Shown: positions 1 to 64,000 of the stretch, piece by piece | Numbering within the stretch: position 1 is the first letter of the stretch | Layout of the letters: each line of letters begins with the position of its first letter | From: Callorhinchus milii | Taxonomy: Eukaryota | Reading direction: 5' to 3' | Assembly (NCBI RefSeq): GCF_018977255.1 | Contig: NW_024704742.1 | Span: 120,034,001 to 120,098,000 of the forward strand | Length of the DNA stretch: 64,000 nt | Program-made: the position numbers and the translations under genes | The notes under the pieces: model-generated | Seen by the model: the letters and a program-made list of their open reading frames with translations, nothing else | What the model was told of the DNA's origin: nothing | Databases searched by the model: none

Positions 1-1200
1 ATATTCATTGCTATTTAGCTGCCTGTGTACTTCTAAGAGATATTGCTGTCTGTCCATGATTACAATACTGCTGCCTTTGTCTGCTGGTTTCATGACAATA
101 TCAGGGCATTCCCTGAGTTCCACTAATGCTCGTCTTTCCCTTTTTGTCAGGTTTTGGTTTAGTCTCTTTTGAGGTAGCCTCCCTACCGCTGCCATCGTCT
201 TGTCCCTTAATGTTAGTAGTTTGGGGTTTATCTGGTTATCGCTAGGGGTCCACCCAGCCGGCTTTGTAAAACTTGTTTGCCTGTTGTCGTCTATCCTCTC
301 AAATACTTCTGGGTTATGAAAGAAGTCACGCAGTTTGACCCTTCTAAAAAAAATTCTTCTAGATCCTGGCTCAATTTTGGTCGGCAGGGATTATCAGTAG
401 GCACAAATGTCAGTCCTTTATTTAATACGCTAGCCTGTGCCATTGTAGGCGTGAATGCCTGGGAGACGGTAAGAAAGGTTTATCCCCAGGCCCAGGTCCT
501 ACTTTTCTGGGGCTCCTGTGCTTATTAGTTTAAATGTGCTGACCAGTGTTTAATCATGGTCTGGGCTGTGTCTTTTGTCCAATGTATTTTGTTCCCTGTT
601 CTACCCTGAATTGTTTGGGTGGGATTGCCGGAATGCCCTGTTGTTTATTTTTTATAAATGCATTGACTTCTTCTAGTGTGACCCTCTCGGATGTTCGCAG
701 ATCCGGGCTGAAATTAATTTCCGCGACCTGGATTTAGGCGTTAGGAAAGTAGTTTTGCCCTTTTCACCGTGGCTTGCAGCTGTTTAGTCGCAGTCTTTGG
801 CTGCTGACTCTGGTTGTGGATATCGATTGAGAACATGACTTTGCGAGTTTTGTGGCAGGGCTGAGTCCCGCTCAACAAGCAATCTATATGGTGGAAGTTT
901 GCCTCTGGAAAAGCGTCTACTTGTGTCGCTATTAGGACAACTCCTTATCTTTGTCATGTTCTCATCTCCAATTATCATTACCGGCCTACTGGGTTTTAAC
1001 ACCCAGTCTGACCTTTTTCTGTCACGCAGTTTGACCCTTCTAAAAAATTCTTCTAGATTCTGGCTCAATTTTAGTCGGCAGGCGTTATCAGTAGGCACAA
1101 ATGTCAGTCCTTTATTTAATACGCTAGCCTGTGCCATTGTAGGCGTGAATGCCTGGGAGATGTTTATAATGTTTGTCCCCAGGCCCAGGTCCCGCTTTTA
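1..1200 (-). mobile_element. Penelope-like element (Neptune-type) fragments: SGNH-like ORF remnant plus two copies of the RT-ORF N-terminus
   Basis: ORF 784-1137 begins AQASVLNKGLTFVPT (PLE N-terminal L-x-KGL-x-F-x-P motif), followed by RPVMIIGDEN (GDS-like block). Segment ~323-525 is repeated at ~1021-1197. Confidence 0.7.
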
Positions 1201-1507
1201 GGTTAGGTTAGGGTTAATAATGAGGATAAGGTTTTTTTGGGTCCAGGTCAGGTGTTGGGGTTTAGTTATTCGCTGGTCTAGTCTGTTTTACTGGGTGTTT
1301 AATCTCTCCGTGTCACTATCCGTAACTTCTTGATCCAGTCCCTCTTTCTTTCCCCTGTACTATGGTCCATGCCCATGACTTCCATTGATTCCTCCCCATC
1401 TACAAAATTCTATAAAATGTTTGTTTATTAGTTTGTCCCTATATTTAATGACACTGAGGTGGCCCATGAGCTCTGTGCGAAATGTATTTCCCATTTCCAC
1501 AATATCT

Positions 1508-1570
1508 AAGCGCTTTGGGATGTCCTCCCGACGTGAAAAGCGCTATATCAAATGCAAGGATTATTATTAT
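1508..1570 (+). mobile_element. 3' tail fragment of the tRNA/Deu-SINE
   Basis: aagcgctttgggatgtcctcccgacgtgaaaagcgctatatcaaatgcaagg(att)n is nearly identical to the SINE end at 53893-53963. Confidence 0.85.
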
Positions 1571-1574
1571 GTAA

Positions 1575-2332
1575 GATATGGCATCTTTTGCATCTAATTG
1601 CACATCTAATTGGTATAATTTTTCCAGCTTCTGTTTGGGCCCATGGGGGTGCCAGGTTACCAAGGAATTTGGACTTGATTCCCCTGAGGACTTGTTTAGT
1701 GTAACCCCCTCTGACTGCTGTAAACAGTGTTGTGGTTGCCCTCAAATCCTCCCAATTTGAGCAAATTCGGTGGAATGGTGTTAGGTGGGATTTGATCAGG
1801 CCCCGGAAGGTGTGTTGCGGGTGGTAGCTTTTAGTGTGTAGTAGCGCGCGTGTGTCCATTTCCTTAAAGTATACTTTTGTACCTAGTTTGTGGTTGTCGT
1901 CTTCCCTTTTGTACACTGTGGTGTCCAGGAAGTTTATCCTATATTTATCTGTTACTGCCTTTACTTTAATAGAGCGGTGGTGGTTGTTTAATATGTTCAT
2001 AAATCCCTGGAAATATGTGTCTGTGTCCATACGTCAAATATTTTGTCCAGGTACCTGTGATAAGAAATTGGGAGCTTGGAGTAGTTCTGGAGAACATTAT
2101 TCTCTCATTCCGCCATATAAATGTTTGCATAGGCCGGGGCAAATTTTTGCCCATCGCCGTGCCCTTCACCTGAAGATAGAAATCCCCATCAAACTCAAAG
2201 TCATTTGTGGTGAGGCCCAGTTTCAGTCATTTTATCAGCTGGTCTTACTCGGTTTGGATATTGTGCCTGGGAGATGTTCACAATGTTCGTCCCCAGGCTC
2301 AGGTCCCGCTTTTCTGGAGCTCCTGTGCTTCT
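1575..2332 (-). mobile_element. Penelope-like element RT core/thumb fragment (degenerate)
   Basis: Frames give FYLQVKGTAMG, RYLDKIF (YLDD-like), INFLDTTVYK, TKVYFKEMDTRALLHTKSYHPQHTFRGLIKS. Frameshifted. Confidence 0.85.
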
Positions 2333-4668
2333 TACAACTACTACTACTTGGATTTATATAGCGCACTCCACGCCAGATGGCGTCTCAGAGCCCTTCACAG
2401 TAACAGATCACGAGGCCGAGCCAGGGGGAGGGGAAGGAAGGTGACCAAAAGCACGGTCGAAGAGAAAGTTCTTCAGCCGAGATCTGAAAGTAGGAAGAGA
2501 GGGGGCGAGGCGAAGGGTGTGAGGAAGGGAGTTCCAGAGTCTCGGGGCAAAGTGGCTGAAGGCACGGCCGCTGAGAGTGGAGCGGAAGACTCGGGGGACG
2601 AGGAGGAGGCCAGACCCGGTGGAATGAAGGCAACGGGCAGTGTTGAGAGGAGGTCAGAGAGGTAGGGGGTTGCAGATGACTGGAGGGATTTGAAGACAAG
2701 GGTGAGGAACTTGAAGTCGATCCTCTCTGGGACAGGCAGCCAGTGCAGTCTGGCAAGGACTGGGGTAATCGGGGAACGGAGTTTGGTGTGGATAAGAATG
2801 TGGGCGACAGAGTTTTGTATGACCTAGATTTTATGGATGGTAGTGGAGGGGAGACCGGCGAGGAGGGCGTTTGAATAGTTCAGCCGAGAGGTGACAGAGG
2901 CATGGACCAGTGTTTCAGCGGCTTTTGGAGTGAGGTGTTGGCGGAGACGGGCATTGCGTCGGAGGTGGAAGAAAGCGGTACTGGTGAGGGACCGGATATG
3001 GGGGAGGAAGGACAAAAGGGGATCAAACCTGACGCCTAGGTTGCATACGGGTTCAGAGAGGTTCAGGGGGAGGTCGGGTAGGTGGAGGAGGTGAGAACCG
3101 TGTGATTTTAGACATTGACGAGAGCCAAAGAGTATGGCTTCCATCTTGTCAACGTTCAGCTGTGTTCATCCAACTCCTGATGTCTGACAGGCAGGCTGAC
3201 AGAACATCAGGGGACTGGAGGTCGCAAAGTGAGGTGGAAAAATAGAGTTGGGTGTCGTTCGCATACATATGGAAGTGTACACCCTGTCTGCGGATGACAT
3301 CCCTAAGAGGGAGCATATCTATCAGAAAGAAGAGGAGGCCAAGGATGGATCCTTGGGGTACCCTGCAGGTAACCAGGTCAGAGCGGGTGGAGAAGCCGTT
3401 TGTGCAGATGTCCTGCTGGTGGTTCGTGAGGTAGGACTCGAACCAGGCGAGTGCGGTCCCACTGAGGTGGATGACAGAGGAAAGACGGTGGAGGAGGGTG
3501 GCGTGATGGACTGTGTTGAACGCGGTGGAGAGGACAAGAAGGCAAAGGGAGCCCTGGTCACAGATGGAGAGGATGTCATTTGTGACTTTCACAAGTGCAA
3601 TCTCTGTACTGTGGGCAGGGCGGAAACCGGACTGGAGGGGTTTGAAGAGGGAGTGGGAAGAGAGGTATACGCAAAATTGATTTGCAACAACGCATTCCAG
3701 GACTTTTGCGAGGAAGGGCAGGTTTGAAATAGGGCGGTAGTGGCTGGGGCTTGAGGGATCTAGGGAAAGTTTTTTGAGGAGGGGATGATGACAGCAGTTT
3801 TGAGGGGGGCAGGGACTGATCCAGAGGAGAGGGACTGGTTGATGGCTTCAGCCATTAGTGAGTAGAGGAGGGGGAGCTGGGTGAGCAGTAAGTTGGTGGG
3901 GAGGGTGTCGAGGCAGCAGGTGGTGGGTTTCATTGAGGTGATGGTGGGTGAGAGGGAGGAGGGAGAGATGGGGAGGCAGGAATGTAGGATTAGGGTTGTG
4001 GTAGGAACTGATGATGGGGATGGTGAGGGGGATGGAGAGGAGGTGGTGGTGGGTGACAAGAGGCAGGAGGATGAGGCTGCCTTGCGGATGTTGTGTATTT
4101 TGGATGAAAAGAAGTCCACGACCTCTTCGCACTTGGCATTGGATATGGAGATTGAGGGGGCCTGAAGGGGCGCATGTAGGAGGTAGTAGGTGGTGGGGAA
4201 AAAAGGACTTTAGGATTGGTTTTAGCCTCCAAGATGATGTTGGAGTAGAAGGCTGTTTTTGCGTGTGTCAAAGAACGACGGTAGCTGTGGAGATGCTCGA
4301 ACTACAGTTGGCGGTGGACTGTCGGGCCAGTTTTCTGCCATCTGCGCTCGAGCAGCCGGGTTTGGGTTTTTTTGGCAGCAGAGATGATTGTTGTACCAGG
4401 GGGATTAGGTGAGTTTGGAGATGGTCCTGGATTTCAGGGGGCCAAGGGAGTTGGAAGGTAGAGGAGAGGCGATCATGGAGCAGCTGGACAGCTGCTTCAG
4501 CATCTCCGCAGGTGGTAGGTCAGAGGGATAGGATATTTGATGATGTGAGGGTCTCAGGGGGTAGCCTTTTCCATGTGTGGAAGAGAATGGTTGAGGGCTT
4601 GGTGGAGGAAAGAGGGATGTGAGAGGAGAAGGAGCTGAGGAAATGGTCCGAGATGGCCTTGTCATTCT
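2333..4668 (-). mobile_element. L2 LINE family B, decayed
   Basis: 3' stem-loop and (TAG)n/(TTG) tail at 2333-2400. RT fragments VPQGSILG, HMYANDTQLYF, AETLVHASVTSRLNY. Multiple frameshifts. Confidence 0.85.
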
Positions 4669-5092
4669 CAGTTTGAATGTCTGGACCAGTGTTTGATCAT
4701 GGTCTGGGCTGTGTCCTTAGTCCAATTAATTTTGTTGATTCTATCTTGTTTGACTCTAAACTGACTGGGATTGCCGGGATGCCCTCTTGTTTATTCACAA
4801 TAAATTTGTTAATTTCCTTTCTATCCAAGTTCTGGCTAAAATTAATTTCAGTGACCTGAATTTGGACATTGGGGAACCTTAGCCTTGCTCTCTTTATTAA
4901 GGCCTGCAGTTGTTTAATTGCAGTCTTTGGCTGCCCGACTATGGTTATGGATTCCAAGTGAGACTATGACTTTCCAGGTTTCCTGGAAGGGCTGTGTCCT
5001 GCTTAATAAGTTATTCACATAATGGAAATTTGCCTCTGGAAAAGCCTCCACGTGTGTCCTTATTGGGACCAAACACTATCTTTGAAAGGTTA
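4669..5092 (-). mobile_element. PLE-associated SGNH/esterase-like ORF fragment
   Basis: Frames give AFPEANF...KVIVSLGI...ARLRFPNVQIQVTEINF. Homologous to 530-1010 and duplicated at 17576-18000. Confidence 0.55.
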
Positions 5093-7063
5093 TTCATAGA
5101 TTCATAGAATATTACGGCACAGAAGGAGACCATTCGGCCCATCGAGTCTGTGCTGGCTCTTTGACAGAGCAAGTCACTTCCACTAACCCCAATCACCAGC
5201 TTTCTCCCCATAATCCTGCAAACCCGTCTTCCCCAGATACCTATCCAGTTCTCTCTTAAAAGCTGTTAGCGAATCGGACTTCACTGCCCTTTCAGGCAGA
5301 TCATTCCAAATTCGAACAACTCGCTGAGTGAAAAAATTTCTTCTATCGTCCACTCTGCTTCTTTTGGTAGATATCTTAAGACTGTGACCACGGGTCACAG
5401 ACACACCTGTCGAACCCAGTTACGATGTGCGATTGCTCTTGGTGACCTGAAACTCAACACGGAGTCAGTGCGGCATTCACATTACAAGCTTTATTACTCA
5501 TACATATATGGGGTGCAGAGCAGTAGCAACAACCTTCTTTTAGTGTTGCTCCCTGCACTGCACACCAACTAGGTGAAACATCTCACCTTTATACAGATCT
5601 CATTGTACCATGGGTCAATCAACAGTCACGAGGAGACATTCCAACTTGGTTACATTTCGACATGTACTGTCTCGTGACGGGATGTCTGCTTTTGTGTGAC
5701 CTTTGGGACAACATGAGACAATAACTCTATCCTTCATTATTGGGCACATACTGATAAAACATGATTAGACAATACAATTGCTGATGCTGCTAAACAATAT
5801 CAGAACCCGGTACTGATACCAGACATGATACCAGAATTCGGTACTGATACCAGACATTTGTTATCCATATCGAATGTCTACCGGGTAAACCATTAAGCTG
5901 AATTTAAACAATTTCAAAATACTTGTCACGAGCGTCCGTCCTCTTACGTGCTAAGCTTTACAATAACATGCTTGACCTTACTTGCTCCTTTTGGCCTCTC
6001 ATACATATGGCCTGCTTGATTGCTAACTTGCACAATTTGCTAAAATGCTGTATTCGCTTTCCACACACCTACCAGCGGAAACAGCTTTTCCCTATCTCGC
6101 CTGTCGAAACCTTTCATGATCTTGAAGACCTCTATCAGGTCCCCGCGTAACCTTCTCTGCTCTAATGGGAAAAGTCCTAACTTCTCCAGCCTGTCCTCAT
6201 AGCTAAGGTTCCCCATTCCTGGTATCATTCTCGTGAATCTCCTCTGCACCCTTTCCAGTGCCTTAATGTGCTTCCTGAAGTTAGGTGCCCAGAACTGGAT
6301 GCAGTACTCCATCTGAGGCCTAACAGGCATTTTGTATAGATTAACCATAACCTCCCTAAGATCCCTACCAGAGATCACCACCTTGGATGTTCTGGACTTG
6401 AGTTTGCTCTCCAGCTTTTGATACTTGCCCTGCAGCATCTCAGCTCTTTTACCAATATCGTGGGTCCCCACATGGACCACGACTTCTGGACATTCTCCTT
6501 CCCCCCCCAAAGAATCTTGTCCATGCGCTCTGAAGTCCACTGCTGTCCTCACGAGAGGCTTCCACGCTCTCGATAGCTAATGTTGAGTACCGATTAGAGA
6601 CTGGTACTCTGTTGGGGGTGCTCTGCCTTGAACAAGCCCTCTTCTTGCCCCGTCGCACTGTCACCCAATCACTTTTAGCATGAATGAAGGGTGGCTGTGT
6701 GTTGGGCTCCTCTGGGAGTGGTCCTTTTCTTGAACTCTGACCTCCCGATAGCTCCAGTACCCCTCTCTCATGGCTGCTATACAGGATGGGCTGCTATAAC
6801 CGAGTCCTAGGGCAGTGAGGGTCTCCTCCACCATGCTGTCCAGGAACCTCTCACTGTCCCTGATGGAGCGCAGTGTCTGCACCTGAGACTCCAGCTCAGC
6901 TATTCTAAGTTGGAGCTTGTTCAGTTGCAGACATTTGATGCAGATGAAGTCACCTGGGCTTAGGTTGCCCTCCATCAACTCCCACATACCACATTCCTCA
7001 CACATCACCAGCCAGGCCAGTATCTATCTCCTCTTCGTTCCCCTTAGATATATAACCTGCACC
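5093..7063 (-). mobile_element. CR1 LINE, internally deleted (ORF1 joined to ORF2 C-terminus), interrupted by a solo LTR
   Basis: ORF1 zinc motif CEECGMWE..FICIKC and esterase VVVHVGTHDIG. ORF2 end EYCIQFWAP...RRLRGDLIEVFKI...TRGHSLKI...FFTQRVVRIWN. (TCTATGAA)2 tail at ~5093-5108. Confidence 0.9.
5408..6065 (-). mobile_element. ERV solo LTR with 4-bp TSD
   Basis: TGT...ACA termini with TSD CACC (5404-5407 / 6066-6069). Homologous to the ERV-A LTRs. The CR1 frame EKLFPLVG|VSVTRGH resumes across it. Confidence 0.92.
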
Positions 7064-7818
7064 TGTAGAGTTGTAACTTTTTTGTTCGTCCCAACCGTCG
7101 TCTTGCAAACAGACCACACACCGTGGATACAGCCAAAGTAAGATTTAATTGCAATTGCAAGAGCTGATTCAAGAGCAGTCAACAGTCTCTAAGAAGAGCA
7201 CCAGACAGTCAAAAGAATGAGCTGCCGATGGTCAGTTAAAGCTGCCTTTTTATACCCAAAAAGTGCTGAAGTTTGCAATACATACAAAGGCAGTAAAAAT
7301 AGTATTATCAATCATGTGGCTCCAACAACTATTCAAATGGTGATGTCAATCAATCCATATCTTTTAACAAGGTTAAATGTTTTCTACTGATTAGTCTCTA
7401 TTCATGCTGATTATTATTCTTTAAGAGTTAAGGAAATACAATTGTCATAGAGTATGTACCTGATTAATACCGTTGTCTAAAATACACAAGATATATTCTA
7501 AAGCTAACTAACAAGAATGTAACCTTTAAATTTATAACACAGAGTAAGTAATAATGAAGGAAGGGGCCCCAGGTTAGGGGAGGATTCAGGGACGTTTGAG
7601 ACATAAGCTTATCTCCAGATGGTGTTTGTGTCAAACAATGTCTCATTTATTTCAAGGTTTGCAGAAGTTACTGTTTCCCTGCTTCTGTGAAATGCCCAGA
7701 TAAGGATGCAGCTGGCATTGTGCCGAGTCTGGGTTTCCCAGGACTTGCTTCTGTTCATCTAATCGTTGGTTAAAAGGTATAAAATTATTCCTAGGTATAA
7801 AAGATTTTTTTTTCTACA
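7064..7818. mobile_element. LTR-like element (solo, no matching TSD)
   Basis: Inverted termini TGTAGA...TCTACA, AT-rich and non-coding. The two flanks are unrelated elements. Confidence 0.55.
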
Positions 7819-8863
7819 ATCTCACACGGGGAGGAGCATGGCTTCTCCAATGTCGGATCTTTTTGGTGGGACATATACAAGGTGGACCATAGTCACTTCC
7901 CTATTTCGTTGCATATCTGGGTTAAAATCGATGGGTAACCATTGGCGGATTTGATCCTTGGAGACCAAAGAGGGTAAGCAACCTGCTTCCAGGTCATTAA
8001 GGTGTTGGCGGTACTGCTTGATCATGTAAGATCCTAACATACTACATGATGTAGCCTTGGATAGCTGTTGCTCTCCCACCTGCTGATTGTTTGATACAAT
8101 TAAATTGTTGACTGAGGTGTTTATATTCTGTAACTTTTGAGAAAAACCCAACGCTGAATCCAGGATGAGCAGTTGCTCCTTCAGCATATTGTCAGTAGTC
8201 ACCCACTTTTGGCCCCAAATTTGCTGAAGTTGCACCCTTAAATCTACCTGATGACTCATGAGGGATTCTACATCTACTCGATTCCATGTGGAAAAGGTCC
8301 CGGTGGCTACTACACCAACCCATTCTGCCACGTCCCTCTTATTACGTTTGGGCGCTAATCCCCCTTGGTAAACCCCTCCCTCCCAAAGCCATCCCTTTAT
8401 TCCTCTGTAGGAATTTCTGAAATATTTCTTTTTGTAGGGCATGGAAGAAGTTTTGATAGCTCTCTGAGTAAAGTGAGGTTAAAATGTAACGTAACTGGTA
8501 CATATTTGCTCTGCACTTTAGAATACAACACTTTGTACGCGCTCTCCCGCTAGTCTATTTTCCGGGCCTGGTTTGGTCTCTGGGCATGTCACATTTTCTT
8601 CTGTGATCGGTATTACTCGCATTCGAATGGTCGTGATGTCCGTGTAAGCATATGTTCCTTCTGGGTCTTATATGGAGCAGTTATAGTAGCCTTGGTGCCG
8701 GTGGTACACATATGGGAACATCAAGTCCTGTTCTTGGATTGTCGGAATACCTTGGCGCGTTCCTTGCATCAGCACTCCCCACGTTCCGATCGGGGTATCA
8801 TCAGGGGTTCTGATGCGACTTCGCTGCAACTGAACGGTGTCGTTACTTGGACTCTTAATGATG
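7819..8863 (-). pseudogene. env: Env-like class I fusion protein fragment (lokiretrovirus-like), 3'-truncated
   Basis: ORF 7822-8442 has a furin site KRNKR, a hydrophobic fusion-peptide-like segment (DVAEWVGVVATGTFSTWN) and a heptad-rich region. It lacks the gamma-type QNRxxLD/CX6CC motifs seen in the ERV envs here. Confidence 0.6.
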
Positions 8864-11796
8864 CAACAACAAGATCCCACTTACAGAGCGCCTTTCACGT
8901 TGGGAGGACGTCCCAAAGCACTGGACAGTTGGGTCAGGACCCGAGCAGGGGGGAAATGGTCAGGGCAAGGGAGGGAGCGAGGAGGGGGGAAATGGTCAGG
9001 GGGAGGGAAGGGAAGAGAGGAGGCGTGGAGGGGGTAGAGAGTTGAGAGGGGAGCTGAAGGCACGGTCAAAGAGAAAGGTCTTGAGACCGGCCTTGAAGGA
9101 GGAAAGGGAGGAAGCAAGGCGAAGGCACTGGGGGATAGAGTTCCAGAGCCTCGGGGCTGAGAGGCTGAAGGCCCGGCCACCGATGGTAGGGCGGTTGGGG
9201 CGGGGGATGTGGAGCAGACCGGAGCCAGAGGAACGGAGGGTACGGGCAGGTAGGTAGGGGGATAGTAGGTTGGAGAGGTAGGAGGGAGCGAGGCCGTGAA
9301 TGGCCTTGAAGGTGAGGATGAGGATCTTGAATTCGATCCTCTGGGGGATGGGGAGCCAGTGGAGGCGAGCGAGGGTGGGAGTGATGTGGTCCCGAAGCCT
9401 GGTGCGGGACAGTACACGAGCTGCAGAGTTCTGAATGACCTGCAGCTTGTGGAGGGAGGTGCCGGGAAGGCCGGCGAGGAGAGAGTTCCCATAGTCCAGC
9501 CTTGAGGTGATAAAGGCGTGGACCAGAGTTTCAGCAGCGTGAGGGGTGAGGTAATGCCGTAGTCTGGCGATGTTCCGGAGGTGATGGAAGACGGTGCCAG
9601 TTGTGGCGCGGATGTGAGGGAGAAAGGACAGCTCAGGGTCGAACAGAACCCCGAGGTTCCTGACTGGCTTTGAGAGGTGGAGAGTGCAGCCTCGGATGCT
9701 GATGCTGTCAGCGCCTGAGGTGCGGAGGCGCTGACGTGAGCCAATCAGGAGGGCCTCAGTTTTATGCACGTTGAGCTGAAGAAAGTTGTCGCTCGTCCAG
9801 GACTCGATGTCGGACAGGCAGCTGTCAGGACATCAGTGGTCGTGGAGTTGAGGGTAGAGGAGGAAAGGTAGAGTTGGGTGTCATCCGCATACATGTGGAA
9901 GTTAACCCCATGTCTGCGGATGATGTCACCGAGGGGGAGCATATAGAGGGTGAAGAGGAGGGGACCGAGGACAGAGCCCTGAGGGACACCACATGAGACA
10001 GTGCGGGGCGTGGAGGAGAAGCCATTTGTCGAGACAAAGTGAAGACGGTGAGAAAGGTACGACCTAAACCACTCAAGGACAGGGCCTTGAAGGTTGAGGT
10101 GGGAGGACAAGCGGTGGAGGAGGATAGCGTGGTCGACCGTATCGAATGCTGCCAATAGGTCGAGGAGGCAGAGGGAGCCCTGGTCGCAAATGGTCAAGAT
10201 GTCATTGGTGACCTTGACCAGGGCGGTTTCTGTGCTATGGGCAGCACGGAAACCCGACTAAAGGAGTTCGAATAATGAATGGGTGGAGAGGAAAGAGCGC
10301 AGCTGGGAGACGACAACTTGCAAGGACCTTGGACAGGAAGGGGAGGTTGGAGATGGGCCGGTGGCTTGATAGCTGTGACGCATCAAGGGAGGGTTTTTTT
10401 CAAAGTGGGAGTGATGATGGCAGTTTTTAGGGGAATAGGAACAGAGCCAGAGGAGAGGGACAGGTTGATGATGTCTGTGATAAGTGGGGCAAGGAGGTGG
10501 AGCTGAGATAAGGAGTGGAGTGGGGATGGGGTCAAGGGAGCAGGTGGTGGGTTTCAGGGACAGGATGAGTTTGGTGACAGAGGGTTGGGAAACGGGTTCG
10601 AAGGTGTGTAGGGGAGGATGGGTAGGAGTCGGAGTGTGGGAGGGAAGGGGTGGGGGGTGGGTGGAAGTTGGAGGGGGAGTGACCGCAGAGCGGATTCCCT
10701 TGATTTTGGATTCAAGGAAATCCAGTGTCTCCTCGCAGTGAAGGTTGGAGGAGATGACCTGCGCGGGGGGGACGGAGGAGTCGGGATGTGGTAGAAAACA
10801 GAAGCCTGAAGTTGTTCTTCGCCTCCAGGATTATCCTGGAGTAGAAGGACGATTTGGCTGAGGCTAGAGTGGAGCGGTAGATTTTGAGGAGGTCCAGCCA
10901 GATTTGTCGGTGGACCGTTAGGCCAGATTTGAGGCAGGTGGGTTCAGCGGCCCACACCTGGCTCTTCAGTGAGCGGAGGTGGGTGGTGAACCAGGGGGAG
11001 GAGCGAGAGTAGGAGACAGTTTGGGAGGTGATGGGGGCAAGAGTGTCGAGTGTGGAGGAGAGGGTGTTGTGGAGGAGGGTGAGAGGAGAAGAGGGGTCAG
11101 TGAGGGTTGTAGGCCAGAGGGAGAGGAATTCAGAGGACTCCAAGGCAGCGGTTAGGGATTGTGGGGCTAACTTCTTCCAGGGGCGGTAGAAGATGGTGGT
11201 GACACTGAGGCCCCGGGTGATCAACAAATCGAGTGGGTGGCCATGACTGTGAGTGCAATAGTTGATGTGGAGGGAGAGGTTGAGCGAGGAGAGCAGGGAA
11301 GAGAAGTCCAAGGAGTGGAGCAGGAGGGGGTGAAGTGCAGGTTGAAGTCGCCCAGGATGATGAGGCGATCAGAGCAGAGGCAGAGAGATGTAAGAAGTGT
11401 CGAAATATCAGAGATAAAGGTGGGAGAGGTGTTAGGGGCCGGTATAGGAGGATGATTTTGAGTGAGAGGAAGGAGGGGTGGGAGAGGGTGAGGTGCTCGA
11501 TAGAGGGGAACGAGCCAGAGGAGTAGGGGGATAGGGCAAGTGGTGTCCTTGAGATAAGGGCTACACCACCGCCACGGCGGTTGGGGCGGGGGATGTGGTG
11601 GGCAGTGTAGCCGGGTGGTGTGGCCTCCGTGAAGGGGAAGGTGTCACCTGGGGTGAGCCAGGTTTCCGTTAAGGCCATGATGTCAACGCTCTCATCAAGG
11701 ATGAGATCATTGATGACCAGGGCCTTGTTACAGAGGGAGCGGACGTTTTGTATTCTGATGTGGAGGGAGCGGTTGACAGAAGGGTGTGGAGGGAGG
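8864..11796 (-). mobile_element. L2 LINE family A, near full length, frameshifted
   Basis: (CAA)n tail on plus. APE endonuclease (QNVRSL, ALTETW, GGGVA) and RT ([18 protein letters not shown]). Confidence 0.95.
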
Positions 11797-11799
11797 TAC

Positions 11800-12385
11800 A
11801 TATATAAAATAGTGTATATAATTGACATTGATTAAAATTAGGTTAAATAAAAACAGCTCATTGAGCAGACATTTATTCGATATTTATTCACATATCAATG
11901 AGAATGTGAGAAGCTCACTCAATGGGAAGAATGAAAGCGCTGATATGCGTTAACCAGACAATTGAAGTCAGGCATCGTCTCCATTGTTGCAATGCGGAGA
12001 ACTGCTGCAAGGTGGTCATCGGTCATTCGCAGATCTATATTTTAATTTATTGAATTTCATCACAGAAAATGTCTCCTCGCATATGTATGTCCAAACAGCA
12101 CAAGCATTCTCCGGGCATGAGTCTTTATATTTTGAAAGGTATATTCATTAAGAGAGGCATAAAAACCGGGAAGCGGCACTAATTTGAATTGCTCCGCAAG
12201 CAATAGATCACATTGAAGGTCAATAAGCTGGAGTTGGAGGTCAAATGGGGCTTTGTCAACATCAAATGAGAAAGGTAGAGACCAAAGACAGGTCATTTTC
12301 GATCAAATTGAAATCCTGGATTCGGTGAGAAAATTTGTCGTGTAAGTCAAGTAGTGACGAAGTATACTTTTATAAGTGACCGTCT
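11800..12385 (-). mobile_element. hAT (SPIN/Charlie, GTF2IRD2-like) transposase C-terminal remnant
   Basis: LQLQLIDLQCD...RMLVLFG, then in the next frame TYICEETFSVMK...MTDDHL: hAT dimerisation domain. Confidence 0.8.
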
Positions 12386-12386
12386 C

Positions 12387-13495
12387 CTACGGGTTTTGCC
12401 CTGAGGTGGGGTTCCCTGAACTTTTGCTCCTCCTGCTGTCTGTGTCAACCAAGACCTTTTGTGGGGTTTGATGTACGCATTTAATTTTGTGGGTTGTTGT
12501 TGTGGATGTCCCTGTCCTGTTAGTATCTATCCTCTTGGGGTTTGCTGGGTACCTACACATGCCACATTGTGTCTTCCCAAAGCTTTTAGTATTTTGCTTT
12601 TTCAATTTACTGCTGACTAACCAATCTTTAATATTCCTATTCCTATATGCTGACACAATTCTGTAGCCGCACACCCCCCAACCCTATTGGTGACCTCCCT
12701 TTTTAGTCACTCAAACATGTCTTTCACTCGTCTGTTAATCTGCCTTGTGTGGTCTAAGTACGTGGTTATAAGTGCTATAATTTTTCCGGCTTCTGGTTGG
12801 GCCCATGGGGGTGCCAGGTTCCTAAGGAATTTGGACTTGATTCCCCTGAGGACTCGTTTAGTGTAACCCCCTCTGTCTAACTGCTGTAAACAGTGTTGTG
12901 GTTGCCCTCAAATCCTCCCAATTTGAGCAAATTCGGTGGAATGGTGTTAGGTGGGATTTGATCAGGCCCCGGAAGGTGTGTTGCGGGTGGTAGCTTTTAG
13001 TGTGTAGTAGCGCGCGTGTGTCCATTTCCTTAAAGTATACTTTTGTACCTAGTTTGTGGTTGTCGTCTTCCCTTTTGTACACTGTGGTGTCCAGGAAGTT
13101 TATCCTATATTTATCTGTTACTGCCTTTACTTTAATAGAGCGGTGGTGGTTGTTTAATATGTTCATAAATTCCTGGAAATATGTGTCTGTGTCCATACGT
13201 CAAATATTTTGTCCAGGTACCTGTGATAAGAAATTGGGAGCTTGGAGTAGTTCTGGAGAACATTATTCTCTCATTCCGCCATATAAATGTTTGCATAGGC
13301 CGGGGCAAATTTTTGCCATCGCCGTGCCCTTCACCTGAAGATAGAAATCCCCATCAAACTCAAAGTCATTTGTGGTGAGGCCCAGTTTCAGTCATTTTAT
13401 CAGCTGGTCTTACTCGGTCTGGATATTGTGCCTGGGAGATGTTCACAATGTTCGTCCCCAGGCTCAGGTCCCGCTTTTCTGGAGCTCCTGTGCTT
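12387..13495 (-). mobile_element. Penelope-like element RT fragment (duplicate of 1575-2332 plus extra C-terminal part)
   Basis: ORF 12858-13196 is nearly identical to ORF 1548-2030. YRIVSAYRNRNIKDWLV linker. Confidence 0.85.
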
Positions 13496-13531
13496 CTTAC
13501 AACAACTACTACTACTTGGATTTATAGAGCG

Positions 13532-16500
13532 CAACAACAACAACAAGATTACATTTATAGAGCGCCTTTCACGTCGGGAGGACGTCCCAAAGCGATGGAC
13601 AGTTGCGTCAGGACCCGAGCAGGGGGGAAATGGTCAGGGGGAGGGAAGGGAGGGAGTGAGGAGGGGGGAAATGGTCAGGGGGCGAGGAGGGGTTAGAGTT
13701 GAGAGGGGAACTGAAGGCACGGTCAAAGAGAAAGGTCTTGAGACCGGCCTTGAAGGAGGAAAGGGAGGAGGCGGCGAAGGCACTGTGGGATAGAGTTCCA
13801 GAACCTCGGGGCTGAGAGGCCCGGCCACCGATGGTGGGGCGGGGGATGTGGAGCAGACCGGAGCCAGAGGAGCGGAGGGTGCGGGCAGGTAGATAGGGGG
13901 ATAGCAGGTCGAAGAGGTAGGAGGAAGCGAGGCCGTGAATGGCCTTGTAGATGAGGATCTTGAATTCGATCCTCTGGGGGATGGGGAGCCAGTGGAGGCG
14001 AGCGAGGGTGGGAGTGATGTGGTCCCGAAGCCTGGTGTGGGACAGTACACGAGCTGCAGAGTTCTGAATGACCTGCAGCTTGTGGAGGGAGGTGCCAGGA
14101 AGGCCGACGAGGAGAGAGTTCCCATAGTCCAGCCTTGAGGTGATAAAGGTGTGGACCAGTGTTTCAGCAGCGTGAGGGGTGAGGTAGTGCCGTAGTCTGG
14201 CGACATTCCGGAGGTGATGGCAGACGGTGCCAGTTGTGGCGCGGATATGAGGGAGAAAGGACAGCTCAGGGTCGAACAGAACCCCGAGGTTCCTGACTGT
14301 CTTTGAGAGGTGGAGAGTGCAGCCTTGGATGCTGATGCGGTCAGTGCCTGAGGTGCGGAGGCGCTGACGTGAGCCAATCAGAAGGGCCTCAGTTTTGCGC
14401 ACGTTGAGCTGAAGAAAGTTGTTTCTGGTCCAGGACTCTATGTCGGACAGGCAGGCTGTCAGGACATCGGTGGTCGTGGAGTTGAGGGTAGAGGAGGAAA
14501 GGTAGAGTTGGGTGTCATCCGCATACATGTGGAAGTTAACCCCATGTCTGCGGATGATGTCACCAAGGGGGAGCATATAGAGGGTGAAGAGGAGGGGACC
14601 GAGGACAGAGCCTTGAGGGACACCGCAAGAGACAGTGCGGGGGCCGGAGGAAAAACCATTTGTGGAGACAAAGTGAAGACAGTGGGAGAGGTACGACCTA
14701 AACCACTCAAGGACAGGACCTTGAAGTTTAGGTGGGAGGACAAGCGGTGGAGGAGGCTAGTGTGGTCGACCGTATCGAATGCTGCCGATAGGTCGAGGAG
14801 GCAAAGGGAGCCCTGGTCACAGATTGTCAGGATATCATTGGTGACCTTGACCAGGGCAGTTTCTGTGCTATGGGCAGCACGGAAACCCGACTGAAGGGGT
14901 TCGAATAGTGAATGGTTGGAGAGGAAAGAGCGCAGCTGGGAGGCGACAACTCGTTCCAGGACCTTGGACAGGAAGGGGAGGTTGGAGATGGGCCGGTAGC
15001 TTGATAGCTGCGACGCATCAAGGGAGGGTTTTTTCAAGGTGGGAGTGATGGTGGCAGTTTTTAAGGGAATGGGAACAGAGCCAGAGGAGAGGGACAGGTT
15101 GACGATGTCTGTGATATGTGGGGCAAGGAGGTGGAGCTGGGAGATAAGGAGTGGAGTGGGGATGGGGTCAAGGGAGCAGGTGGTGGTTTCAGGGATAGGA
15201 TGAGTTTGGTGACAGAGGGTGGGGAAACGGGTACGAAGGTGTGTAGGGGAGGATGGGTAGGAGTCGGAGTGTGGGAGGGAAGGGGTGGGGGTGGGTGGAA
15301 GTTGGAGGGGAAGTGACCGCGGAGCGAATTCCCTTGATTTTGGATTCAAGGAAATCCAGCATCTCCTCGCAGTGAAGGTTGGAGGAGATGACCTGCGCGG
15401 GGTGGCGGGGGGGACGGAGGAGTCGGGATGTGGTAGAGAACAGTAGCCTGGGGTTGTTCTTCGCCTCCAGGATTATTCTGGAGTAGAAGGACGATTTGGA
15501 GAGTGGAGCGGTAGATTTTGAGGAGGTCCAGCCAGATTTGTCGGTGAACCGTTAGGCCAGATTTGACCCAGGTGCGTTCAGCGGCCCGCACCTGGCTCTT
15601 CAGTGAGCGGAGGTGGGTGGTGAACCAGGGGGAGGAGCGAGAGTAGGAGACAGTACGGGAGGTGATGGGGGCAAGAGTGTCAAGTGTGGAGGAGAGGGTG
15701 TTGTGGAGGAGGGTGCGAGCATAAGAGGGGTCAGTGAGGGTTGAAGGCCAGAGGGAGAGGACTCCAAGGCAGCGGTTAGGGATTGTGGGGGTAACTTCGT
15801 CCAGAGGCGGTAGAAGATGGTGGTGGGTCTGGTGGCGGTGGGGAGGGGGGGTGGAGGTGGTGAAGGAGATGAAGTGGTGGTCGGAGACGGCCTTGTCGGT
15901 GATAGTGACATCCGAGACACTGAGGCCCCGGGTGATCACCAAGTCGAGTGGGTGGCTGTGACTGAGGTGGGGGAGTTGATGTGGAGGGAGAGGTTGAGTG
16001 GGGAAGAGAAATCTGAGGAGATTGAGCAGGAAGGGGTGAAGTGCAGGTTAAAGTCGCCCAGGATGATGAGGCGATCAGAGCAGAGGCAGAGAGATGTAAG
16101 AAGTGTTGAAATATCAGAGATGAAGAGGTTTTAGAAGCCGGTAGAGGAGGAGGATTTTAAGTGAGGAAGGAGGGGTGGGAGAGGCTGAGGTGCTCAAAAG
16201 AGGGGAAAGAGCCAGAGGAGTAGGGGGATAGGGCAAGTGGTGTCCTTGAGATAAGGGCAACACCACCGCCACGGCGGTTGGGGTGAGGGATGTGGTGGGA
16301 GGTGTAGCCGGGTGGTGTGGCCTCCGTGAGGGGGAAGGTGTCGCCTGGGGTGAGCCAGGTTTCCGTTAAGGCCATGATATCAACGTTCTCATCAAGGATG
16401 AGATCGTTGATGACCAGGGCCTTGTTACAGAGGGAGCGGACGTTTTGTAGTCCGATGTGGAGGGAGCGGTTGACAGAAGGGTGTGTGGGAGGGGCGGGGG

Positions 16501-17314
16501 GTCGAGGTTGTGAGGCAGGGGTGGGGGAATGGGGATAAGGGAGGAGAGGTTGGCTCCCCGGGTCTGTGTCCGGGGTGGCTGGTGAGTGTGGTGGGGAATG
16601 GGGCAGTCGGTGTGGCTGCTGCTGGACAGCCAACGCCGAGTGCCACGGTGAGCCCGGCGGAGGATTCCCAGGCTGGTACAGAGGGAGGTTGTGGGAGGGT
16701 CAAGTGGGGATAGAAGGCGAGAGGGACGGAGAGTGAGGAGGACAGAGAGGGAGAGATGCAGAGGGGGGAGGAGGGAGGGAGGGGGTGAGGAGGCTCGGGT
16801 CATAGCGGCAGCCATAGTTCGCATGCGGGGACCTGGAGCGAGCGGTCAGGTGGATGGAAACATTATCCCATAGGATGGGGCTGGGGCAGCCAACCCAACA
16901 GGACCATGGTGGGTTCTGGTGTGAGCCTGGGGGTGGGCGCAGAGGTTTTCTTTTTTTTTGTTTGTTTTTGCACGCGCAGACTTCTGAAAACTATGACGTC
17001 AGCGTTTCCCCCGCTCCGCCCCCACCCGTTCCCTCCTCAGTCCCACACCCCCTAGCTGCACTCCCTGCCGCCGCGACCTTAAATACCTGGGTAGGTAGGC
17101 CCAGGCTCCTCGCCGCGCTGTCCTGGCGCCGCTCCCCATGTGGCTGCACTTCCTGCCGCCGCGACCTTAAATACCTGGGTAGGTAGGCCCAGGCTCCTCG
17201 CTGCGCTGTCCTGGTGCCACTCCCCGTCTGGCTGCACTCCCTGCCGCGTCGAGTTTAAATACCTGGGTAGGTAGGCCCAGGCTCCTCCCCGCGCTGTCCT
17301 GGCGCCGCTCCCCG
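13532..17314 (-). mobile_element. L2 family A, full length with triplicated 5' end
   Basis: Tail at 13532. RT ORFs 13608-14576 and 14459-15349, endonuclease 16157-16633, GC-rich 5' UTR. Confidence 0.95.
17055..17314. repeat. 3 x 88-bp tandem repeat at the L2 5' end
   Basis: Units start at 17055, 17143 and 17231 (gctgcactccctgccg...ttaaatacctgggtaggtaggcccaggctcctc). Confidence 0.9.
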
Positions 17315-17316
17315 TC

Positions 17317-18158
17317 AGGTGGGTTTGGAGATGGTCCTGGATTTCAGGGGGACGAGGGAGTTGAAGGTAGAGGAGAGGCGATCATGGAGCAGCTGGACAG
17401 CTGCTTCAGGATCTCTGTGGGTGGTAGGTCAGAGGGATAGGATATTTGATGTGAGGGTCTCAGGGGGTAGCCTTTTCCATGTGTCGTAGAGAATAGTTGA
17501 GGGCTTGGTGGAGGAAAGAGGGATGTGAGAGGAGAAGGAGCTGAGGAAATGGTCCGAGATGGCCTTGTCATTCTCAGTTTGAATGTCTGGACCAGTGTTT
17601 GATCATGGTCTGGGCTGCGTCCTTAATCCAATGAATTTTGTTGATTCTATCTTGTTTGACTCTAAACTGACTGGGATTGCCGGGATGCCCTCTTGTTTAT
17701 TCACAATAAATTTGTTAATTTCCTTTCTATCCAAGTTCTGGCTAAAATTAATTTCAGTGACCTGAATTTGGACATTGGGGAACCTTAGCCTTGCTCTCTT
17801 TATTAAGGCCTGCAGTTGTTTAATTGCAGTCTTTGGCTGCCCGACTATGGTTATGGATTCCAAGTGAGACTATGACTTTCCAGGTTTCCCGGAAGGGCTG
17901 TGTCCTGCTTAATAAGTTATTCACATAATGGAAATTTGCCTCTGGAAAAGCCTCCACTTGTGTGTCCTTATTGGGACCAAACACTATCTTTGAAAGGTTT
18001 TTCATAGAATGTTACGGCACAGAAGGAGGCCATTCGGCCCAAAAAGTCTGTGCCAGCTCTTTTACAGAGCAAGTCACTTTCACTAACCCCAAGAAAAAAA
18101 ATATTCTAACCTCCCCTCTGCTTCTTTTGGTAGCTATCTTAAGACTGTGACCATGGGT
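17317..18158 (-). repeat. Segmental duplicate of 4407-5395 (L2-B piece + PLE SGNH piece + CR1 tail)
   Basis: Same junctions and near-identical ORFs (17603-17863 vs 4697-4957). The CR1 part has a deletion of about 140 bp. Confidence 0.92.
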
Positions 18159-18269
18159 ATTTCCCACTCTCACCCAATTCCTTCTCACTCTGGCCTCGCC
18201 TCACTCCGGATGTAGCTCACTCTGGGCTCTCTGCTCGAGAGCGCCTCATCTGGTCTTCCTGGGTCTCGG

Positions 18270-18550
18270 TATTAGGCCAGGGTGTTTTTAATAGCCTGCA
18301 TGCCCCTCTCTGTCTCTTTGTTTGTGTACAGGGTTTCTACATCAATCGTGGCATCGGGGGTAATTTTCATTGCCTTAATCAGCTCTACGAAATGGTAGGT
18401 GTCTTTAAAGTAACTGGGGTGTTTGCACGATAGGGGCTTCAGGAAATAATCTATATATTCTGCTACTCAATAAGACTCGCTGCCACAGTCAGACACAATG
18501 GGTCTGCCCGGTGGTACTTCCCCGGTCACTGTCCAGGAATCTGGGTTCTG
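18270..18550 (-). mobile_element. Penelope-like RT N-terminal fragment
   Basis: Minus frame reads VPPGRPIVSDCGSES...YIDYFLKPLSCKHPSYFKDTYHF...DVETLYTN. Confidence 0.8.
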
Positions 18551-20589
18551 ACAGACCATTATCTAACCCCTCTTACTTCCCCTTAGATATATAACCTCAC
18601 ACCTACTTCCCCCTCTGCACCTAATTCCCACTCTCACCCAATACCTTCTCACTCTGGCCTCGCCTCATTCCGGGCAGGGAGGAAGCATGGTCAGGGTGAG
18701 AGGATGGAAGGAGGGAGCGTGGAGGGTAGAGAGTCGAGAGTCGTGAGGGGAGGTGAAAGCATGGTTGAAGAGAAAGGTCTTGAGACCGGCCTTGAAGGAG
18801 GAAAGGGAGGAAGCAAGGCGAAGGCACTGGAGGATGGAGTTCCAGAGCCTAGGGGCTGAGAGGCTGAAAGCCCGGCCTCCGATGTTAGGGCAGGGGATGT
18901 GAAGCAGACCGGAGCCAGAGGAACGGAGGGTACGGGCAGTTAAGTAGGAGGATAGTAGGTCGGAGAGGTAGGAGGGTGCAAGGCTGTGAATGGCCTTGAA
19001 GGTGAGGATGAGGATCTTGAATTCGATCCTCTGGTGGATGGGGAGCCAGTGGAGGCGAGCGAGGGTGGGAGTGATGTGGTCCCGAAGCCTGGTGCGGGAC
19101 AGTACATGAGCTGCAGAGTTCTGAATGACCTGCAGCTTATGGAGGGAGGTGCCGGGAAAGCCGACGAGGAGAGTGTTCCCGTAGTCCAGCCTTGAGGTGA
19201 TAAAGGCGTGGACCAGTGTTTCAGCAGTGTGAGGGATGGGGTAGTGCCTTAGTCTGGCAATGTTTCGGAGGTGATGGGAGGTGGTGCCAGTTGTGGCACG
19301 GATGTGGGGAAGAAAGGACGGCTCAGGGTCGAACAGAACACCGAGGTTCCTGACTGACTTTGAGAGGTGGAGAGTGCAGCCTTGGATGCTGATGCTGTCA
19401 GCGCCTGAGGTGCGGAGGCGCTGACGTGAGCCAATCAGGAGGGCTTCAGTTTTGCGCACGTTGAGCTGAAGAAAGTTGTCTCTCGTCCAGGACTCGATGT
19501 CGGACAGGCAGGCTGTCAGGACATCGGTGGTCGTGGAGTTGAGGGTAGAGGAGGAAAGGTAGAGTTGGATGTCATCCGCATACATGTAGAAGGTAACCCC
19601 ATGTCTGCGGATGATGTCACCAAGGGGGAGCATATAGGGAGGGGACAGAGTCCTGAGGGACACCGCACGAGACAGTGCGGGGGCTGAAGGAAAAGCCGTT
19701 TGCAGAGACCAAATGAAGACAGTGGGAGAGGTCGGACCTAAACCACTCAAGGACAGGGCCTTGAAGGTTGAGGTGGGAGGAGAAGCGGTGGAGGAGGATA
19801 GAGTGGTCGACCGTATCGAATGCGGCCGATAGGTTGAGGAGGCAGAGGGAGCCCTGGTCGCAGATGGTCAAGATGTCATTAGTGACCTTGACCAGGGCGG
19901 TTTCTGTGCTATGGGCAGCATGGAAACCCGACTGGAGGGGTTCAAAAAGTGAATGGATGGAGAGGGAAGAGCGCAGCTGGGAGGTGACGACTCTTTCGAG
20001 AACCTTGGACAGCAAGGGAAGGTTGGAGATGGGCCGGTAGCTTGATAGCTGCGACGCATCAAGGGAGGGTTTTTTGAAAGTGGGAGTTGTCGAACCCAGT
20101 TGCGATATGCCATTGCTCTTGATGACCTGAAGCTCAACACGGAGTCAGTGCGGCATTTATTTAACAAGCTTTATTTCACATATATATATATATAGGGTGC
20201 AGGGCAGTAGCAACAACTTTCTTCTCGTGCTGCTCCCTACTCTGCACACCAAATAGGTTAAAACATCTCATCTTTATACAGATCTCATTCAACAGTTCTG
20301 AGGAGACATTCTACATTGATTACTTTACAACGTCCTGTCTTGCAAGAGCTCTCGAGAAACATCACAAGGGTGTTAGATCTGTTTTAGGTCAACATGAGAT
20401 AGTCACCTTATCTTTCAATAGTCACCTTACCTTTCAATAGGTTGTTGTAAAGTTTTACAACAACATGCTTGATCTTACTTGCTCCTTTTGGCCTTTGATG
20501 CATGTGGCCTGCTTAATTGCTAACTTTGCACCAAAAGGCAGAATGTGCTGAATTTGCCTTCCACACTCCTCCCTTTTATCCCTGGGATA

Positions 20590-22470
20590 ACCCTACCATG
20601 CTTTAGCCCTCAAGGGTACTGCTTTCAGCTTTTGCAACACTGTGTGCAACACGTCAGGGCACACTTAGTGACGATAATAATAAGAACAAGAATTAGGCCT
20701 ATTTCCAATAGAACCTGGACCGCACTGCCCAACCATCCTAGCCCCATACTTTGCAACCAATTACCCAGCCAATCCAATAATCCTCCTCCAGAATGTATAA
20801 TGATATTACCCGTATCCTGCCCCGTTTGGTTGATCTCTCTGGTAATATTCGAGATAGAACCAGAAAAATCATCAATTGTTATGCAGCACTCAGGTCCGAT
20901 GACCTTGCACACTCCTCCCGTCGCAGCCAAAACATAATCGAGGGCCATACGGTTCTGCATGGCATATAGACAAATCTCAGACATCTCCTTGTTAACGAGA
21001 GCCAATGCCGCAGATGTTTCAGAGGCCAATGAAGAGACTGCTTGAGAGAGAATGGCAATCTGGTCAAGGGTGCACATTACTCCGTAATTAGGGAGAAGAG
21101 CCCCGAGCATGCGATTCCACAGAGTCTGAGAGTGGGTGTAAAAAGGGTCGGCTCTACGAGAGTGATGAATCTGGCGGGGAGGGAGTAGGTTGGAATTATT
21201 CAGAACTTGTGGGGCCAGAGCAGAAGGCAGGGGATTGGTTAAACGAATCATGGGAAAATAGTGAGAGAGAGCACATCTCCCCATGAAATTTGCCTCCCCA
21301 TGAAATTTGCCGGTAAGTACGCATAGACAGTGGAATTACATACCCAATAGAAGCCTTATGAATTGGGGAAATGGCACAGCGCTGATTAACGGAGTATGTT
21401 AACATCCTGCGAATGTGTAACGGTAAAGCGATCTGGCAATCCCCGAAATTGGATGGGGGAACAGCCACCGCAGCATAAGGATATGTGGTGTTACAAAGGT
21501 GGGAATCCAGAAACCCCCAGTGGTTCAGTCCCAGAAAAGGACTCTACGCAGAACGAAAAACCCGCATAAACTGTAGTGGCAGTGCCAATCGTAGGGGGCT
21601 TGCCGCAGTCACGATTACACGCTTGTGGCTTCCAGGATTGGCGAGCACACTGCAATTCCTGTAGTTCTGAGTGTAACGGGGAACAAGATGGGTCTTGTGG
21701 TACTTGCAGGTAAAAAAGGGAACAAAGCTCACAAGTAGTCAAAGGGAAAGCCATCATAGGGTACTCCACCTGGACTGACGGTGGGGATAACCCACACACA
21801 TGATGCTGGGTTTTAGTTTTATGCAGACTTACGGTCTGGAGCATCTGAATGTAAACATTCTGTAAGCGGAAAGGCTGGGGAGAATCCGCTGATAAAGAGT
21901 CTCCAAACAAACGTAAGCGTGCAAAAGCAAGGGGATACATATCTGAAAAAGGGACATCACGAGGAGGTGGAACCAGTGTGGAAGGCAAATGGGACTCAGC
22001 TAGACCCTTGCGCCAGCCCTGAGGAAGTTCGACATAAATTCTAGTCCCATAGGAACCAGGGCGTAAAAACACAAAACTGGGTTTTGTTGGAAAACTGGGC
22101 GTGCTCAGTGGAATATAAACGAGATTTGGTAAAAGTACATTCATAATAAATGGAGCAGTCACACATTACCATGGAATTATTATGGACGGATTTACATTGA
22201 CCAGAATCCGCAGGACAATTCAAATCGTCAGAGTATGAAGTATCCTGAGTATTTTGTAACAAAAAATGAGCATTAAACACGGGAGATCGCTCCTCAAGGG
22301 GTACATCAGTATAACAAATGGCGGATGAACAGGGCTCAGACTGGTCATCGGATATGATGAGGTCTCAGTTTAAAGATATTAGGAGTTGGTAGACACCCTC
22401 TCCTGGGATAAGAGAGTAAACATGACAACATAGCAAGAACAATAAAACGCACACAGAAAACAGCTTCATA
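20590..22470 (-). pseudogene. env: ERV-A env (frameshifted)
   Basis: ORF 20625-21284 has the ISD MQNRMALDYVLA, CKVIGPECC (CX6CC) and a TM helix. SU is broken into ORFs 21491-22162 and 22041-22280. Confidence 0.9.
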
Positions 22471-22650
22471 ATGACACAAAGTCCGTTCAAAAAAAAAAAC
22501 GAGGTGACAATCGTTAGGCCTTTTCGCAGTCGCTGGAGTTCGTCGTGGCTTGCTTGCAGTGGCTAGCGTGAATCCATGTAGATCTTTCTCGAACCTTTAC
22601 AGCGGTGTGGGTCACCAATAGAATTTGGAATAGTCCTTCCCAGCGCGGGC

Positions 22651-23550
22651 TTAGTCCGTTCTTACGTTTGAAGGTCTTGATGTAAACAAAATCTCCTGGC
22701 TGAAACTTGTGGCATTGATCAGATGCCGATGGATGTTGGAGCGCTTGATTGAACCTGCAAATTGAACCTGCAAATTAAAGCTAGATAGGGTTTTAGTTAA
22801 CGCAATGTAGTATTGCATCATCCCTTCCTCGAGGGCATGCACATCAGGCAATGGTTCAATGTGTGCGGAGAAAACCATGGGCATCCTCCTTCCGAAAATG
22901 ATCTCATGAGGAGACAGTTTACTTTTTGTATTTGAATGGTTCCTCATTTGCATCAAGGCTAATGGCAAGACTGTTACCCAATTTAATTTTGTCTGCTCAG
23001 ACAGTTTGGACAATTTCAACTTTAGCGTCCCATTAGCCCTTTCAACAGCCCCTGCAGACTGGGGATGATATGCACAATGCAGATACTGTTTTATTTGCAA
23101 CATTTTGCAAATGTCCTTTATTACCGTGGCAATAAAGTGAGGACCATTATCGGAGGAAAGGCGAGATGGTACGCCAAATCGAGGAAGGATGTCTCTTAAC
23201 AATATTTTGGCCGTTGTCGTGGCATCATTCTTCCTACAAGGAAAAGCTTCAATCCACTTTGAAAACATGTCTACAATAACCCGAACATATTGATACCCTT
23301 CAGCTTTAGGTAACTGAATAAAGTCCATTTGGAGGTGCTCGAAGGGACCCTGAGGGGGAGGATGGGACGCCGGAGTCACATCCTCAACCTTGCCTGGGTT
23401 AAATTTTTGGCATATTAGACAACATTTTACAACCTGCTGGAGGAAAGGGGTTAATCCTGGGGCAAACCATGACTTCGTTATCCAACTATACATGGACTGC
23501 GTTCCCTCATGGATAAAATTATGCAACACATGTGCCATCCATGGGAACAT
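22651..23550 (-). CDS. pol: ERV-A integrase (zinc-binding region + DDE core)
   Basis: H...CLICQK, HLQMDF, RLSSDNGPHF, HPQSAGAVERANGTLK. Confidence 0.9.
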   Translation of the reverse strand: MFPWMAHVLHNFIHEGTQSMYSWITKSWFAPGLTPFLQQVVKCCLICQKFNPGKVEDVTPASHPPPQGPFEHLQMDFIQLPKAEGYQYVRVIVDMFSKWIEAFPCRKNDATTTAKILLRDILPRFGVPSRLSSDNGPHFIATVIKDICKMLQIKQYLHCAYHPQSAGAVERANGTLKLKLSKLSEQTKLNWVTVLPLALMQMRNHSNTKSKLSPHEIIFGRRMPMVFSAHIEPLPDVHALEEGMMQYYIALTKTLSSFNLQVQFAGSIKRSNIHRHLINATSFSQEILFTSRPSNVRTD

Positions 23551-23804
23551 TTGCTGGGGCAGGACTACTTTTAATTCGTTCGAGACCCAAATCCCTACGT
23601 CGTAAGCCGCTGGAGTCCCTTATCGCCCTTTTTAGCCGAGCTAAATGATTGTCCCATGGTATAGTTTAACAACGAAACAAGTGGTTGCCCCAACACAGTC
23701 AAAATACAAGCAATTATCTATTTCTATTTTCAACGGCCGATTCCTTATGCATGCAAGACTATCTTACTTAAGACATCTAACTTAACAATTACAACTTATA
23801 ATAT

Positions 23805-24073
23805 TAGGGACTCAAACCCGTAGTCGACTTAATGTTAGGGACTCGAACCCGTAGTCTACTTAACCTTAGGGACTCGAACCCATAGTCTACTTAACCTTAG
23901 GGACTCGAACCCGTAGTCTAGTTAACCTCAATCCTAGGGACTCGAACCCTTAGTTTAACAACCTTAATATTAAACCACCTTAATATTAAACCACCTTAAT
24001 ATTAAACCACCTTAATATTAAACCACCTTAATATTAAACATCCTTAATATTAAACAACCTTAATATTAAACAA
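23805..24073. repeat. Two tandem arrays in the ERV-A leader: 5 x ~31 bp and 7 x 16 bp
   Basis: tagggactcgaacccgtagtctacttaacct units at 23805, 23836, 23867, 23898, 23935; ccttaatattaaacca units at 23962-24073. Confidence 0.9.
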
Positions 24074-24361
24074 CTGATCGGAGTTATAACTTTATCTGTG
24101 TCGGGCGGAAACACCAGCGGCCGACTTCCCTGAAGACGTCTTATCCATGTACTATACCTTATAGTACTAAACCGCCTGAAATTTTTTAGGTCTAACAAAT
24201 CGCAAATTTTGCACCTTAGATCGAAGAGGCTGGGAACGTTCGGCAACCGCATCTCAACAATGCATCGGACACAAACAATGGTAAGAATGCTTACCTGTGC
24301 ACGATGTTTGTGCCGATAGCTGCAGAGTCGTAGGAAGCCGAAGGGGAAACCCAGTCTTTTG

Positions 24362-24379
24362 ATCTCGGTGGAACCTCCA
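24362..24379 (-). promoter_or_regulatory. Primer-binding site, tRNA-Gln
   Basis: Minus strand TGGAGGTTCCACCGAGAT, complementary to the tRNA-Gln 3' end, 3 nt inside the 5' LTR boundary. Confidence 0.9.
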
Positions 24380-25871
24380 AATTGTCGAGACCCAGTTGCG
24401 ATATGCGATTGCTCTTGATGACCTGAAGCTCAACACGGAGTCAGTGCGGCATTTATTTAACAAGCTTTATTTCACATATATATATATATATATATGGGGT
24501 GCAGGGCAGTAGCAACGACTTTCTTCTAGTGCTGCTCCCTACTCTGCACACCAAATAGGTTAAAACATCTCATCTTTATACAGATCTCATTCAACAGTTC
24601 TGAGGAGACATTCTACATTGATTACTTTACAACGTCCTGTCTCGCAAGAGCTCTCGAGAAACATCACAAGGGTGTTAGATATGTTTTAGGTCAACATGAG
24701 ATAGTCACCTTATCTTTCAATAGGATCTGTTTTAGGTCAACATGAGATAGTCACCTTATCTTTCAATAGTCACCTTACCTTTCAATAGGTTGTTGTAAAG
24801 TTTTACAACAACATGCTTGATCTTACTTGCTCCTTTTGGCCTTTGATGCATTTGGCCTGCTTAATTGCTAACTTTGCACCAAAAGGCAGAATGTGCTGAA
24901 TTTGCCTTCCACAGAGTGATGATGGGAGTTTTGAGGGGAATGGGAACAGAGCCAGAGGAGAGGGACAGGTTGACGATGTCTGTGATATGTGGGGCAAGGA
25001 GGTGGAGCTGGGAGATAAGGAGTGGAGTGGGGATGGGGTCAAGGGAGCAGGTGGTGGGTTTCAGGGATAGGATGAGTTTGGTGACAGAGGGTGGGGAAAC
25101 GGGTACGAAAATGTGTAGGGGAGGATGGGTAGGAGTCGGAGTGTGGGAGGGAAGGGGTGGGTGGAAGTTTGAGGACTGTGACCGCGGAGCGGATTCTCTT
25201 GATTTTGGATTCAAGGAAATCCAGCATCTCCTCGCAATGAAGGTTGGAGGAGATGATCTGCGCGGGGTGGCGGGGGTGATGGAGGAGTCAGGATGTGGTG
25301 GAGAACAGAATCCTGGGGTTGTTCTTCGCCTCCAGGATTATCCTGGAGTAGAAGGACGACTTGGCCGAGGCTAGAGTGGAGCGGTAGGTTTTGAGGAGGT
25401 CCAGCCAGATTTGTCGGTGGACCGTTAGGCCAGATTTGAGGCAGGTGCGTTCAGCAGCCCGCACCTGGCTCATCAGTGAGCGAAGGTGGGTGGTGAACCA
25501 GGGGGAGGAGCGAGAGTAGGAGACAGTAAGGGAGGTGATGGGGGCAAGAGTGTCAAGTGTGGAAGAGAGGGTGTTGTGGAGGAAGGTGAGAGCAGAAGAG
25601 GGGTCAGTGAGGGTTGAAGGCCAGAGGTAGAGGAGTTCAGAGGACTCCAAAGCAGCGGTTAGGGATTGTGGGGGTAACTTCTTCCAGGGGTGGTAGAAGA
25701 TGGTGGTGGGTCTGATGGAGGTAGGGAGGTGGGTGGACGTGGTGAAGGAGATGAAGTGGTGATCAGAGACGGTCTTGTTGGTAATGGTGACATCCGAGAC
25801 ACTGAGGTGATCACCTAATCGAGTGGGTTGCCGTGAATGTGAGTGGCGGAGTTGATGTGGAGGGGGAGGTT

Positions 25872-26324
25872 TGTCGAACCCAGTTGTGATGTGCGATTGC
25901 TCTCGGAAGACCAGAAGCTCAACACTTAACAAGCTTTATTTCATATATATATATGAGGTGCAGCGAAGTAGCAACAACCGTACTCTCGTGTTGCTCCCAA
26001 CACTGCACACTCAATGGGAGAAAGCACCTCACCTTTATACAAATCCCATTGTGCCATGAGTCATTCGATAGTCACGATGTTGCTAAACGATATCAGAATG
26101 TGTACTGGTACCAGACATTCTGTCATCGAAAACCGGTTGCTACTGGGCAAAGCTAAAAATTACTGGGCAAAGCTCAAAACTGAGTCTGGACAAATTCAAA
26201 ATACTTGTTGCAAGCATTGCAATAACCTATTTAACCTTTCTTGCCCCTTTTGGCCTTGCATGCATAAGGCCTGCTTAATTGCTAACGTGCACGATTTACT
26301 AGAACGCTGCATTCGCTTTCCACA
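25872..26324 (-). mobile_element. ERV solo LTR with 4-bp TSD
   Basis: tgtcgaacccag...ttccaca with TSD GGTT (25868-25871 / 26325-26328). Same family as 5408-6065. Confidence 0.92.
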
Positions 26325-27126
26325 GGTTGAGGGAGGAGAAGTCCGAGGAGATGGAGCAGGAGCGGGTGAAGTGCAGGTTGAAGTCGCCCAGGATGATGAG
26401 GCGATCAGAGCAGAGGCAGAGAAAAGTTAGTAGGGTAGAAATATCGGAGATGAAGGTGGGAGAGGTTTTAGGGGGCCGGTAGAGGAGGACGATTTTGAGT
26501 GAGAGATGGGAGGGGTGGGAGAGGGTGAGGTGCTCAAAAGAGGGGAAAGAGCCAGAGGAGTAGGGGGATAGGGCAAATGGTGTCCTTGAGATAAGGGCTA
26601 TACCACCGCCATGGGATGTGGTGGGAGGTGTAGCCGGGTGGTGTGGCCTCCGTGAGGGGGAAGGTGTAGCTTGGGGTGAGCCAGGTTTCCGTTAAGGCCA
26701 TGATGTCAACACCTTCCCCATCAAAGATGAGATCGTTGATGACCAGGGCCTTATTACAGAGGGAGCAGACGTTTTGTAGTCCGATGTGGAGGGAGCGGTT
26801 GACAGAAGGGTGTATGGGGAGGGAGGGGGGTCCAGGTTGTGAGGCCGGGGTGGGGGGGATGAGGGAGGAGAGGGTGGCTCCCCGGGTCTGTGTCCGGGGT
26901 GGCTGGCAAGTGTGGTGGGGAATGGGGCAGTCGGTGTGGCTGCTGCTGGACAGCCAACGCTGGGTGCCACGGTGAGCCCGGCGGAGGATTCCCAGGCTGG
27001 ATCAGAGGGAGGTTGAGGGAGGGTCAAGTGGGGATAGAAGGCGAGAGGGACGGAGAGAGAGGAGGACAGTGCGGGAGAGATTCAGAAGGGGGAGGGTTTG
27101 GTGGGAGACAGGAGGGGGGAGGGAGG

Positions 27127-30100
27127 TGTTGAACCCAGGATGTAGTTGCTGTAGCTAGGATTAAATGAACACTCACAAACAGAGTTTGCTCAGAATTATT
27201 GTTTATTTAATACTTGCAGCAAGGAGAGGGAAAGTGAGAGGCAATACAATCGCACGTCTCTCAGAAGAGTCGGTACTCTCCCTCTACCAATGGGGCAGTC
27301 CCATTGGTTTACATACACAATTATTCGTGATTACTTTGTGCTTAACTTGTGTCTCAACCAATTCCTACTGTTGATTGACAAGCAACTATCTAGTAAATAT
27401 TCAATCATCACAAGCTTGATTATGTTTACAGACAGTACAAGGACACTGGTTCTGCTATAATCATCTACACTGTTGCTTAAAACAACTCGAATCTTATCAT
27501 AGTCTTAGACACTCTGTACTTCACATGATTTTTGTCCCTTTCTTAATGTAATATATATGTTTAATTATATGGGTCAGCACAATTTAGCAGTTTGTACGAT
27601 CTATATTCCCACACTCCTCCCTTTTATCCTTACTTAGGATAACTCAATTCCTTGTCTTATCTCACTTCTTCCTGGCTCTAAAAACGTAAGCTTCTTTGCA
27701 GTGTTCTTGGTACATTGTTGACAACAGGTTCTAAGTATTTTAATAAGTACATACAAAACAACAATGATTATAATTATTTCGAGTGAATACATTACTCCGG
27801 TCTTAATCCATCCACCTAATCCGTCAAATAGACCCGTAAACCAACCAAACAAACCCCAGCCTTGATCGTTATTAATGATTCCTGCAGCGTCTTTCCCTGT
27901 TTCATTAATTTAGTCAGTATAATTAGAAATTTGCCCCGAAAAATCATCAATTGTCATACAACATTCTGGTCTGATTAACTTACACACTCCTCCCGTAGAT
28001 GCAAGCACAAAATCTAAAGCCATACAATTTTGTAATGTCATAGCCCTAATTTCTTTCATTTCCTTATTAATCAATGCTAGTGCTGCAAATGTGGCATTAG
28101 CAAGTTTCGAAACATCAGCAGCCAATTCCTCAATCTGATCTGAGGCACACATCATTCCGTAATTGGGTAATAGTGCACCGAAGAACCGAGTCCATGTAGA
28201 CTGATGATGGGTAAAGAATGGATCAATTGATCGGCGCGTTCGGAGGCCCATCTCAGTAGGCATTTGTTTAGCCAATCGGATCATCGGTAAATAATGCCCT
28301 AAAGCACAGAGTCCCTGAAAGTCAGCAGGTAAGTAATTGTAAATTGTATCATTACAGATCCATTTAAAACTTTGTTGTGCTGAGGGAATAGTACTTCTGG
28401 GAAGTCGAATATGACACCATGTGTTGTACAGCTTGTTGCAAATTTGTTTTACAATTCAGGGGATGGGCAGAGAAATGTGAATTTTCAGTACTGTGTGCAT
28501 AGTCATAAACTTTCTTGCATAACTTGGCATTCAATTTTCCGAGAAAAACTGAGCCACTGGAGCTACTTATACATAAGTTATACAACCCAAGGACAACAGT
28601 GGCTTTGCCGACAGCCGGTGGTCTACCGCAGTCACGATTACATCCACCATGTACAAAAGGTTTATTGTTACACGTTATATGTATTGGCTGCGATTTAATA
28701 AGAGAACATTGAGTCCCATTTTCATCAATTCCCAACAGTTTTATCATACCACAAAGCTCACAATGCGTCAAAGGTATAGTCATCATAGGGAATCCCATGT
28801 GTCCTGACTGAGGAGACATTCCACAAACATAGTGATGTGAGTTATTTTTATGATCCACAAACGCTGAAACCATTTGAATAAACGTATTGTGAATTTTGAA
28901 GGGCTTAGGAGGAGATGAATCGGGTAGACTGGGAGAGTGAAAGATAAATTTGATTGGGAACAAATTGGCATCTGTGATTTGCAAATTGATAAGTTTCGAA
29001 TTATTAACTGCAGAGGTATAACCACTAGGAAACCCATCGCTGCTGGAGTCACCACTTTCATGAGAACCATTATTATCGTGTATAATAAATTCATCAGCAC
29101 CAGTTCTGTTTGGACGACAAAGGGATTGAGTAGTACAGTTAAATATAGCATGACAATAACAAAATTTAAAAGAATATACTAGTATACAAGTAATAGATCT
29201 ATTACAATTGTTAGATAAAGGGAATAACATTCAGTTAAATTGCTACACATAACGACAGTTGTTAACTGGTGTAGAAATGCTATAACATGAGGTAATCAAT
29301 CATACAATTAGCAGTGTTTGAGTAAGTACTGGACCCAACACCGAGAGATCTAACTATGAAAGAAAATAAAACAATACACATTAATAAACACCAAGTATGC
29401 GTCAACCATGACAGCACTAATTGAAGGATACAGAGGATGAACTGCGGCTGCGACCTGACTCTTGGCTCACGTCACTCTGCTCGCTGTCTGAGTCTGTTTC
29501 TTCCTTGTCCTTCAGTTTCGGCATGTCTACATCCTGCACCGGTACCTTTTTGCAGTGTGAGGCATGTACCATGTTGATTTTTCTTGTACTTAGACTGCAG
29601 TAAAGGTTGTTATTAATATTTGATTAGGTTCTTTCCAACGGGGAGAAAGTCCCATTTACGTTTGAACAACCTTCACATATACAAAATCTCCTGGCATAAG
29701 AGTGACAAGCTTCAGTTGAGGCCAGTTGTTGGAGCGCTTGTATCTGTTTAGAGAAACTGCATAAATATTTAGTGAGTTCAATACAATACGCAAGGATAGC
29801 ATCTTCCATATGATGAACATCATAATCAACCTTTTGTGGTATATCGAACATCATTGGCATACTGCGGCCGAAAACTATTTCATGTGGAGATAATTTGAGA
29901 GTTCGAGAGGTATGTGCCCGCATTTGCATGAGAGCAATAGGTAATACTTGTGGCCATTTAAGACCTGTTTCAGTAGTTAATTTTGCTAATTTTAATTTCA
30001 AAGTGCCGTTTGCTCTTTCCACGACTCCTGCTGATTGCGGATGATAGGAGCAGTGAAACCACTGATCAATTTTCAATACCTTGCAGACTTCCTTTACCAC

Positions 30101-32123
30101 TCGCCCAATAAAGTATGGACCATTATCACTTGACAATCGGAAAGGTACTCCAAACCTCGGAATGATTTCTTTAATCAAGTATATGGCCACAGTGGTAGCA
30201 TCATTGTGCCTGCAAGGCAAAGCTTCAATCCATTTAGAGAACATATCAACAACTACGAGAATATATTCAAGTCCCATTTCTTTGGGTAACTGAATAAAAT
30301 CCATCTGTAAATGTTGAAATGGACCCCGAGGTGGAGGATGAGCCGCCATGGCTACAGCTTAACCTTACCTGGGTTGTTCTTCTGGCAAATAACACAATTG
30401 GTGACGACTTGATTTAAATAAGGTGTTAGTCCTACAGCATACCAGGTTTTAGTTATCCAATTAAACATCGACACTCTTCCTTCATGTGTAAACTGATGGA
30501 CCAAATGAACAATCCATGGATATAGTATTTTGGGAAGTACATACCTTCCATCATTACTCACCCAAATTCCGTGATTATTAATATAACAATTGTCCTTTTT
30601 CCAACTAGACATTTCATCGGTAGAGGCTTGATACTGTAAAGTCCATACTTCATTTAGTCCATTTGAATTAAGACAATCGATATCCATTACACTTCAGTAC
30701 TACTAATCTTGATGGTAAAAGAATAGCTTTTAGTAAATTAAAAATATGCTTCCCATTTTTAATAGGCGATCCAGTAGAGGTGAGGTATCCTCTTTCTTCC
30801 CATAATCTGCCAAAATCATGACATACTGCAAAAGCGTATCTAGAGTCGGTATAAACATTTCATGTTTTCCCTTCTGATAAAACACACGCTCTTGTCAATG
30901 CAAATATTTGTGCTACTTGCGCAGATGTATTAGTTGGTAACTTATTACTTCCTACGATCTCAAAGTGTGTACATATAGCATAGGATGAGCATAACTTTCC
31001 ATTTGGGTTGTAACAAGCTGATCCATCCACATACCACTCATTGTCTGCATTAGTCAGTGGGGAATCCTGTAAGTCAGGTCTTGGTTTTGTTTCTAGATAA
31101 ATAACTTGTACACGGTTATGTGGTTCTCCTTCTGTTTCAATTGGTAATAATGTGGCTGGATTTAACGTATTGCACCGCTTAATTGTCAGGTTAAAATTTG
31201 ACAGTAAGCAACTTCGTATTTGCTAGATCTAGCACTGGTTAAATGTTGAGTTGCATGATTTAATAAACAAGCTTCCACCGCATGTGGAACATGTACTTCC
31301 ATTGGGTGATTTAAAGTGAATATTTCTGCTTGTATAACAGCATAATATGTTGCAGCAACAGCTTTAAGGTATCTCGGTAAAGTACGAGCTACTGGGTCAA
31401 AAGTTTAGTCGAAATGTAAGCAATAGGTCGCTGTTTTCCACAATGATCTTGGAAAAGTTTCTCATAGGTTGGTAACCCTAGTGCTGGCGCACTCTGTAGT
31501 GCCAATTTTAAATCATCAAAAGCTTTGTTTGCTGTTTCTGTCCACTGCAAAGGCTCTGGTGATTCTGGCTAAGATATATCCAATAGTGGTCTGGATAATG
31601 TAGCATATTCTGAAATCCACTGTCTACAATAGTTAGCCATTCCCAAAAAGTGCTTCATTTGTCTGATAGTATTAGGCATAGGAAAATTACAAATCTCTTG
31701 TATTCTTTTCTCACTAAGTGCTCTTGCAGCTTCGCACAATTGGTGTCCCAAATAAGTTAGTCAGACTTACCAATTGGAGTTTTTCCTTTGCGACTTTGTC
31801 CTTTTTCTGCAAGGGCTTTCAATAAGATTTTAGTATCAATTTCACATTCTTCTTCTGTGGGTGATGCTATCAGTAAATCATCCACATATTGTAGTAAACT
31901 TGACCCACCTGTTAATTTAACATTAGACAAGTCTTCTTTTAAACATTGTGAGAAAATTTTGGGACTCTCACAATATCCTTGAGGTATTCTTGTCCAAGTG
32001 TACTGTTCTCCTTTATAAGTAAATGCAAACAAATATTGAGATTCAACATGTATAGGGATTGAGAAAAATGCTGAACATAAATCGATTACTGAATAAAATT
32101 TCGTATCAGCTGGTATAGTAGTC
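27127..32123 (-). mobile_element. ERV-B: 3' half of an epsilon-like provirus (RT-RNase H-IN-env-3' LTR)
   Basis: LTR 27127-27613 and a PPT identical to that of ERV-A. env (RTRR, LQNCMALD, CKLIRPECC), IN 29624-30687, RT SVIDLCSAFFSIP...LLQYVDDLL. Confidence 0.93.
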
Positions 32124-35100
32124 TTGTGGAGGGAGGTGCCGGGAAGGCCGACGAGGAGAGAGTTCCCATAGTCCAGCCTTGAGGTAATAAAGGCGTAGTC
32201 CACAGTTTCAGCAGCGTGAGGGGTGAGGTAGTGCCTTAGTCTGGTGATGTTTCGGAAGTGATGGAAGGCGGTGCCAGTTGTGGCGCAGATATGAGGAAGA
32301 AAGGACAGCTCAGGGTCGAACAGAACGCTGAGGTTCCTGACTGGCTTTGAGAGGTGGAGAGTGCAGCCTTGGATGCTGATGGTGTCAGCGCCTGAGGTGC
32401 GGAGGCGCTGACGTGAGCCAATCAGGAGGGCCTCAGTTTTTCGCACGTTGAGCTGAAGAAAGTTGTCTCTCGTCCAGGACTCGATGTTGGACAGGCAACT
32501 GTCAGGACATCGGTGGTCGTGGAGTTGAGGGTAAAGGAGGAAAGGTAGAGTTGGGTGTCATCCACATACATGTGGAAGTTAACCCCATGTCTGCGGATGA
32601 TGTCACTGAGGGGGAGCATATAGAGGGTGAAGAGGAGGGGATCGAGGACAGAGCCCTGAGGGACGAGACAGTACAGGGGCTGGAGGAAAAGTCGTTTGTG
32701 GAAACAAAATGAAGACGGTGGGAGAGGTACGACCTAAACCACTCAAGGACAGGGCCTTGAAGGTTGAGGTGGGAGGACAAGCGGTGGAGGAGGATAGCGT
32801 GGTCGACCGTATCGAATGCTGCCGATAGGACGAGGAGGCAGAGGGAGCCCTGGTTGCAGATGGTCAAGATGTCATTGGTGACTTTGACCAGCGCGGTTTC
32901 TGTGCTATGGGCAACTCGGAAACCTGACTGAAGGGTTTCGAAGAATGCATGGGTGGAGAGGAAAGAGCGCAGCTGGGAGGCGACAACTCTTTCAAGGACC
33001 TTGGACAGGAAGGAGAGATTGGAGATGGGCCGGTAGCTTGATAGCTGCGACTCATAAGGGAGGGTTTTTCAAGGTGGGAGTGATGATGGGAGTTTTTAGG
33101 GGAATAGGAACAGAGCCAGAGGAGAGGGACAGGTTGATGATATCTGTGAGAAGTGGGGCAAGGAGGTGGAGCTGAGAGATGTGGAGTGGGGATGGGGTCA
33201 AGGGAGCAGGTGGTGGGTTTCAGGGACAGAATGAGTTTGGTGACAGAGGCTGGGGAAACGGGTTCGAAGGTGTGTGGGGGAGGATGGGTAGGAGTCGGAG
33301 TGTGGGAGGGAAGGGGTGGGGGGTGGGTGGAAGTTGGAGGGGGAGTGACCGCGGAGCGGATTCCCTTGATTTTGGATTCAAGGAAATCCAGCATCTCCTC
33401 GCAGTGAAGGTTGGCGGGGAGGACGGAGGAGTCGGGATGTGGTAGAAAACAGAAGCCTGAAGTTGTTCTTCACCTCCAGGATTATCCTGGAGTAGAAGGA
33501 CGACTTGGCCGAGGCTAGAGTGGAGCGGTAGATTTTGAGGAGGTCCAGCCAGATTGGTCGGTGGACCATTAGGCCAAATTTGAAGCAGGTGCGTTCAGCT
33601 GCCCGCACCTGGTTCTTCAGTGAGCAGAGGTGGTGGTGAACCAGGGGGAGGAGCGAGAGTAGGAGACAGTACGGGAGGTGATGGGGGCAAGAGTGTCGAG
33701 TGTGGAGGAGAGGGTGTTGTGGAGGAGGGTGAGAGGAGAAGAGGGGTCAGTGAGGGTTGAAGGCCAGAGGGAGAGGAGTTCAGAGGACTCCAAGGCAGCG
33801 GTTAGGGATTGTGGGGGTAACTTCTTCCAGGGGCGGTAGAAGATGGTGGGTGGTCTGGTGGAGGTGGGGAGGGGGGTGGAGGTGGTGAAGGAGATGAAGT
33901 GGTGATCGGAGACGGCCTTGTCGGTAATGGTGACATCCGAGACACTGAGGCTCCGGGTGATCACCAAATCGAGTGTGTGACTGTGAGTGGCGGAGTTGAT
34001 GTGGAGGGAGAGGTTGAGCGAGGAGAGCAGGGAGGAGAAGTCCGAGGAGATGGAGCAGGAGGGGGTGAAGTGCAGGTTGAAGTCGCCCAGGATGATGAGG
34101 CGATCAGGGCAGAGAGATGTGAGAAGTGTTGAGATATCAGAGATGAAGGTGGGAGAGGTTTTAGGGGCCGGTAGAGGAGGAGGATTTTAAGTGAGAGGAA
34201 GGAAGGGTGGGAGAGGGTGAGGTGCTCAAAAGAGGGGAAAGAGCCAGAGGAGTAGGGGGATAGGGCAAGTGGTGTCCTTGAGATAAGGGCAACACCACCG
34301 CCACGGCGGTTGGGGCGAGGGATGTGGTGGGAGGTGTAGCCGGGTGGTGTGGCCTCCGTGAGGGGGAAGGTGTCGCCTGGGGTGAGCCAGGTTTCCGTTA
34401 AGGCCATGATGTCAATGCTCTCATCAAGGATGAGATCGTTGATGACCAGGGCCTTGTTACAGAGGGAGCGGACGTTTTGTAGTCCGATGTGGAGGGAGCG
34501 GTTGACAGAAGGGTGTGTGGGAGGGGAGGGGGTCCAGGTTGTGAGGCAGGGGTGGGGGAAATGGGGATAAGGGAGGAGAGGTTGGCTCCCCGGGTCTGTG
34601 TCCGGGGTGGCTGGCGAGTGTGGTGGGAAATGGGGCAGTCGGTGTGGCTGCTGTTGGACAGCCAACGGGGAGTGCCACGGTGAGCCCGGCGGAGGATTCC
34701 CAGGCTGGAACAGAGGGAGGTTGTGGGAGGGTCAAGTGGGGATACAAGACGAGAGGGACGGAGAGAGAGAACAGAGCGGGAGAGATGTAGAAGGGGGAGG
34801 GTTTGGGGGGAGAGGGGAGGGAGAGGGTGCGGGGGCTCAGATCAGAGCAGCAGCCACAATGCGCACGCGGGGACCGGGAGCAAGCGGTCAGGTGGATGGC
34901 ATTAGCCCATAGGATGGGGCTGGGGCAGCCAAACCAACAGGACCATGGTGGGCCCTGATGCGAGCCCCGGGGGGCGCAGATCCTGAAACTAAACTATGAC
35001 GTCAGTGGTTCCCCCGCTCCGCGCCCCCCCCCCCCACACCCCAGCTGAACTCCCTGCCGCCTCGTGCTTTATACTACCTGAGAAGGTAGGCCCAGACTCC

Positions 35101-35128
35101 TCCCCGCGCTGTCCTGCCGCTGCTCCCC
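32124..35128 (-). mobile_element. L2 family A, 5' end intact, 3'-truncated
   Basis: Endonuclease 33961-34665 and RT fragments. Ends at TSLHK, fused to ERV-B RT. Confidence 0.92.
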
Positions 35129-38100
35129 TTACTTAAAGCGTACTTAATGAAGCCGTGAAGTAAATTACCAAACCAACCTCCAACATTAGGTATCCAGTCA
35201 AAAACTGGTTCTTCTGCGACAGCATGAAGAACTTTAATATTGGAATTGATGATAGCGATGTCAGTCTCGATCTGTTTTTGTAAGTTAACATAAAAACAGC
35301 ATGATTCATTGACAGCTACACAGACACCTCCTTGGGAAGCCAGCATAAAATCTAAGGCCATTCGATTCTGGGTGACAACTTTAGAGAGAGAATACATTTC
35401 AGATTGGAGAGCCTGTATTGCATTTTCAATTTGTTCCATGGTGGCTGATATATTGACAATAGCTTTTTCTAATTCGGGCATCCGAAGCCATGGGAGAAAT
35501 CCACAAACTAATTGGTGGAAACCCGTCCCTCGTATGACTAAAGGGTTTTCAATATTCCTTTTATGACGAGCGATAGGAAAATGATTGTATTATCTGTGCA
35601 TGAAGTGTTTTTACCCCATAAGCCTCAGGTACAATGTACCCAACTGTACAAGTACCGGCCCAATCCAGGGAAAGAGATTTGTAAGCTTTATTACCGCAGA
35701 GCCAAAACAAACCAGATCGAAGTAAGGTAGGGTATCCTGTAGTATTGCTAGCAACAAGTTGCATGGCGGTCAGGAGAGGGCCTCAGGTAATGTTACAAGG
35801 ATCGGGAGATGGACAAGGGGAAGTGATAGCATTAGTGAGAAGGAAACAATTACAATTAAAACTGCCCCCTTTTTCAGAATTCCAAGTATAATTAAAGTTA
35901 ATACCAAATGACGTGAAGAATAATTATGAGCCATTATGGCGTGTAGTAAAGGGGTGACCAGAATAAGATGGGGCTACCAAAGTGCTACACGTAAAACCTA
36001 ATGTGTATTGACAGGAGGGACTTGGCATGGAGTCTACATCAATACCATTGCCAGTGTCATTGCGCCGCACACAAAGGTACGCGCCTCCTTTAATAACTAC
36101 TGAAGTTGGTTGGCGTCTATGAGCAGAGATACAGGGAAGTGAACTTGTCAAGTTCTTTTCATACCAAGAGTTGTTTGCCAGCCAGTGTAGTTCAGAGGAT
36201 AAGGCAGTCTGAGGGGAGAGTGCGCATACCCAACAGTCTCTCTCATTTCCCTGGGTTACATGCGTTCAACAACTGAATTAGTCTTCCAGGTACTAGCAAA
36301 TCCCAACAAAACACAAAGTAATATACACTTATACATTGTAATTAATTAAACAGTTCAATTGGTAAAAGGAGCTGGCTTGACGTGCGTAGTGTGTATCCAA
36401 GACAGCCTCCCTTCAAGCTTTACGGCAGTATGCATTGTCAACAGGACAAGGTATGGTGCTTCCCACCGGGGCGCCAGGCAATTTTTTCTCCAGAAAACCT
36501 TCGCGTAGACATGATCGCCGGGTTGGTACTCATGGCAGGCATCTTCAGTCGGTCTCTGTTGTGCAGCTACTACCTGAGAATGGAACATTCTAAAAGATTT
36601 AGTTAATGCCATGCAGTAGGCTAACAGAGTTTCGTCCATGGCGTGCAGATCTGTTAAGCGATTTGGACTCGAACGCATAAGCATTAAGACAATCGGCAGG
36701 GCATGTGGCCATTTCGTACCTGTTTCAGCACATAGCTTCGCAAGCTTATTCTTCAATGATCCATTGTGTCGTTCCACAGCACCTGTAGACTGTGGGTGGT
36801 CGGGGCAAGAGAGATGATGTTTACAGTGTAAAGCTTTAAGTAATTCCTCAACCACCTTTTGCTACTGTAACAGCATCGCTTCTAGTGGGGTATGCTTCTA
36901 CCCATTGTGAAAATACATCTAAAATCACTAACACATATGTAAAACCCAAACATTTAGGCATTGTAATAAAATCCATCTGTAAATGTACAAAGGGTCCCCA
37001 AGGCTGCGGCTGTGATGCAGGCTGCACAGTCGTAGTCTTGCCCACATTATGTTTGTTACATTCAACACACTGCGTACTTATTTTCTCAGCTATAGTAGCA
37101 AATCCAGGTGCATACCAGGATTGTTAATAATACTTAACATCCCCCCTTTGCCCGCATGTGTAGAAGTATGACACATGTGAGCAAGTCAGGGCAACAGACA
37201 CTTTGGGGCAACCACGCGGTCATCGTGGGAGACCCAGAGACCTGTTTCGAGCTGGGAGCATCCTGCAGCCTTCCAGAGAGCAACCTCCTCAGTGGGAGAC
37301 TCAGCCTGGGATTGGAGGAGAGGTGACGAGGGAGAAGGGGTAGGATTCGTTTTAGCAACACACAATTTTACCACAACCCCAGCTTGGCCATGTGCAGCCG
37401 CTTTTGCAGCACAGTCAGCTCGGGCAGTACCAAGAGAGATATCATCAGAACCCGTAGTGTGAGCGGATCACTTAACAATAGCAACAGAAGGGGGTAATTG
37501 GATAGCACGCAAAAAGTTAAAATTAACTGTCCATGTTTGACGGTGGTTCCAGCGGAGGTGAGGAACCCATGAGATTCCCATATTGTAGCGAAATCATGAG
37601 CCACTCCAAAGGCGTATTGTGAGTCAGTATAAGTGTTGACTGTTTGTCCGTGTGCAAGACTGCAGGCACGGGTCAGGGTGAATAGTTCGGCAGCTTGAGC
37701 AGAGCAGGTGGACGGTAACCTTGCGGATTTGAGAGTGTCAGAAGAAGTACAAACAGAATAACCAGTTTAGATTTCCCCAAGGCTGGAACGAGAGCAGGAG
37801 CCGTCAGCAAATAAAATCAGAGATGGGTTGGTAAGTGGGAAGTCTTAAAAAAACGGTTTGCCGAGACTGCAGGCATGTTTATCAGCATAATCAATGTCAG
37901 TGCCCTGTGTGTCGTAGTAAGCAGTACAGTGGAGTTGGTGGTGCCACCTGTGGGGCTGAAAGGGAGCAGACGGTAAGTGCGGAAGCAGTGTAGGCACAGT
38001 GAATAGAGTTTGGAACTTACCCAAGATGGGTGTTGAGAAAGACGGACTCACGAGTTTCCACCACCAAACAGGCGGGCTGGAGGCCCCTGATGTTTCTTGA

Positions 38101-40300
38101 AGCAGAGCACAGGCAGGGGCATACTGCTGTTCCGGGATCTGTAAACTCGTACCGTCAGGAGTGCAGATTAGGGAACACCCCAGTCGACACAACAAGTCCC
38201 GTCTGAGCAGATTACACGGCACGCTGTCAGCCAGGAGAAATTGATGATCACCAGTCCATCCTTGCAAGTTACACTCAATATTTTCGGAGAGCGGATGTCC
38301 CGTGAGGCCAATCACATTGACTGAGGCGTTGGTTGCTTTAATACCGGGTAAATCAGAAGGTTTAATAGTAAAGCGAGTTGCACCTGTATCAATAAGGAAA
38401 GGAAGAGAACAACCATTTACAGTCATATAGCAAAAGGGTTCAGTGTCAGAATTTTCAGGTTCTTTCTGTGGTAATGCCCTGTGAGGGTTGCGCCACCGTC
38501 ACTGAAAGTTTGAATTATCGGGAGGTGGAGTAGGGAATGGGGCATTCATAGTAAAAGGAGCCCAATTCCCTTGTGCGCCCTCGCCTGCCGACGGCCATTG
38601 TTCGAGACCCCCAGTAGGGTTTCTTTGCGGACATTCCCTTGCCCAATGACCAGGCAGTTGGCACAAATGGCACAATCCTGGTTTAGAATTAAAATTTCCT
38701 CAGCCCCGACCTCTGCCTCGTCCGCAACCCCGTCCCCTACCGTAACCCTGATAATTGTTGTTAGGGTTTGGGTGGTCAGAAGACTGGACTAAGACGCACT
38801 CAGGCTTTTCTTTAATCTTTTGTTGTTGCGCTGGCAATTTGGCTCTAGCAATGCTGCAGAACGCTTATAATTTCATTTAACTGCTTAGCTTCCCATCCAA
38901 TACAAACGGTACAAAACATTTGCTTAATGCGTGGTTACAACCCGTTTACAATAGCATTTACCAAAGCAGGTAGTCCAGCCTCAGGAGTAATTCCCGAGTA
39001 TTTTTCAAAAGTGTTGTACAAACGGTCAACATATTCTCCCACATCCTCATCGGCTTTTTTTTGCAAAGTACCATGTATCTGCCCTATTGTTCCTCCTAGA
39101 TTTGTCTTTTTTCTTATTACTTTCGGTTAACCATAAGGTGTCAGCTCCCCAACCAACATTCTTATTCCTTCTTTTCTCTTCACGGTTCCTTAGGACATCT
39201 CCTAAGGTCGTCATTCGGCCACTATTCCAAGATCCCTCACTAGGGAAATTATTCCCTTCGCACCTTGACCATTTTTCCCACTTTTTTACATAATGAACAC
39301 TTTCCGGACCGTAATGTAATTACATATATGCACACGGCGTCCCTTTAGATGGACCCGTTTCTTTACTAGCGTTTTTCCCATTTTAAATCCTATTTAGTTT
39401 TGGTCTTATCTATGAGCTGCTCTTTTAAAACTGGCAATAAGGACTTGAACCTTATTGTCTTACAACGCTAGGGACTCGAACCCTAAACGCTGGGGACTTG
39501 AACCCCTAAACAACACTGGGGACTTGAACCCCTAAAGAATTCTTTCAAACGCTAGCGACTCAAACCCTGATCTCATGAAACAATTATGACGTATCCGCCC
39601 ATTCATACATTACACAGGGGTCAGACTGGGAATAGTTGAGAGAAAACTCTGAATCAACTCACAATCTACTCATCCTCCCGTGTAGTCAGAATCAGACAAA
39701 GTTAGTCATCTCGGTGGAACCTCCAGAAAACTGTTGTGGAATAAAAACTATAGACCACACAAACAATGAACAGTAATCAGTACAGGTTTTATTACGAGCT
39801 TTCTTACAAGCTTTATTACTAGCTTACCAGTAAGGGGAAGCACCCAATCAGGTTCCCAAGTCACCCGAGATAGTACTTCCAAAGAATGTACAAAAATAAA
39901 GGGTTATATTCTTTTTCTTAACAGATTATGTGGCATTTTACAACCAATGATTATTTCTTACCATGACCCGTGACATTTCTGCAGCATTTTCACATCCAAC
40001 CATAGCAATTAACAGTTTTTCTTTGTTTGCTATAATTTCACATACTCATATCAGAGTCATGTGATCTTACCTGACCCTGAAGAGTGGTACCATCTGGTTT
40101 TAACAATCATCTCTTCTAGTCTAGAATTGGGTTGGAATGTCTAAGACTTTGTGTAAAGACCTTCAGTAAGACCACTGTATAAGGCTATGTGACAACACTG
40201 TGTACGTGCTTCAATTATCTATCGCGTGAGCCAACCATGCATGTTGTCAGGGTAGTCTAACCTCTGTAGGCTGATGGTACTTTTAATGTCACCTTCCACA
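35129..40300 (-). mobile_element. ERV-C: epsilon-like provirus (5' LTR, gag, PR, RNase H, IN, env), with RT and 3' LTR deleted
   Basis: LTR ~39732-40300 (tgtggaa...ttccaca), PBS-Gln, CCHC CHLCQLPGHWAREC at ~38631-38672, PR FLIDTGA, IN HLQMDF/HPQSTGAVER, env TQNRMALD...CVAVNESCC. Confidence 0.92.
39708..39725 (-). promoter_or_regulatory. Primer-binding site, tRNA-Gln
   Basis: atctcggtggaacctcca on plus, identical to 24362-24379. Confidence 0.9.
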
Positions 40301-41200
40301 AAAGCAAACTTGAACTGATCATCCCTGGCGACCGGAATGCTCCAGAACCCATTTGAGATATCCAGAGTGGAGAACCATCGAGCACCTGGCGGTATTTGCT
40401 TCAGTACTTCTGACATTTCGCTTACAATTGGCGTGCACGGCGGGGTAACCTGGTTTAGTTTTCGATAGTCTATGGTCAGCCGCCAACTCCCATCTGGTTT
40501 CCGAACGGGCCATGTTGGTGGTGAACATGCCTTGTCGGATAACTCCTTGTTCCAATAAAGAGTCTATTGTCAATTTAACCGCGCTCAGACTTTCTTTAGG
40601 GACAGGATATTGCTTCACGGGTGGGTGAACTGGCCCATTTATGCCTTCCAACCCCTGCATTTGGTCGCAATCGTGTTTGTGGGTAGCAAAAGCAGTACTA
40701 CAGCGTGTAAGTAAATATTGGACTGAGCTGACGAGCGTATTGTATCCCTCTGCCGTTTTAATTGTGAACACGGCATGAACATCAGAGATTGATGTGTGTT
40801 TGCCCCGTGTGGCGCAATTCACCCCCAGCCTCTGGTTAGCATAGTCAATTATAATCCCGTGCTCCGACAAAACATCTCCCCCAAGTAGACCCGCCTTGTC
40901 ATGCAGGGAGACAAAAACTGGCTCGTCAAGCATTATATCGATGTCGGGTGTCAACTGCACACGCACCGGTTTTCCAGTACATCCTTTTGTTACGGTGCCT
41001 TTGAAGCCTGACAGCGACATCAAGCGTCCTGTTAAGTACGGCTCAGCGGGAATATGCTCACAATGTATCAGAGTGTTTGTGGCCCCGCTATCCACTAACA
41101 TCCGACTGTTCCTCCCCCAGAGATTTGTCTCGACAAATGGTTTATTTCCCGGTGTTTTAGCAAAGGGTATAAGTTTGCTATTTTCTCGACTATATGTCCG

Positions 41201-42868
41201 ACAACAACAACAACAACAAGATTCCATTTATAAAGCGCCTTTCACGTCAGGAGGACGTCCCAAGGCGCTGCACAGTTGGGTCATGACCCGAGCAGGGGGG
41301 AAATGGTCAGGGTGAGGGAAGGAGCGAGGAGGGGGGAAATGGTCAGGGTGAGGGGAGGGAAGGGAGGGAGCGAGGAGGGGGAAGAGAGTCGAGAGGGGAG
41401 CTGAAGGCTCGGTCAAAGAGAAAGGTTTTGAGACCGGCCTTGAAGGAGGAAAGGGAGGAGGCGGCGAAGGCACTGGGGGATGGAGTTCCAGAGCCTGGGG
41501 GCTGAGAGGCTGAAGGCCCGACCACCGATGGTAGGGCGGTTGGGGCGGGGGACGTGGAGCAGACCGGAGCCAGAGGAACGGAGGGTACGGGCAGGTAGGT
41601 AGGGGGATAGTAGGTCGGAGAGGTAGGAGGGAGCAAGGCCGTGAATGGCCTTGTAGGTGAGGATGAGGATCTTGAAATCAATCCTCTGGGGGATGGGGAG
41701 CCAGTGGAGGCGAGCGAGGGTGGGAGTGATGTGGTCGCGGAGTCTGGTGCGGGACAGTACACGAGCTGCAGAGTTCTGAATGACCTGCAGCTTGTGGAGG
41801 GAGGTGGCGGGAAGGCCGGCGAGGAGAGAGTTCCCATAGTCCAGCCTTGAGGTGATAAAGGCGTGGACCAGAGTTTCAGCAGCGTGAGGGGTGAGGTAAT
41901 GCCGTAGTCTGGCGATGTTCCGGAGGTGATGGAAGGCGGTGCCAGTTGTGGTGCGGATGTGAGGGAGAAAGGACAGCTCAGGGTCGAACAAAACGCCGAG
42001 GTTCCTGACTGGCTTTGAGAGGTGGAGAGTGCAGCCTTGGATGCTGATGGTGTCAGCGCCTGAGGTGCGGAGGCGCTGACGTGAGCCAATCAGGAGGGCC
42101 TCGGTTTTTCGCACGTTGAGCTGAAGAAAGTTGTCTCTCGTCCAGGACTCGATGTCGGACAGGCAGGCTGTCAGGACATCGGTGGTCGTGGAGTTGAGAG
42201 TAGAGGAGGAAAGGTAGAGTTGGGTGTCATCCGCATACATGTGGAAGTTAACTCCATGTCTGCGGATGATGTCACCAAGGGGGAGCATGTAGAGGGTGAA
42301 GAGGAGGGGACGAAGGACAGAGCCCTGAGGGACACCACATGAGACAGTGCGGGGGGTGGAGGAGAAGCCATTCGTCGAGACAAAATGAAGACGGTGAGAA
42401 AGGTATGACCTAAACCATTCAAGGACAGTGCCTTGAAGGTTGAGGTGGGAGGACAAGCGGTGGAGTAGGATAGCGTGGTCGACCGTATCGAATGCTGCCG
42501 ATAGGACGAGGAGGCAGAGGGAGCCCTGGTTGCAGATGGTCAAGATGTCATTGGTGACTTTGACCAGCGCGGTTTCTGTGCTATGGGCAACTCGGAAACC
42601 TGACTGAAGGGTTTCGAAGAATGCATGGGTGGAAAGGAAAGAGCGCAGTTGGGAGGCGACAACTCTTTCCAAGACCTTGGAGAGAAAGGGGAGGTTGGAG
42701 ATGGGCCGGTAACTTGATAGCTGCGACGCATCAAGGGAGGGTTTTTTGAGGGTGGGCGTGATGATGGCAGTTTTTAATGGAATGGGGACAGAGCCAGAGG
42801 AAAGGGGCAGGTTGATGATGTCAGTGATATGTGGGGCAAGAAAGTGGAGCTGGGAGATAAGGAGTGGA
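41201..42868 (-). mobile_element. L2 family A, 5'-truncated young insertion
   Basis: (CAA)n tail at 41201 and a 419-aa RT ORF at 41413-42672. Inserted about 20 nt after the host gag stop. Confidence 0.95.
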
Positions 42869-45028
42869 CCTGAGGGAGGAGCACCGTGTCACTGATTCGC
42901 CAACGAGCCCCCTTCTACCAAATTAACCTCAGGTCTGGGGGCTATGGTAGGTCCCGGCCTGGCCGACTCCTGATCTTTCAGTCTTTTCACCATTTCTAAC
43001 AGTACGGCATAGCTCACCTCGCCATCCCCCTTCCCTTCAGTCTTATTGAAATAGTGGACAGACTGGGTTATTTGTCCAATGGCTAAATCTTCCACATTTG
43101 TAGCAAGCACCCCTGCCCTTTTCATCTCTCTCTCGTCCATCCCTATCACTGTGGCTCCCCCTGACATATCCTTTGCCTTGTCGCTGCACTCTGCCTCTAT
43201 CCTCGCTCTCCCATCTATCTCTTCTGCCCTCTACCTCATCCCATATTGCCTCTTGCAGGGCATCGGGTTGTGGTTTTGGCATAGCTTGAGTGCAGCGTTT
43301 TAGCAAGCCTAGTAACTCGACCCAATCGGTATTTGGATTAACACCGTAACCTGCCGCAGCCCGTAACCCGGGTGTCAATTTACCCAAAAAACATTACTTG
43401 TATGACACCGAATTCTGACACTGCTGTTGATCCATATTCCCTTCAAGACATTTGGCATTGCATCTCCACAAACGCGTGTGGAATGCAGCCGGTCCTTCCG
43501 TCGGCATCATATGCATTTTCTCCATCTCGTTATGCGCATCAAACGATCCATTCAACAAATCAAAAATAGCAGCCTGAACATCGGCTGCAGTGGCCGCTGC
43601 GGTCCATATTTGCGCATCTAATATTGCCTTAATGATTCCCTATCAGTATCGCCTTCTGGTCTGTGGTGGACAGTCGGGGTGGCTTCATATGAATGCCTCC
43701 CAGCAAGCTTCCCATCGCGTCGGGGCCAATCCCGATTTGACTGGGCAACCTAGTTCTGAAATCAGTGCCTTCCTATCGGATAGCGGCAAAGGTCTGTCCT
43801 CCTCCACCTCCTGCCAACTGGCCCCTCACTCCCGCGGCAACCTCAAAATTCCTTTACCGAGTGATTGTGCACATATTGCCATTCCTGGTCTCGCTCTCTT
43901 CCTCACTTTCATGGTATCGTGTGGCTTCCTCCTCTAGACTTCCCCAGTCTACCCCGTTCACGGAGTCGGTCACCTTACTCCCTGTACAGACCGATATCAC
44001 TGCCCTCTGTATTCCCAATTTTTCCTCCATCTCCCGAATCCTCCTTTTGCATGTAGCATGGTCATGACTTCCCGTCATTCCCATTTTACCTTGAGGGCCC
44101 CCTCCAGGTCCCGAGTACGTCAGACTACCAACCTCTTCTAACTGCTTTTTCTCGGCCTTGCACTGCATCAGATCAGCGAGGTGCTGGCTTCCAATGTTGC
44201 TATTAATCTTCATCCTATTACGCTCACTTTCTAAGAAGCGCTCATTCGTCTGCTGAGTTTTCTATTCCAGTTCCCATTCCGCCTTCTCCTTCTCCCTGTC
44301 GGCAGCTAAAAGTTTCCTTTCTATCTCCCACTCTATTCTCCCCTTTTTTCTTTCGGCAGTTAGTGTGACCAGCGCTGCTGCCCCCTCTTTACACTCACCA
44401 CTCAACTTCTTGACTGACTCCCTGTCGGACAACCCTTGCCCGTCTATCTTCCACATGCAATATTTAAACACCTTTTCTTTTATCCTTTTGCCCCAATTTA
44501 AGTTTCACACCCTCCGTCTCTATTTGCCCTATTAACTTTTCGACTTCGGTCACTCCTTGCCTTAGCACCACTGTAGCACACTCCCAAGCCTTTCCTTTAC
44601 ACGCCTCTTCCAATTTCTTTTGAAGACTCCTCGCCCACTTAGGTTTATCACCGCTCTCCATGCTGGATTATCTGGTTTCAACGTAACTAGCCATTACAGT
44701 TTGTCCACCCCGAACAACTGACTGCTTGGCAGCGGTCTCACACAACAGCTGTCCCGCAACGATTGTACACCCAACACAATCACAACACGAATGACAAAAA
44801 AAAGTACACGACAAACAACCACAACAACCACCTCCTTCATACAAAAAAACCAATTCCCGAGAGTAGCTCGAATAACAACACACCCAATTATCAGCCGGGG
44901 ATGGCTCAAAAGAAACACACCCTATTATCAGCCGGGGATGGCTCAAATAATCAATACGCCTGTTTCTCCGACCGGGCACAAACCAATTCCAGTCATTCGC
45001 ATGACAAACCGCTGAAAATCCTGTCAAG

Positions 45029-45046
45029 ATCCTGTCGACTACGCCA
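45029..45046 (-). promoter_or_regulatory. Primer-binding site, tRNA-Ser
   Basis: Minus strand TGGCGTAGTCGACAGGAT matches the tRNA-Ser 3' end (ATCCTGYCGACTACGCCA). Confidence 0.8.
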
Positions 45047-46990
45047 ATTTGTTGTCCCAGTCTATATGCAGATTAAAATCACCCACAATTAATGTTTTTT
45101 CTTTACTACATGCTCCGCTAACTTCCTGATTTATACCTTGAGAGATACTGTGACTGCTGTTCGGGGGTCTATAAACTACTCCGCTAGAGTTTTCTGCCCC
45201 TTGTTGTTATGTACCTCTACCCATACTGACTCTACTTCCTGCTTTTCCGATTTAAAATCTTTCCTCAATATTGTTTTTATCCCATCCTTTATAAGCAGGG
45301 CCACCCCCCCTCCTCGTTTACCACAATGCCTATCTTTTCTGTACTCCCAAGTACAGAAATCCACATACCCTGGAATATTTAGCTCCCACCCATGATCTCC
45401 CTGTAATCATGTCTTGGTGATGGCTCCAAGATCAAACCCGTTTGTTTCTATTTGTGCATTTAGTTCATCTATCTTGTTTTGAATGCTTCGCGCATTCAGA
45501 TATAGCACCTTTACTTCTGACTTCAGGCTATTAGACCTATTCACCAGTACCCTATCCCTGGGCTTCCTTTCCCCGCTTGACACACTTTGCTCATCTCTCT
45601 GGTTAATCTGCTCTCCCACTTTCATCGGTCCTAATTTTAATTGTGACGGATTACGTGTGATTGATTTTACCCCCCCCCTTAGTATAAAGCCCTGCCTACC
45701 TCCCTATTTATTTGTGTCGCTGGGACATTTGTCCCAGCCCTGTTTAAGTGGAGTCCATTCCTTTGGAATAGCTCCTGTCTCCCCCAATACTAGTCCCAGT
45801 GATCCATAAAGTGAAACCCCTGCCCTCCGCACCAGTCTTTTAGCCAGGTATTCAGATCTTTCATTATTTTTTGCCTGTACCAATTTGTCCCAGGCTCAGG
45901 TAATAATCCCGATAATACCTTTGTAGTTCCACTCTTTAGCTTAACTCCCAATTCCTGGAACTTGCTCCTCAACTCGTCCCTACCAGTCCTACTGTAGGAT
46001 ACTGTTTTCAGTGAGAGTCTTCAGACGAATGAAAGTTTCAAAGAAGTTTTATTCAGTCCTGCAAACAGCCGCAGTCCAGGCACAACTTCCTCAGAAATTT
46101 GTGGCTGCAGAGAGCTTGTAAACCGGTTTAAGCTGGTTATTGTATCTTAGCTCACTCATCATAGGTATTGTTGTTGTTTTGAGTTCAAACAATGGTCTCC
46201 CACACCTACCTACAGCATTGGTCCCTATGTGAATCATAACTATTGGATCCACTCCCTCCTGCTTCAAATTTATCTCCAGCCCAGAAGTGACGTTCTTCAC
46301 CCTGGCCCCAGGAAGGCAATAGAGTCTTCTTGTCTCCCTGCTACGGCTGCAGAAAAGTGTGACAGTCTTCTTGACTGTCTCATCCCCAATTACCACTATA
46401 TTCCTTCTGACTTTGTGTGGCCTCCTATATAGAGGTGTTGGGATAAGTTTGCCCATCTTCCTCATAGACTTCCTTGTCCACACAGGTTGCAAGTATTTCA
46501 TACCTGTCGGACAAAGTTAAAGCCTGGGGTTCCTCTGCCCCGCTCTTTTGGGTCCCCTTACCCGCCTGTTTGACCGTCACCCAGCCCTGTCTGTGGCTGG
46601 TAACGTAATGTTCCCTGGGACTCGGGGGAGTGTCTGGCTCCAGGATGAAACTGTCCAGGAAGCTCTCCTCATCTCTAATGCTGCACAGTGTCTCCACCTG
46701 AGACTCCAGCTCAGCTATTCTAAGCTGAAGCTTCCTCAGTTGCAGACATTTGCTGCAGATGAAGTCACCCAGGCTCAGGTTGCCTTCCATCAACTCCCAC
46801 ATACCACACTCCTCAGACATCACCGACCAGGCCATTCTCTCCTCTCACTCTCTTTATCTCTATATTATTGTCATTAGAAGATATTCTACAATCTTACACC
46901 TACTTCCCCCTATGCACCTAATTCCCACTCTCACCCAATTCCTTCTCACTCTGGCCTCGCCTCAGTCTGGACGTAGTTCATTCTGGGCTC
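45047..46990 (-). mobile_element. CR1 LINE 5' part (5' UTR, ORF1 zinc/esterase, ORF2 endonuclease start)
   Basis: EECGMWE..FICSKC, VVIGDE..CLPGARV..VMIHIGTN, LYLNARSI, RGGGVALLIK, VGDFNLHIDW. Confidence 0.9.
45993..46204 (-). mobile_element. Short (212 bp) solo LTR with 5-bp TSD
   Basis: TGTAGGA...TCCCACA termini, TSD CCTAC (45988-45992 / 46205-46209), AATAAA on minus. Confidence 0.85.
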
Positions 46991-46997
46991 TCTGCTC

Positions 46998-47295
46998 GAG
47001 GATCATCCTTGTGAATCTCCTTTGCACCCTCTCCAGTGCCTCCACCTCCCATCTATAATGTGGGGACCAGAACTGCATACAGTATTCTAAGTGTGGTCTA
47101 ACCAAGGTTCTATAGAGGTTTACCATAACTTCCCTGCTTTTCATTTCTATCCCTCTAGAAATGAACCCCAATGCCTGGTTTGCTTCTTTTATGGCCTTAT
47201 TAACCTGGGTTGCTACTTTTAGTGAATTGGGTATGTGTACCCCTTGGTCCCTTTGCTCCTCTGCCCATTTAGGTTTTCATTTTCCAGGATATATA
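46998..47295 (-). mobile_element. CR1 ORF2 C-terminal fragment
   Basis: LYRTLVRPHLEYCMQFWSPHY...ALERVQRRFTRMI. Confidence 0.88.
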
Positions 47296-48233
47296 TGATG
47301 CTAGAAAATAAAATCAACCAAATCTGTAGGGAAATAACGCTAATTCCTTTAACCAGATATCAGACTGTTTTATTATTATTCGTTCGTTATTCCCCAATAT
47401 CCCGATGGGTCAGGCCAAAGGCCGGTAAAATCAACAGATCTTATAACAGAATAACAAAACTATAGATATTTCGAGTTCAAGAGTTCAACACTGTGTCTTT
47501 ACAGCACACAAGCTTGATTCTTCATGCTTTCAGTCTGCTTGCTTACAGCTTCCAATCCTCCATCTGATATCCTCAGTCTTAGTGTTTCTAGCTCTCAGTC
47601 TTCCATCTCCGTACCCTTGTCTCCGCAGCCCGGGACGGCCCCGTACACAAAGTTATCGAAACTCTTATACCGATGTTCGTCCAATCATGGTGCGGACAGT
47701 AGATCACCTGGTCGAAATCATGCTGGGTGTACGTGAGCACCTCATGGGGTGTACGTGTCTCAGCACACATACACATTGTTCTTAAGACCCCTGTTATCTG
47801 ATCTAATTGTCTAAGATAGAGGATTGATCAGTTTAGGACTGTATCTGGTGCTCATTATTTTGTGGTGTGGGATCATTAGTACATTCCTTTCAGTATCCCG
47901 GGATGGTACCAAGGTCCTCTAGTTTAAGCAACTTGCTCATTAGTTGCTATTCTTGAGGGTTGCCTTTTGTTGCTTGGCAGGCCCTGTCAGAATCTAGCGA
48001 CTTATTGCTAAGTCGAGATCCTGTGTCGACCGGTACCTTGGACCGTTACTCTGTGGGCTTGTTGTCATTTACTGATAAGAGGTGACCGCCCTGCCCTTTT
48101 CCAAAGCTGTCCTGTTATTCTTTCAAAAACAGAGAAAACCAGATGTGTCCTATCCCATGACTGTCAGTATTTTCTCCATTCTACATTTGTTCAATGTTCA
48201 ATATTATTAGACTACAACTTCTGTAATCTAACA
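47296..48233. mobile_element. LTR-like insertion (~940 bp), unclassified
   Basis: TG...AACA ends, non-coding. The TSD is ambiguous within a TA run. Confidence 0.4.
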
Positions 48234-48615
48234 ATATGTGCCCTATCGGATTGGGTGGACCGTACCCGTCATCCTCATGATACTTTGCAGCCTCACCATT
48301 CAACTAATCCCTAACCCTAACCCTAAGTTACGGTTATGATCACTGGCCTGGAGGATTTTAACACGCAGTCTGCCCTTTTTTGTCCTGTTCTTTGTGAAAG
48401 GTCACTGTGCCACAGTCCTTATTGATTCCCTGTTGTGAAAGGGGCCTCGTCTCTGCCTGTTGTTGTGGGGTTGTGGTTCCCTGTGGGGAAGGGCTACCAG
48501 TGGCTCAGTTGGGCTTGGGGCAGTGGTGTCGGTGGGTCTGGTAGTGAGGCAGGGTGGCCACACGCTTGGCTGCCTTTGCTCTCGGGGTGCCTGGGGCCCT
48601 GGGTGAACCTGCCCT

Positions 48616-51600
48616 ACAACAACAACAACAAGATTCCATTTATTGAGCGCCTTTCACGTCGGGAGGACGTCCCAAGGCGCTGTACAGTTGGGTCAGGACC
48701 CGAGCAGGGGGGAAATGGTCAGGGTGAGGGGAGGGAAGGGAGGGAGTGAGGAGGGGGTAGAGAGTCGAGAGGGGAGCTGAAGGCACGGTCAAAGAGAAAG
48801 GTCTTGAGACCGGCCTTGAAGGAGGAAAGGGAGGAGGCGGCGAAGGCACTGGGGGATGGAGTTCCAGAGCCTAGGGGCTGAGAGGCTGAAGGCCCGGCCA
48901 CCGATGGTAGGGCGGTTGGGGCGGGGGATGTGGAGCAGACCGGAGCCAGAGGAACGGAGGGTACGGGCGGGTAGGTAGGGGGATAGTAGGTTGGAGAGGT
49001 AGGAGGGAGCGAGGCCGTGAATGGCCTTGTAGGTGAGGATGAGGATCTTGAATTCGATCCTCTGGGGGATGGGGAGCCAGTGGAGGCGAGCGAGGGTGGG
49101 AGTGATGTGGTCCCGAAGCCTGGTGCGGGACAGTACACGAGCTGCAGAGTTCTGAATGACCTGCAGCTTGTGGAGGGAGGTGGCGGGAAGGCCGGCGAGG
49201 AGAGAGTTCCCATAGTCCAGCCTTGAGGTGACAAAGGCGTGGACCAGGGTTTCAGCAGCGTGAGGGGTGAGGTAGTGCCGTAGTCTGGCGACATTCCGGA
49301 GGTGATGGAAGGTGGTGCCAGTTGTGGCGCGGATATGGGGGAGAAAGGACAGCTCAGGGTCGAACAGAACTCCGAGGTTCCTGACTGTCTTTGAGAGGTG
49401 GAGAGTGCAGCCTTGGATGCTGATGGTGTCAGCGCCTGAGGTGCGGAGGCGCTGACGTGAGCCAATCAGGAGGGCCTCAGTTTTACGCACGTTGAGCTGA
49501 AGAAAGTTATCTCTCGTCCAGAACTCGATGTCGGACAGGCAGCTGTCAGGACATCAGTGGTCGTGGAGTTGAGGGTAGAGGAGGAAAGGTAGAGTTGGGT
49601 GTCATCCGCATACATGTGGAAGTTAACTCCATGTCTGCGGACGATGTCACCAAGGGGGAGCATATAGAGGGTGAAGAGGAGGGGACCGAGGACAGAGCCT
49701 TGAGGGACACCGCACGAGACAGTGCGGGGGCTGGAGGAAAAACCATTTGAGGAGACAAAATGAAGACGGTGGGAGAGGTACGACCTAAACCACTCAAGGA
49801 CAGGGCCTTGAAGGTTTAGGTGGGAGGACAAGCGGTGGAGGAGGATAGCGTGGTCGACCATATCGAATGCTGCCGATAGGTCGAGGAGGACGAGGAGGCA
49901 GAGGGAGCCCTGGTCACAGATGGTCAGGATGTCATTGGTGACCTTGACCAGGGCAGTTTCTGTGCTATGGGCAGCACGGAAACTCGATTGGAGGGGTTCG
50001 AATAGTGAATGGTTGGAGAGGAAAGAGCGCAGCTGGGAGGCAACAACTCATTCCAGGACCTTGGATAGGAAGGGGAGGTTGGAGATGGGCCGGTAGCTTG
50101 ATAGCTGCGACGCATCAAGGGAGGGTTTTTTAAGGTGGGAGTGATGGTGGCAGTTTTTAAGTGAATGGGAATAGAGCCAGAGGAGAGGGACAGGTTGATG
50201 ATGTCTGTGATATGTGGGGCAAGGAGGTGGAGCTGGGAGATAAGGAGTGGAGTGGGGATGGGGTCAAGGGAGCAGGTGGTAGGTTTCAGGGAGAGGATGA
50301 GTTTGGTGACAGAGGATGGGGAAACGGGTACGAAGGTGTGTAGGGGAGGATGGGTAGGAGTCGGAGTGTGGGAGGGAAGGGGTAGGTGGTGGGTGGATGT
50401 TGGAGGGGAAGTGACCGCGGAGCGGATTCCCTTGATCTTGGATTCAAGGAAATCCAGCATCTCCTCGCAGTGAAGGTTGGAGGAGATGACCTGCGCGGGG
50501 TGGCGGGGGGTACGGAGGAGTTGGGATGTGGTAGAGAACAGTAGCCTGGGGTTGTCCTTCGCCTCCAGGATTATCCTGGAGTAGAAGGACGATTTGGCCG
50601 AGGCTAGAGTGGAGCGGTAGATTTTGAGGAGGTCCAGCCAGATTTGTCGGTGGACCGTTAGGCCAGATTTGACCCAGGTGCGTTCAGCGGCCCGCACCTG
50701 GCTCTTCAGTGAGCGGAGGTGGGTGGTGAACCAGGGGGAGGAGCGAGAGTAGGAGACAGTACGGGAGGTGATAGGGGCAAGAGTGTCAAGTGTGGAGGAG
50801 AGGGTGTTGTGGAGGAGGGTGAGAGCAGAAGAGGGGTCGGTGAGGGTTGAAGGCCAGAGGGAGAGGAGTTCAGAGGACTCCAAGGCAGTGGTTAGGGATT
50901 GAGGGGGTAACTTCTTCCAAGGGCGGTAGAAGATGGTGGTGGGTCTGGTGGAGGTGGGGTGGTGGGTGGAGGTGGTGAAGGAGATGAAGTGGTGGTCGGA
51001 GATGGCCTTATCGGTGATGGTGACATCCGAGACACTGAGGCCCCGGGTGATCACCAAGTCGAGTGGGTGGCCGTGACTGTGAGTGGGGGAGTTGATGTGA
51101 AGGGAGAGATTGAGCGAGGAGAGCAGGGAAGAGAAATCTGAGGAGATGGAGCAGGAGTGGGTGAAGTGTAGGTTAAACTCGCCCAGAATGATGAGGCGAT
51201 CAGGGCAGAGGCAGAGAGATGTGAGAAGTGTTGAGATATCAGAGATAAAGGTGGGAGAGGCTTTAGGGGGCCGGTAGAGGAGGAGGATTTTAAGTGAGAG
51301 GAAGGAAGGGTGGGAGAGGGTGAGGTGCTCAAAAGAGGGGAAAGAGCCAGAGGAGTAGGGGTATAGGGCAAGTGGTGTCCTTGAGATAAGGGCAACACCA
51401 CCGCCACGGCGGTTGGGGCGGGGGATGTGGTGGGAGGTGTAGCCGGGTGGCGTGGCCTCTGTGAGGGAGAAGGTGTCGCCTGGGGTGAGCCAGGTTTCCG
51501 TTAAGGCCATGATATCAACGTTCTCATCAAGGATGAGATCGTTGATGACCAGGGCCTTGTTACAGAGGAAGCGGACATTTTGTAGTCCGATGTGGATGGA

Positions 51601-52024
51601 GCGGTTGACAGAAGGGTGTGTGGGGAGGGAGGGGGGTCCAGGTTGTGAGGCAGGGGTGGGGGAAATGGGGGTAAGGGAGGAGAGGTTGGCTTCCCGGGTC
51701 TGTGTCCGGGGTGGCTGGCGAGTGTGGTGGGGAATGGGGCAGTCGGTTTGGCTGCTGCTGGACAGCCAACGCCGAGTGCCACGGTGAGCCCGGCGGAGGA
51801 TTCCCAGGCTGGAACAGAGGGAGGTTGTGGGAGGGTCAAGTGGGGATAGAAGGCGAGAGGGACGGAGAGAGAGGAGGAGAGAGCGGGAGAGATGCAGAAG
51901 GGGGAGGGTTTGGGGGTAGGGAGGAGGAAGGGAGGGGGTGAGGGGGCTCGGGTCATAGCGGCAGCCATATTGCGCACGCGGGGACCGGGAGCGAGCGGTC
52001 AGGTGGACGGACACATTATCCCAT
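48616..52024 (-). mobile_element. L2 family A, near full length (ORF broken by frameshifts)
   Basis: 710-aa ORF 49924-52056 (endonuclease + tether), RT 49466-49861 and 48789-49490, tail at 48616. Confidence 0.95.
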
Positions 52025-52273
52025 GCCCTACCCTGGGATCCATTGCTACAGCCCAAAGGTTAGTGGATACCGTTGGTGTAGGTGGCTGCTCCTGAGATGC
52101 GGGGAGGATTATTTAGGTCCATGTGGACAGACACGTTGAAATGGACTCCCAATGTGGCTGGCTGGACTGGGAGTAGTTTAATTGCGAGTGGTCCTACTGG
52201 TGGGATTGGGACTGGTTTTACTGATGGGAGTGGGGATGGGGGTTGTGTTTGTGGTGTTGGGATATATCAATCC

Positions 52274-52932
52274 TGAGGATCCGAAATAAAGACTCAACAA
52301 TCCTTAATAATGGTATAATGGTTTATTATTCACAAACAGTTTATAAGTATAGAGCAAAAGAGGTAAATAGTCATATTACCAGTTCTATGTAGGCTGTAGG
52401 CTGATTGCAGTCTTTTGTGTCGGCTTCTCAGGCTCAAGCTTTTGCAATACTCACGTTCTCTCTTTCTCTCTCTCTCTGCTTCCACACCTCTCTGTTCGGT
52501 GGCACCCCAATTATACTAAATTCCCCTCTAACCTTTACTCCGGCCAAATAAGATTATGGTCTCCAGAATTTTATTCTTTCTTTGTCCTGTCTAACCTGAT
52601 CAACGAGGTTTTCTTCTTTTGGCCATCTGGAATTGAGACAGGCTTAACCGTATCTCAGTTCTCTGAGCGCTCTGAGATCCCGTCTGGCGTGGAGGGCGCT
52701 ATATAAATCCAAGTTGTTGTTGTTTATGTTACTGTCCTTGAGAGTGTAACTAGTTTACAAGAAAAGCTTTCAGACACACATTCCATTGTCCAGGTGCCAG
52801 GCTCATGGCCTTCCCCGTATCTCCAGGTGGTCCTTACCTCATCCTCCAGGACTAAAGGTCGTGCCTGCTTCTCCCAGCGCCTGGAACCAACAGACTCAGC
52901 GTTCTCTTAACGTTTTAAACTAATGTTTTATC
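52274..52932. mobile_element. LTR-like non-coding insertion carrying a plus-strand L2-B 3' stub
   Basis: TG...CA ends and AATAAA on minus at ~52323. No clear TSD. Confidence 0.35.
52660..52724 (+). mobile_element. L2 family B 3' stub
   Basis: gagcgctctgagatcccgtctggcgtggagggcgctatataaatccaag(ttg)n is the reverse-complement homolog of 2333-2400. Confidence 0.8.
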
Positions 52933-53640
52933 ATTGCTATAATGTGTTATAATTTCTACGTATTTCAGTCAATCTAACATTGGGGATGTTGTTACTGAGG
53001 GTTTTATTTTCTCCAATGAGTTCCCCAATGTGCTGCCTTGTTTGATCTGCCGTTGTTATTTTACATTTCTGTTTTAGATTTTTCCAGCCCAGGAAATAGC
53101 GTTGTAAAAACCTCCTCCCTGCATTCGATTGACCTGAACTCCTCGTTGAGTTCAATTAAGTTGTTTTTATAATGTTCAATCAGAATGTTACGGGTCTCTT
53201 TTGCCCAAATCTCTGCATTTTTGGACAATTTGCAGATTTGCCTCTGATGGTTTTGCCGGTTTAACGAATTCTGTCAATTTGTCTGCCTGCTTTTTAATAG
53301 CTCTGGGGCTCAGTGTTGCTCCTTAGAAATATTAAGTGGTGGTCGGTTTGGATGAACCTAAAATATACTCTGACTGTGCTGGTAAATTCGTCCCTGTCTG
53401 TGGTTGTCTTGTTACCCACCATCCTCCCTCAGGTACGTTCGGTTGCATTTCTGCAGCCTGCATGAAATCCGTACCATGTTGGTTAGACAGTGGGGTGTGG
53501 AAATGTATAGTAGGAAAGAGAGGTGTGCTTATCCCTGGGTAATTAGGCTCCTGGTCTTGGTTGGTTTTACGCTTTGGGGTCCAGGAATCCCAGCTAAACA
53601 CCCTGTCGCTCTGTGACTTGATGCTTCTCTACCTCTTTGT
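52933..53640 (-). pseudogene. Decayed helical ORF, possibly the upstream ORF of an SGNH-bearing PLE
   Basis: Minus frames read EFVKPAKPSEANLQIVQ / NAEIWAKETRNILIEHY. The family assignment is from recollection only. Confidence 0.3.
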
Positions 53641-53963
53641 GGAGTCCTGTAGCTCAGTAGTTAGAGCACTCGCTTTGCAAGTGAGAGACCTGAGTTCAAT
53701 TCCAGGTCAGGGCGAAACCTTGGGCAAGTTTCCTTACTCCACACGCCTAATAATAATCCCTCCAAAACCAAAAAACAATAATAAAATTGGTCATTTTCAA
53801 TCTACAACTGTTTGTGGGACATTGCTGTGCGCAATTGGCTGCCGCGTTCGCCCACAAATATACAGTCAATTCACTTTACAGTGTGTTCTGTGAAGCGCTT
53901 TGGGACGTCCTCCCGACGTGAAAAGCGCTGTATCAAATGCAAGGATTATTATTATTATTATTA
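53641..53963 (+). mobile_element. tRNA(Ala)-derived Deu-domain SINE with L2-type 3' tail
   Basis: A box tagctcagtag, anticodon-like TGC loop, B box gagttcaattcc, Deu-like core tgtttgtggga..gctgtgcgcaattggctgccgcg, L2 stem-loop, (ATT)n tail. Confidence 0.9.
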
Positions 53964-53964
53964 A

Positions 53965-55255
53965 GAGGCCCTCTCACAGAGAAGGGAGAGAGAGAAGGAA
54001 AGAGAAAGGAAGGGACTGCTGGATAGCTCCGGTCTGATTGGTCCTCAGGGAGGGAGAGGTTTTTAGGTACAAGTTGAGAGGGCGAAGGAAGACAAAAAGG
54101 AGAGAATGTGTTAGTTGATGGGTTAAAGAAGTGATAGTGGCATAAGACAAAAAGGGGGAAGGTTGAAACAAAACTGGAGAAGAGGTGTTAATAGTACAGA
54201 ACCAGGTAATACACCAGAGAGAGACAAAGAATGTCTGGGGTGATGATTGTGATGATAACCGAAGATAACTCTTCTGATAACAGAAAGAAGGGGGAAGGTG
54301 AGCTGCTATGGTCTGAAGTGGCTGAAATCAATATTGAGGTCACAGGGCTGTAGGGTCCCTAGCAGATAGATAGATGCTGTTCCTCAAGTTTTCGCTGTGG
54401 AGACTGGAAGATCAGGGTTGATCTTGCGTACAGAACAGAGGTGTTCTACAAATCGGTCACCCAATCTGCACTTAGTCTCCCCAATATAGACGAGACTACA
54501 CCGTGAGCAGCGGATACAGTATGCTACATTGTAAACCGCTGTCTTACATGGAAGCTGTGTTTGGGGCCTTGGATAGTGGTCTGGGAGGAGGTGAAAGGGC
54601 AGGTATTACATCTCCTGTGCTGGCATGGGAAGGTGCCAGGGAAAGGAGAGCAGCTGGTAGTGCTGATGGCGGAATGAACGAAGGAATCTCGGAGGGAACG
54701 ATCCTTTCGGAAAGAAATATGTGTTTGGTGGATGAGTCATGCTGGAGTTGCCGGAAATGTCGGAGAATGGTGTGCTGAATCTTGAGGCTGGTGGAGTGGT
54801 AGGTGAGGACGAAGGGGATCCTATTATGGTTCTGGGATTGGGGGAAGAGGTGAGGGCAGATATGCGGCATATAGGGCAGACATGGTCAAGGGCCTTGACT
54901 ATTACTGTCGATGGGAATCCTTGGTCAAGGAAAAATTAGGACATCTCGGTTGCTCTGGCGTGGAAGGTTGCATTGTCAGGGCGGAGGCAGAGAAACTGGG
55001 AAAACGGGATGACGTCTTTGCAGGAGGCTGGGTGGGATGAGATGTAATCAAGGTAGCTGTGAGTGTTGGTGGGCTTATAGAAAATGTCTGTGGATAGTCT
55101 GTACCTGACGAGGAGATAGTGAAGTCGAGCAAGGGAAGGGAAGAGTCGGAGGTGGTCCGTGTGAATTTTATGGAGGGGTGGAAGCAAAATTTATAAATGC
55201 TTCTAACTCACTGCGAGAGCAGAAAGCGGCCCCGACACAGTCATCGATGTACCAT
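53965..55255 (-). mobile_element. Second Penelope-like family: RT C-terminus + GIY-YIG endonuclease remnant
   Basis: WYIDDC at ~55240, LSTDIFYKPTNTHSYLDY..SHP..CK, IPFVLTYH, LYIGETKCRLGDRFVEH at ~54440-54490. Confidence 0.88.
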
Positions 55256-55599
55256 TTTTTAGGTTTGGCAAAGGCTGTTGATTACGTTCCCGATTTAGCC
55301 TTGATGAGGAGTTCCTGGCTGCTCACACTGCCCGGCTTTCTTCTTGGTTTAATTTTTTGGGTGACCTTAGGTTAATTTTGGGAGGACCTAAGCCTGTTTT
55401 GGAAGGATCTAAACCTGTTTTTTTGTTGGTATCTGTGTTTTTTTGGATTTTTATTTGTTTTTGCCTTTCCGAAGTGGGAATATAGGCTGAGGTATGCATT
55501 CAATCCTTGCTGTCTGTCAATTTGTGGCCCCATTTTATCTGGCAACACATACCCATTTCCCTCAAAATGGACCAGCGAGTGTCCCTGAGGACCTTTTGT

Positions 55600-55715
55600 A
55601 TCACATTAGAATACATTAGAATATACAGCGCAGAAACGGGTCATTTGGCCCAACTGGTCGATGCCGGTGTTTATGCTCCACATGAGCCTCCTCCTGCCCT
55701 TCCTCAACTAAGCCT
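55600..55715 (-). mobile_element. CR1 3' UTR/tail fragment
   Basis: (acattagaat)2 repeat followed by acagcgcagaaacgggtcatttggcccaac, similar to the CR1 tail at 5100-5160. Confidence 0.6.
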
Positions 55716-55719
55716 TCTA

Positions 55720-56945
55720 GAGTACACGAGCTGTAGAGCTTTGGATGATCTGCAGCTTGTGAAGGGAAGAGTTGGGAAGGCCGATGAGGAGGTAGTTTCC
55801 TTAATTGAGCCTTGATGTGACGAATACGTGTGTAAGGGTTTCAGCAGCCTGAGGGGTGAGGCAGTGGCGGAGTCTGGCAATGTTGCGGAGGTGGTGTAAG
55901 GCAGTGCCGGTCATGGCGCGGATGTGGGGGAGAAATGACAGTTCAGGGTCAAACAAGACACCCAGGTTCCTGACTGGCTTAGTGAGGTTGAGTGTGCAGC
56001 CGTGAATGCTGCTTTTGGCAGAGTTGGGTGTCATCTGCATACATGTAGAAATTTACCTCATCTCTGCGGGAGGCATCACCAATGGGGGGGCATGTAGAGG
56101 ACGAAGAGGACAGAGCCCTGAGGAACACCGCACGAGATGGTGCCGGGGCTGGAGGAGAAGCCATTTGCTGCGACTAAGTGGAGGCAGTGTAAAGGGTAGG
56201 ACCTGAACCAGTCAAGGACAGAACCTTGAAGGTTGAGTGGGAGCAGAGGCACTGGAGGACGATTCAATGGTCCACAGTGTCAAAGGCAGTGGAGAGGACG
56301 AGGAGGCAAAGGGAGCCCTGGTCGCATATGGTCAGGATGTCATTTGTGACCTTGACCGGAGCAGTTTCCGTGCTGTGGGCAACACAGAAAGCTGATTGGA
56401 GGGGCTCATAAGAGGGAGTGGGAGGAGAGGAAAGAGCGAAGCTGGGAGGCAATGGCTCTCTCAAGGACCTTGGACAAAAAAAGGAAGTTTGAGATGGGCC
56501 AGTAGCTGGATAGCTGTGATGAGTCAAGGGAAGGTTTCTTCAAGGATAGTGACTGTTTTGAGTGGGGTAGGAACAGTGCCAGATTACAGGGAGAGGTTGA
56601 TGCTGACTGAGTAGTGGGGCAAGGAGGTGGAGCTGGGATTTAAGGAAAGGATTGGGGATGGGGGTCCAGGGAGCAGGTAGTCAGCTTCATGGAGGATATG
56701 GTGGTGATGACAGAGGAGGGGTTGACAGGTTCAAAGGTGTGGAAGGAGGGATGGTTAGTTGTCGGAGTGTGGGCGGGCGGGGTGATAGGGAGGGGTTGAG
56801 GACTCCAGGGCAGCAGAGAGGGATTGCAGTGAGATCTTCTTCCGCAGGCGGTAGAAGATGGTGGTAGATTTGGAGGCAGTGGGGAGAGGGAGATAGGAGT
56901 TGAGGGAGATGAAATGGTGGTCAGAGATGGCCTTGTCGGTAATGG
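55720..56945 (-). mobile_element. Older, diverged L2 copy with several internal deletions
   Basis: [40 protein letters not shown]. Confidence 0.85.
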
Positions 56946-59331
56946 TTTTTCAGCAGCGTTAGGGGTGAGATAGTGCCGTAGTCTGGCAATGTTCCGGAGG
57001 TGGTGGAAGGCGGTGCCAGTTGTGGCGCGGATGTGGGGAAGAAAGGACAGCTCAGGGTCGAACAGAACACCGAGGTTCCTGACTGGCTTTGAGAGGTGGA
57101 GAGTGCAGCCTTGGATGCTGATGCTGTCAGCGCCTGAGGTGCGGAGGCGCTGACGTGAGCCAATCAGGAGAGCCTCAGTTTTGCCCACGTTGAGCTGAAG
57201 AAAGTTGTCTCTCGTCCAGGACTCGATGTCGGACAGGCAGGCTGTCAGGACATCGGTGGTCGTGGAGTTGAGAGTAGAGGAGGAAAGGTAGAGTTGGGTG
57301 TCATCCGCATACATGTGGAAGTTAACTCCGTGTCTGCGGATGATGTCACCAAGGGGGAGCATGTTGAGGGTGAAGAGGAGGGGACAGAGCCCTGAGGGAC
57401 GCCGCACGAGACAGTGTGGGGGCTGGAGGAAAAGCCGTTAGTGGAGACAAAATGAAGATGGTGGGAGAGGTAGGACCTGTTGGATATCAAGAAAGGTCAC
57501 CCAGCATTCCGATTAGGCAAAATCTGTTAAGCCAAACTTTACTAGTTCCATAAAGTTACACCATGGAGGGATTACAATAAAGCAATACTACCGCGGGTCC
57601 GGACGTTCAGCAGCCGAGGTTCCAATCTGTCTTGTCTGGGTATTCAAGCTTTTTGATCTTCCATCAAGTCTTCCCTCGTGCTCCTCCGATCTTTTCTTTC
57701 TGTTTTTCCTTCTTTGTACTCTCATCCCACTCCCTCTATACCTTCGTCCAATCTCTTATCAGTCGTTTACAACCCGTTATTAACGTATCCAATCATGTTT
57801 CCTTCAACCCTCTTTCCTTGTACTGACTCCATATGTTCCATGACCTCTCACCCCTTTTGACGCATTGTTAGTATGTTAATTCTGTACCCTTATGCTAACA
57901 CATCTAAACCACTCAAGGACAGGGCCTTGAAGGTTGAGGTGGGAGGACAAGCGGTGGAGGAGGATAGAGTGGTCGACCGTATCGAATGCGGCCGATAAGT
58001 CGAGGTGGACAAGGGGGCAGAGGGAGCCCTGGTCGCAGATGGTCAAGATGTCATTAGTGACCTTGACCAGGGCAGTTTCTGTGCTATGGGCAGCACGGAA
58101 ACCCGACTGGAGGGGTTAAAAAAGTGAATGGGTGGAGAGGAAAGAGCGCAGCTGGGAGGCGACGACTCTTTCGAGAACCTTGGACAGGAAGGGGAGGTTG
58201 GAGATGGTCCGGTAGCTTGATAGCTGCGACGCATCAAGGGAGAGTTTTTTCAGTGTGGGAGTGATGGTGGCAGTTTTGAGGGGAATGGGAACAGAGCCAG
58301 ATCTGTGCTGGGGGCAAGGAGGAGTCGGGATGTGGTGGAGAACAGAAGCCTGGGGTTGTTCTTCGCCTCTAGGATTATCCTGGAGTAGAAGGACGACTTG
58401 GCCGAGGCTAGAGTGGAGCGGTAGGTTTTGAGGAGGTCGAGCCAGATTTCCCGGTGGACCGTGAGGCCAGATTTGAGGCAGGTGAGTTCAGCGGCCCGCA
58501 CCTGGCTCTTCCGTGAGCGGAGGTTGGTGGTGAACCAGGGGGAGGAGCGAGTGTAAGAGACAGTACGGGAGATGATGAGGGCAAGAGAGTCAAGTGTGGA
58601 AGAGAGGGTGTTGTGGAGGAGGGTGAGAGCAGAAGAGGAGTCAGTGAGGGATGAAGGCCAAAGGGAGAGGAGTTCAGAGGACTCCAAGGCAGCAGTTAGA
58701 GATTGTGGGGGTAACTTCTTCCAGGGGCGGTAGAAGATGGTGGTGAGTCTGGTGGAGGTAGGGAGTGGGGTGGAGGTGGTGAAGGTGATGAAGTGGTGAT
58801 TGGAGATGGCCTTATCGGTAATGGTGACATCTGAGACACTGAGGCCCCGGGTGATCACCAAATCAAGTGGGTGGCCGTGAACGTGAGTGGTGGAGTTGAT
58901 GTGGAGGGAGAGGTTGAGCGAGGAGAGGAGGGAGGAGAAGTCCGAGGAGGTGGAGCAGGAGGGAGTGAAGTGCAGGTTGAAGTCGCCCAGGATGATGAGG
59001 TGATCAGAGCAAAGGCAGAGAGTTGTTAGTAGGGTAGAAATGTCGGAGATGAAGGTGGGAGAGGTTTTAGGGGGCCAGTAGAGGAGGAGGTTTTTGAGTG
59101 AGAGATGGGAGGGGTGGGAGAGGGTGAGGTGCTCAAAAGAGGGGAAAGAGCCAGAGGAGTAGGGGGATAGGACAAGTGGTGTCCTTGAGATAAGGGCTAC
59201 ACCACCGCCACGGCGGTTGGGGCGAGGGTTATGGTGGGAGGTGTAGCCGGGTGGTGTGGCCTCCGTGAGGGGGAAAGTGTCGCATGGGGTGAGCCAGGTT
59301 TCTGTTAAGGCCATGATGTCAACACTCTCAT
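56946..59331 (-). mobile_element. L2 family A, truncated at both ends and interrupted by an LTR-like insert
   Basis: Endonuclease ORF 58250-59314, RT 56946-57407, internal deletion at ~58300. Confidence 0.9.
57478..57900. mobile_element. Solo-LTR-like insertion
   Basis: TGTT...AACA ends and L2 collinear on both sides. TSD is imperfect (gacc/catc). Confidence 0.6.
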
Positions 59332-62300
59332 CAACAACAACAAGATTTCATTTATAAAGCGCCTTTTGCGTCAGGAGGACATCCCAAGGCGCTGCACAGT
59401 TGGGTCAGGACCCGAGCAGGGGGGGAAATGGTCAGGGTGAGGGGAGGGAAGGGAGGGAGCGAGGAGGGGGGAAATGGTCAGGGTGAGGGGAGGGAAGGGA
59501 GGGAGCGAGGAGGGGGAAGAGAGTCGAGAGGGGAGCTGAAGGCTCGGTCAAAGAGAAAGGTTTTGAGACCGGCCTTGAAGGAGGAGAGGGAGGAAGCAAG
59601 GCGAAGGCACTGGGGGATGGAGTTCCAGAGCCTGGGGCTGAGAGGCTGAAGGCCCGACCACCGATGGTAGGGCGGTTGGGGCGGGGGACGTGGAGCAGAC
59701 CGGAGCCAGAGGAACGGAGGGTACGGGCAGGTAGGTAGGGGGATAGTAGGTTGGAGAGGTAGGAGGGAGCAAGGCCGTGAATGGCCTTGTAGGTGAGGAT
59801 GAGGATCTTGAAATCAATCCTCTGGGGGATGGGGAGCCAGTGGAGGCGAGCGAGGGTGGGAGTGATGTGGTCCCGAAGCCTGGTGCGGGACAGTACACGA
59901 GCTGCAGAGTTCTGAATGACCTGCAGCTTGTGGAGGGAGGTGGCGGGAAGGCCGGCGAGGAGAGAGTTCCCATAGTCCAGCCTTGAGGTGACAAAGGCGT
60001 GGACCAGGGTTTCAGCAGCGTGAGGGGTGAGGTAGTGCCGTAGTCTGGCGATGTTCCGGAGGTGATGGAAGGCGGTGCCAGTTGTGGTGCGGATGTGAGG
60101 GAGAAAGGACAGCTCAGGGTCGAACAAAACGCCGAGGTTCCTGACTGGCTTTGAGAGGTGGAGAGTGCAGCCTTGGATGCTGATGGTGTCAGCGCCTGAG
60201 GTGCGGAGGCGCTGACGTGAGCCAATCAGGAGGGCCTCGGTTTTTCGCACGTTGAGCTGAAGAAAGTTGTCTCTCGTCCAGGACTCGATGTCGGACAGGC
60301 AGCTGTCAGGACATCGGTGGTCGTGGAGTTGAGAGTAGAGGAGGAAAGGTAGAGTTGGGTGTCATCCGCATACATGTGGAAGTTAACTCCATGTCTGCGG
60401 ATGATGTCACCAAGGGGGAGCATATAGAGGGTGAAGAGGAGGGGACCGAGGACAGAGCCCTGAGGGACACCACATGAGACAGTACGGGGGGTGGAGGAGA
60501 AGCCATTCGTCGAGACAAAGTGAAGACGGTGAGAAAGGTACGACCTAAACCATTCAAGGACAGTGCCTTGAAGGTTGAGGTGGGAGGACAAGCGGTGGAG
60601 TAGGATAGCGTGGTCGACCGTATCGAATGCTGCCGATAGGTCGAGGAGGACGAGGAGACAGAGGGAGCCCTGGTCACAGATGGTCAGGATATCATTGGTG
60701 ACCTTGACCAGGGCAGTTTCTGTGCTATGGGCAGCACGGAAACCTGACTGAAGGGGTTCGAAAAGAGAATGGGTGGAAAGGAAAGAGCGCAGTTGGGAGG
60801 CGACAACTCTTTCCAAGACCTTGGAGAGAAAGGGGAGGTTGGAGATGGGCCGGTAGCTTGATAGCTGCGACGCATCAAGGGAGGGTTTTTTCAGGGTGGG
60901 CGTGATGGTGGCAGTTTTTAATGGAATGGGGACAGAGCCAGAGGAGAGGGACAGGTTGATGATGTCAGTGATATGTGGGGCAAGAAAGTGGAGCTGGGAG
61001 ATAAGGAGTGGAGTGGGGATGGGGTCAAGGGAGCAGGTGGTTGGTTTTAGGGATAGGATGAGTTCAGTGACAGAGGGTGGGGAAACGGGTACGAAGGTGT
61101 GTAGGGGAGGATGGGTAGGAGTCGGAGTGTGGGAGGGAAGGGGTGGGTGGTGGGTGGAAGTTGGAGGGGAAGTGACCGCGGAGCGGATTCCCTTGATCTT
61201 GGATTCAAGGAAATCCAGCATCTCCTCGCAGTGAAGGTTGGAGGAGATGACCTGCGCGGGGTGGCGGGGGGGACGGAGGAGTCGGGTTGTGGTGGAAAAC
61301 AGTAGCCTGGGGTTGTTCTTCGCCTCCAGGATTATCCTGGAGTAGAAGGACGACTTGGCCGAGGCTAGAGTGGAGCGGTAAATTTTGAGGAGGTCCAGCC
61401 AGATTTGTCGGTGGACCGTTAGGCCAGATTTGACACAGGTGCGTTCAGCAGCCCGCACCTGGCTTTTCAGTGAGCGGAGGTGGGTGGTGTACCAGGGGGA
61501 GGAGCGGGAGTAGGAGACAGTGCGGGAAGTGATGGGGGCAAGAGTATCGAGTGTGGAGGAGAGGGTATTGTGGAGGAGGGAGAGAGGAGAAGAGGGGTCG
61601 GTGAGGGTTGAAGGCCAGAGGGAGAGGAGTTCAGAGGACTCCAAGGCATCGGTTAGGGATTGTGGGGGTAACTTCTTCCAAGGGCGGTAGAAGATGGTGG
61701 TGGGTCTGGTGGAGGTGGGGAGGGGGGTGGAGGTGGTGAAGGAGATGAAGTGGTGGTCAGAGATGGCCTTGTCGGTAATAGTGACATCCGAGACACTGAG
61801 GCCCCGGGTGATCACCAAATCGAGTGGGTGGCCGTGACTGTGAGTGGGGGAGTTTATGTGTAAGGAGAGGTTGAGTGAGGAGAGCAGGGAAGAGAAGTCT
61901 GTGGAGATGGAGCAGGAGGGGGTGAAGTGTAGGTTAAAGTCGCCCAGGATGATGAGGCGATCAGAGCAGAGGCAAAGAGATGTGAGGAGTGTTGAAATGT
62001 CAGAGATGAAGGTGGGAGAGGTTTTAGGGGGCCGGTAGAGGAGGAGGATTTTAAGGGAGAGGAATGAGGGGTGGGAGAGGGTGAGGTGCTCAAAGGAGGG
62101 GAAAGAGCCAGTGGAGTAAGGGGATAGGGCAAGTGGTGTCCTTGAGATAAGGGCAACACCACCGCCACGGCGGTTGGGGCGGGGGATGTGGTGGGAGGTG
62201 TAGCCGGGTGGTGTGGCCTCCGTGAGGGGGTAGGTGTCGCCTGGGGTGAGCCAGGTTTCTGTTAAGGCCATGATGTCAACGTTCTCATCAAGGATGAGAT

Positions 62301-62888
62301 CGTTGATGACCAGGGCCTTGTTGCAGACGGAGCGGACGTTTTGCAGTCCGATGTGGAGGGAGCGGTTGACAGAAGGGTGTGTGGGAGGGGAGGGGTGTCC
62401 AGGTTGTGAAGCTGGGGCGGGGGGCGATGGGGATAAGGGAGGAGAGGTTGGCTCCCCTGGTTGTGGGAGGGTCAAGTGGGTATAGAAGGCGAGGCGGACA
62501 TAGCAGGAGAGATGCAGAGGGGCGAGGGTTTAGGGGGAGGGAGGAGTTGGGAGAGAAGGAGTTGACTCGGGTCAGAACGGCAGCCATAACGCGCACGCGG
62601 GGACCGGGAGCGAGCGGTCAGATGGATGACATTAGCCCATAGGTTGGGGCTGGGGCAGCCAACCCAGCAGGAACATGGTGTTCCCTGATGCGAGCCCTAG
62701 GGTGGGCGCAGAGGATTTTTTTTTTTTGCTTGCACACTCCTGAATCTAAACTATGACGTCAGCGGTTCCCCCGCTCCACCCTTCCCCCCCATCCCCCACC
62801 CCGAGCTGTACTCCCTGCCGCCTCGAGCTTTATGCTACCTGAAGGCAGGCCCAGCCTCCTCCCCGCGTTCTCCTGCCACCGCCTCCCG
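59332..62888 (-). mobile_element. L2 family A, full length, best-preserved copy (single-ORF type)
   Basis: 749-aa ORF 60226-62475 (endonuclease to YADD) and ORF 59432-60250. Tail, stem-loop and 5' UTR are present. No ORF1. Confidence 0.96.
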
Positions 62889-63299
62889 AGGAAAGCAGAA
62901 ATAGGAGACAGGGAGGATGGAGATAGAGCAGGACAGAGCGGGGGAGTTGCATGAAGGGGGACATTTTGAGGGAGGGCCAGCTCGGGTTGGGTGGCTGCAG
63001 CCAAGATGCACACGCTGGGACGAGAAGCGGCGGGTTAATGGGACATTGTCAGCCTGCAGGAGGCTTTGGGGACTAGAGGTGGCGCAGAGTGGGGAGGCCA
63101 CTCATTGTAGGTAGTTGTTGGTCTTTTGGGTGTGACGTCACGATGATGTTACTTGTGATTTTTCTACTGATGCCCCGCTGTGCCTCGGCTCCTCCCCGCG
63201 CTGCCCCCACCCCGAATCAACGACTGCTTACCTCGATCGGGCTTTAAACACTTGGTTAGGCCTCGGCTCCTCCCTGCACTGTCCCCGCTCCTCCCTCCG

Positions 63300-63915
63300 A
63301 ATAACCTTCTAGCATAACCTTCTGTTCCTTTCTCCCGCATGTACCTACCTAGTTTTCCCATAAATACATTCCACATTCCCACTATTCTCTGTGTGAAGAC
63401 ATTTCTTCTAACTTCCCTATTTGATCTATTTGTGACTATTTTATATTGATGGCCTCTGGTTTTGGTCTCCTGCACAAGTGGAAACATCTTCCTGTGGAAA
63501 CGTCTATCATCAGGTCACCTCTTACCCTCTTTTCAGAAGAAGAGTCCAAGTATGTTCAGCCGTTCCTGATAGGTATAACCTCTCAGTTCTGGGATCATTC
63601 TTGTGAATCTCCTTTGCACCCTCTCCAGTGCCTCCACATCCCCATCTATAATGTGGGGACCAGAACTGCACACAGTATTCTAAGTGTGGTCTAACCAAGG
63701 TTCTAGAGAGGTTTACCATAACTTCCCTGCTTTTCATTTCTATCCCTCTAGAAATGAACCCCAATGCCTGGTTTGCTTCTTTTATGGCCTTATTAACCTG
63801 GGTTGCTACTTTTAGCAACCCAGGTTAATAAGGCCATAAAAGGACCTTTTACAAGGTCCCTTTGCTTCTCTACCCATTTCGATTTTTATTTTCCAGAATG
63901 TATGTGACTATTTTC
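63300..63915 (-). mobile_element. CR1 ORF2 3' fragments
   Basis: TRGHQYKI...NVFTQRIVGMWN; LVRPHLEYCVQFWSPHY. Confidence 0.88.
63781..63840. repeat. Perfect inverted repeat with 28-bp arms and a 4-nt loop
   Basis: tttatggccttattaacctgggttgcta-cttt-tagcaacccaggttaataaggccataaa. Confidence 0.97.
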
Positions 63916-64000
63916 CAGGATGTATATCACAACAACAAGCCCGTATGTTTGGCTTCATCATGCGTTCACTAGTTTGCTGGCCTTTTCTCATCTACAACTC

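Follow-up and report, generated by a model that had tools for sequence, protein, structure and literature searches.

A 140-kb transposable-element island with near-total single-strand orientation in Callorhinchus milii, a candidate uni-strand piRNA locus

The genome of the elephant shark Callorhinchus milii harbours a transposable-element (TE) island of about 140 kb, which is bordered on the right by the 3' end of the minus-strand gene TRAPPC13 and on the left by what appears as a weak relic of a plus-strand SGT-like gene. The core of this island is formed by the window, i.e. the whole stretch of 64 kb that was analysed. All coordinates below follow the numbering of the window, with negative values to its left. 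The following features were recognized:

Ends at about -5.7 kb, plus strand: C-terminal piece of the SGT-like gene, a weak relic left of the island
About -4,600 to +136,000 (120,029,400-120,170,000 on NW_024704742.1): the island of minus-biased TEs, from ORFs, GC, repeat orientation and self-blast
1508-1570, plus: LINE/SINE tail stub of 63 bp, by similarity
2448-4663, minus: LINE-B, RVT_1 at 3152-3847, by blastn
5408-8478, minus: ERV fragment with an LTR-like piece (5408-6073) and an env-like ORF (7825-8478)
8864-11796, minus: LINE-A copy 1, APE and RT, internal deletion
13532-17137, minus: LINE-A copy 2, near full length, placed at an older LINE-B-type tail
18670-20087 and 24914-27132, minus: LINE-A copy 3, split by ERV1, consensus coordinates collinear across the ERV
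20087-24913, minus: ERV1, integrase, MLVIN_C and env; gag-pro-RT region absent
27637-32123, minus: ERV2, RT, RNase H, integrase and env
32123-35128, minus: LINE-A copy 4, 3'-terminal ~550 bp absent
35077-38800, minus: ERV3, gag zinc knuckle, protease, RNase H, integrase, MLVIN_C and env
40222-41227, minus: ERV4 fragment, protease and N-terminal part of RT, abutting LINE-A copy 5
41204-42868, minus: LINE-A copy 5, 3' half, sharing 96% identity with the young copy
45043-46995, minus: CR1-like LINE fragment of the 5'/ORF1 region, similar to GDSL-esterase ORF1 regions
48617-52024, minus: LINE-A copy 6, inserted in an unnamed repeat (48331-48617 / 52024-52249)
53637-53965, plus: tRNA-derived SINE with a LINE-A 3' tail, by direct sequence reading
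55721-56946, minus: LINE-C, 75-82% identical to LINE-A, RVT_1 in ORF 56643-57437
56948-59334, minus: LINE-A copy 7, 426-bp insertion, internal deletion
59329-62529, minus: LINE-A copy 8, young, open 767-aa APE+RT frame
154,981 down to 137,454, minus: TRAPPC13, 11 matched exons, at the right edge of the island

The private divergence of the LINE-A copies ranges from 0.0 to 3.9%; copy 3 (3.8%) is the oldest, and copy 8 shares 97-99% identity with copies on many contigs. LINE-B shares 66% identity with LINE-A and terminates in a (TAG)n(TTG)n tail. The 5' end of LINE-A copy 2 carries a tandem repeat of 88 bp (17055-17316). Two LINE insertions lie at an older LINE tail, and their orientation there may reflect tail homology rather than selection. 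Target-site overlap was seen at nested insertions; that of about 8 bp at the junctions of LINE-A copy 6 indicates a target-site duplication, and the repeat into which this copy was inserted has an uninterrupted inverted copy at 64.9-65.4 kb. The CR1-like fragment is in direct orientation to ORF1 regions at 89.2-90.8 and 114.7-116.4 kb (Lipase_GDSL_2, minus).

ERV1, ERV2 and ERV3 each encode a TLV_coat env, and at least three of the integrase-bearing ERVs are env-positive. The two LTRs of ERV1 (20087-20565 and 24382-24913) are 88.9% identical. ERV2, whose env combines TLV_coat with a Phlebo_G2_C-like C-terminus, is truncated on its 5' side at the junction with LINE-A copy 4, and in ERV3 no RT was detected by the Pfam scan. 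The ERV fragment at 5408-8478, which the LINE-A copy at 8864 truncates, carries an LTR-like piece in direct orientation to the ERV1 LTRs (78-82% similarity); its env-like ORF resembles class I fusion proteins (Atlas 0.95, Baculo_F / paramyxovirus F clusters), a likeness that serves as a lead only because recognition is low. This fragment may be the "loki-like" element of the first-pass annotation, which had been made from the letters of the window alone.

The long ORFs of the window lie mostly on the minus strand. Stop-to-stop ORFs of at least 200 aa number 32 on minus and none on plus, and those of at least 150 aa 51 and nine, respectively. In a Pfam scan of the ORFs of at least 100 aa (150 of 154, the four shortest being omitted), 31 of the 108 minus-strand ORFs matched LINE or retroviral families, namely RVT_1, Exo_endo_phos, rve, Integrase_H2C2, RNase_H, RVP, MLVIN_C and TLV_coat, and none of the 42 plus-strand ORFs had a Pfam match. 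Among the shorter ORFs of 60-99 aa, no match at E<=0.01 was obtained for the 150 plus-strand ORFs scanned (out of 169, the 19 shortest being omitted), and eight of the 134 minus-strand ORFs matched Pfam, six of them clearly retroelement or viral. Self-blastn of the window yielded 135 direct HSP pairs and a single inverted one, which is 59 bp long. When the self-blastn, Pfam and LINE/LTR blast results were merged, all orientable autonomous insertions (eight LINE-A, one LINE-B, one LINE-C, one CR1-like 5' piece and four to five ERVs) were found on the minus strand; for 14 of 14 on one strand, the two-sided binomial p is 1.2e-4.

These figures bear out the near-total single-strand orientation of TEs proposed in the first-pass annotation, and the two plus-strand pieces found, the SINE at 53637-53965 and the tail stub at 1508-1570, are ones it had named. 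Two of its element classes were not confirmed: the hAT element had no Pfam match on either strand of the window, and the sole trace of the PLE elements is a sub-threshold GIY-YIG match (E 0.0037) at 54387-54605 on minus.

The bias continues beyond the window and ends at definable borders. In 8-kb bins, G+C content and ORFs of at least 150 aa are raised between about -4 and +132 kb. The right part of the island (64-136 kb) shares 31.1 kb in direct and 6.8 kb in inverted orientation with the repeats of the window, whereas the corresponding values for the left flank are 7.5 and 10.9 kb. In the self-blast by zone, repeat pairs inside the flanks show no preferred orientation (left flank: 109 direct, 118 inverted; right flank: 37 direct, 41 inverted), and LINE fragments occur there in both orientations. 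Within the 264 kb examined, 63% of the island sequence occurs more than once, compared with 23-24% for the flanks. Both flanks lack the orientation bias, and the island is a discrete domain of about 140 kb. Plus-type patches at 64.2-65.9, 80.9-82.8, 103.9-104.9 and 117.6-119.2 kb show that the bias inside it is not absolute.

For the whole island, merged Pfam and blast results gave about 32 autonomous insertions on minus and two on plus (~15:1). LINE-A contributes 15 minus and one plus, other LINEs about 11 minus and one plus, and ERVs six (or seven) minus and none on plus. The binomial test for 30 of 32 insertions on one strand gave p = 2.5e-7; the final count was 32 of 34. An independent anomaly coincides with the bias: five integrase-bearing ERVs were seen in 140 kb, where about 0.11 would be expected from 759 first-look candidates across 991.5 Mb (Poisson p 1e-7, or 2e-4 if the true genome count is fivefold higher). 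Some 250,000 windows were scanned and extremes get flagged, so that chance combined with ascertainment has to be considered; given the binomial result, the discreteness of the domain between unbiased flanks and the coincident ERV enrichment, we regard it as highly improbable.

The co-oriented elements are independent insertions of mixed age, comprising at least three LINE families and the six or seven ERVs. Truncation points and identities vary among the LINE copies, and the sequences downstream of five LINE-A 3' ends are unrelated. One local duplication can be recognized (1607-2365 vs 12769-13533, 97.7%; 4407-5192 vs 17317-18092, 95.2%). A tandem or segmental duplication array was considered as the source of the bias and rejected: flanks, truncation points and identities differ, and only this one small block is duplicated. 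Since truncation points and flanks differ among copies, duplication explains at most one or two items, and the bias does not reduce to a few tandem duplications, a possibility raised in the first-pass annotation.

A one-way pattern might nevertheless arise with no transcript involved, by priming of LINE tails at existing (TTG)n tails in a fixed orientation, by the direction of replication, by instability of inverted copies or by a few local duplications such as the one above. The insertion site of LINE-A copy 2 coincides exactly with an older LINE-B-type tail, and LINE-B occupies the same site in the second copy of one host repeat; LINE-A copies 7 and 8 are arranged head to tail, and since the island already holds 16 LINE-A copies, the longest of 3.2 kb, an inverted newcomer would form a large inverted repeat. 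However, of the five full LINE-A 3' ends that were inspected, four adjoin unrelated, non-tail sequence, the ERVs are six to none despite a different integration chemistry, flank LINE fragments face both ways, and a second TE-rich region, on contig C12, has TEs in both orientations. The SINEs of the island that carry the LINE-A tail are unbiased (three plus, three minus), differing from LINE-A with a Fisher p of 0.046 and from all autonomous elements with 0.02. Explanations of this class are therefore unlikely in our judgement. That SINEs using the same tail are unbiased points to selection after insertion, acting on long, signal-bearing elements, rather than a preference of the insertion machinery as the source of the bias; together with the sharing of the bias by several LINE families and ERVs, it supports the earlier view that elements of different ages and chemistries are affected and that one enzyme's preference is unlikely to be responsible.

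Selection of this kind might act on an ordinary long plus-strand unit, i.e. an unannotated lncRNA, transcription of the SGT-like gene that extends or reads through far beyond its 3' end, or the intron of a gene with exons that escaped the scans. The bias would then reflect the usual purifying selection against sense LINEs and ERVs, with no piRNA role. Such a unit would yield the same one-way pattern as a piRNA precursor. Antisense biases of ERVs and LTRs in transcription units are described as 2-3-fold, up to 4-fold (PMC1794541, PMC3088655, PMC3517506), a ratio of 4:1 being quoted for ALV-type ERVs (PMC1794541), and the SINEs are unbiased here, as weak-signal elements should be. AATAAA/ATTAAA hexamers in the island are fewer on plus (93) than on minus (164), although this imbalance follows from TE orientation and is not independent evidence. 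On the other hand, the island yielded no plus-strand host exon, either among the window ORFs (0/42 and 0/150) or among those of the right part, in scans that are blind to non-coding exons and to exons below 60 aa; the plus-strand matches of the right part are only two LINE pieces and one minisatellite. The sole plus-strand gene trace, the SGT-like relic, stops left of the island, and the right edge adjoins the 3' end of TRAPPC13 on the opposite strand. Furthermore, 30 of 32 is high for introns (p 0.007 against a 3:1 antisense bias, 0.03 against 4:1), and the LINE/ERV load lies far above that of the flanks, which is unexpected in a functional intron. We consider an ordinary unit somewhat unlikely, yet a serious rival.

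Some observations speak against a plus-strand precursor, among them the incomplete bias and the p of only 0.03 relative to a 4:1 antisense ratio. No CpG island is present between -12 kb and 0, and no promoter was identified at this left edge. The private substitutions of LINE-A show no significant transcription-linked asymmetry (A>G 34, T>C 22 in plus-strand terms, p 0.5). All TEs of the minus set are co-oriented with TRAPPC13, whose last coding exon ends at 137,454, with the last minus LINE fragment (133,392-133,804) 3.6 kb downstream. Transcription of the minus strand, for instance by TRAPPC13 read-through, could make the island a source of sense TE RNA or piRNA, or a region that simply tolerates co-oriented TEs. 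Sense LINEs and ERVs have terminators of their own, however, which makes a read-through of 140 kb unlikely, and there is no known selective reason to keep sense copies only; minus-strand transcription thus appears very unlikely.

The best reading, which we favour tentatively and rate at somewhat less than an even chance, is a putative plus-strand transcript that most likely serves as a uni-strand piRNA precursor; we infer the transcript, its direction and its piRNA output from the anatomy of the island. Autonomous LINEs and env-bearing ERVs would have been retained over a long period almost only in minus orientation, most likely because a long plus-strand transcript, running from left to right across the island, must remain intact. 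Insertions with poly(A) and splice signals facing the transcript would get lost, and antisense insertions would be retained or favoured, as they could supply antisense sequence. Over a TE-only, ERV-enriched locus, the best-fitting known function would be that of a uni-strand piRNA precursor acting as a TE trap. The structural features predicted for a uni-strand cluster were found wherever they were looked for: the bias, the mixture of elements, the discrete domain, the ERV excess and the lack of an exon. Like a flamenco-like uni-strand cluster, for which tens to hundreds of kb are typical, the locus is TE-dense, extends over about 140 kb, consists of nested fragments between sharp borders and is enriched in env-bearing retroviral elements. 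It is possible, though on balance doubtful, that the island is a flamenco-like trap of a chimaera, a uni-strand piRNA source of long standing where two gene ends converge. It might be driven by what is left of the SGT-like transcription unit and would catch the LINE family that is currently active, as well as env-bearing retroviruses, in antisense.

We know of no description of piRNA clusters in cartilaginous fish, and a literature search retrieved none. If small RNAs confirm the uni-strand piRNA precursor, the island would be, as far as this search shows, the first such cluster described in this group and a vertebrate locus unusually close to the insect flamenco architecture, including the excess of env-bearing ERVs. 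A genomic immune memory of the flamenco kind would then be placed at the base of the jawed vertebrates, and TE strand bias alone would find such loci in vertebrate assemblies without small-RNA data, as it did across Drosophila. If an ordinary transcript is responsible instead, the island would be a clean natural case of strong orientation selection on LINEs and ERVs that spares their SINE partners.

A TE co-orientation that is nearly total over 140 kb exceeds what is known of most vertebrate piRNA clusters, and flamenco itself measures roughly 100 kb or more. The elephant shark is reported to possess the cytoplasmic PIWI pathway genes except Pnldc1, plus Piwil4 (PMC7618676). Vertebrate germline clusters (zebrafish, cichlids, axolotl, mouse, chicken) are strand-specific gonadal sources of TE-derived piRNAs, a strong strand bias of piRNA output being described for those of cichlids (PMC11753138). 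The island resembles the intronic antisense bias in that long elements with terminators or splice sites are depleted in sense and SINE-like elements are much less affected (PMC1794541, PMC3088655, PMC3517506), but differs from it in that no enclosing gene was found, the ratio is ~15:1 instead of the usual 2-4:1, and TE density is elevated rather than reduced. The prediction of flam-like loci in Drosophila relied on the LTR content and strand bias of 100-kb bins, and sRNA-seq then showed piRNA output, mainly from one strand where described (PMC10643416). In the flam-like loci described there, the bias is confined to Gypsy-type ERVs (PMC10643416), whereas here LINEs account for most of it; the host is a chimaera and not an insect, and its ERVs are gamma-type or F-type, not Gypsy. 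Features shown for flam and flam-like loci, but at most putative for the island, are piRNA output, somatic expression and a defined promoter. With flamenco and the flam-like loci it shares the character of a discrete TE-only locus with nested, truncated elements in near-single orientation, an excess of env-bearing elements and a long accumulation, and the flam-like loci, too, were first found by a TE strand-bias scan of the same kind (PMC10643416).

Across the window (G000:C1:120,034,001-120,098,000 of the Callorhinchus milii assembly, which totals 991.5 Mb), open reading frames are distributed very unequally between the two strands: those of at least 200 aa number 32 on minus and none on plus, and those of at least 150 aa number 51 and 9, respectively. 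When 150 of the 154 frames of at least 100 aa were scanned against Pfam, 31 of 108 minus frames matched retroelement domains (RVT_1, Exo_endo_phos, rve, Integrase_H2C2, RNase_H, RVP, MLVIN_C, and TLV_coat) and none of 42 plus frames matched any Pfam profile. For fairness to the plus strand, its shorter frames (60-99 aa; 150 out of 169) were scanned as well, and none had a match at E≤0.01; among minus frames of this length in the window, 8 of 134 matched, six of them clearly to retroelement or viral domains. Self-comparison of the window yielded 135 direct repeat pairs and a single inverted one of 59 bp. The near-total minus orientation described in the first-pass annotation is thus borne out, and the two plus-strand exceptions named there, a SINE and a short stub, are both present. 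A hAT element, also proposed, could not be confirmed in the window, and what had been taken for PLE is represented in the Pfam scan of the window by a sub-threshold GIY-YIG match only; an Atlas search with a possible PLE ORF at 54547-54885 gave no usable match.

Elements of the window (coordinates, strand, identity)
1508-1570, plus, tail stub of 63 bp
2448-4663, minus, more distant LINE
5408-8478, minus, candidate fifth retroviral piece with an env-like frame
8864-11796, minus, LINE-A copy
13532-17137, minus, LINE-A copy
18670-20087 and 24914-27132, minus, LINE-A copy split by the provirus
20087-24913, minus, provirus (ERV1) whose two LTRs (20087-20565, 24382-24913) share 88.9% identity
27637-32123, minus, retroviral piece (ERV2) with pol and/or env domains
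32123-35128, minus, LINE-A copy
35077-38800, minus, retroviral piece with pol and/or env domains
40222-41227, minus, retroviral piece with pol and/or env domains
41204-42868, minus, LINE-A copy
45043-46995, minus, CR1-like 5' piece, homologous to GDSL-esterase ORF1 regions further right
48617-52024, minus, LINE-A copy
53637-53965, plus, tRNA-derived SINE beginning at its left end with a tRNA head and closing at its right end with a LINE-type tail
55721-56946, minus, more distant LINE
56948-59334, minus, LINE-A copy
59329-62529, minus, LINE-A copy

The main LINE family, LINE-A, encodes APE and RT domains, ends in a (TTG)n tail, and accounts for about 37% of the window, with eight insertions, all on minus. 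One nearly full-length copy has three successive 88-bp units at its 5' end (17055-17316), reminiscent of the 5' UTRs built of monomers in some LINEs. In two LINEs of another family to the right of the window, at L021:5874-6344 and L024:1366-2223 (both minus), APE and RT are preceded by a GDSL-lipase/esterase domain, an esterase-type ORF1 of the kind known from CR1-like elements. In the env of ERV2, the frame 27637-27909 (minus), located directly downstream of the TLV_coat/HR1-HR2 part, matches the last ~65 positions of the Pfam profile Phlebo_G2_C (E 8e-8, 32.6 bits against a cut-off of 25), which may be a mere membrane-anchor likeness. The stretch 5408-8478 is probably a fifth retroviral piece. 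Its env-like frame (7825-8478, minus, 218 aa) has no Pfam match; the domains carried by the nearest Atlas clusters are Baculo_F, paramyxovirus Fusion_gly, or Hemagglutinin (score 0.95 with low recognition). As an Atlas lead only, the frame resembles class I fusion proteins of the baculovirus-F/paramyxovirus-F type and may represent an F-type env of retroviral origin; it may also be the element called loki-like in the first-pass annotation.

The insertions are shown to be separate events, and the bias does not reduce to tandem duplications: the sequences downstream of the 3' ends of five LINE-A copies are unrelated, truncation points vary among copies, and private divergence ranges from 0.0 to 3.9%. 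The copy at 48617-52024 interrupts a repeat of which an intact inverted copy lies at 64.9-65.4 kb, and the overlap of ~8 bp relative to this intact copy indicates a target-site duplication. Since only one small local duplication (1607-2365 matching 12769-13533, and 4407-5192 matching 17317-18092) and two LINEs inserted at an older LINE tail were found, no more than a couple of events can be counted as non-independent. The family looks currently active: on many contigs there are copies that share 97-99% identity with the one at 59329-62465 (genome DNA search, 7,560 first-look candidates). The newest LINE-A copies in the biased domain are minus without exception; open LINE-A frames, all minus, are found to the right of the window at L022:4616-7354 (913 aa, private divergence of the copy 0.7%), L020:1756-4266 (837 aa, 0.0%), and L025:3458-5752 (765 aa, 0.0%).

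The extent of the bias was determined in flanks of 100 kb on each side of the window. G+C content, long frames, and minus bias rise jointly at about -4 kb (negative coordinates lie left of the window) and drop again near +132 to +136 kb, which delimits an island of ~140 kb. In the part of the island outside the window, matches to window repeats cover 31.1 kb in direct and 6.8 kb in inverted orientation, compared with 7.5 and 10.9 kb in the left flank, where LINE pieces occur in both orientations. Between about -7.4 and -4.6 kb, the last LINE piece on plus is succeeded by the first one on minus. Repeat pairs internal to each flank are balanced (109 direct vs 118 inverted on the left, 37 vs 41 on the right). 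Between 64 and 104 kb, 18 of 53 minus frames and none of 25 plus frames have retroelement matches in Pfam; between 104 and 144 kb the frames with matches are 13 and 3, the latter belonging to two LINE pieces at 104.0 and 118.4 kb. According to the merged Pfam and LINE table, the island contains 15 minus and 1 plus LINE-A, about 11 minus and 1 plus other LINEs, and 6 minus and no plus ERVs, the exceptions being plus-type patches at 64.2-65.9, 80.9-82.8, 103.9-104.9, and 117.6-119.2 kb. The overall bias is about 15 to 1, and chance is a scarcely credible account of it. A 40-kb comparison region on contig C12, picked for its three plus-strand LINE-A copies and therefore not a blind control, holds both orientations (18.3 kb plus-type, 6.7 kb minus-type). 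Look-alike stretches were sought in other genomes and none was found.

The island is also distinguished by its content. Five integrase-bearing ERVs lie within 140 kb, where ~0.11 would be expected from 759 first-look candidates in 991.5 Mb (one island integrase as query), a count that is a lower bound; the Poisson p value is 1e-7, and 2e-4 with a true genome count five times higher. Integrase matches are likewise bunched at C29:498,000-543,000, C5:49-58 Mb, and C2:117.91-117.93 Mb of the same assembly, which may be other ERV-rich patches. The tRNA-derived SINE and LINE-A have ~55 nt of 3' tail in common, yet the SINE is distributed in the opposite manner to LINEs and ERVs: with six pieces in 140 kb of island, 15 in 96 kb of left flank, and 14 in 28 kb of right flank, its density within the island is lower than that of the flanks by a factor of 4-12. 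The six pieces are evenly divided between the strands (three plus, three minus), which differs from the 15:1 of LINE-A (Fisher p 0.046) and from all autonomous elements (p 0.02). The insertion machinery of LINE-A thus confers no bias on this short passenger, and the contrast, though based on small numbers, points to selection after insertion. Mechanical causes operating without a transcript are regarded as unlikely overall.

To the right, the island adjoins TRAPPC13, which is encoded on minus by 11 matched exons from 154,981 down to 137,454; these match the Callorhinchus milii TRAPPC13 in UniRef at 85-100% identity, five of the 11 at 100%, which agrees with the cartilaginous fish proposed in the first-pass annotation. 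The one clear CpG island, at 161.6-162.1 kb, encloses a weak TRAPPC13 exon-1-like match and is most likely the promoter of this gene. With the last coding exon at 137,454, the island's right edge lies 1-4 kb beyond that exon; minus-strand read-through is a very unlikely source of the bias. In the 100 kb left of the window, no host domains were found in frames of at least 85 aa. In human, SGTB follows TRAPPC13 tail to tail, and because of this order an SGT gene was sought in 5,252 frames of both strands, with tblastn and with an HMM derived from SGT sequences. The three best matches are all on plus and in protein order, span ~8 kb left of the island, and do not include the TPR core:

L017:6121-6261 (about -13.9 kb), plus, N-terminal SGT-like piece, residues 30-48, E 0.004
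L017:7194-7289 (about -12.8 kb), plus, TPR-end SGT-like piece, residues 183-195, E 0.54
L018:4189-4332 (about -5.8 kb, to -5,668), plus, C-terminal SGT-like piece, residues 287-309, E 0.1

With modest confidence, these pieces may be ascribed to an SGTB-like gene that has decayed and is oriented towards TRAPPC13 in convergent fashion; the last of them falls within the interval of about -7.4 to -4.6 kb in which LINE orientation changes. If this is correct, the island fills the gap between two convergent gene ends, and the sole plus-strand gene trace ends before the island starts. For SGTB/NLN synteny at the window, a genome Pfam search gave no support: SGTA_dimer and Peptidase_M3 lie together on contig C21, away from the window. 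None of these findings points to the island being intronic to a coding gene.

The roughly 15:1 bias across integration chemistries and ages, absent in the SINE and restricted to a discrete ERV-rich domain, argues for a long-lasting strand-specific constraint, and transcription is the obvious candidate for its source. Within 16001-36000, contigs of sequencing run X1 are identical to the locus at 23055-23358, 27622-27821, and 35298-36000, the last being 1040 nt long and continuing past 36000, whereas ERV interiors are not represented among the contigs of X5, a run of that study too; the contigs carry no strand, and the kinds of runs X1, X2, X3, and X5 are only guessed, not on record as RNA. Transcription-linked asymmetry among private LINE-A substitutions, taken as a proxy for transcription in the germline and for its direction, was not significant in an underpowered comparison, and poly(A) hexamer counts are not independent evidence because they follow TE orientation. 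A CpG-island scan detected none at the island's left edge; within the island it picked up the bodies of young LINEs and a GC-rich minisatellite (L023:5365-5951, window 109,365-109,951; 27-bp unit, 21.7 copies, 92% matching), which also produced spurious DUF6330 and DUF1118 matches.

Purifying selection on an ordinary plus-strand transcription unit, non-coding in nature, would also impose a constraint of this kind; such a unit is considered rather unlikely. In introns, the antisense bias of ERVs is reported to be 2-4 to 1 (PMC1794541); that of the island is higher (p 0.007 to 0.03), though not decisively so. Tentatively preferred is a putative plus-strand piRNA precursor, favoured by analogy with flamenco and flam-like loci. 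The elephant shark is reported to possess a piRNA pathway (PMC7618676), and a table in a review (PMC8538981) lists public small-RNA data from ovary and testis of Callorhinchus milii.

Both uni-strand clusters and TE traps belong to known kinds of locus. No piRNA cluster of a cartilaginous fish was described in the literature searched, and the island, if confirmed, would be a further uni-strand cluster, in a cartilaginous fish. The flam-like loci of Drosophila were, as reported, found from TE strand bias, and their piRNA output was then established by small-RNA sequencing (PMC10643416).

Follow-up and report, generated by a model that had tools for sequence, protein, structure and literature searches.

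The minus strand of a 64-kb window of the Callorhinchus milii genome (the whole stretch of DNA analysed here) carries the remains of a retroviral gag-pol region, which raises two questions: from which lineage the remains derive and whether the TGA at their gag-pol junction was once read through. A sequence-only reading had proposed a lokiretrovirus-like gag-pol with a tRNA-Ser primer binding site (PBS) and an in-frame UGA. It was found that the element is the decayed front (5') half of an old endogenous retrovirus (ERV) embedded in the animal genome. The gag-pol is of retrovirus type, as proposed; the loki label did not hold. The explanation preferred here, with a probability of roughly 0.7, is a dead 5' fragment of an ERV of the SnRV-related grade that used UGA readthrough.

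Layout of the remnant and its interruptions

All features described here lie on the minus strand. The PBS (45029..45046) matches the start of the human tRNA-Ser template oligonucleotide (PMC3299991) at 17 of 18 bases, which bears out the earlier assignment. It is followed by a leader (44695..45028), in which a 24-nt direct repeat (44887-44910 and 44924-44947) could be read from the sequence. The PBS of SnRV (TGGCGAGCC...), which we take to be of the Arg type, is unlike this Ser-type site. A decayed gag of about 600 codons (42889..44694), an aspartic protease region (40853..41200) and the N-terminal third of the RT (40301..40738) complete the PBS-gag-pro-pol order.

The RT stops short of the LPQG and YVDD motifs, truncated by the LTR of a separate epsilon-like ERV (39735..40300, with TGTGGAA...TTCCACA ends and its own PBS at 39725-39708). 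Single contigs span the LTR-RT joint (40271-41116 in run X1, 40276-41116 in run X2), and contig depth rises about tenfold across the LTR. The name epsilon-like rests partly on a TLV_coat env downstream of this LTR and partly on motifs that we assume to be typical. A 5'-truncated L2 LINE with a (TTG)n tail (41202..42868; RVT_1 E=1e-31) separates gag from the protease region; it shares 96% identity with a further copy elsewhere in the window and belongs to a family (D1) of 10 copies. The LTR, RNase H, integrase and env of the element were not found within the 64-kb window, nor was its 3' half when searched for there. The other RT in the window (near 32100) covers the same residues as that of the element, and three integrases sit with other ERV pieces.

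The PBS is the very first part of the element: no LTR precedes it, and coding sequence from a LINE adjoins it immediately upstream. This endonuclease coding sequence (45047..45703), of a LINE presumed to be CR1, lies outside the ERV at the place expected for the 5' LTR. The Pfam match to Exo_endo_phos_2 (E=1.8e-5) covers 45048-45179, and the endonuclease sequence reaches about 45050; the segment 45047-45230 was rejected as a possible LTR end, given the LINE endonuclease match there. From 45032 on, contig depth runs into the thousands, whereas within the ERV it stays in the tens. Minus-strand DNA ends at the PBS when the second strand transfer fails. A speculative and rather improbable suggestion is that an incomplete reverse transcript was captured here through a template switch between retrovirus and LINE. 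The resulting chimera would stem from an early-branching, unnamed lineage of retroviruses with tRNA-Ser priming and UGA-C readthrough, and would have been trapped where transposons pile up on a single strand, perhaps in a piRNA cluster. More plainly, a deletion may have ended at the PBS by chance.

Gag, protease and reverse transcriptase

Gag had been described as long, charged and helical with a zinc knuckle. All four properties were observed, in a broken frame and with a non-canonical knuckle. It extends over 1806 nt from the ATG at 44694, with a charged helical N-terminal half, a capsid-like middle, a single zinc knuckle and a C-terminal helix. Charged residues make up 26-35% (30% in SnRV Gag). 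Five premature stops and three frame changes (near 44505, 43640 and 43045) were counted; the change near 43045 falls after the knuckle and ahead of the TGA. The knuckle (CX2CX4HX6C, 43058..43105) scored below the Pfam cut-off (E=0.068) and was matched by tblastn to the Gag knuckles of two reference loci (L016, E 3e-4; L003, E 6e-4). Leads from the ESM Atlas were Retrotrans_gag clusters (0.92; the family is on 50-55% of members) and zf-CCHC clusters (0.90). Against Pfam, none of five gag pieces gave a match over the cut-off. Matches to SnRV Gag by tblastn were weak (E 0.4-0.8), and an AlphaFold model of a 49-residue piece made without an alignment was uninformative (pTM 0.35). In general layout, the Gag of the element resembles that of SnRV and the SnRV-like ERVs of clade Huo (PMC6001957; PMC4977317), being charged, about 600 codons long and furnished with one knuckle.

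The protease region contains DSGA, with the Asp codon at 41092-41090, and matched Pfam RVP (E=2.8e-5). A search with this piece in a 50% representative library returned 13 matches, several of them unrelated (e.g. bacterial aspartyl proteases and repeats), and among the "longer" lengths none of 568 candidates passed. The RT motifs WRLTIDYRKLN and LDISNGFWSIP lie within an ORF at 40219-40563 (RVT_1 E=9e-9); they are present as previously read and are not diagnostic for loki. The epsilon-type DLCSAFFSIP with which they had been contrasted does occur nearby, in another element near 32080. A frameshift near 40513 breaks the coding phase in pol. When the RT was compared with viral contigs, none of 13 pattern matches was confirmed.

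Phylogenetic placement

The RT tree comprised 50 rows, the element being placed by 135 RT columns only (44% of the alignment). The trees were built without ERV-L, HERV-S, alpha, beta and lentiviral rows (class II rows were left out), and the loki rows were six database proteins labelled through the RWPM/CPFGY motifs of Dataset S2 (PMC7947760). The element was sister to Logan protein P0001 (100/98), next to Xenopus P0003 (99/94), and fell within a clade of 13 rows (95/96) that belongs to the side of the Retroviridae (98/94); the loki rows were grouped separately (99/98). In the RT+tether tree the split between the element and loki was 100/99. The sequence-only reading had named an RT phylogeny as the test, with grouping among ordinary ERV clades as evidence against loki, and this grouping was the one recovered. 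An AU test also rejected a clade of the element with the six loki-type proteins (p=0.0027). On both counts the loki label is considered wrong.

A lokiretrovirus would nevertheless account for some of the data. These viruses are likewise vertebrate LTR retroelements, WRLTIDYR is found in their RTs too (PMC7947760), and identity in the first third of the RT is similar for loki-type rows (39-47%) and SnRV (46%), so that plain identity over the 135 columns fails to separate them. Env, RNase H and integrase, three parts that carry loki features (an env like the paramyxovirus/pneumovirus fusion glycoprotein, a tether with RNase H and a CGIN1-related integrase; PMC7947760), are missing from this copy. 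On the other hand, loki RTs form a separate clade, sister to all other retroviruses (PMC7947760). Among the loki rows of Dataset S2, tallied by eye, Y-[KR]-[IL]-P occurs in 24 of 24, W-P-[MV] after IDYR/DLR in 23 of 24 and GFWS in 0 of 24. Against the resulting loki motifs (Y[KR][IL]P, WP[MV] and GFWT; our own tally, with no published definition), the element has YPVP, CTPIV and GFWS. Its protease-to-RT spacing is 198 residues, against 588, three times longer, in both loki-type proteins measured (a spacer for which there is no published criterion). Moreover, its closest relative carries LPQG without PFG, and no zinc knuckle was seen in the visible parts of four loki Gag proteins. A lokiretroviral origin is therefore regarded as highly improbable.

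A Ty3/Gypsy retrotransposon, a foamy virus or an epsilon-like ERV was judged equally implausible. The best PDB sequence matches of the RT are foamy RT (E=6e-12) and Ty3 RT (2e-8), and the capsid leads of the Atlas are Retrotrans_gag clusters. However, the Gypsy (100/99), foamy (100/100) and gamma/epsilon (100/99) groups of the RT tree all leave the element out, which excludes these identities for the rows sampled, and RT identity to such rows is only 23-35%. Relatives of the element (P0005 and P0007) carry a tether and RNase H. In both trees the element stood outside the class I (gamma/epsilon) and foamy groups, in agreement with the earlier claim that it differs from the adjacent epsilon-like ERVs.

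The clade to which the RT belongs includes ERVs annotated as "NYNRIN-like" or "Gypsy integrase-like" from Xenopus tropicalis (P0003), Latimeria (P0005), Rhinophrynus, Pyxicephalus and Chrysemys, together with P0001. Their identity to the element is 48-67% over the 135 columns (67% for P0001), and their protease-to-RT spacing is 199 (Xenopus) or 208 where measured; unlike the element, several have whole pol ORFs. On sequence grounds, unnamed amphibian, coelacanth and turtle ERVs are nearest to the element. It shares with SnRV a stop ahead of the protease that is probably in frame, a near-identical spacing (198 against 199) and the QYPVP and LDISNGFWSI motifs, whereas RT identity is only 46%. 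A joint clade with SnRV was neither shown nor rejected: it was absent from the free trees, and the AU test did not reject it (p=0.285). In the RT+tether tree the element's group stood apart from SnRV and the support of the 13-row clade fell (79/96). It is very probable that the element is no lokiretrovirus and belongs to the SnRV-related grade (clade Huo, class III-like). Hosts for which SnRV-like ERVs have been published include elephant shark, coelacanth, zebrafish and frogs (PMC6001957; PMC4977317), and the SnRV-related clade (clade Huo; Xu et al. 2018) is said to infect every major lineage of vertebrates.

The gag-pol junction

The TGA (42891-42889; hexamer UGACAC), a candidate readthrough codon, closes the last gag frame seven codons before the L2. 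With the L2 bounds first proposed (41201-42868, 1668 nt), the two flanks differ in phase by one base. L2 homology spans 41202-42868 (1667 nt) with one base common to both ends, and the flanks are in phase only if that base is counted once, as with the simplest L2 boundaries. The stop lies about 55 codons past the knuckle (16-68 in the references) and about 43 codons before the protease Asp. Readthrough at this junction, as had been proposed, is probably right.

In all eight reference retrovirus loci examined, a stop separates gag from a pol in the same frame, and in-frame amber codons have been described for OVEX1 and SnRV. Five of the six clade proteins with a visible protease motif start no more than 31 residues from that motif, so that the clade normally keeps gag and pol apart. 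A review (PMC13517186) gives an in-frame UGA at the boundary of gag and pro for SSSV, ZFERV and the cane-toad ERV RMEV (UGAAGA, UGACGA and UGAAGU) and calls them distant relatives of epsilonretroviruses; readthrough of UGA has thus already been published for retroviruses of fish and frogs. Locus L003 shows UGAAGA directly and falls, unlike the element, in the gamma/epsilon group of the trees.

It is less likely, although worth weighing, that the same SnRV-related ERV had a continuous or frameshifting gag-pol, in which the TGA arose as a nonsense change after integration and the flanks are in phase by chance (1 in 3). There are five other premature stops in 897 codons, and in this copy the 94 codons between knuckle and protease would contain one or more random stops with a probability of 0.41-0.54. 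The likelihood ratio of the TGA alone for readthrough is 1.3-1.9; because the copy is so decayed, the codon by itself is weak evidence. The frame change near 43045 precedes the TGA, the predicted protein of the clade member from Latimeria joins Gag-like sequence to the protease, and the distance to the Asp exceeds that in all eight references (26-40). The L2 break lies only seven codons from the TGA, and small sequence losses may have accompanied the LINE insertion there. Against a late nonsense change, besides the stops at the reference junctions, the stretch that leads up to the TGA is similar to the C-terminus of SnRV Gag (KRLKD), yet with E=0.75. In addition, a divergent-copy contig stops at 42867 in runs X1 and X2, which are of the same study. 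This end would be the fork expected from an L2-free, in-phase copy, an indirect indication, and a second, divergent copy would then share the 30 bases holding the TGA. An L2-skipping joint was not seen among the 15 of 450 joints listed for the contigs over 39600-45400, which are swamped by L2.

With readthrough as the preferred reading, reverse transcription of the active element would have been primed by tRNA-Ser, judging from the PBS, and Gag would have been translated up to the UGA, a minority of ribosomes presumably continuing in frame into protease-RT. After integration, stops and frameshifts built up, the 5' LTR was lost, the RT was cut by the epsilon-like ERV, and a young L2 split the copy.

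None of six chondrichthyan genomes contained loki (PMC7947760), and a lokiretrovirus in a cartilaginous fish would have given that lineage a new group of hosts, a reading that fails; as an SnRV-related ERV, the element adds one more decayed record to a known clade. The SnRV-related cases compared (SnRV, OVEX1 and L016) use UAG, the SnRV context being UAG-GGC against UGA-CAC here. If the UGA holds across copies, UGA readthrough would reach the SnRV-related grade as well as the epsilon-related retroviruses of fish and frogs, a minor point of interest to those who study recoding.

As a separate observation, all 18 long transposable element pieces in the window lie on one strand, a pile-up that may merit more attention than the element.

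Structure of the retroviral fragment

Read on the minus strand, the element begins with an 18-base primer binding site (PBS, 45046-45029). As the sequence-only reading had claimed, this site is of the tRNA-Ser type, 17 of its 18 bases being equal to the start of a human tRNA-Ser template oligonucleotide whose sequence PMC3299991 gives. Judged from the PBS, reverse transcription would have been primed by tRNA-Ser. A leader separates the PBS from the gag ATG at 44694 and holds a 24-nt direct repeat (44887-44910 and 44924-44947). The gag region extends to a TGA at 42891-42889 (1806 nt). It is followed by seven further codons, an L2 LINE, a protease (Pfam RVP, E=2.8e-5) and, cut down to its first third, a reverse transcriptase (RT; RVT_1, E=9e-9), which ends at 40301 and carries a frameshift near 40513.

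The charged gag with a zinc knuckle described from the sequence was recovered in part: its pieces contain 26-35% charged residues (30% in the Gag of snakehead retrovirus, SnRV) and a single knuckle, CX2CX4HX6C, at 43105-43058, but the frame is broken, the most likely path meeting premature stops five times and changing frame near 44505, 43640 and 43045. A Pfam search of gag gave nothing above cut-off; Atlas gave only leads, namely Retrotrans_gag clusters (0.92; 50-55% of their members carry the family) and zf-CCHC clusters (0.90). The element is dead in this copy. Compared with such decay, the L2 that interrupts it is young (96% identical to another copy), and divergent contigs over gag indicate a small multi-copy family.

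The sequence upstream of the PBS codes for a LINE endonuclease as far as about 45050 (Pfam E=1.8e-5 on 45048-45179), and contig depth there rises from tens into the thousands, so that a few bases of 5' LTR are left at most. The element begins exactly at its own PBS (45046-45050), directly after this coding sequence and without an LTR; minus-strand synthesis ends at the PBS. At the other side, a 566-nt LTR of another ERV (39735-40300, TGTGGAA...TTCCACA ends) abuts the RT, which breaks off at 40301. Single contigs in both sequencing runs (X1 and X2) cross the 40301/40300 joint, which is therefore not an assembly error. Beyond this LTR come a second PBS, presumably of the tRNA-Gln type, and an ERV whose env is a TLV_coat. 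The 3' half of the element was sought within the window and was not found.

The gag-pol junction

The L2 homology begins at 42868, and 41202 is where the last complete TTG unit finishes; the two ends have one base in common. With these, the simplest boundaries, removal of 1667 nt brings the gag-side and pol-side frames into phase. The interval proposed earlier (41201-42868, 1668 nt) puts the flanks one base off. The TGA alone says little, since five stops in 897 codons give a probability of 0.41-0.54 that a stop arises by chance in the 94-codon interval (likelihood ratio only 1.3-1.9).

Three further observations raise the odds of readthrough. In all eight reference loci compared, pol lies behind a stop in frame with gag (TAG in seven, TGA in L003); these were chosen from 17 non-foamy loci, class I accounting for all but SnRV (L001) and L016, and the window's own clade for none. 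The knuckle-to-stop distance is about 55 codons in the window and 16-68 in the references, and the distance from stop to protease Asp about 43 and 26-40, respectively. Moreover, of six clade proteins in which a protease motif can be seen, five start no more than 31 residues away from that motif, the exception being the predicted Latimeria protein P0005, with a 262-residue Gag-like extension before the protease. Finally, X1 and X2 (one study) have a single contig over 42899; it departs from the window at five listed places and ends at 42867, 33 letters from 42899 by inclusive count, a way of counting confirmed at 43562. In assembly graphs contigs can end at forks between copies. An L2-free, in-phase copy would have exactly two more bases in common with the L2-bearing copy and fork at 42867; a copy with the L2 would extend some 30 bases past this point. 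If the contig does end at a fork, its last 30 bases, TGA included, would equal those of the window. A joint skipping the L2 was not among the contig joints listed. Taken together, stop-codon readthrough at the UGA is probable (about 0.7).

Gag would then end at the UGA, and Gag-Pol would be made when this codon is occasionally suppressed. UGACAC, the hexamer here, matches neither of the two type II readthrough hexamers UGACGG and UGACUA given in the available text of PMC13517186, but has UGA-C in common with them. The same text lists UAG for SnRV and UGA for SSSV, ZFERV and RMEV, describing readthrough in epsilonretroviruses as lacking experimental verification, and OVEX1 has an in-frame amber codon (PMC2717909). 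Because such junction stops are already listed, readthrough here needs no new mechanism. A narrow search of the accessible parts of PMC13517186, PMC1224870 and PMC2717909 did not turn up UGA readthrough described for the SnRV-related grade, which is not proof of absence.

Relationship to lokiretroviruses and SnRV

With the window RT as query, 15 proteins were retrieved from 34 candidates, the best matches being the Logan protein P0001 (72%), followed by turtle, frog and coelacanth proteins (55-61%). P0012 is SnRV Pol (99% to L001), and the length (10,688 nt) and UAGGGC junction of L001 agree with the SnRV values in the available text of PMC13517186 and PMC12193657. RWPM and/or CPFGY, motifs that loki rows carry in PMC7947760 (Dataset S2), occurred in seven of the 120 matches listed (446 in total; alignment search).

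Six of these seven proteins entered an RT tree of 50 rows, with 49 references chosen from 159 RT-bearing candidates; it holds no ERV-L, HERV-S or class II rows, and the window fills only 135 columns. The window was sister to P0001 (100/98), with Xenopus P0003 the next to join (99/94), in a 13-row amphibian/coelacanth/turtle clade (95/96) on the Retroviridae side (98/94). The loki rows formed their own group (99/98), and Gypsy, foamy and gamma/epsilon rows were likewise separate; for unnamed viral loci we assume the names gamma, epsilon and foamy from motif and tree position. Constraining the window to the loki rows cost 57.6 log-likelihood units (AU p=0.0027). The window RT carries YPVP, CTPIV and GFWS, YPVP and GFWS being shared with SnRV, whereas a by-eye count of the Dataset S2 loki rows (PMC7947760) gave Y[KR][IL]P in 24/24, WP[MV] in 23/24 and GFWS in 0/24. 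Protease-to-RT spacing is 198 residues in the window, 199 in SnRV and in P0003, and 188-208 in three other non-loki rows, but 588 in both loki-type proteins measured; three additional rows gave no measure. Raw RT identity, 46% to SnRV and 39-47% to loki-type rows, cautions against over-reading. Tree position, constraint test, motifs and spacing speak strongly against the lokiretrovirus identity that had been proposed together with an RT phylogeny as its check.

In a 29-row tree of RT plus tether, the window's group did not join SnRV, whose position tends towards class I (89/98), and support for the wider group fell to 79/96; a constraint holding the two together was not rejected (p=0.285). The element is therefore placed, broadly taken, in the SnRV-related grade. 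The PBS of SnRV is presumably of the tRNA-Arg type. The SnRV-related clade Huo takes in ERVs of class III and infects all major vertebrate lineages (PMC6001957, available part), and the accessible texts report SnRV-like ERVs in elephant shark (PMC4422223), coelacanth and zebrafish (PMC4977317) and frogs (PMC4131045).

The metagenome contig L016 (170-6949), like L015, carries a retrovirus that falls outside class I and whose gag, pol and env frames are open; L016 shows an in-frame TAG-CGC junction and groups with P0010 and P0054. In frog clade members (P0007 residues 1214-1291; P0004 C-terminus) pol is followed by what looks like a signal sequence and by a weak match to an Ig-like domain (Pfam E=0.012, under the cut-off); an Ig-bearing env may begin here, or the gene model may be a fusion. 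The names 'NYNRIN-like' and 'Gypsy retrotransposon integrase-like' do not classify proteins, since both SnRV-related ERV and loki-type Pol bear them (P0003, P0005-P0007, P0009, P0032, P0034).

Neighbouring transposons

Three more epsilon-like ERV remnants with integrase and env were found at 20628-23619, 27703-32200 and 35077-40300. The envs of the first two resemble one another; in the third, the 5' LTR (39735-40300) looks intact and the PBS differs. All 18 long transposon pieces between 2477 and 63824 lie on the minus strand (p ~8e-6 if independent): 11 L2, 3 CR1-type, both family names being our presumption, and 4 ERV. The count was queried with the window's own transposon proteins, other families being outside it. 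Such an abundance of CR1 and L2 would fit a cartilaginous fish as host. Such a one-strand pile could be a uni-strand piRNA cluster or the intron of a plus-strand gene. An exception to the bias is a plus-strand SINE (53644-53942 and 1509-1551) with a tRNA-Ala-like head (ARAGORN) and a tail resembling the L2 3' end.
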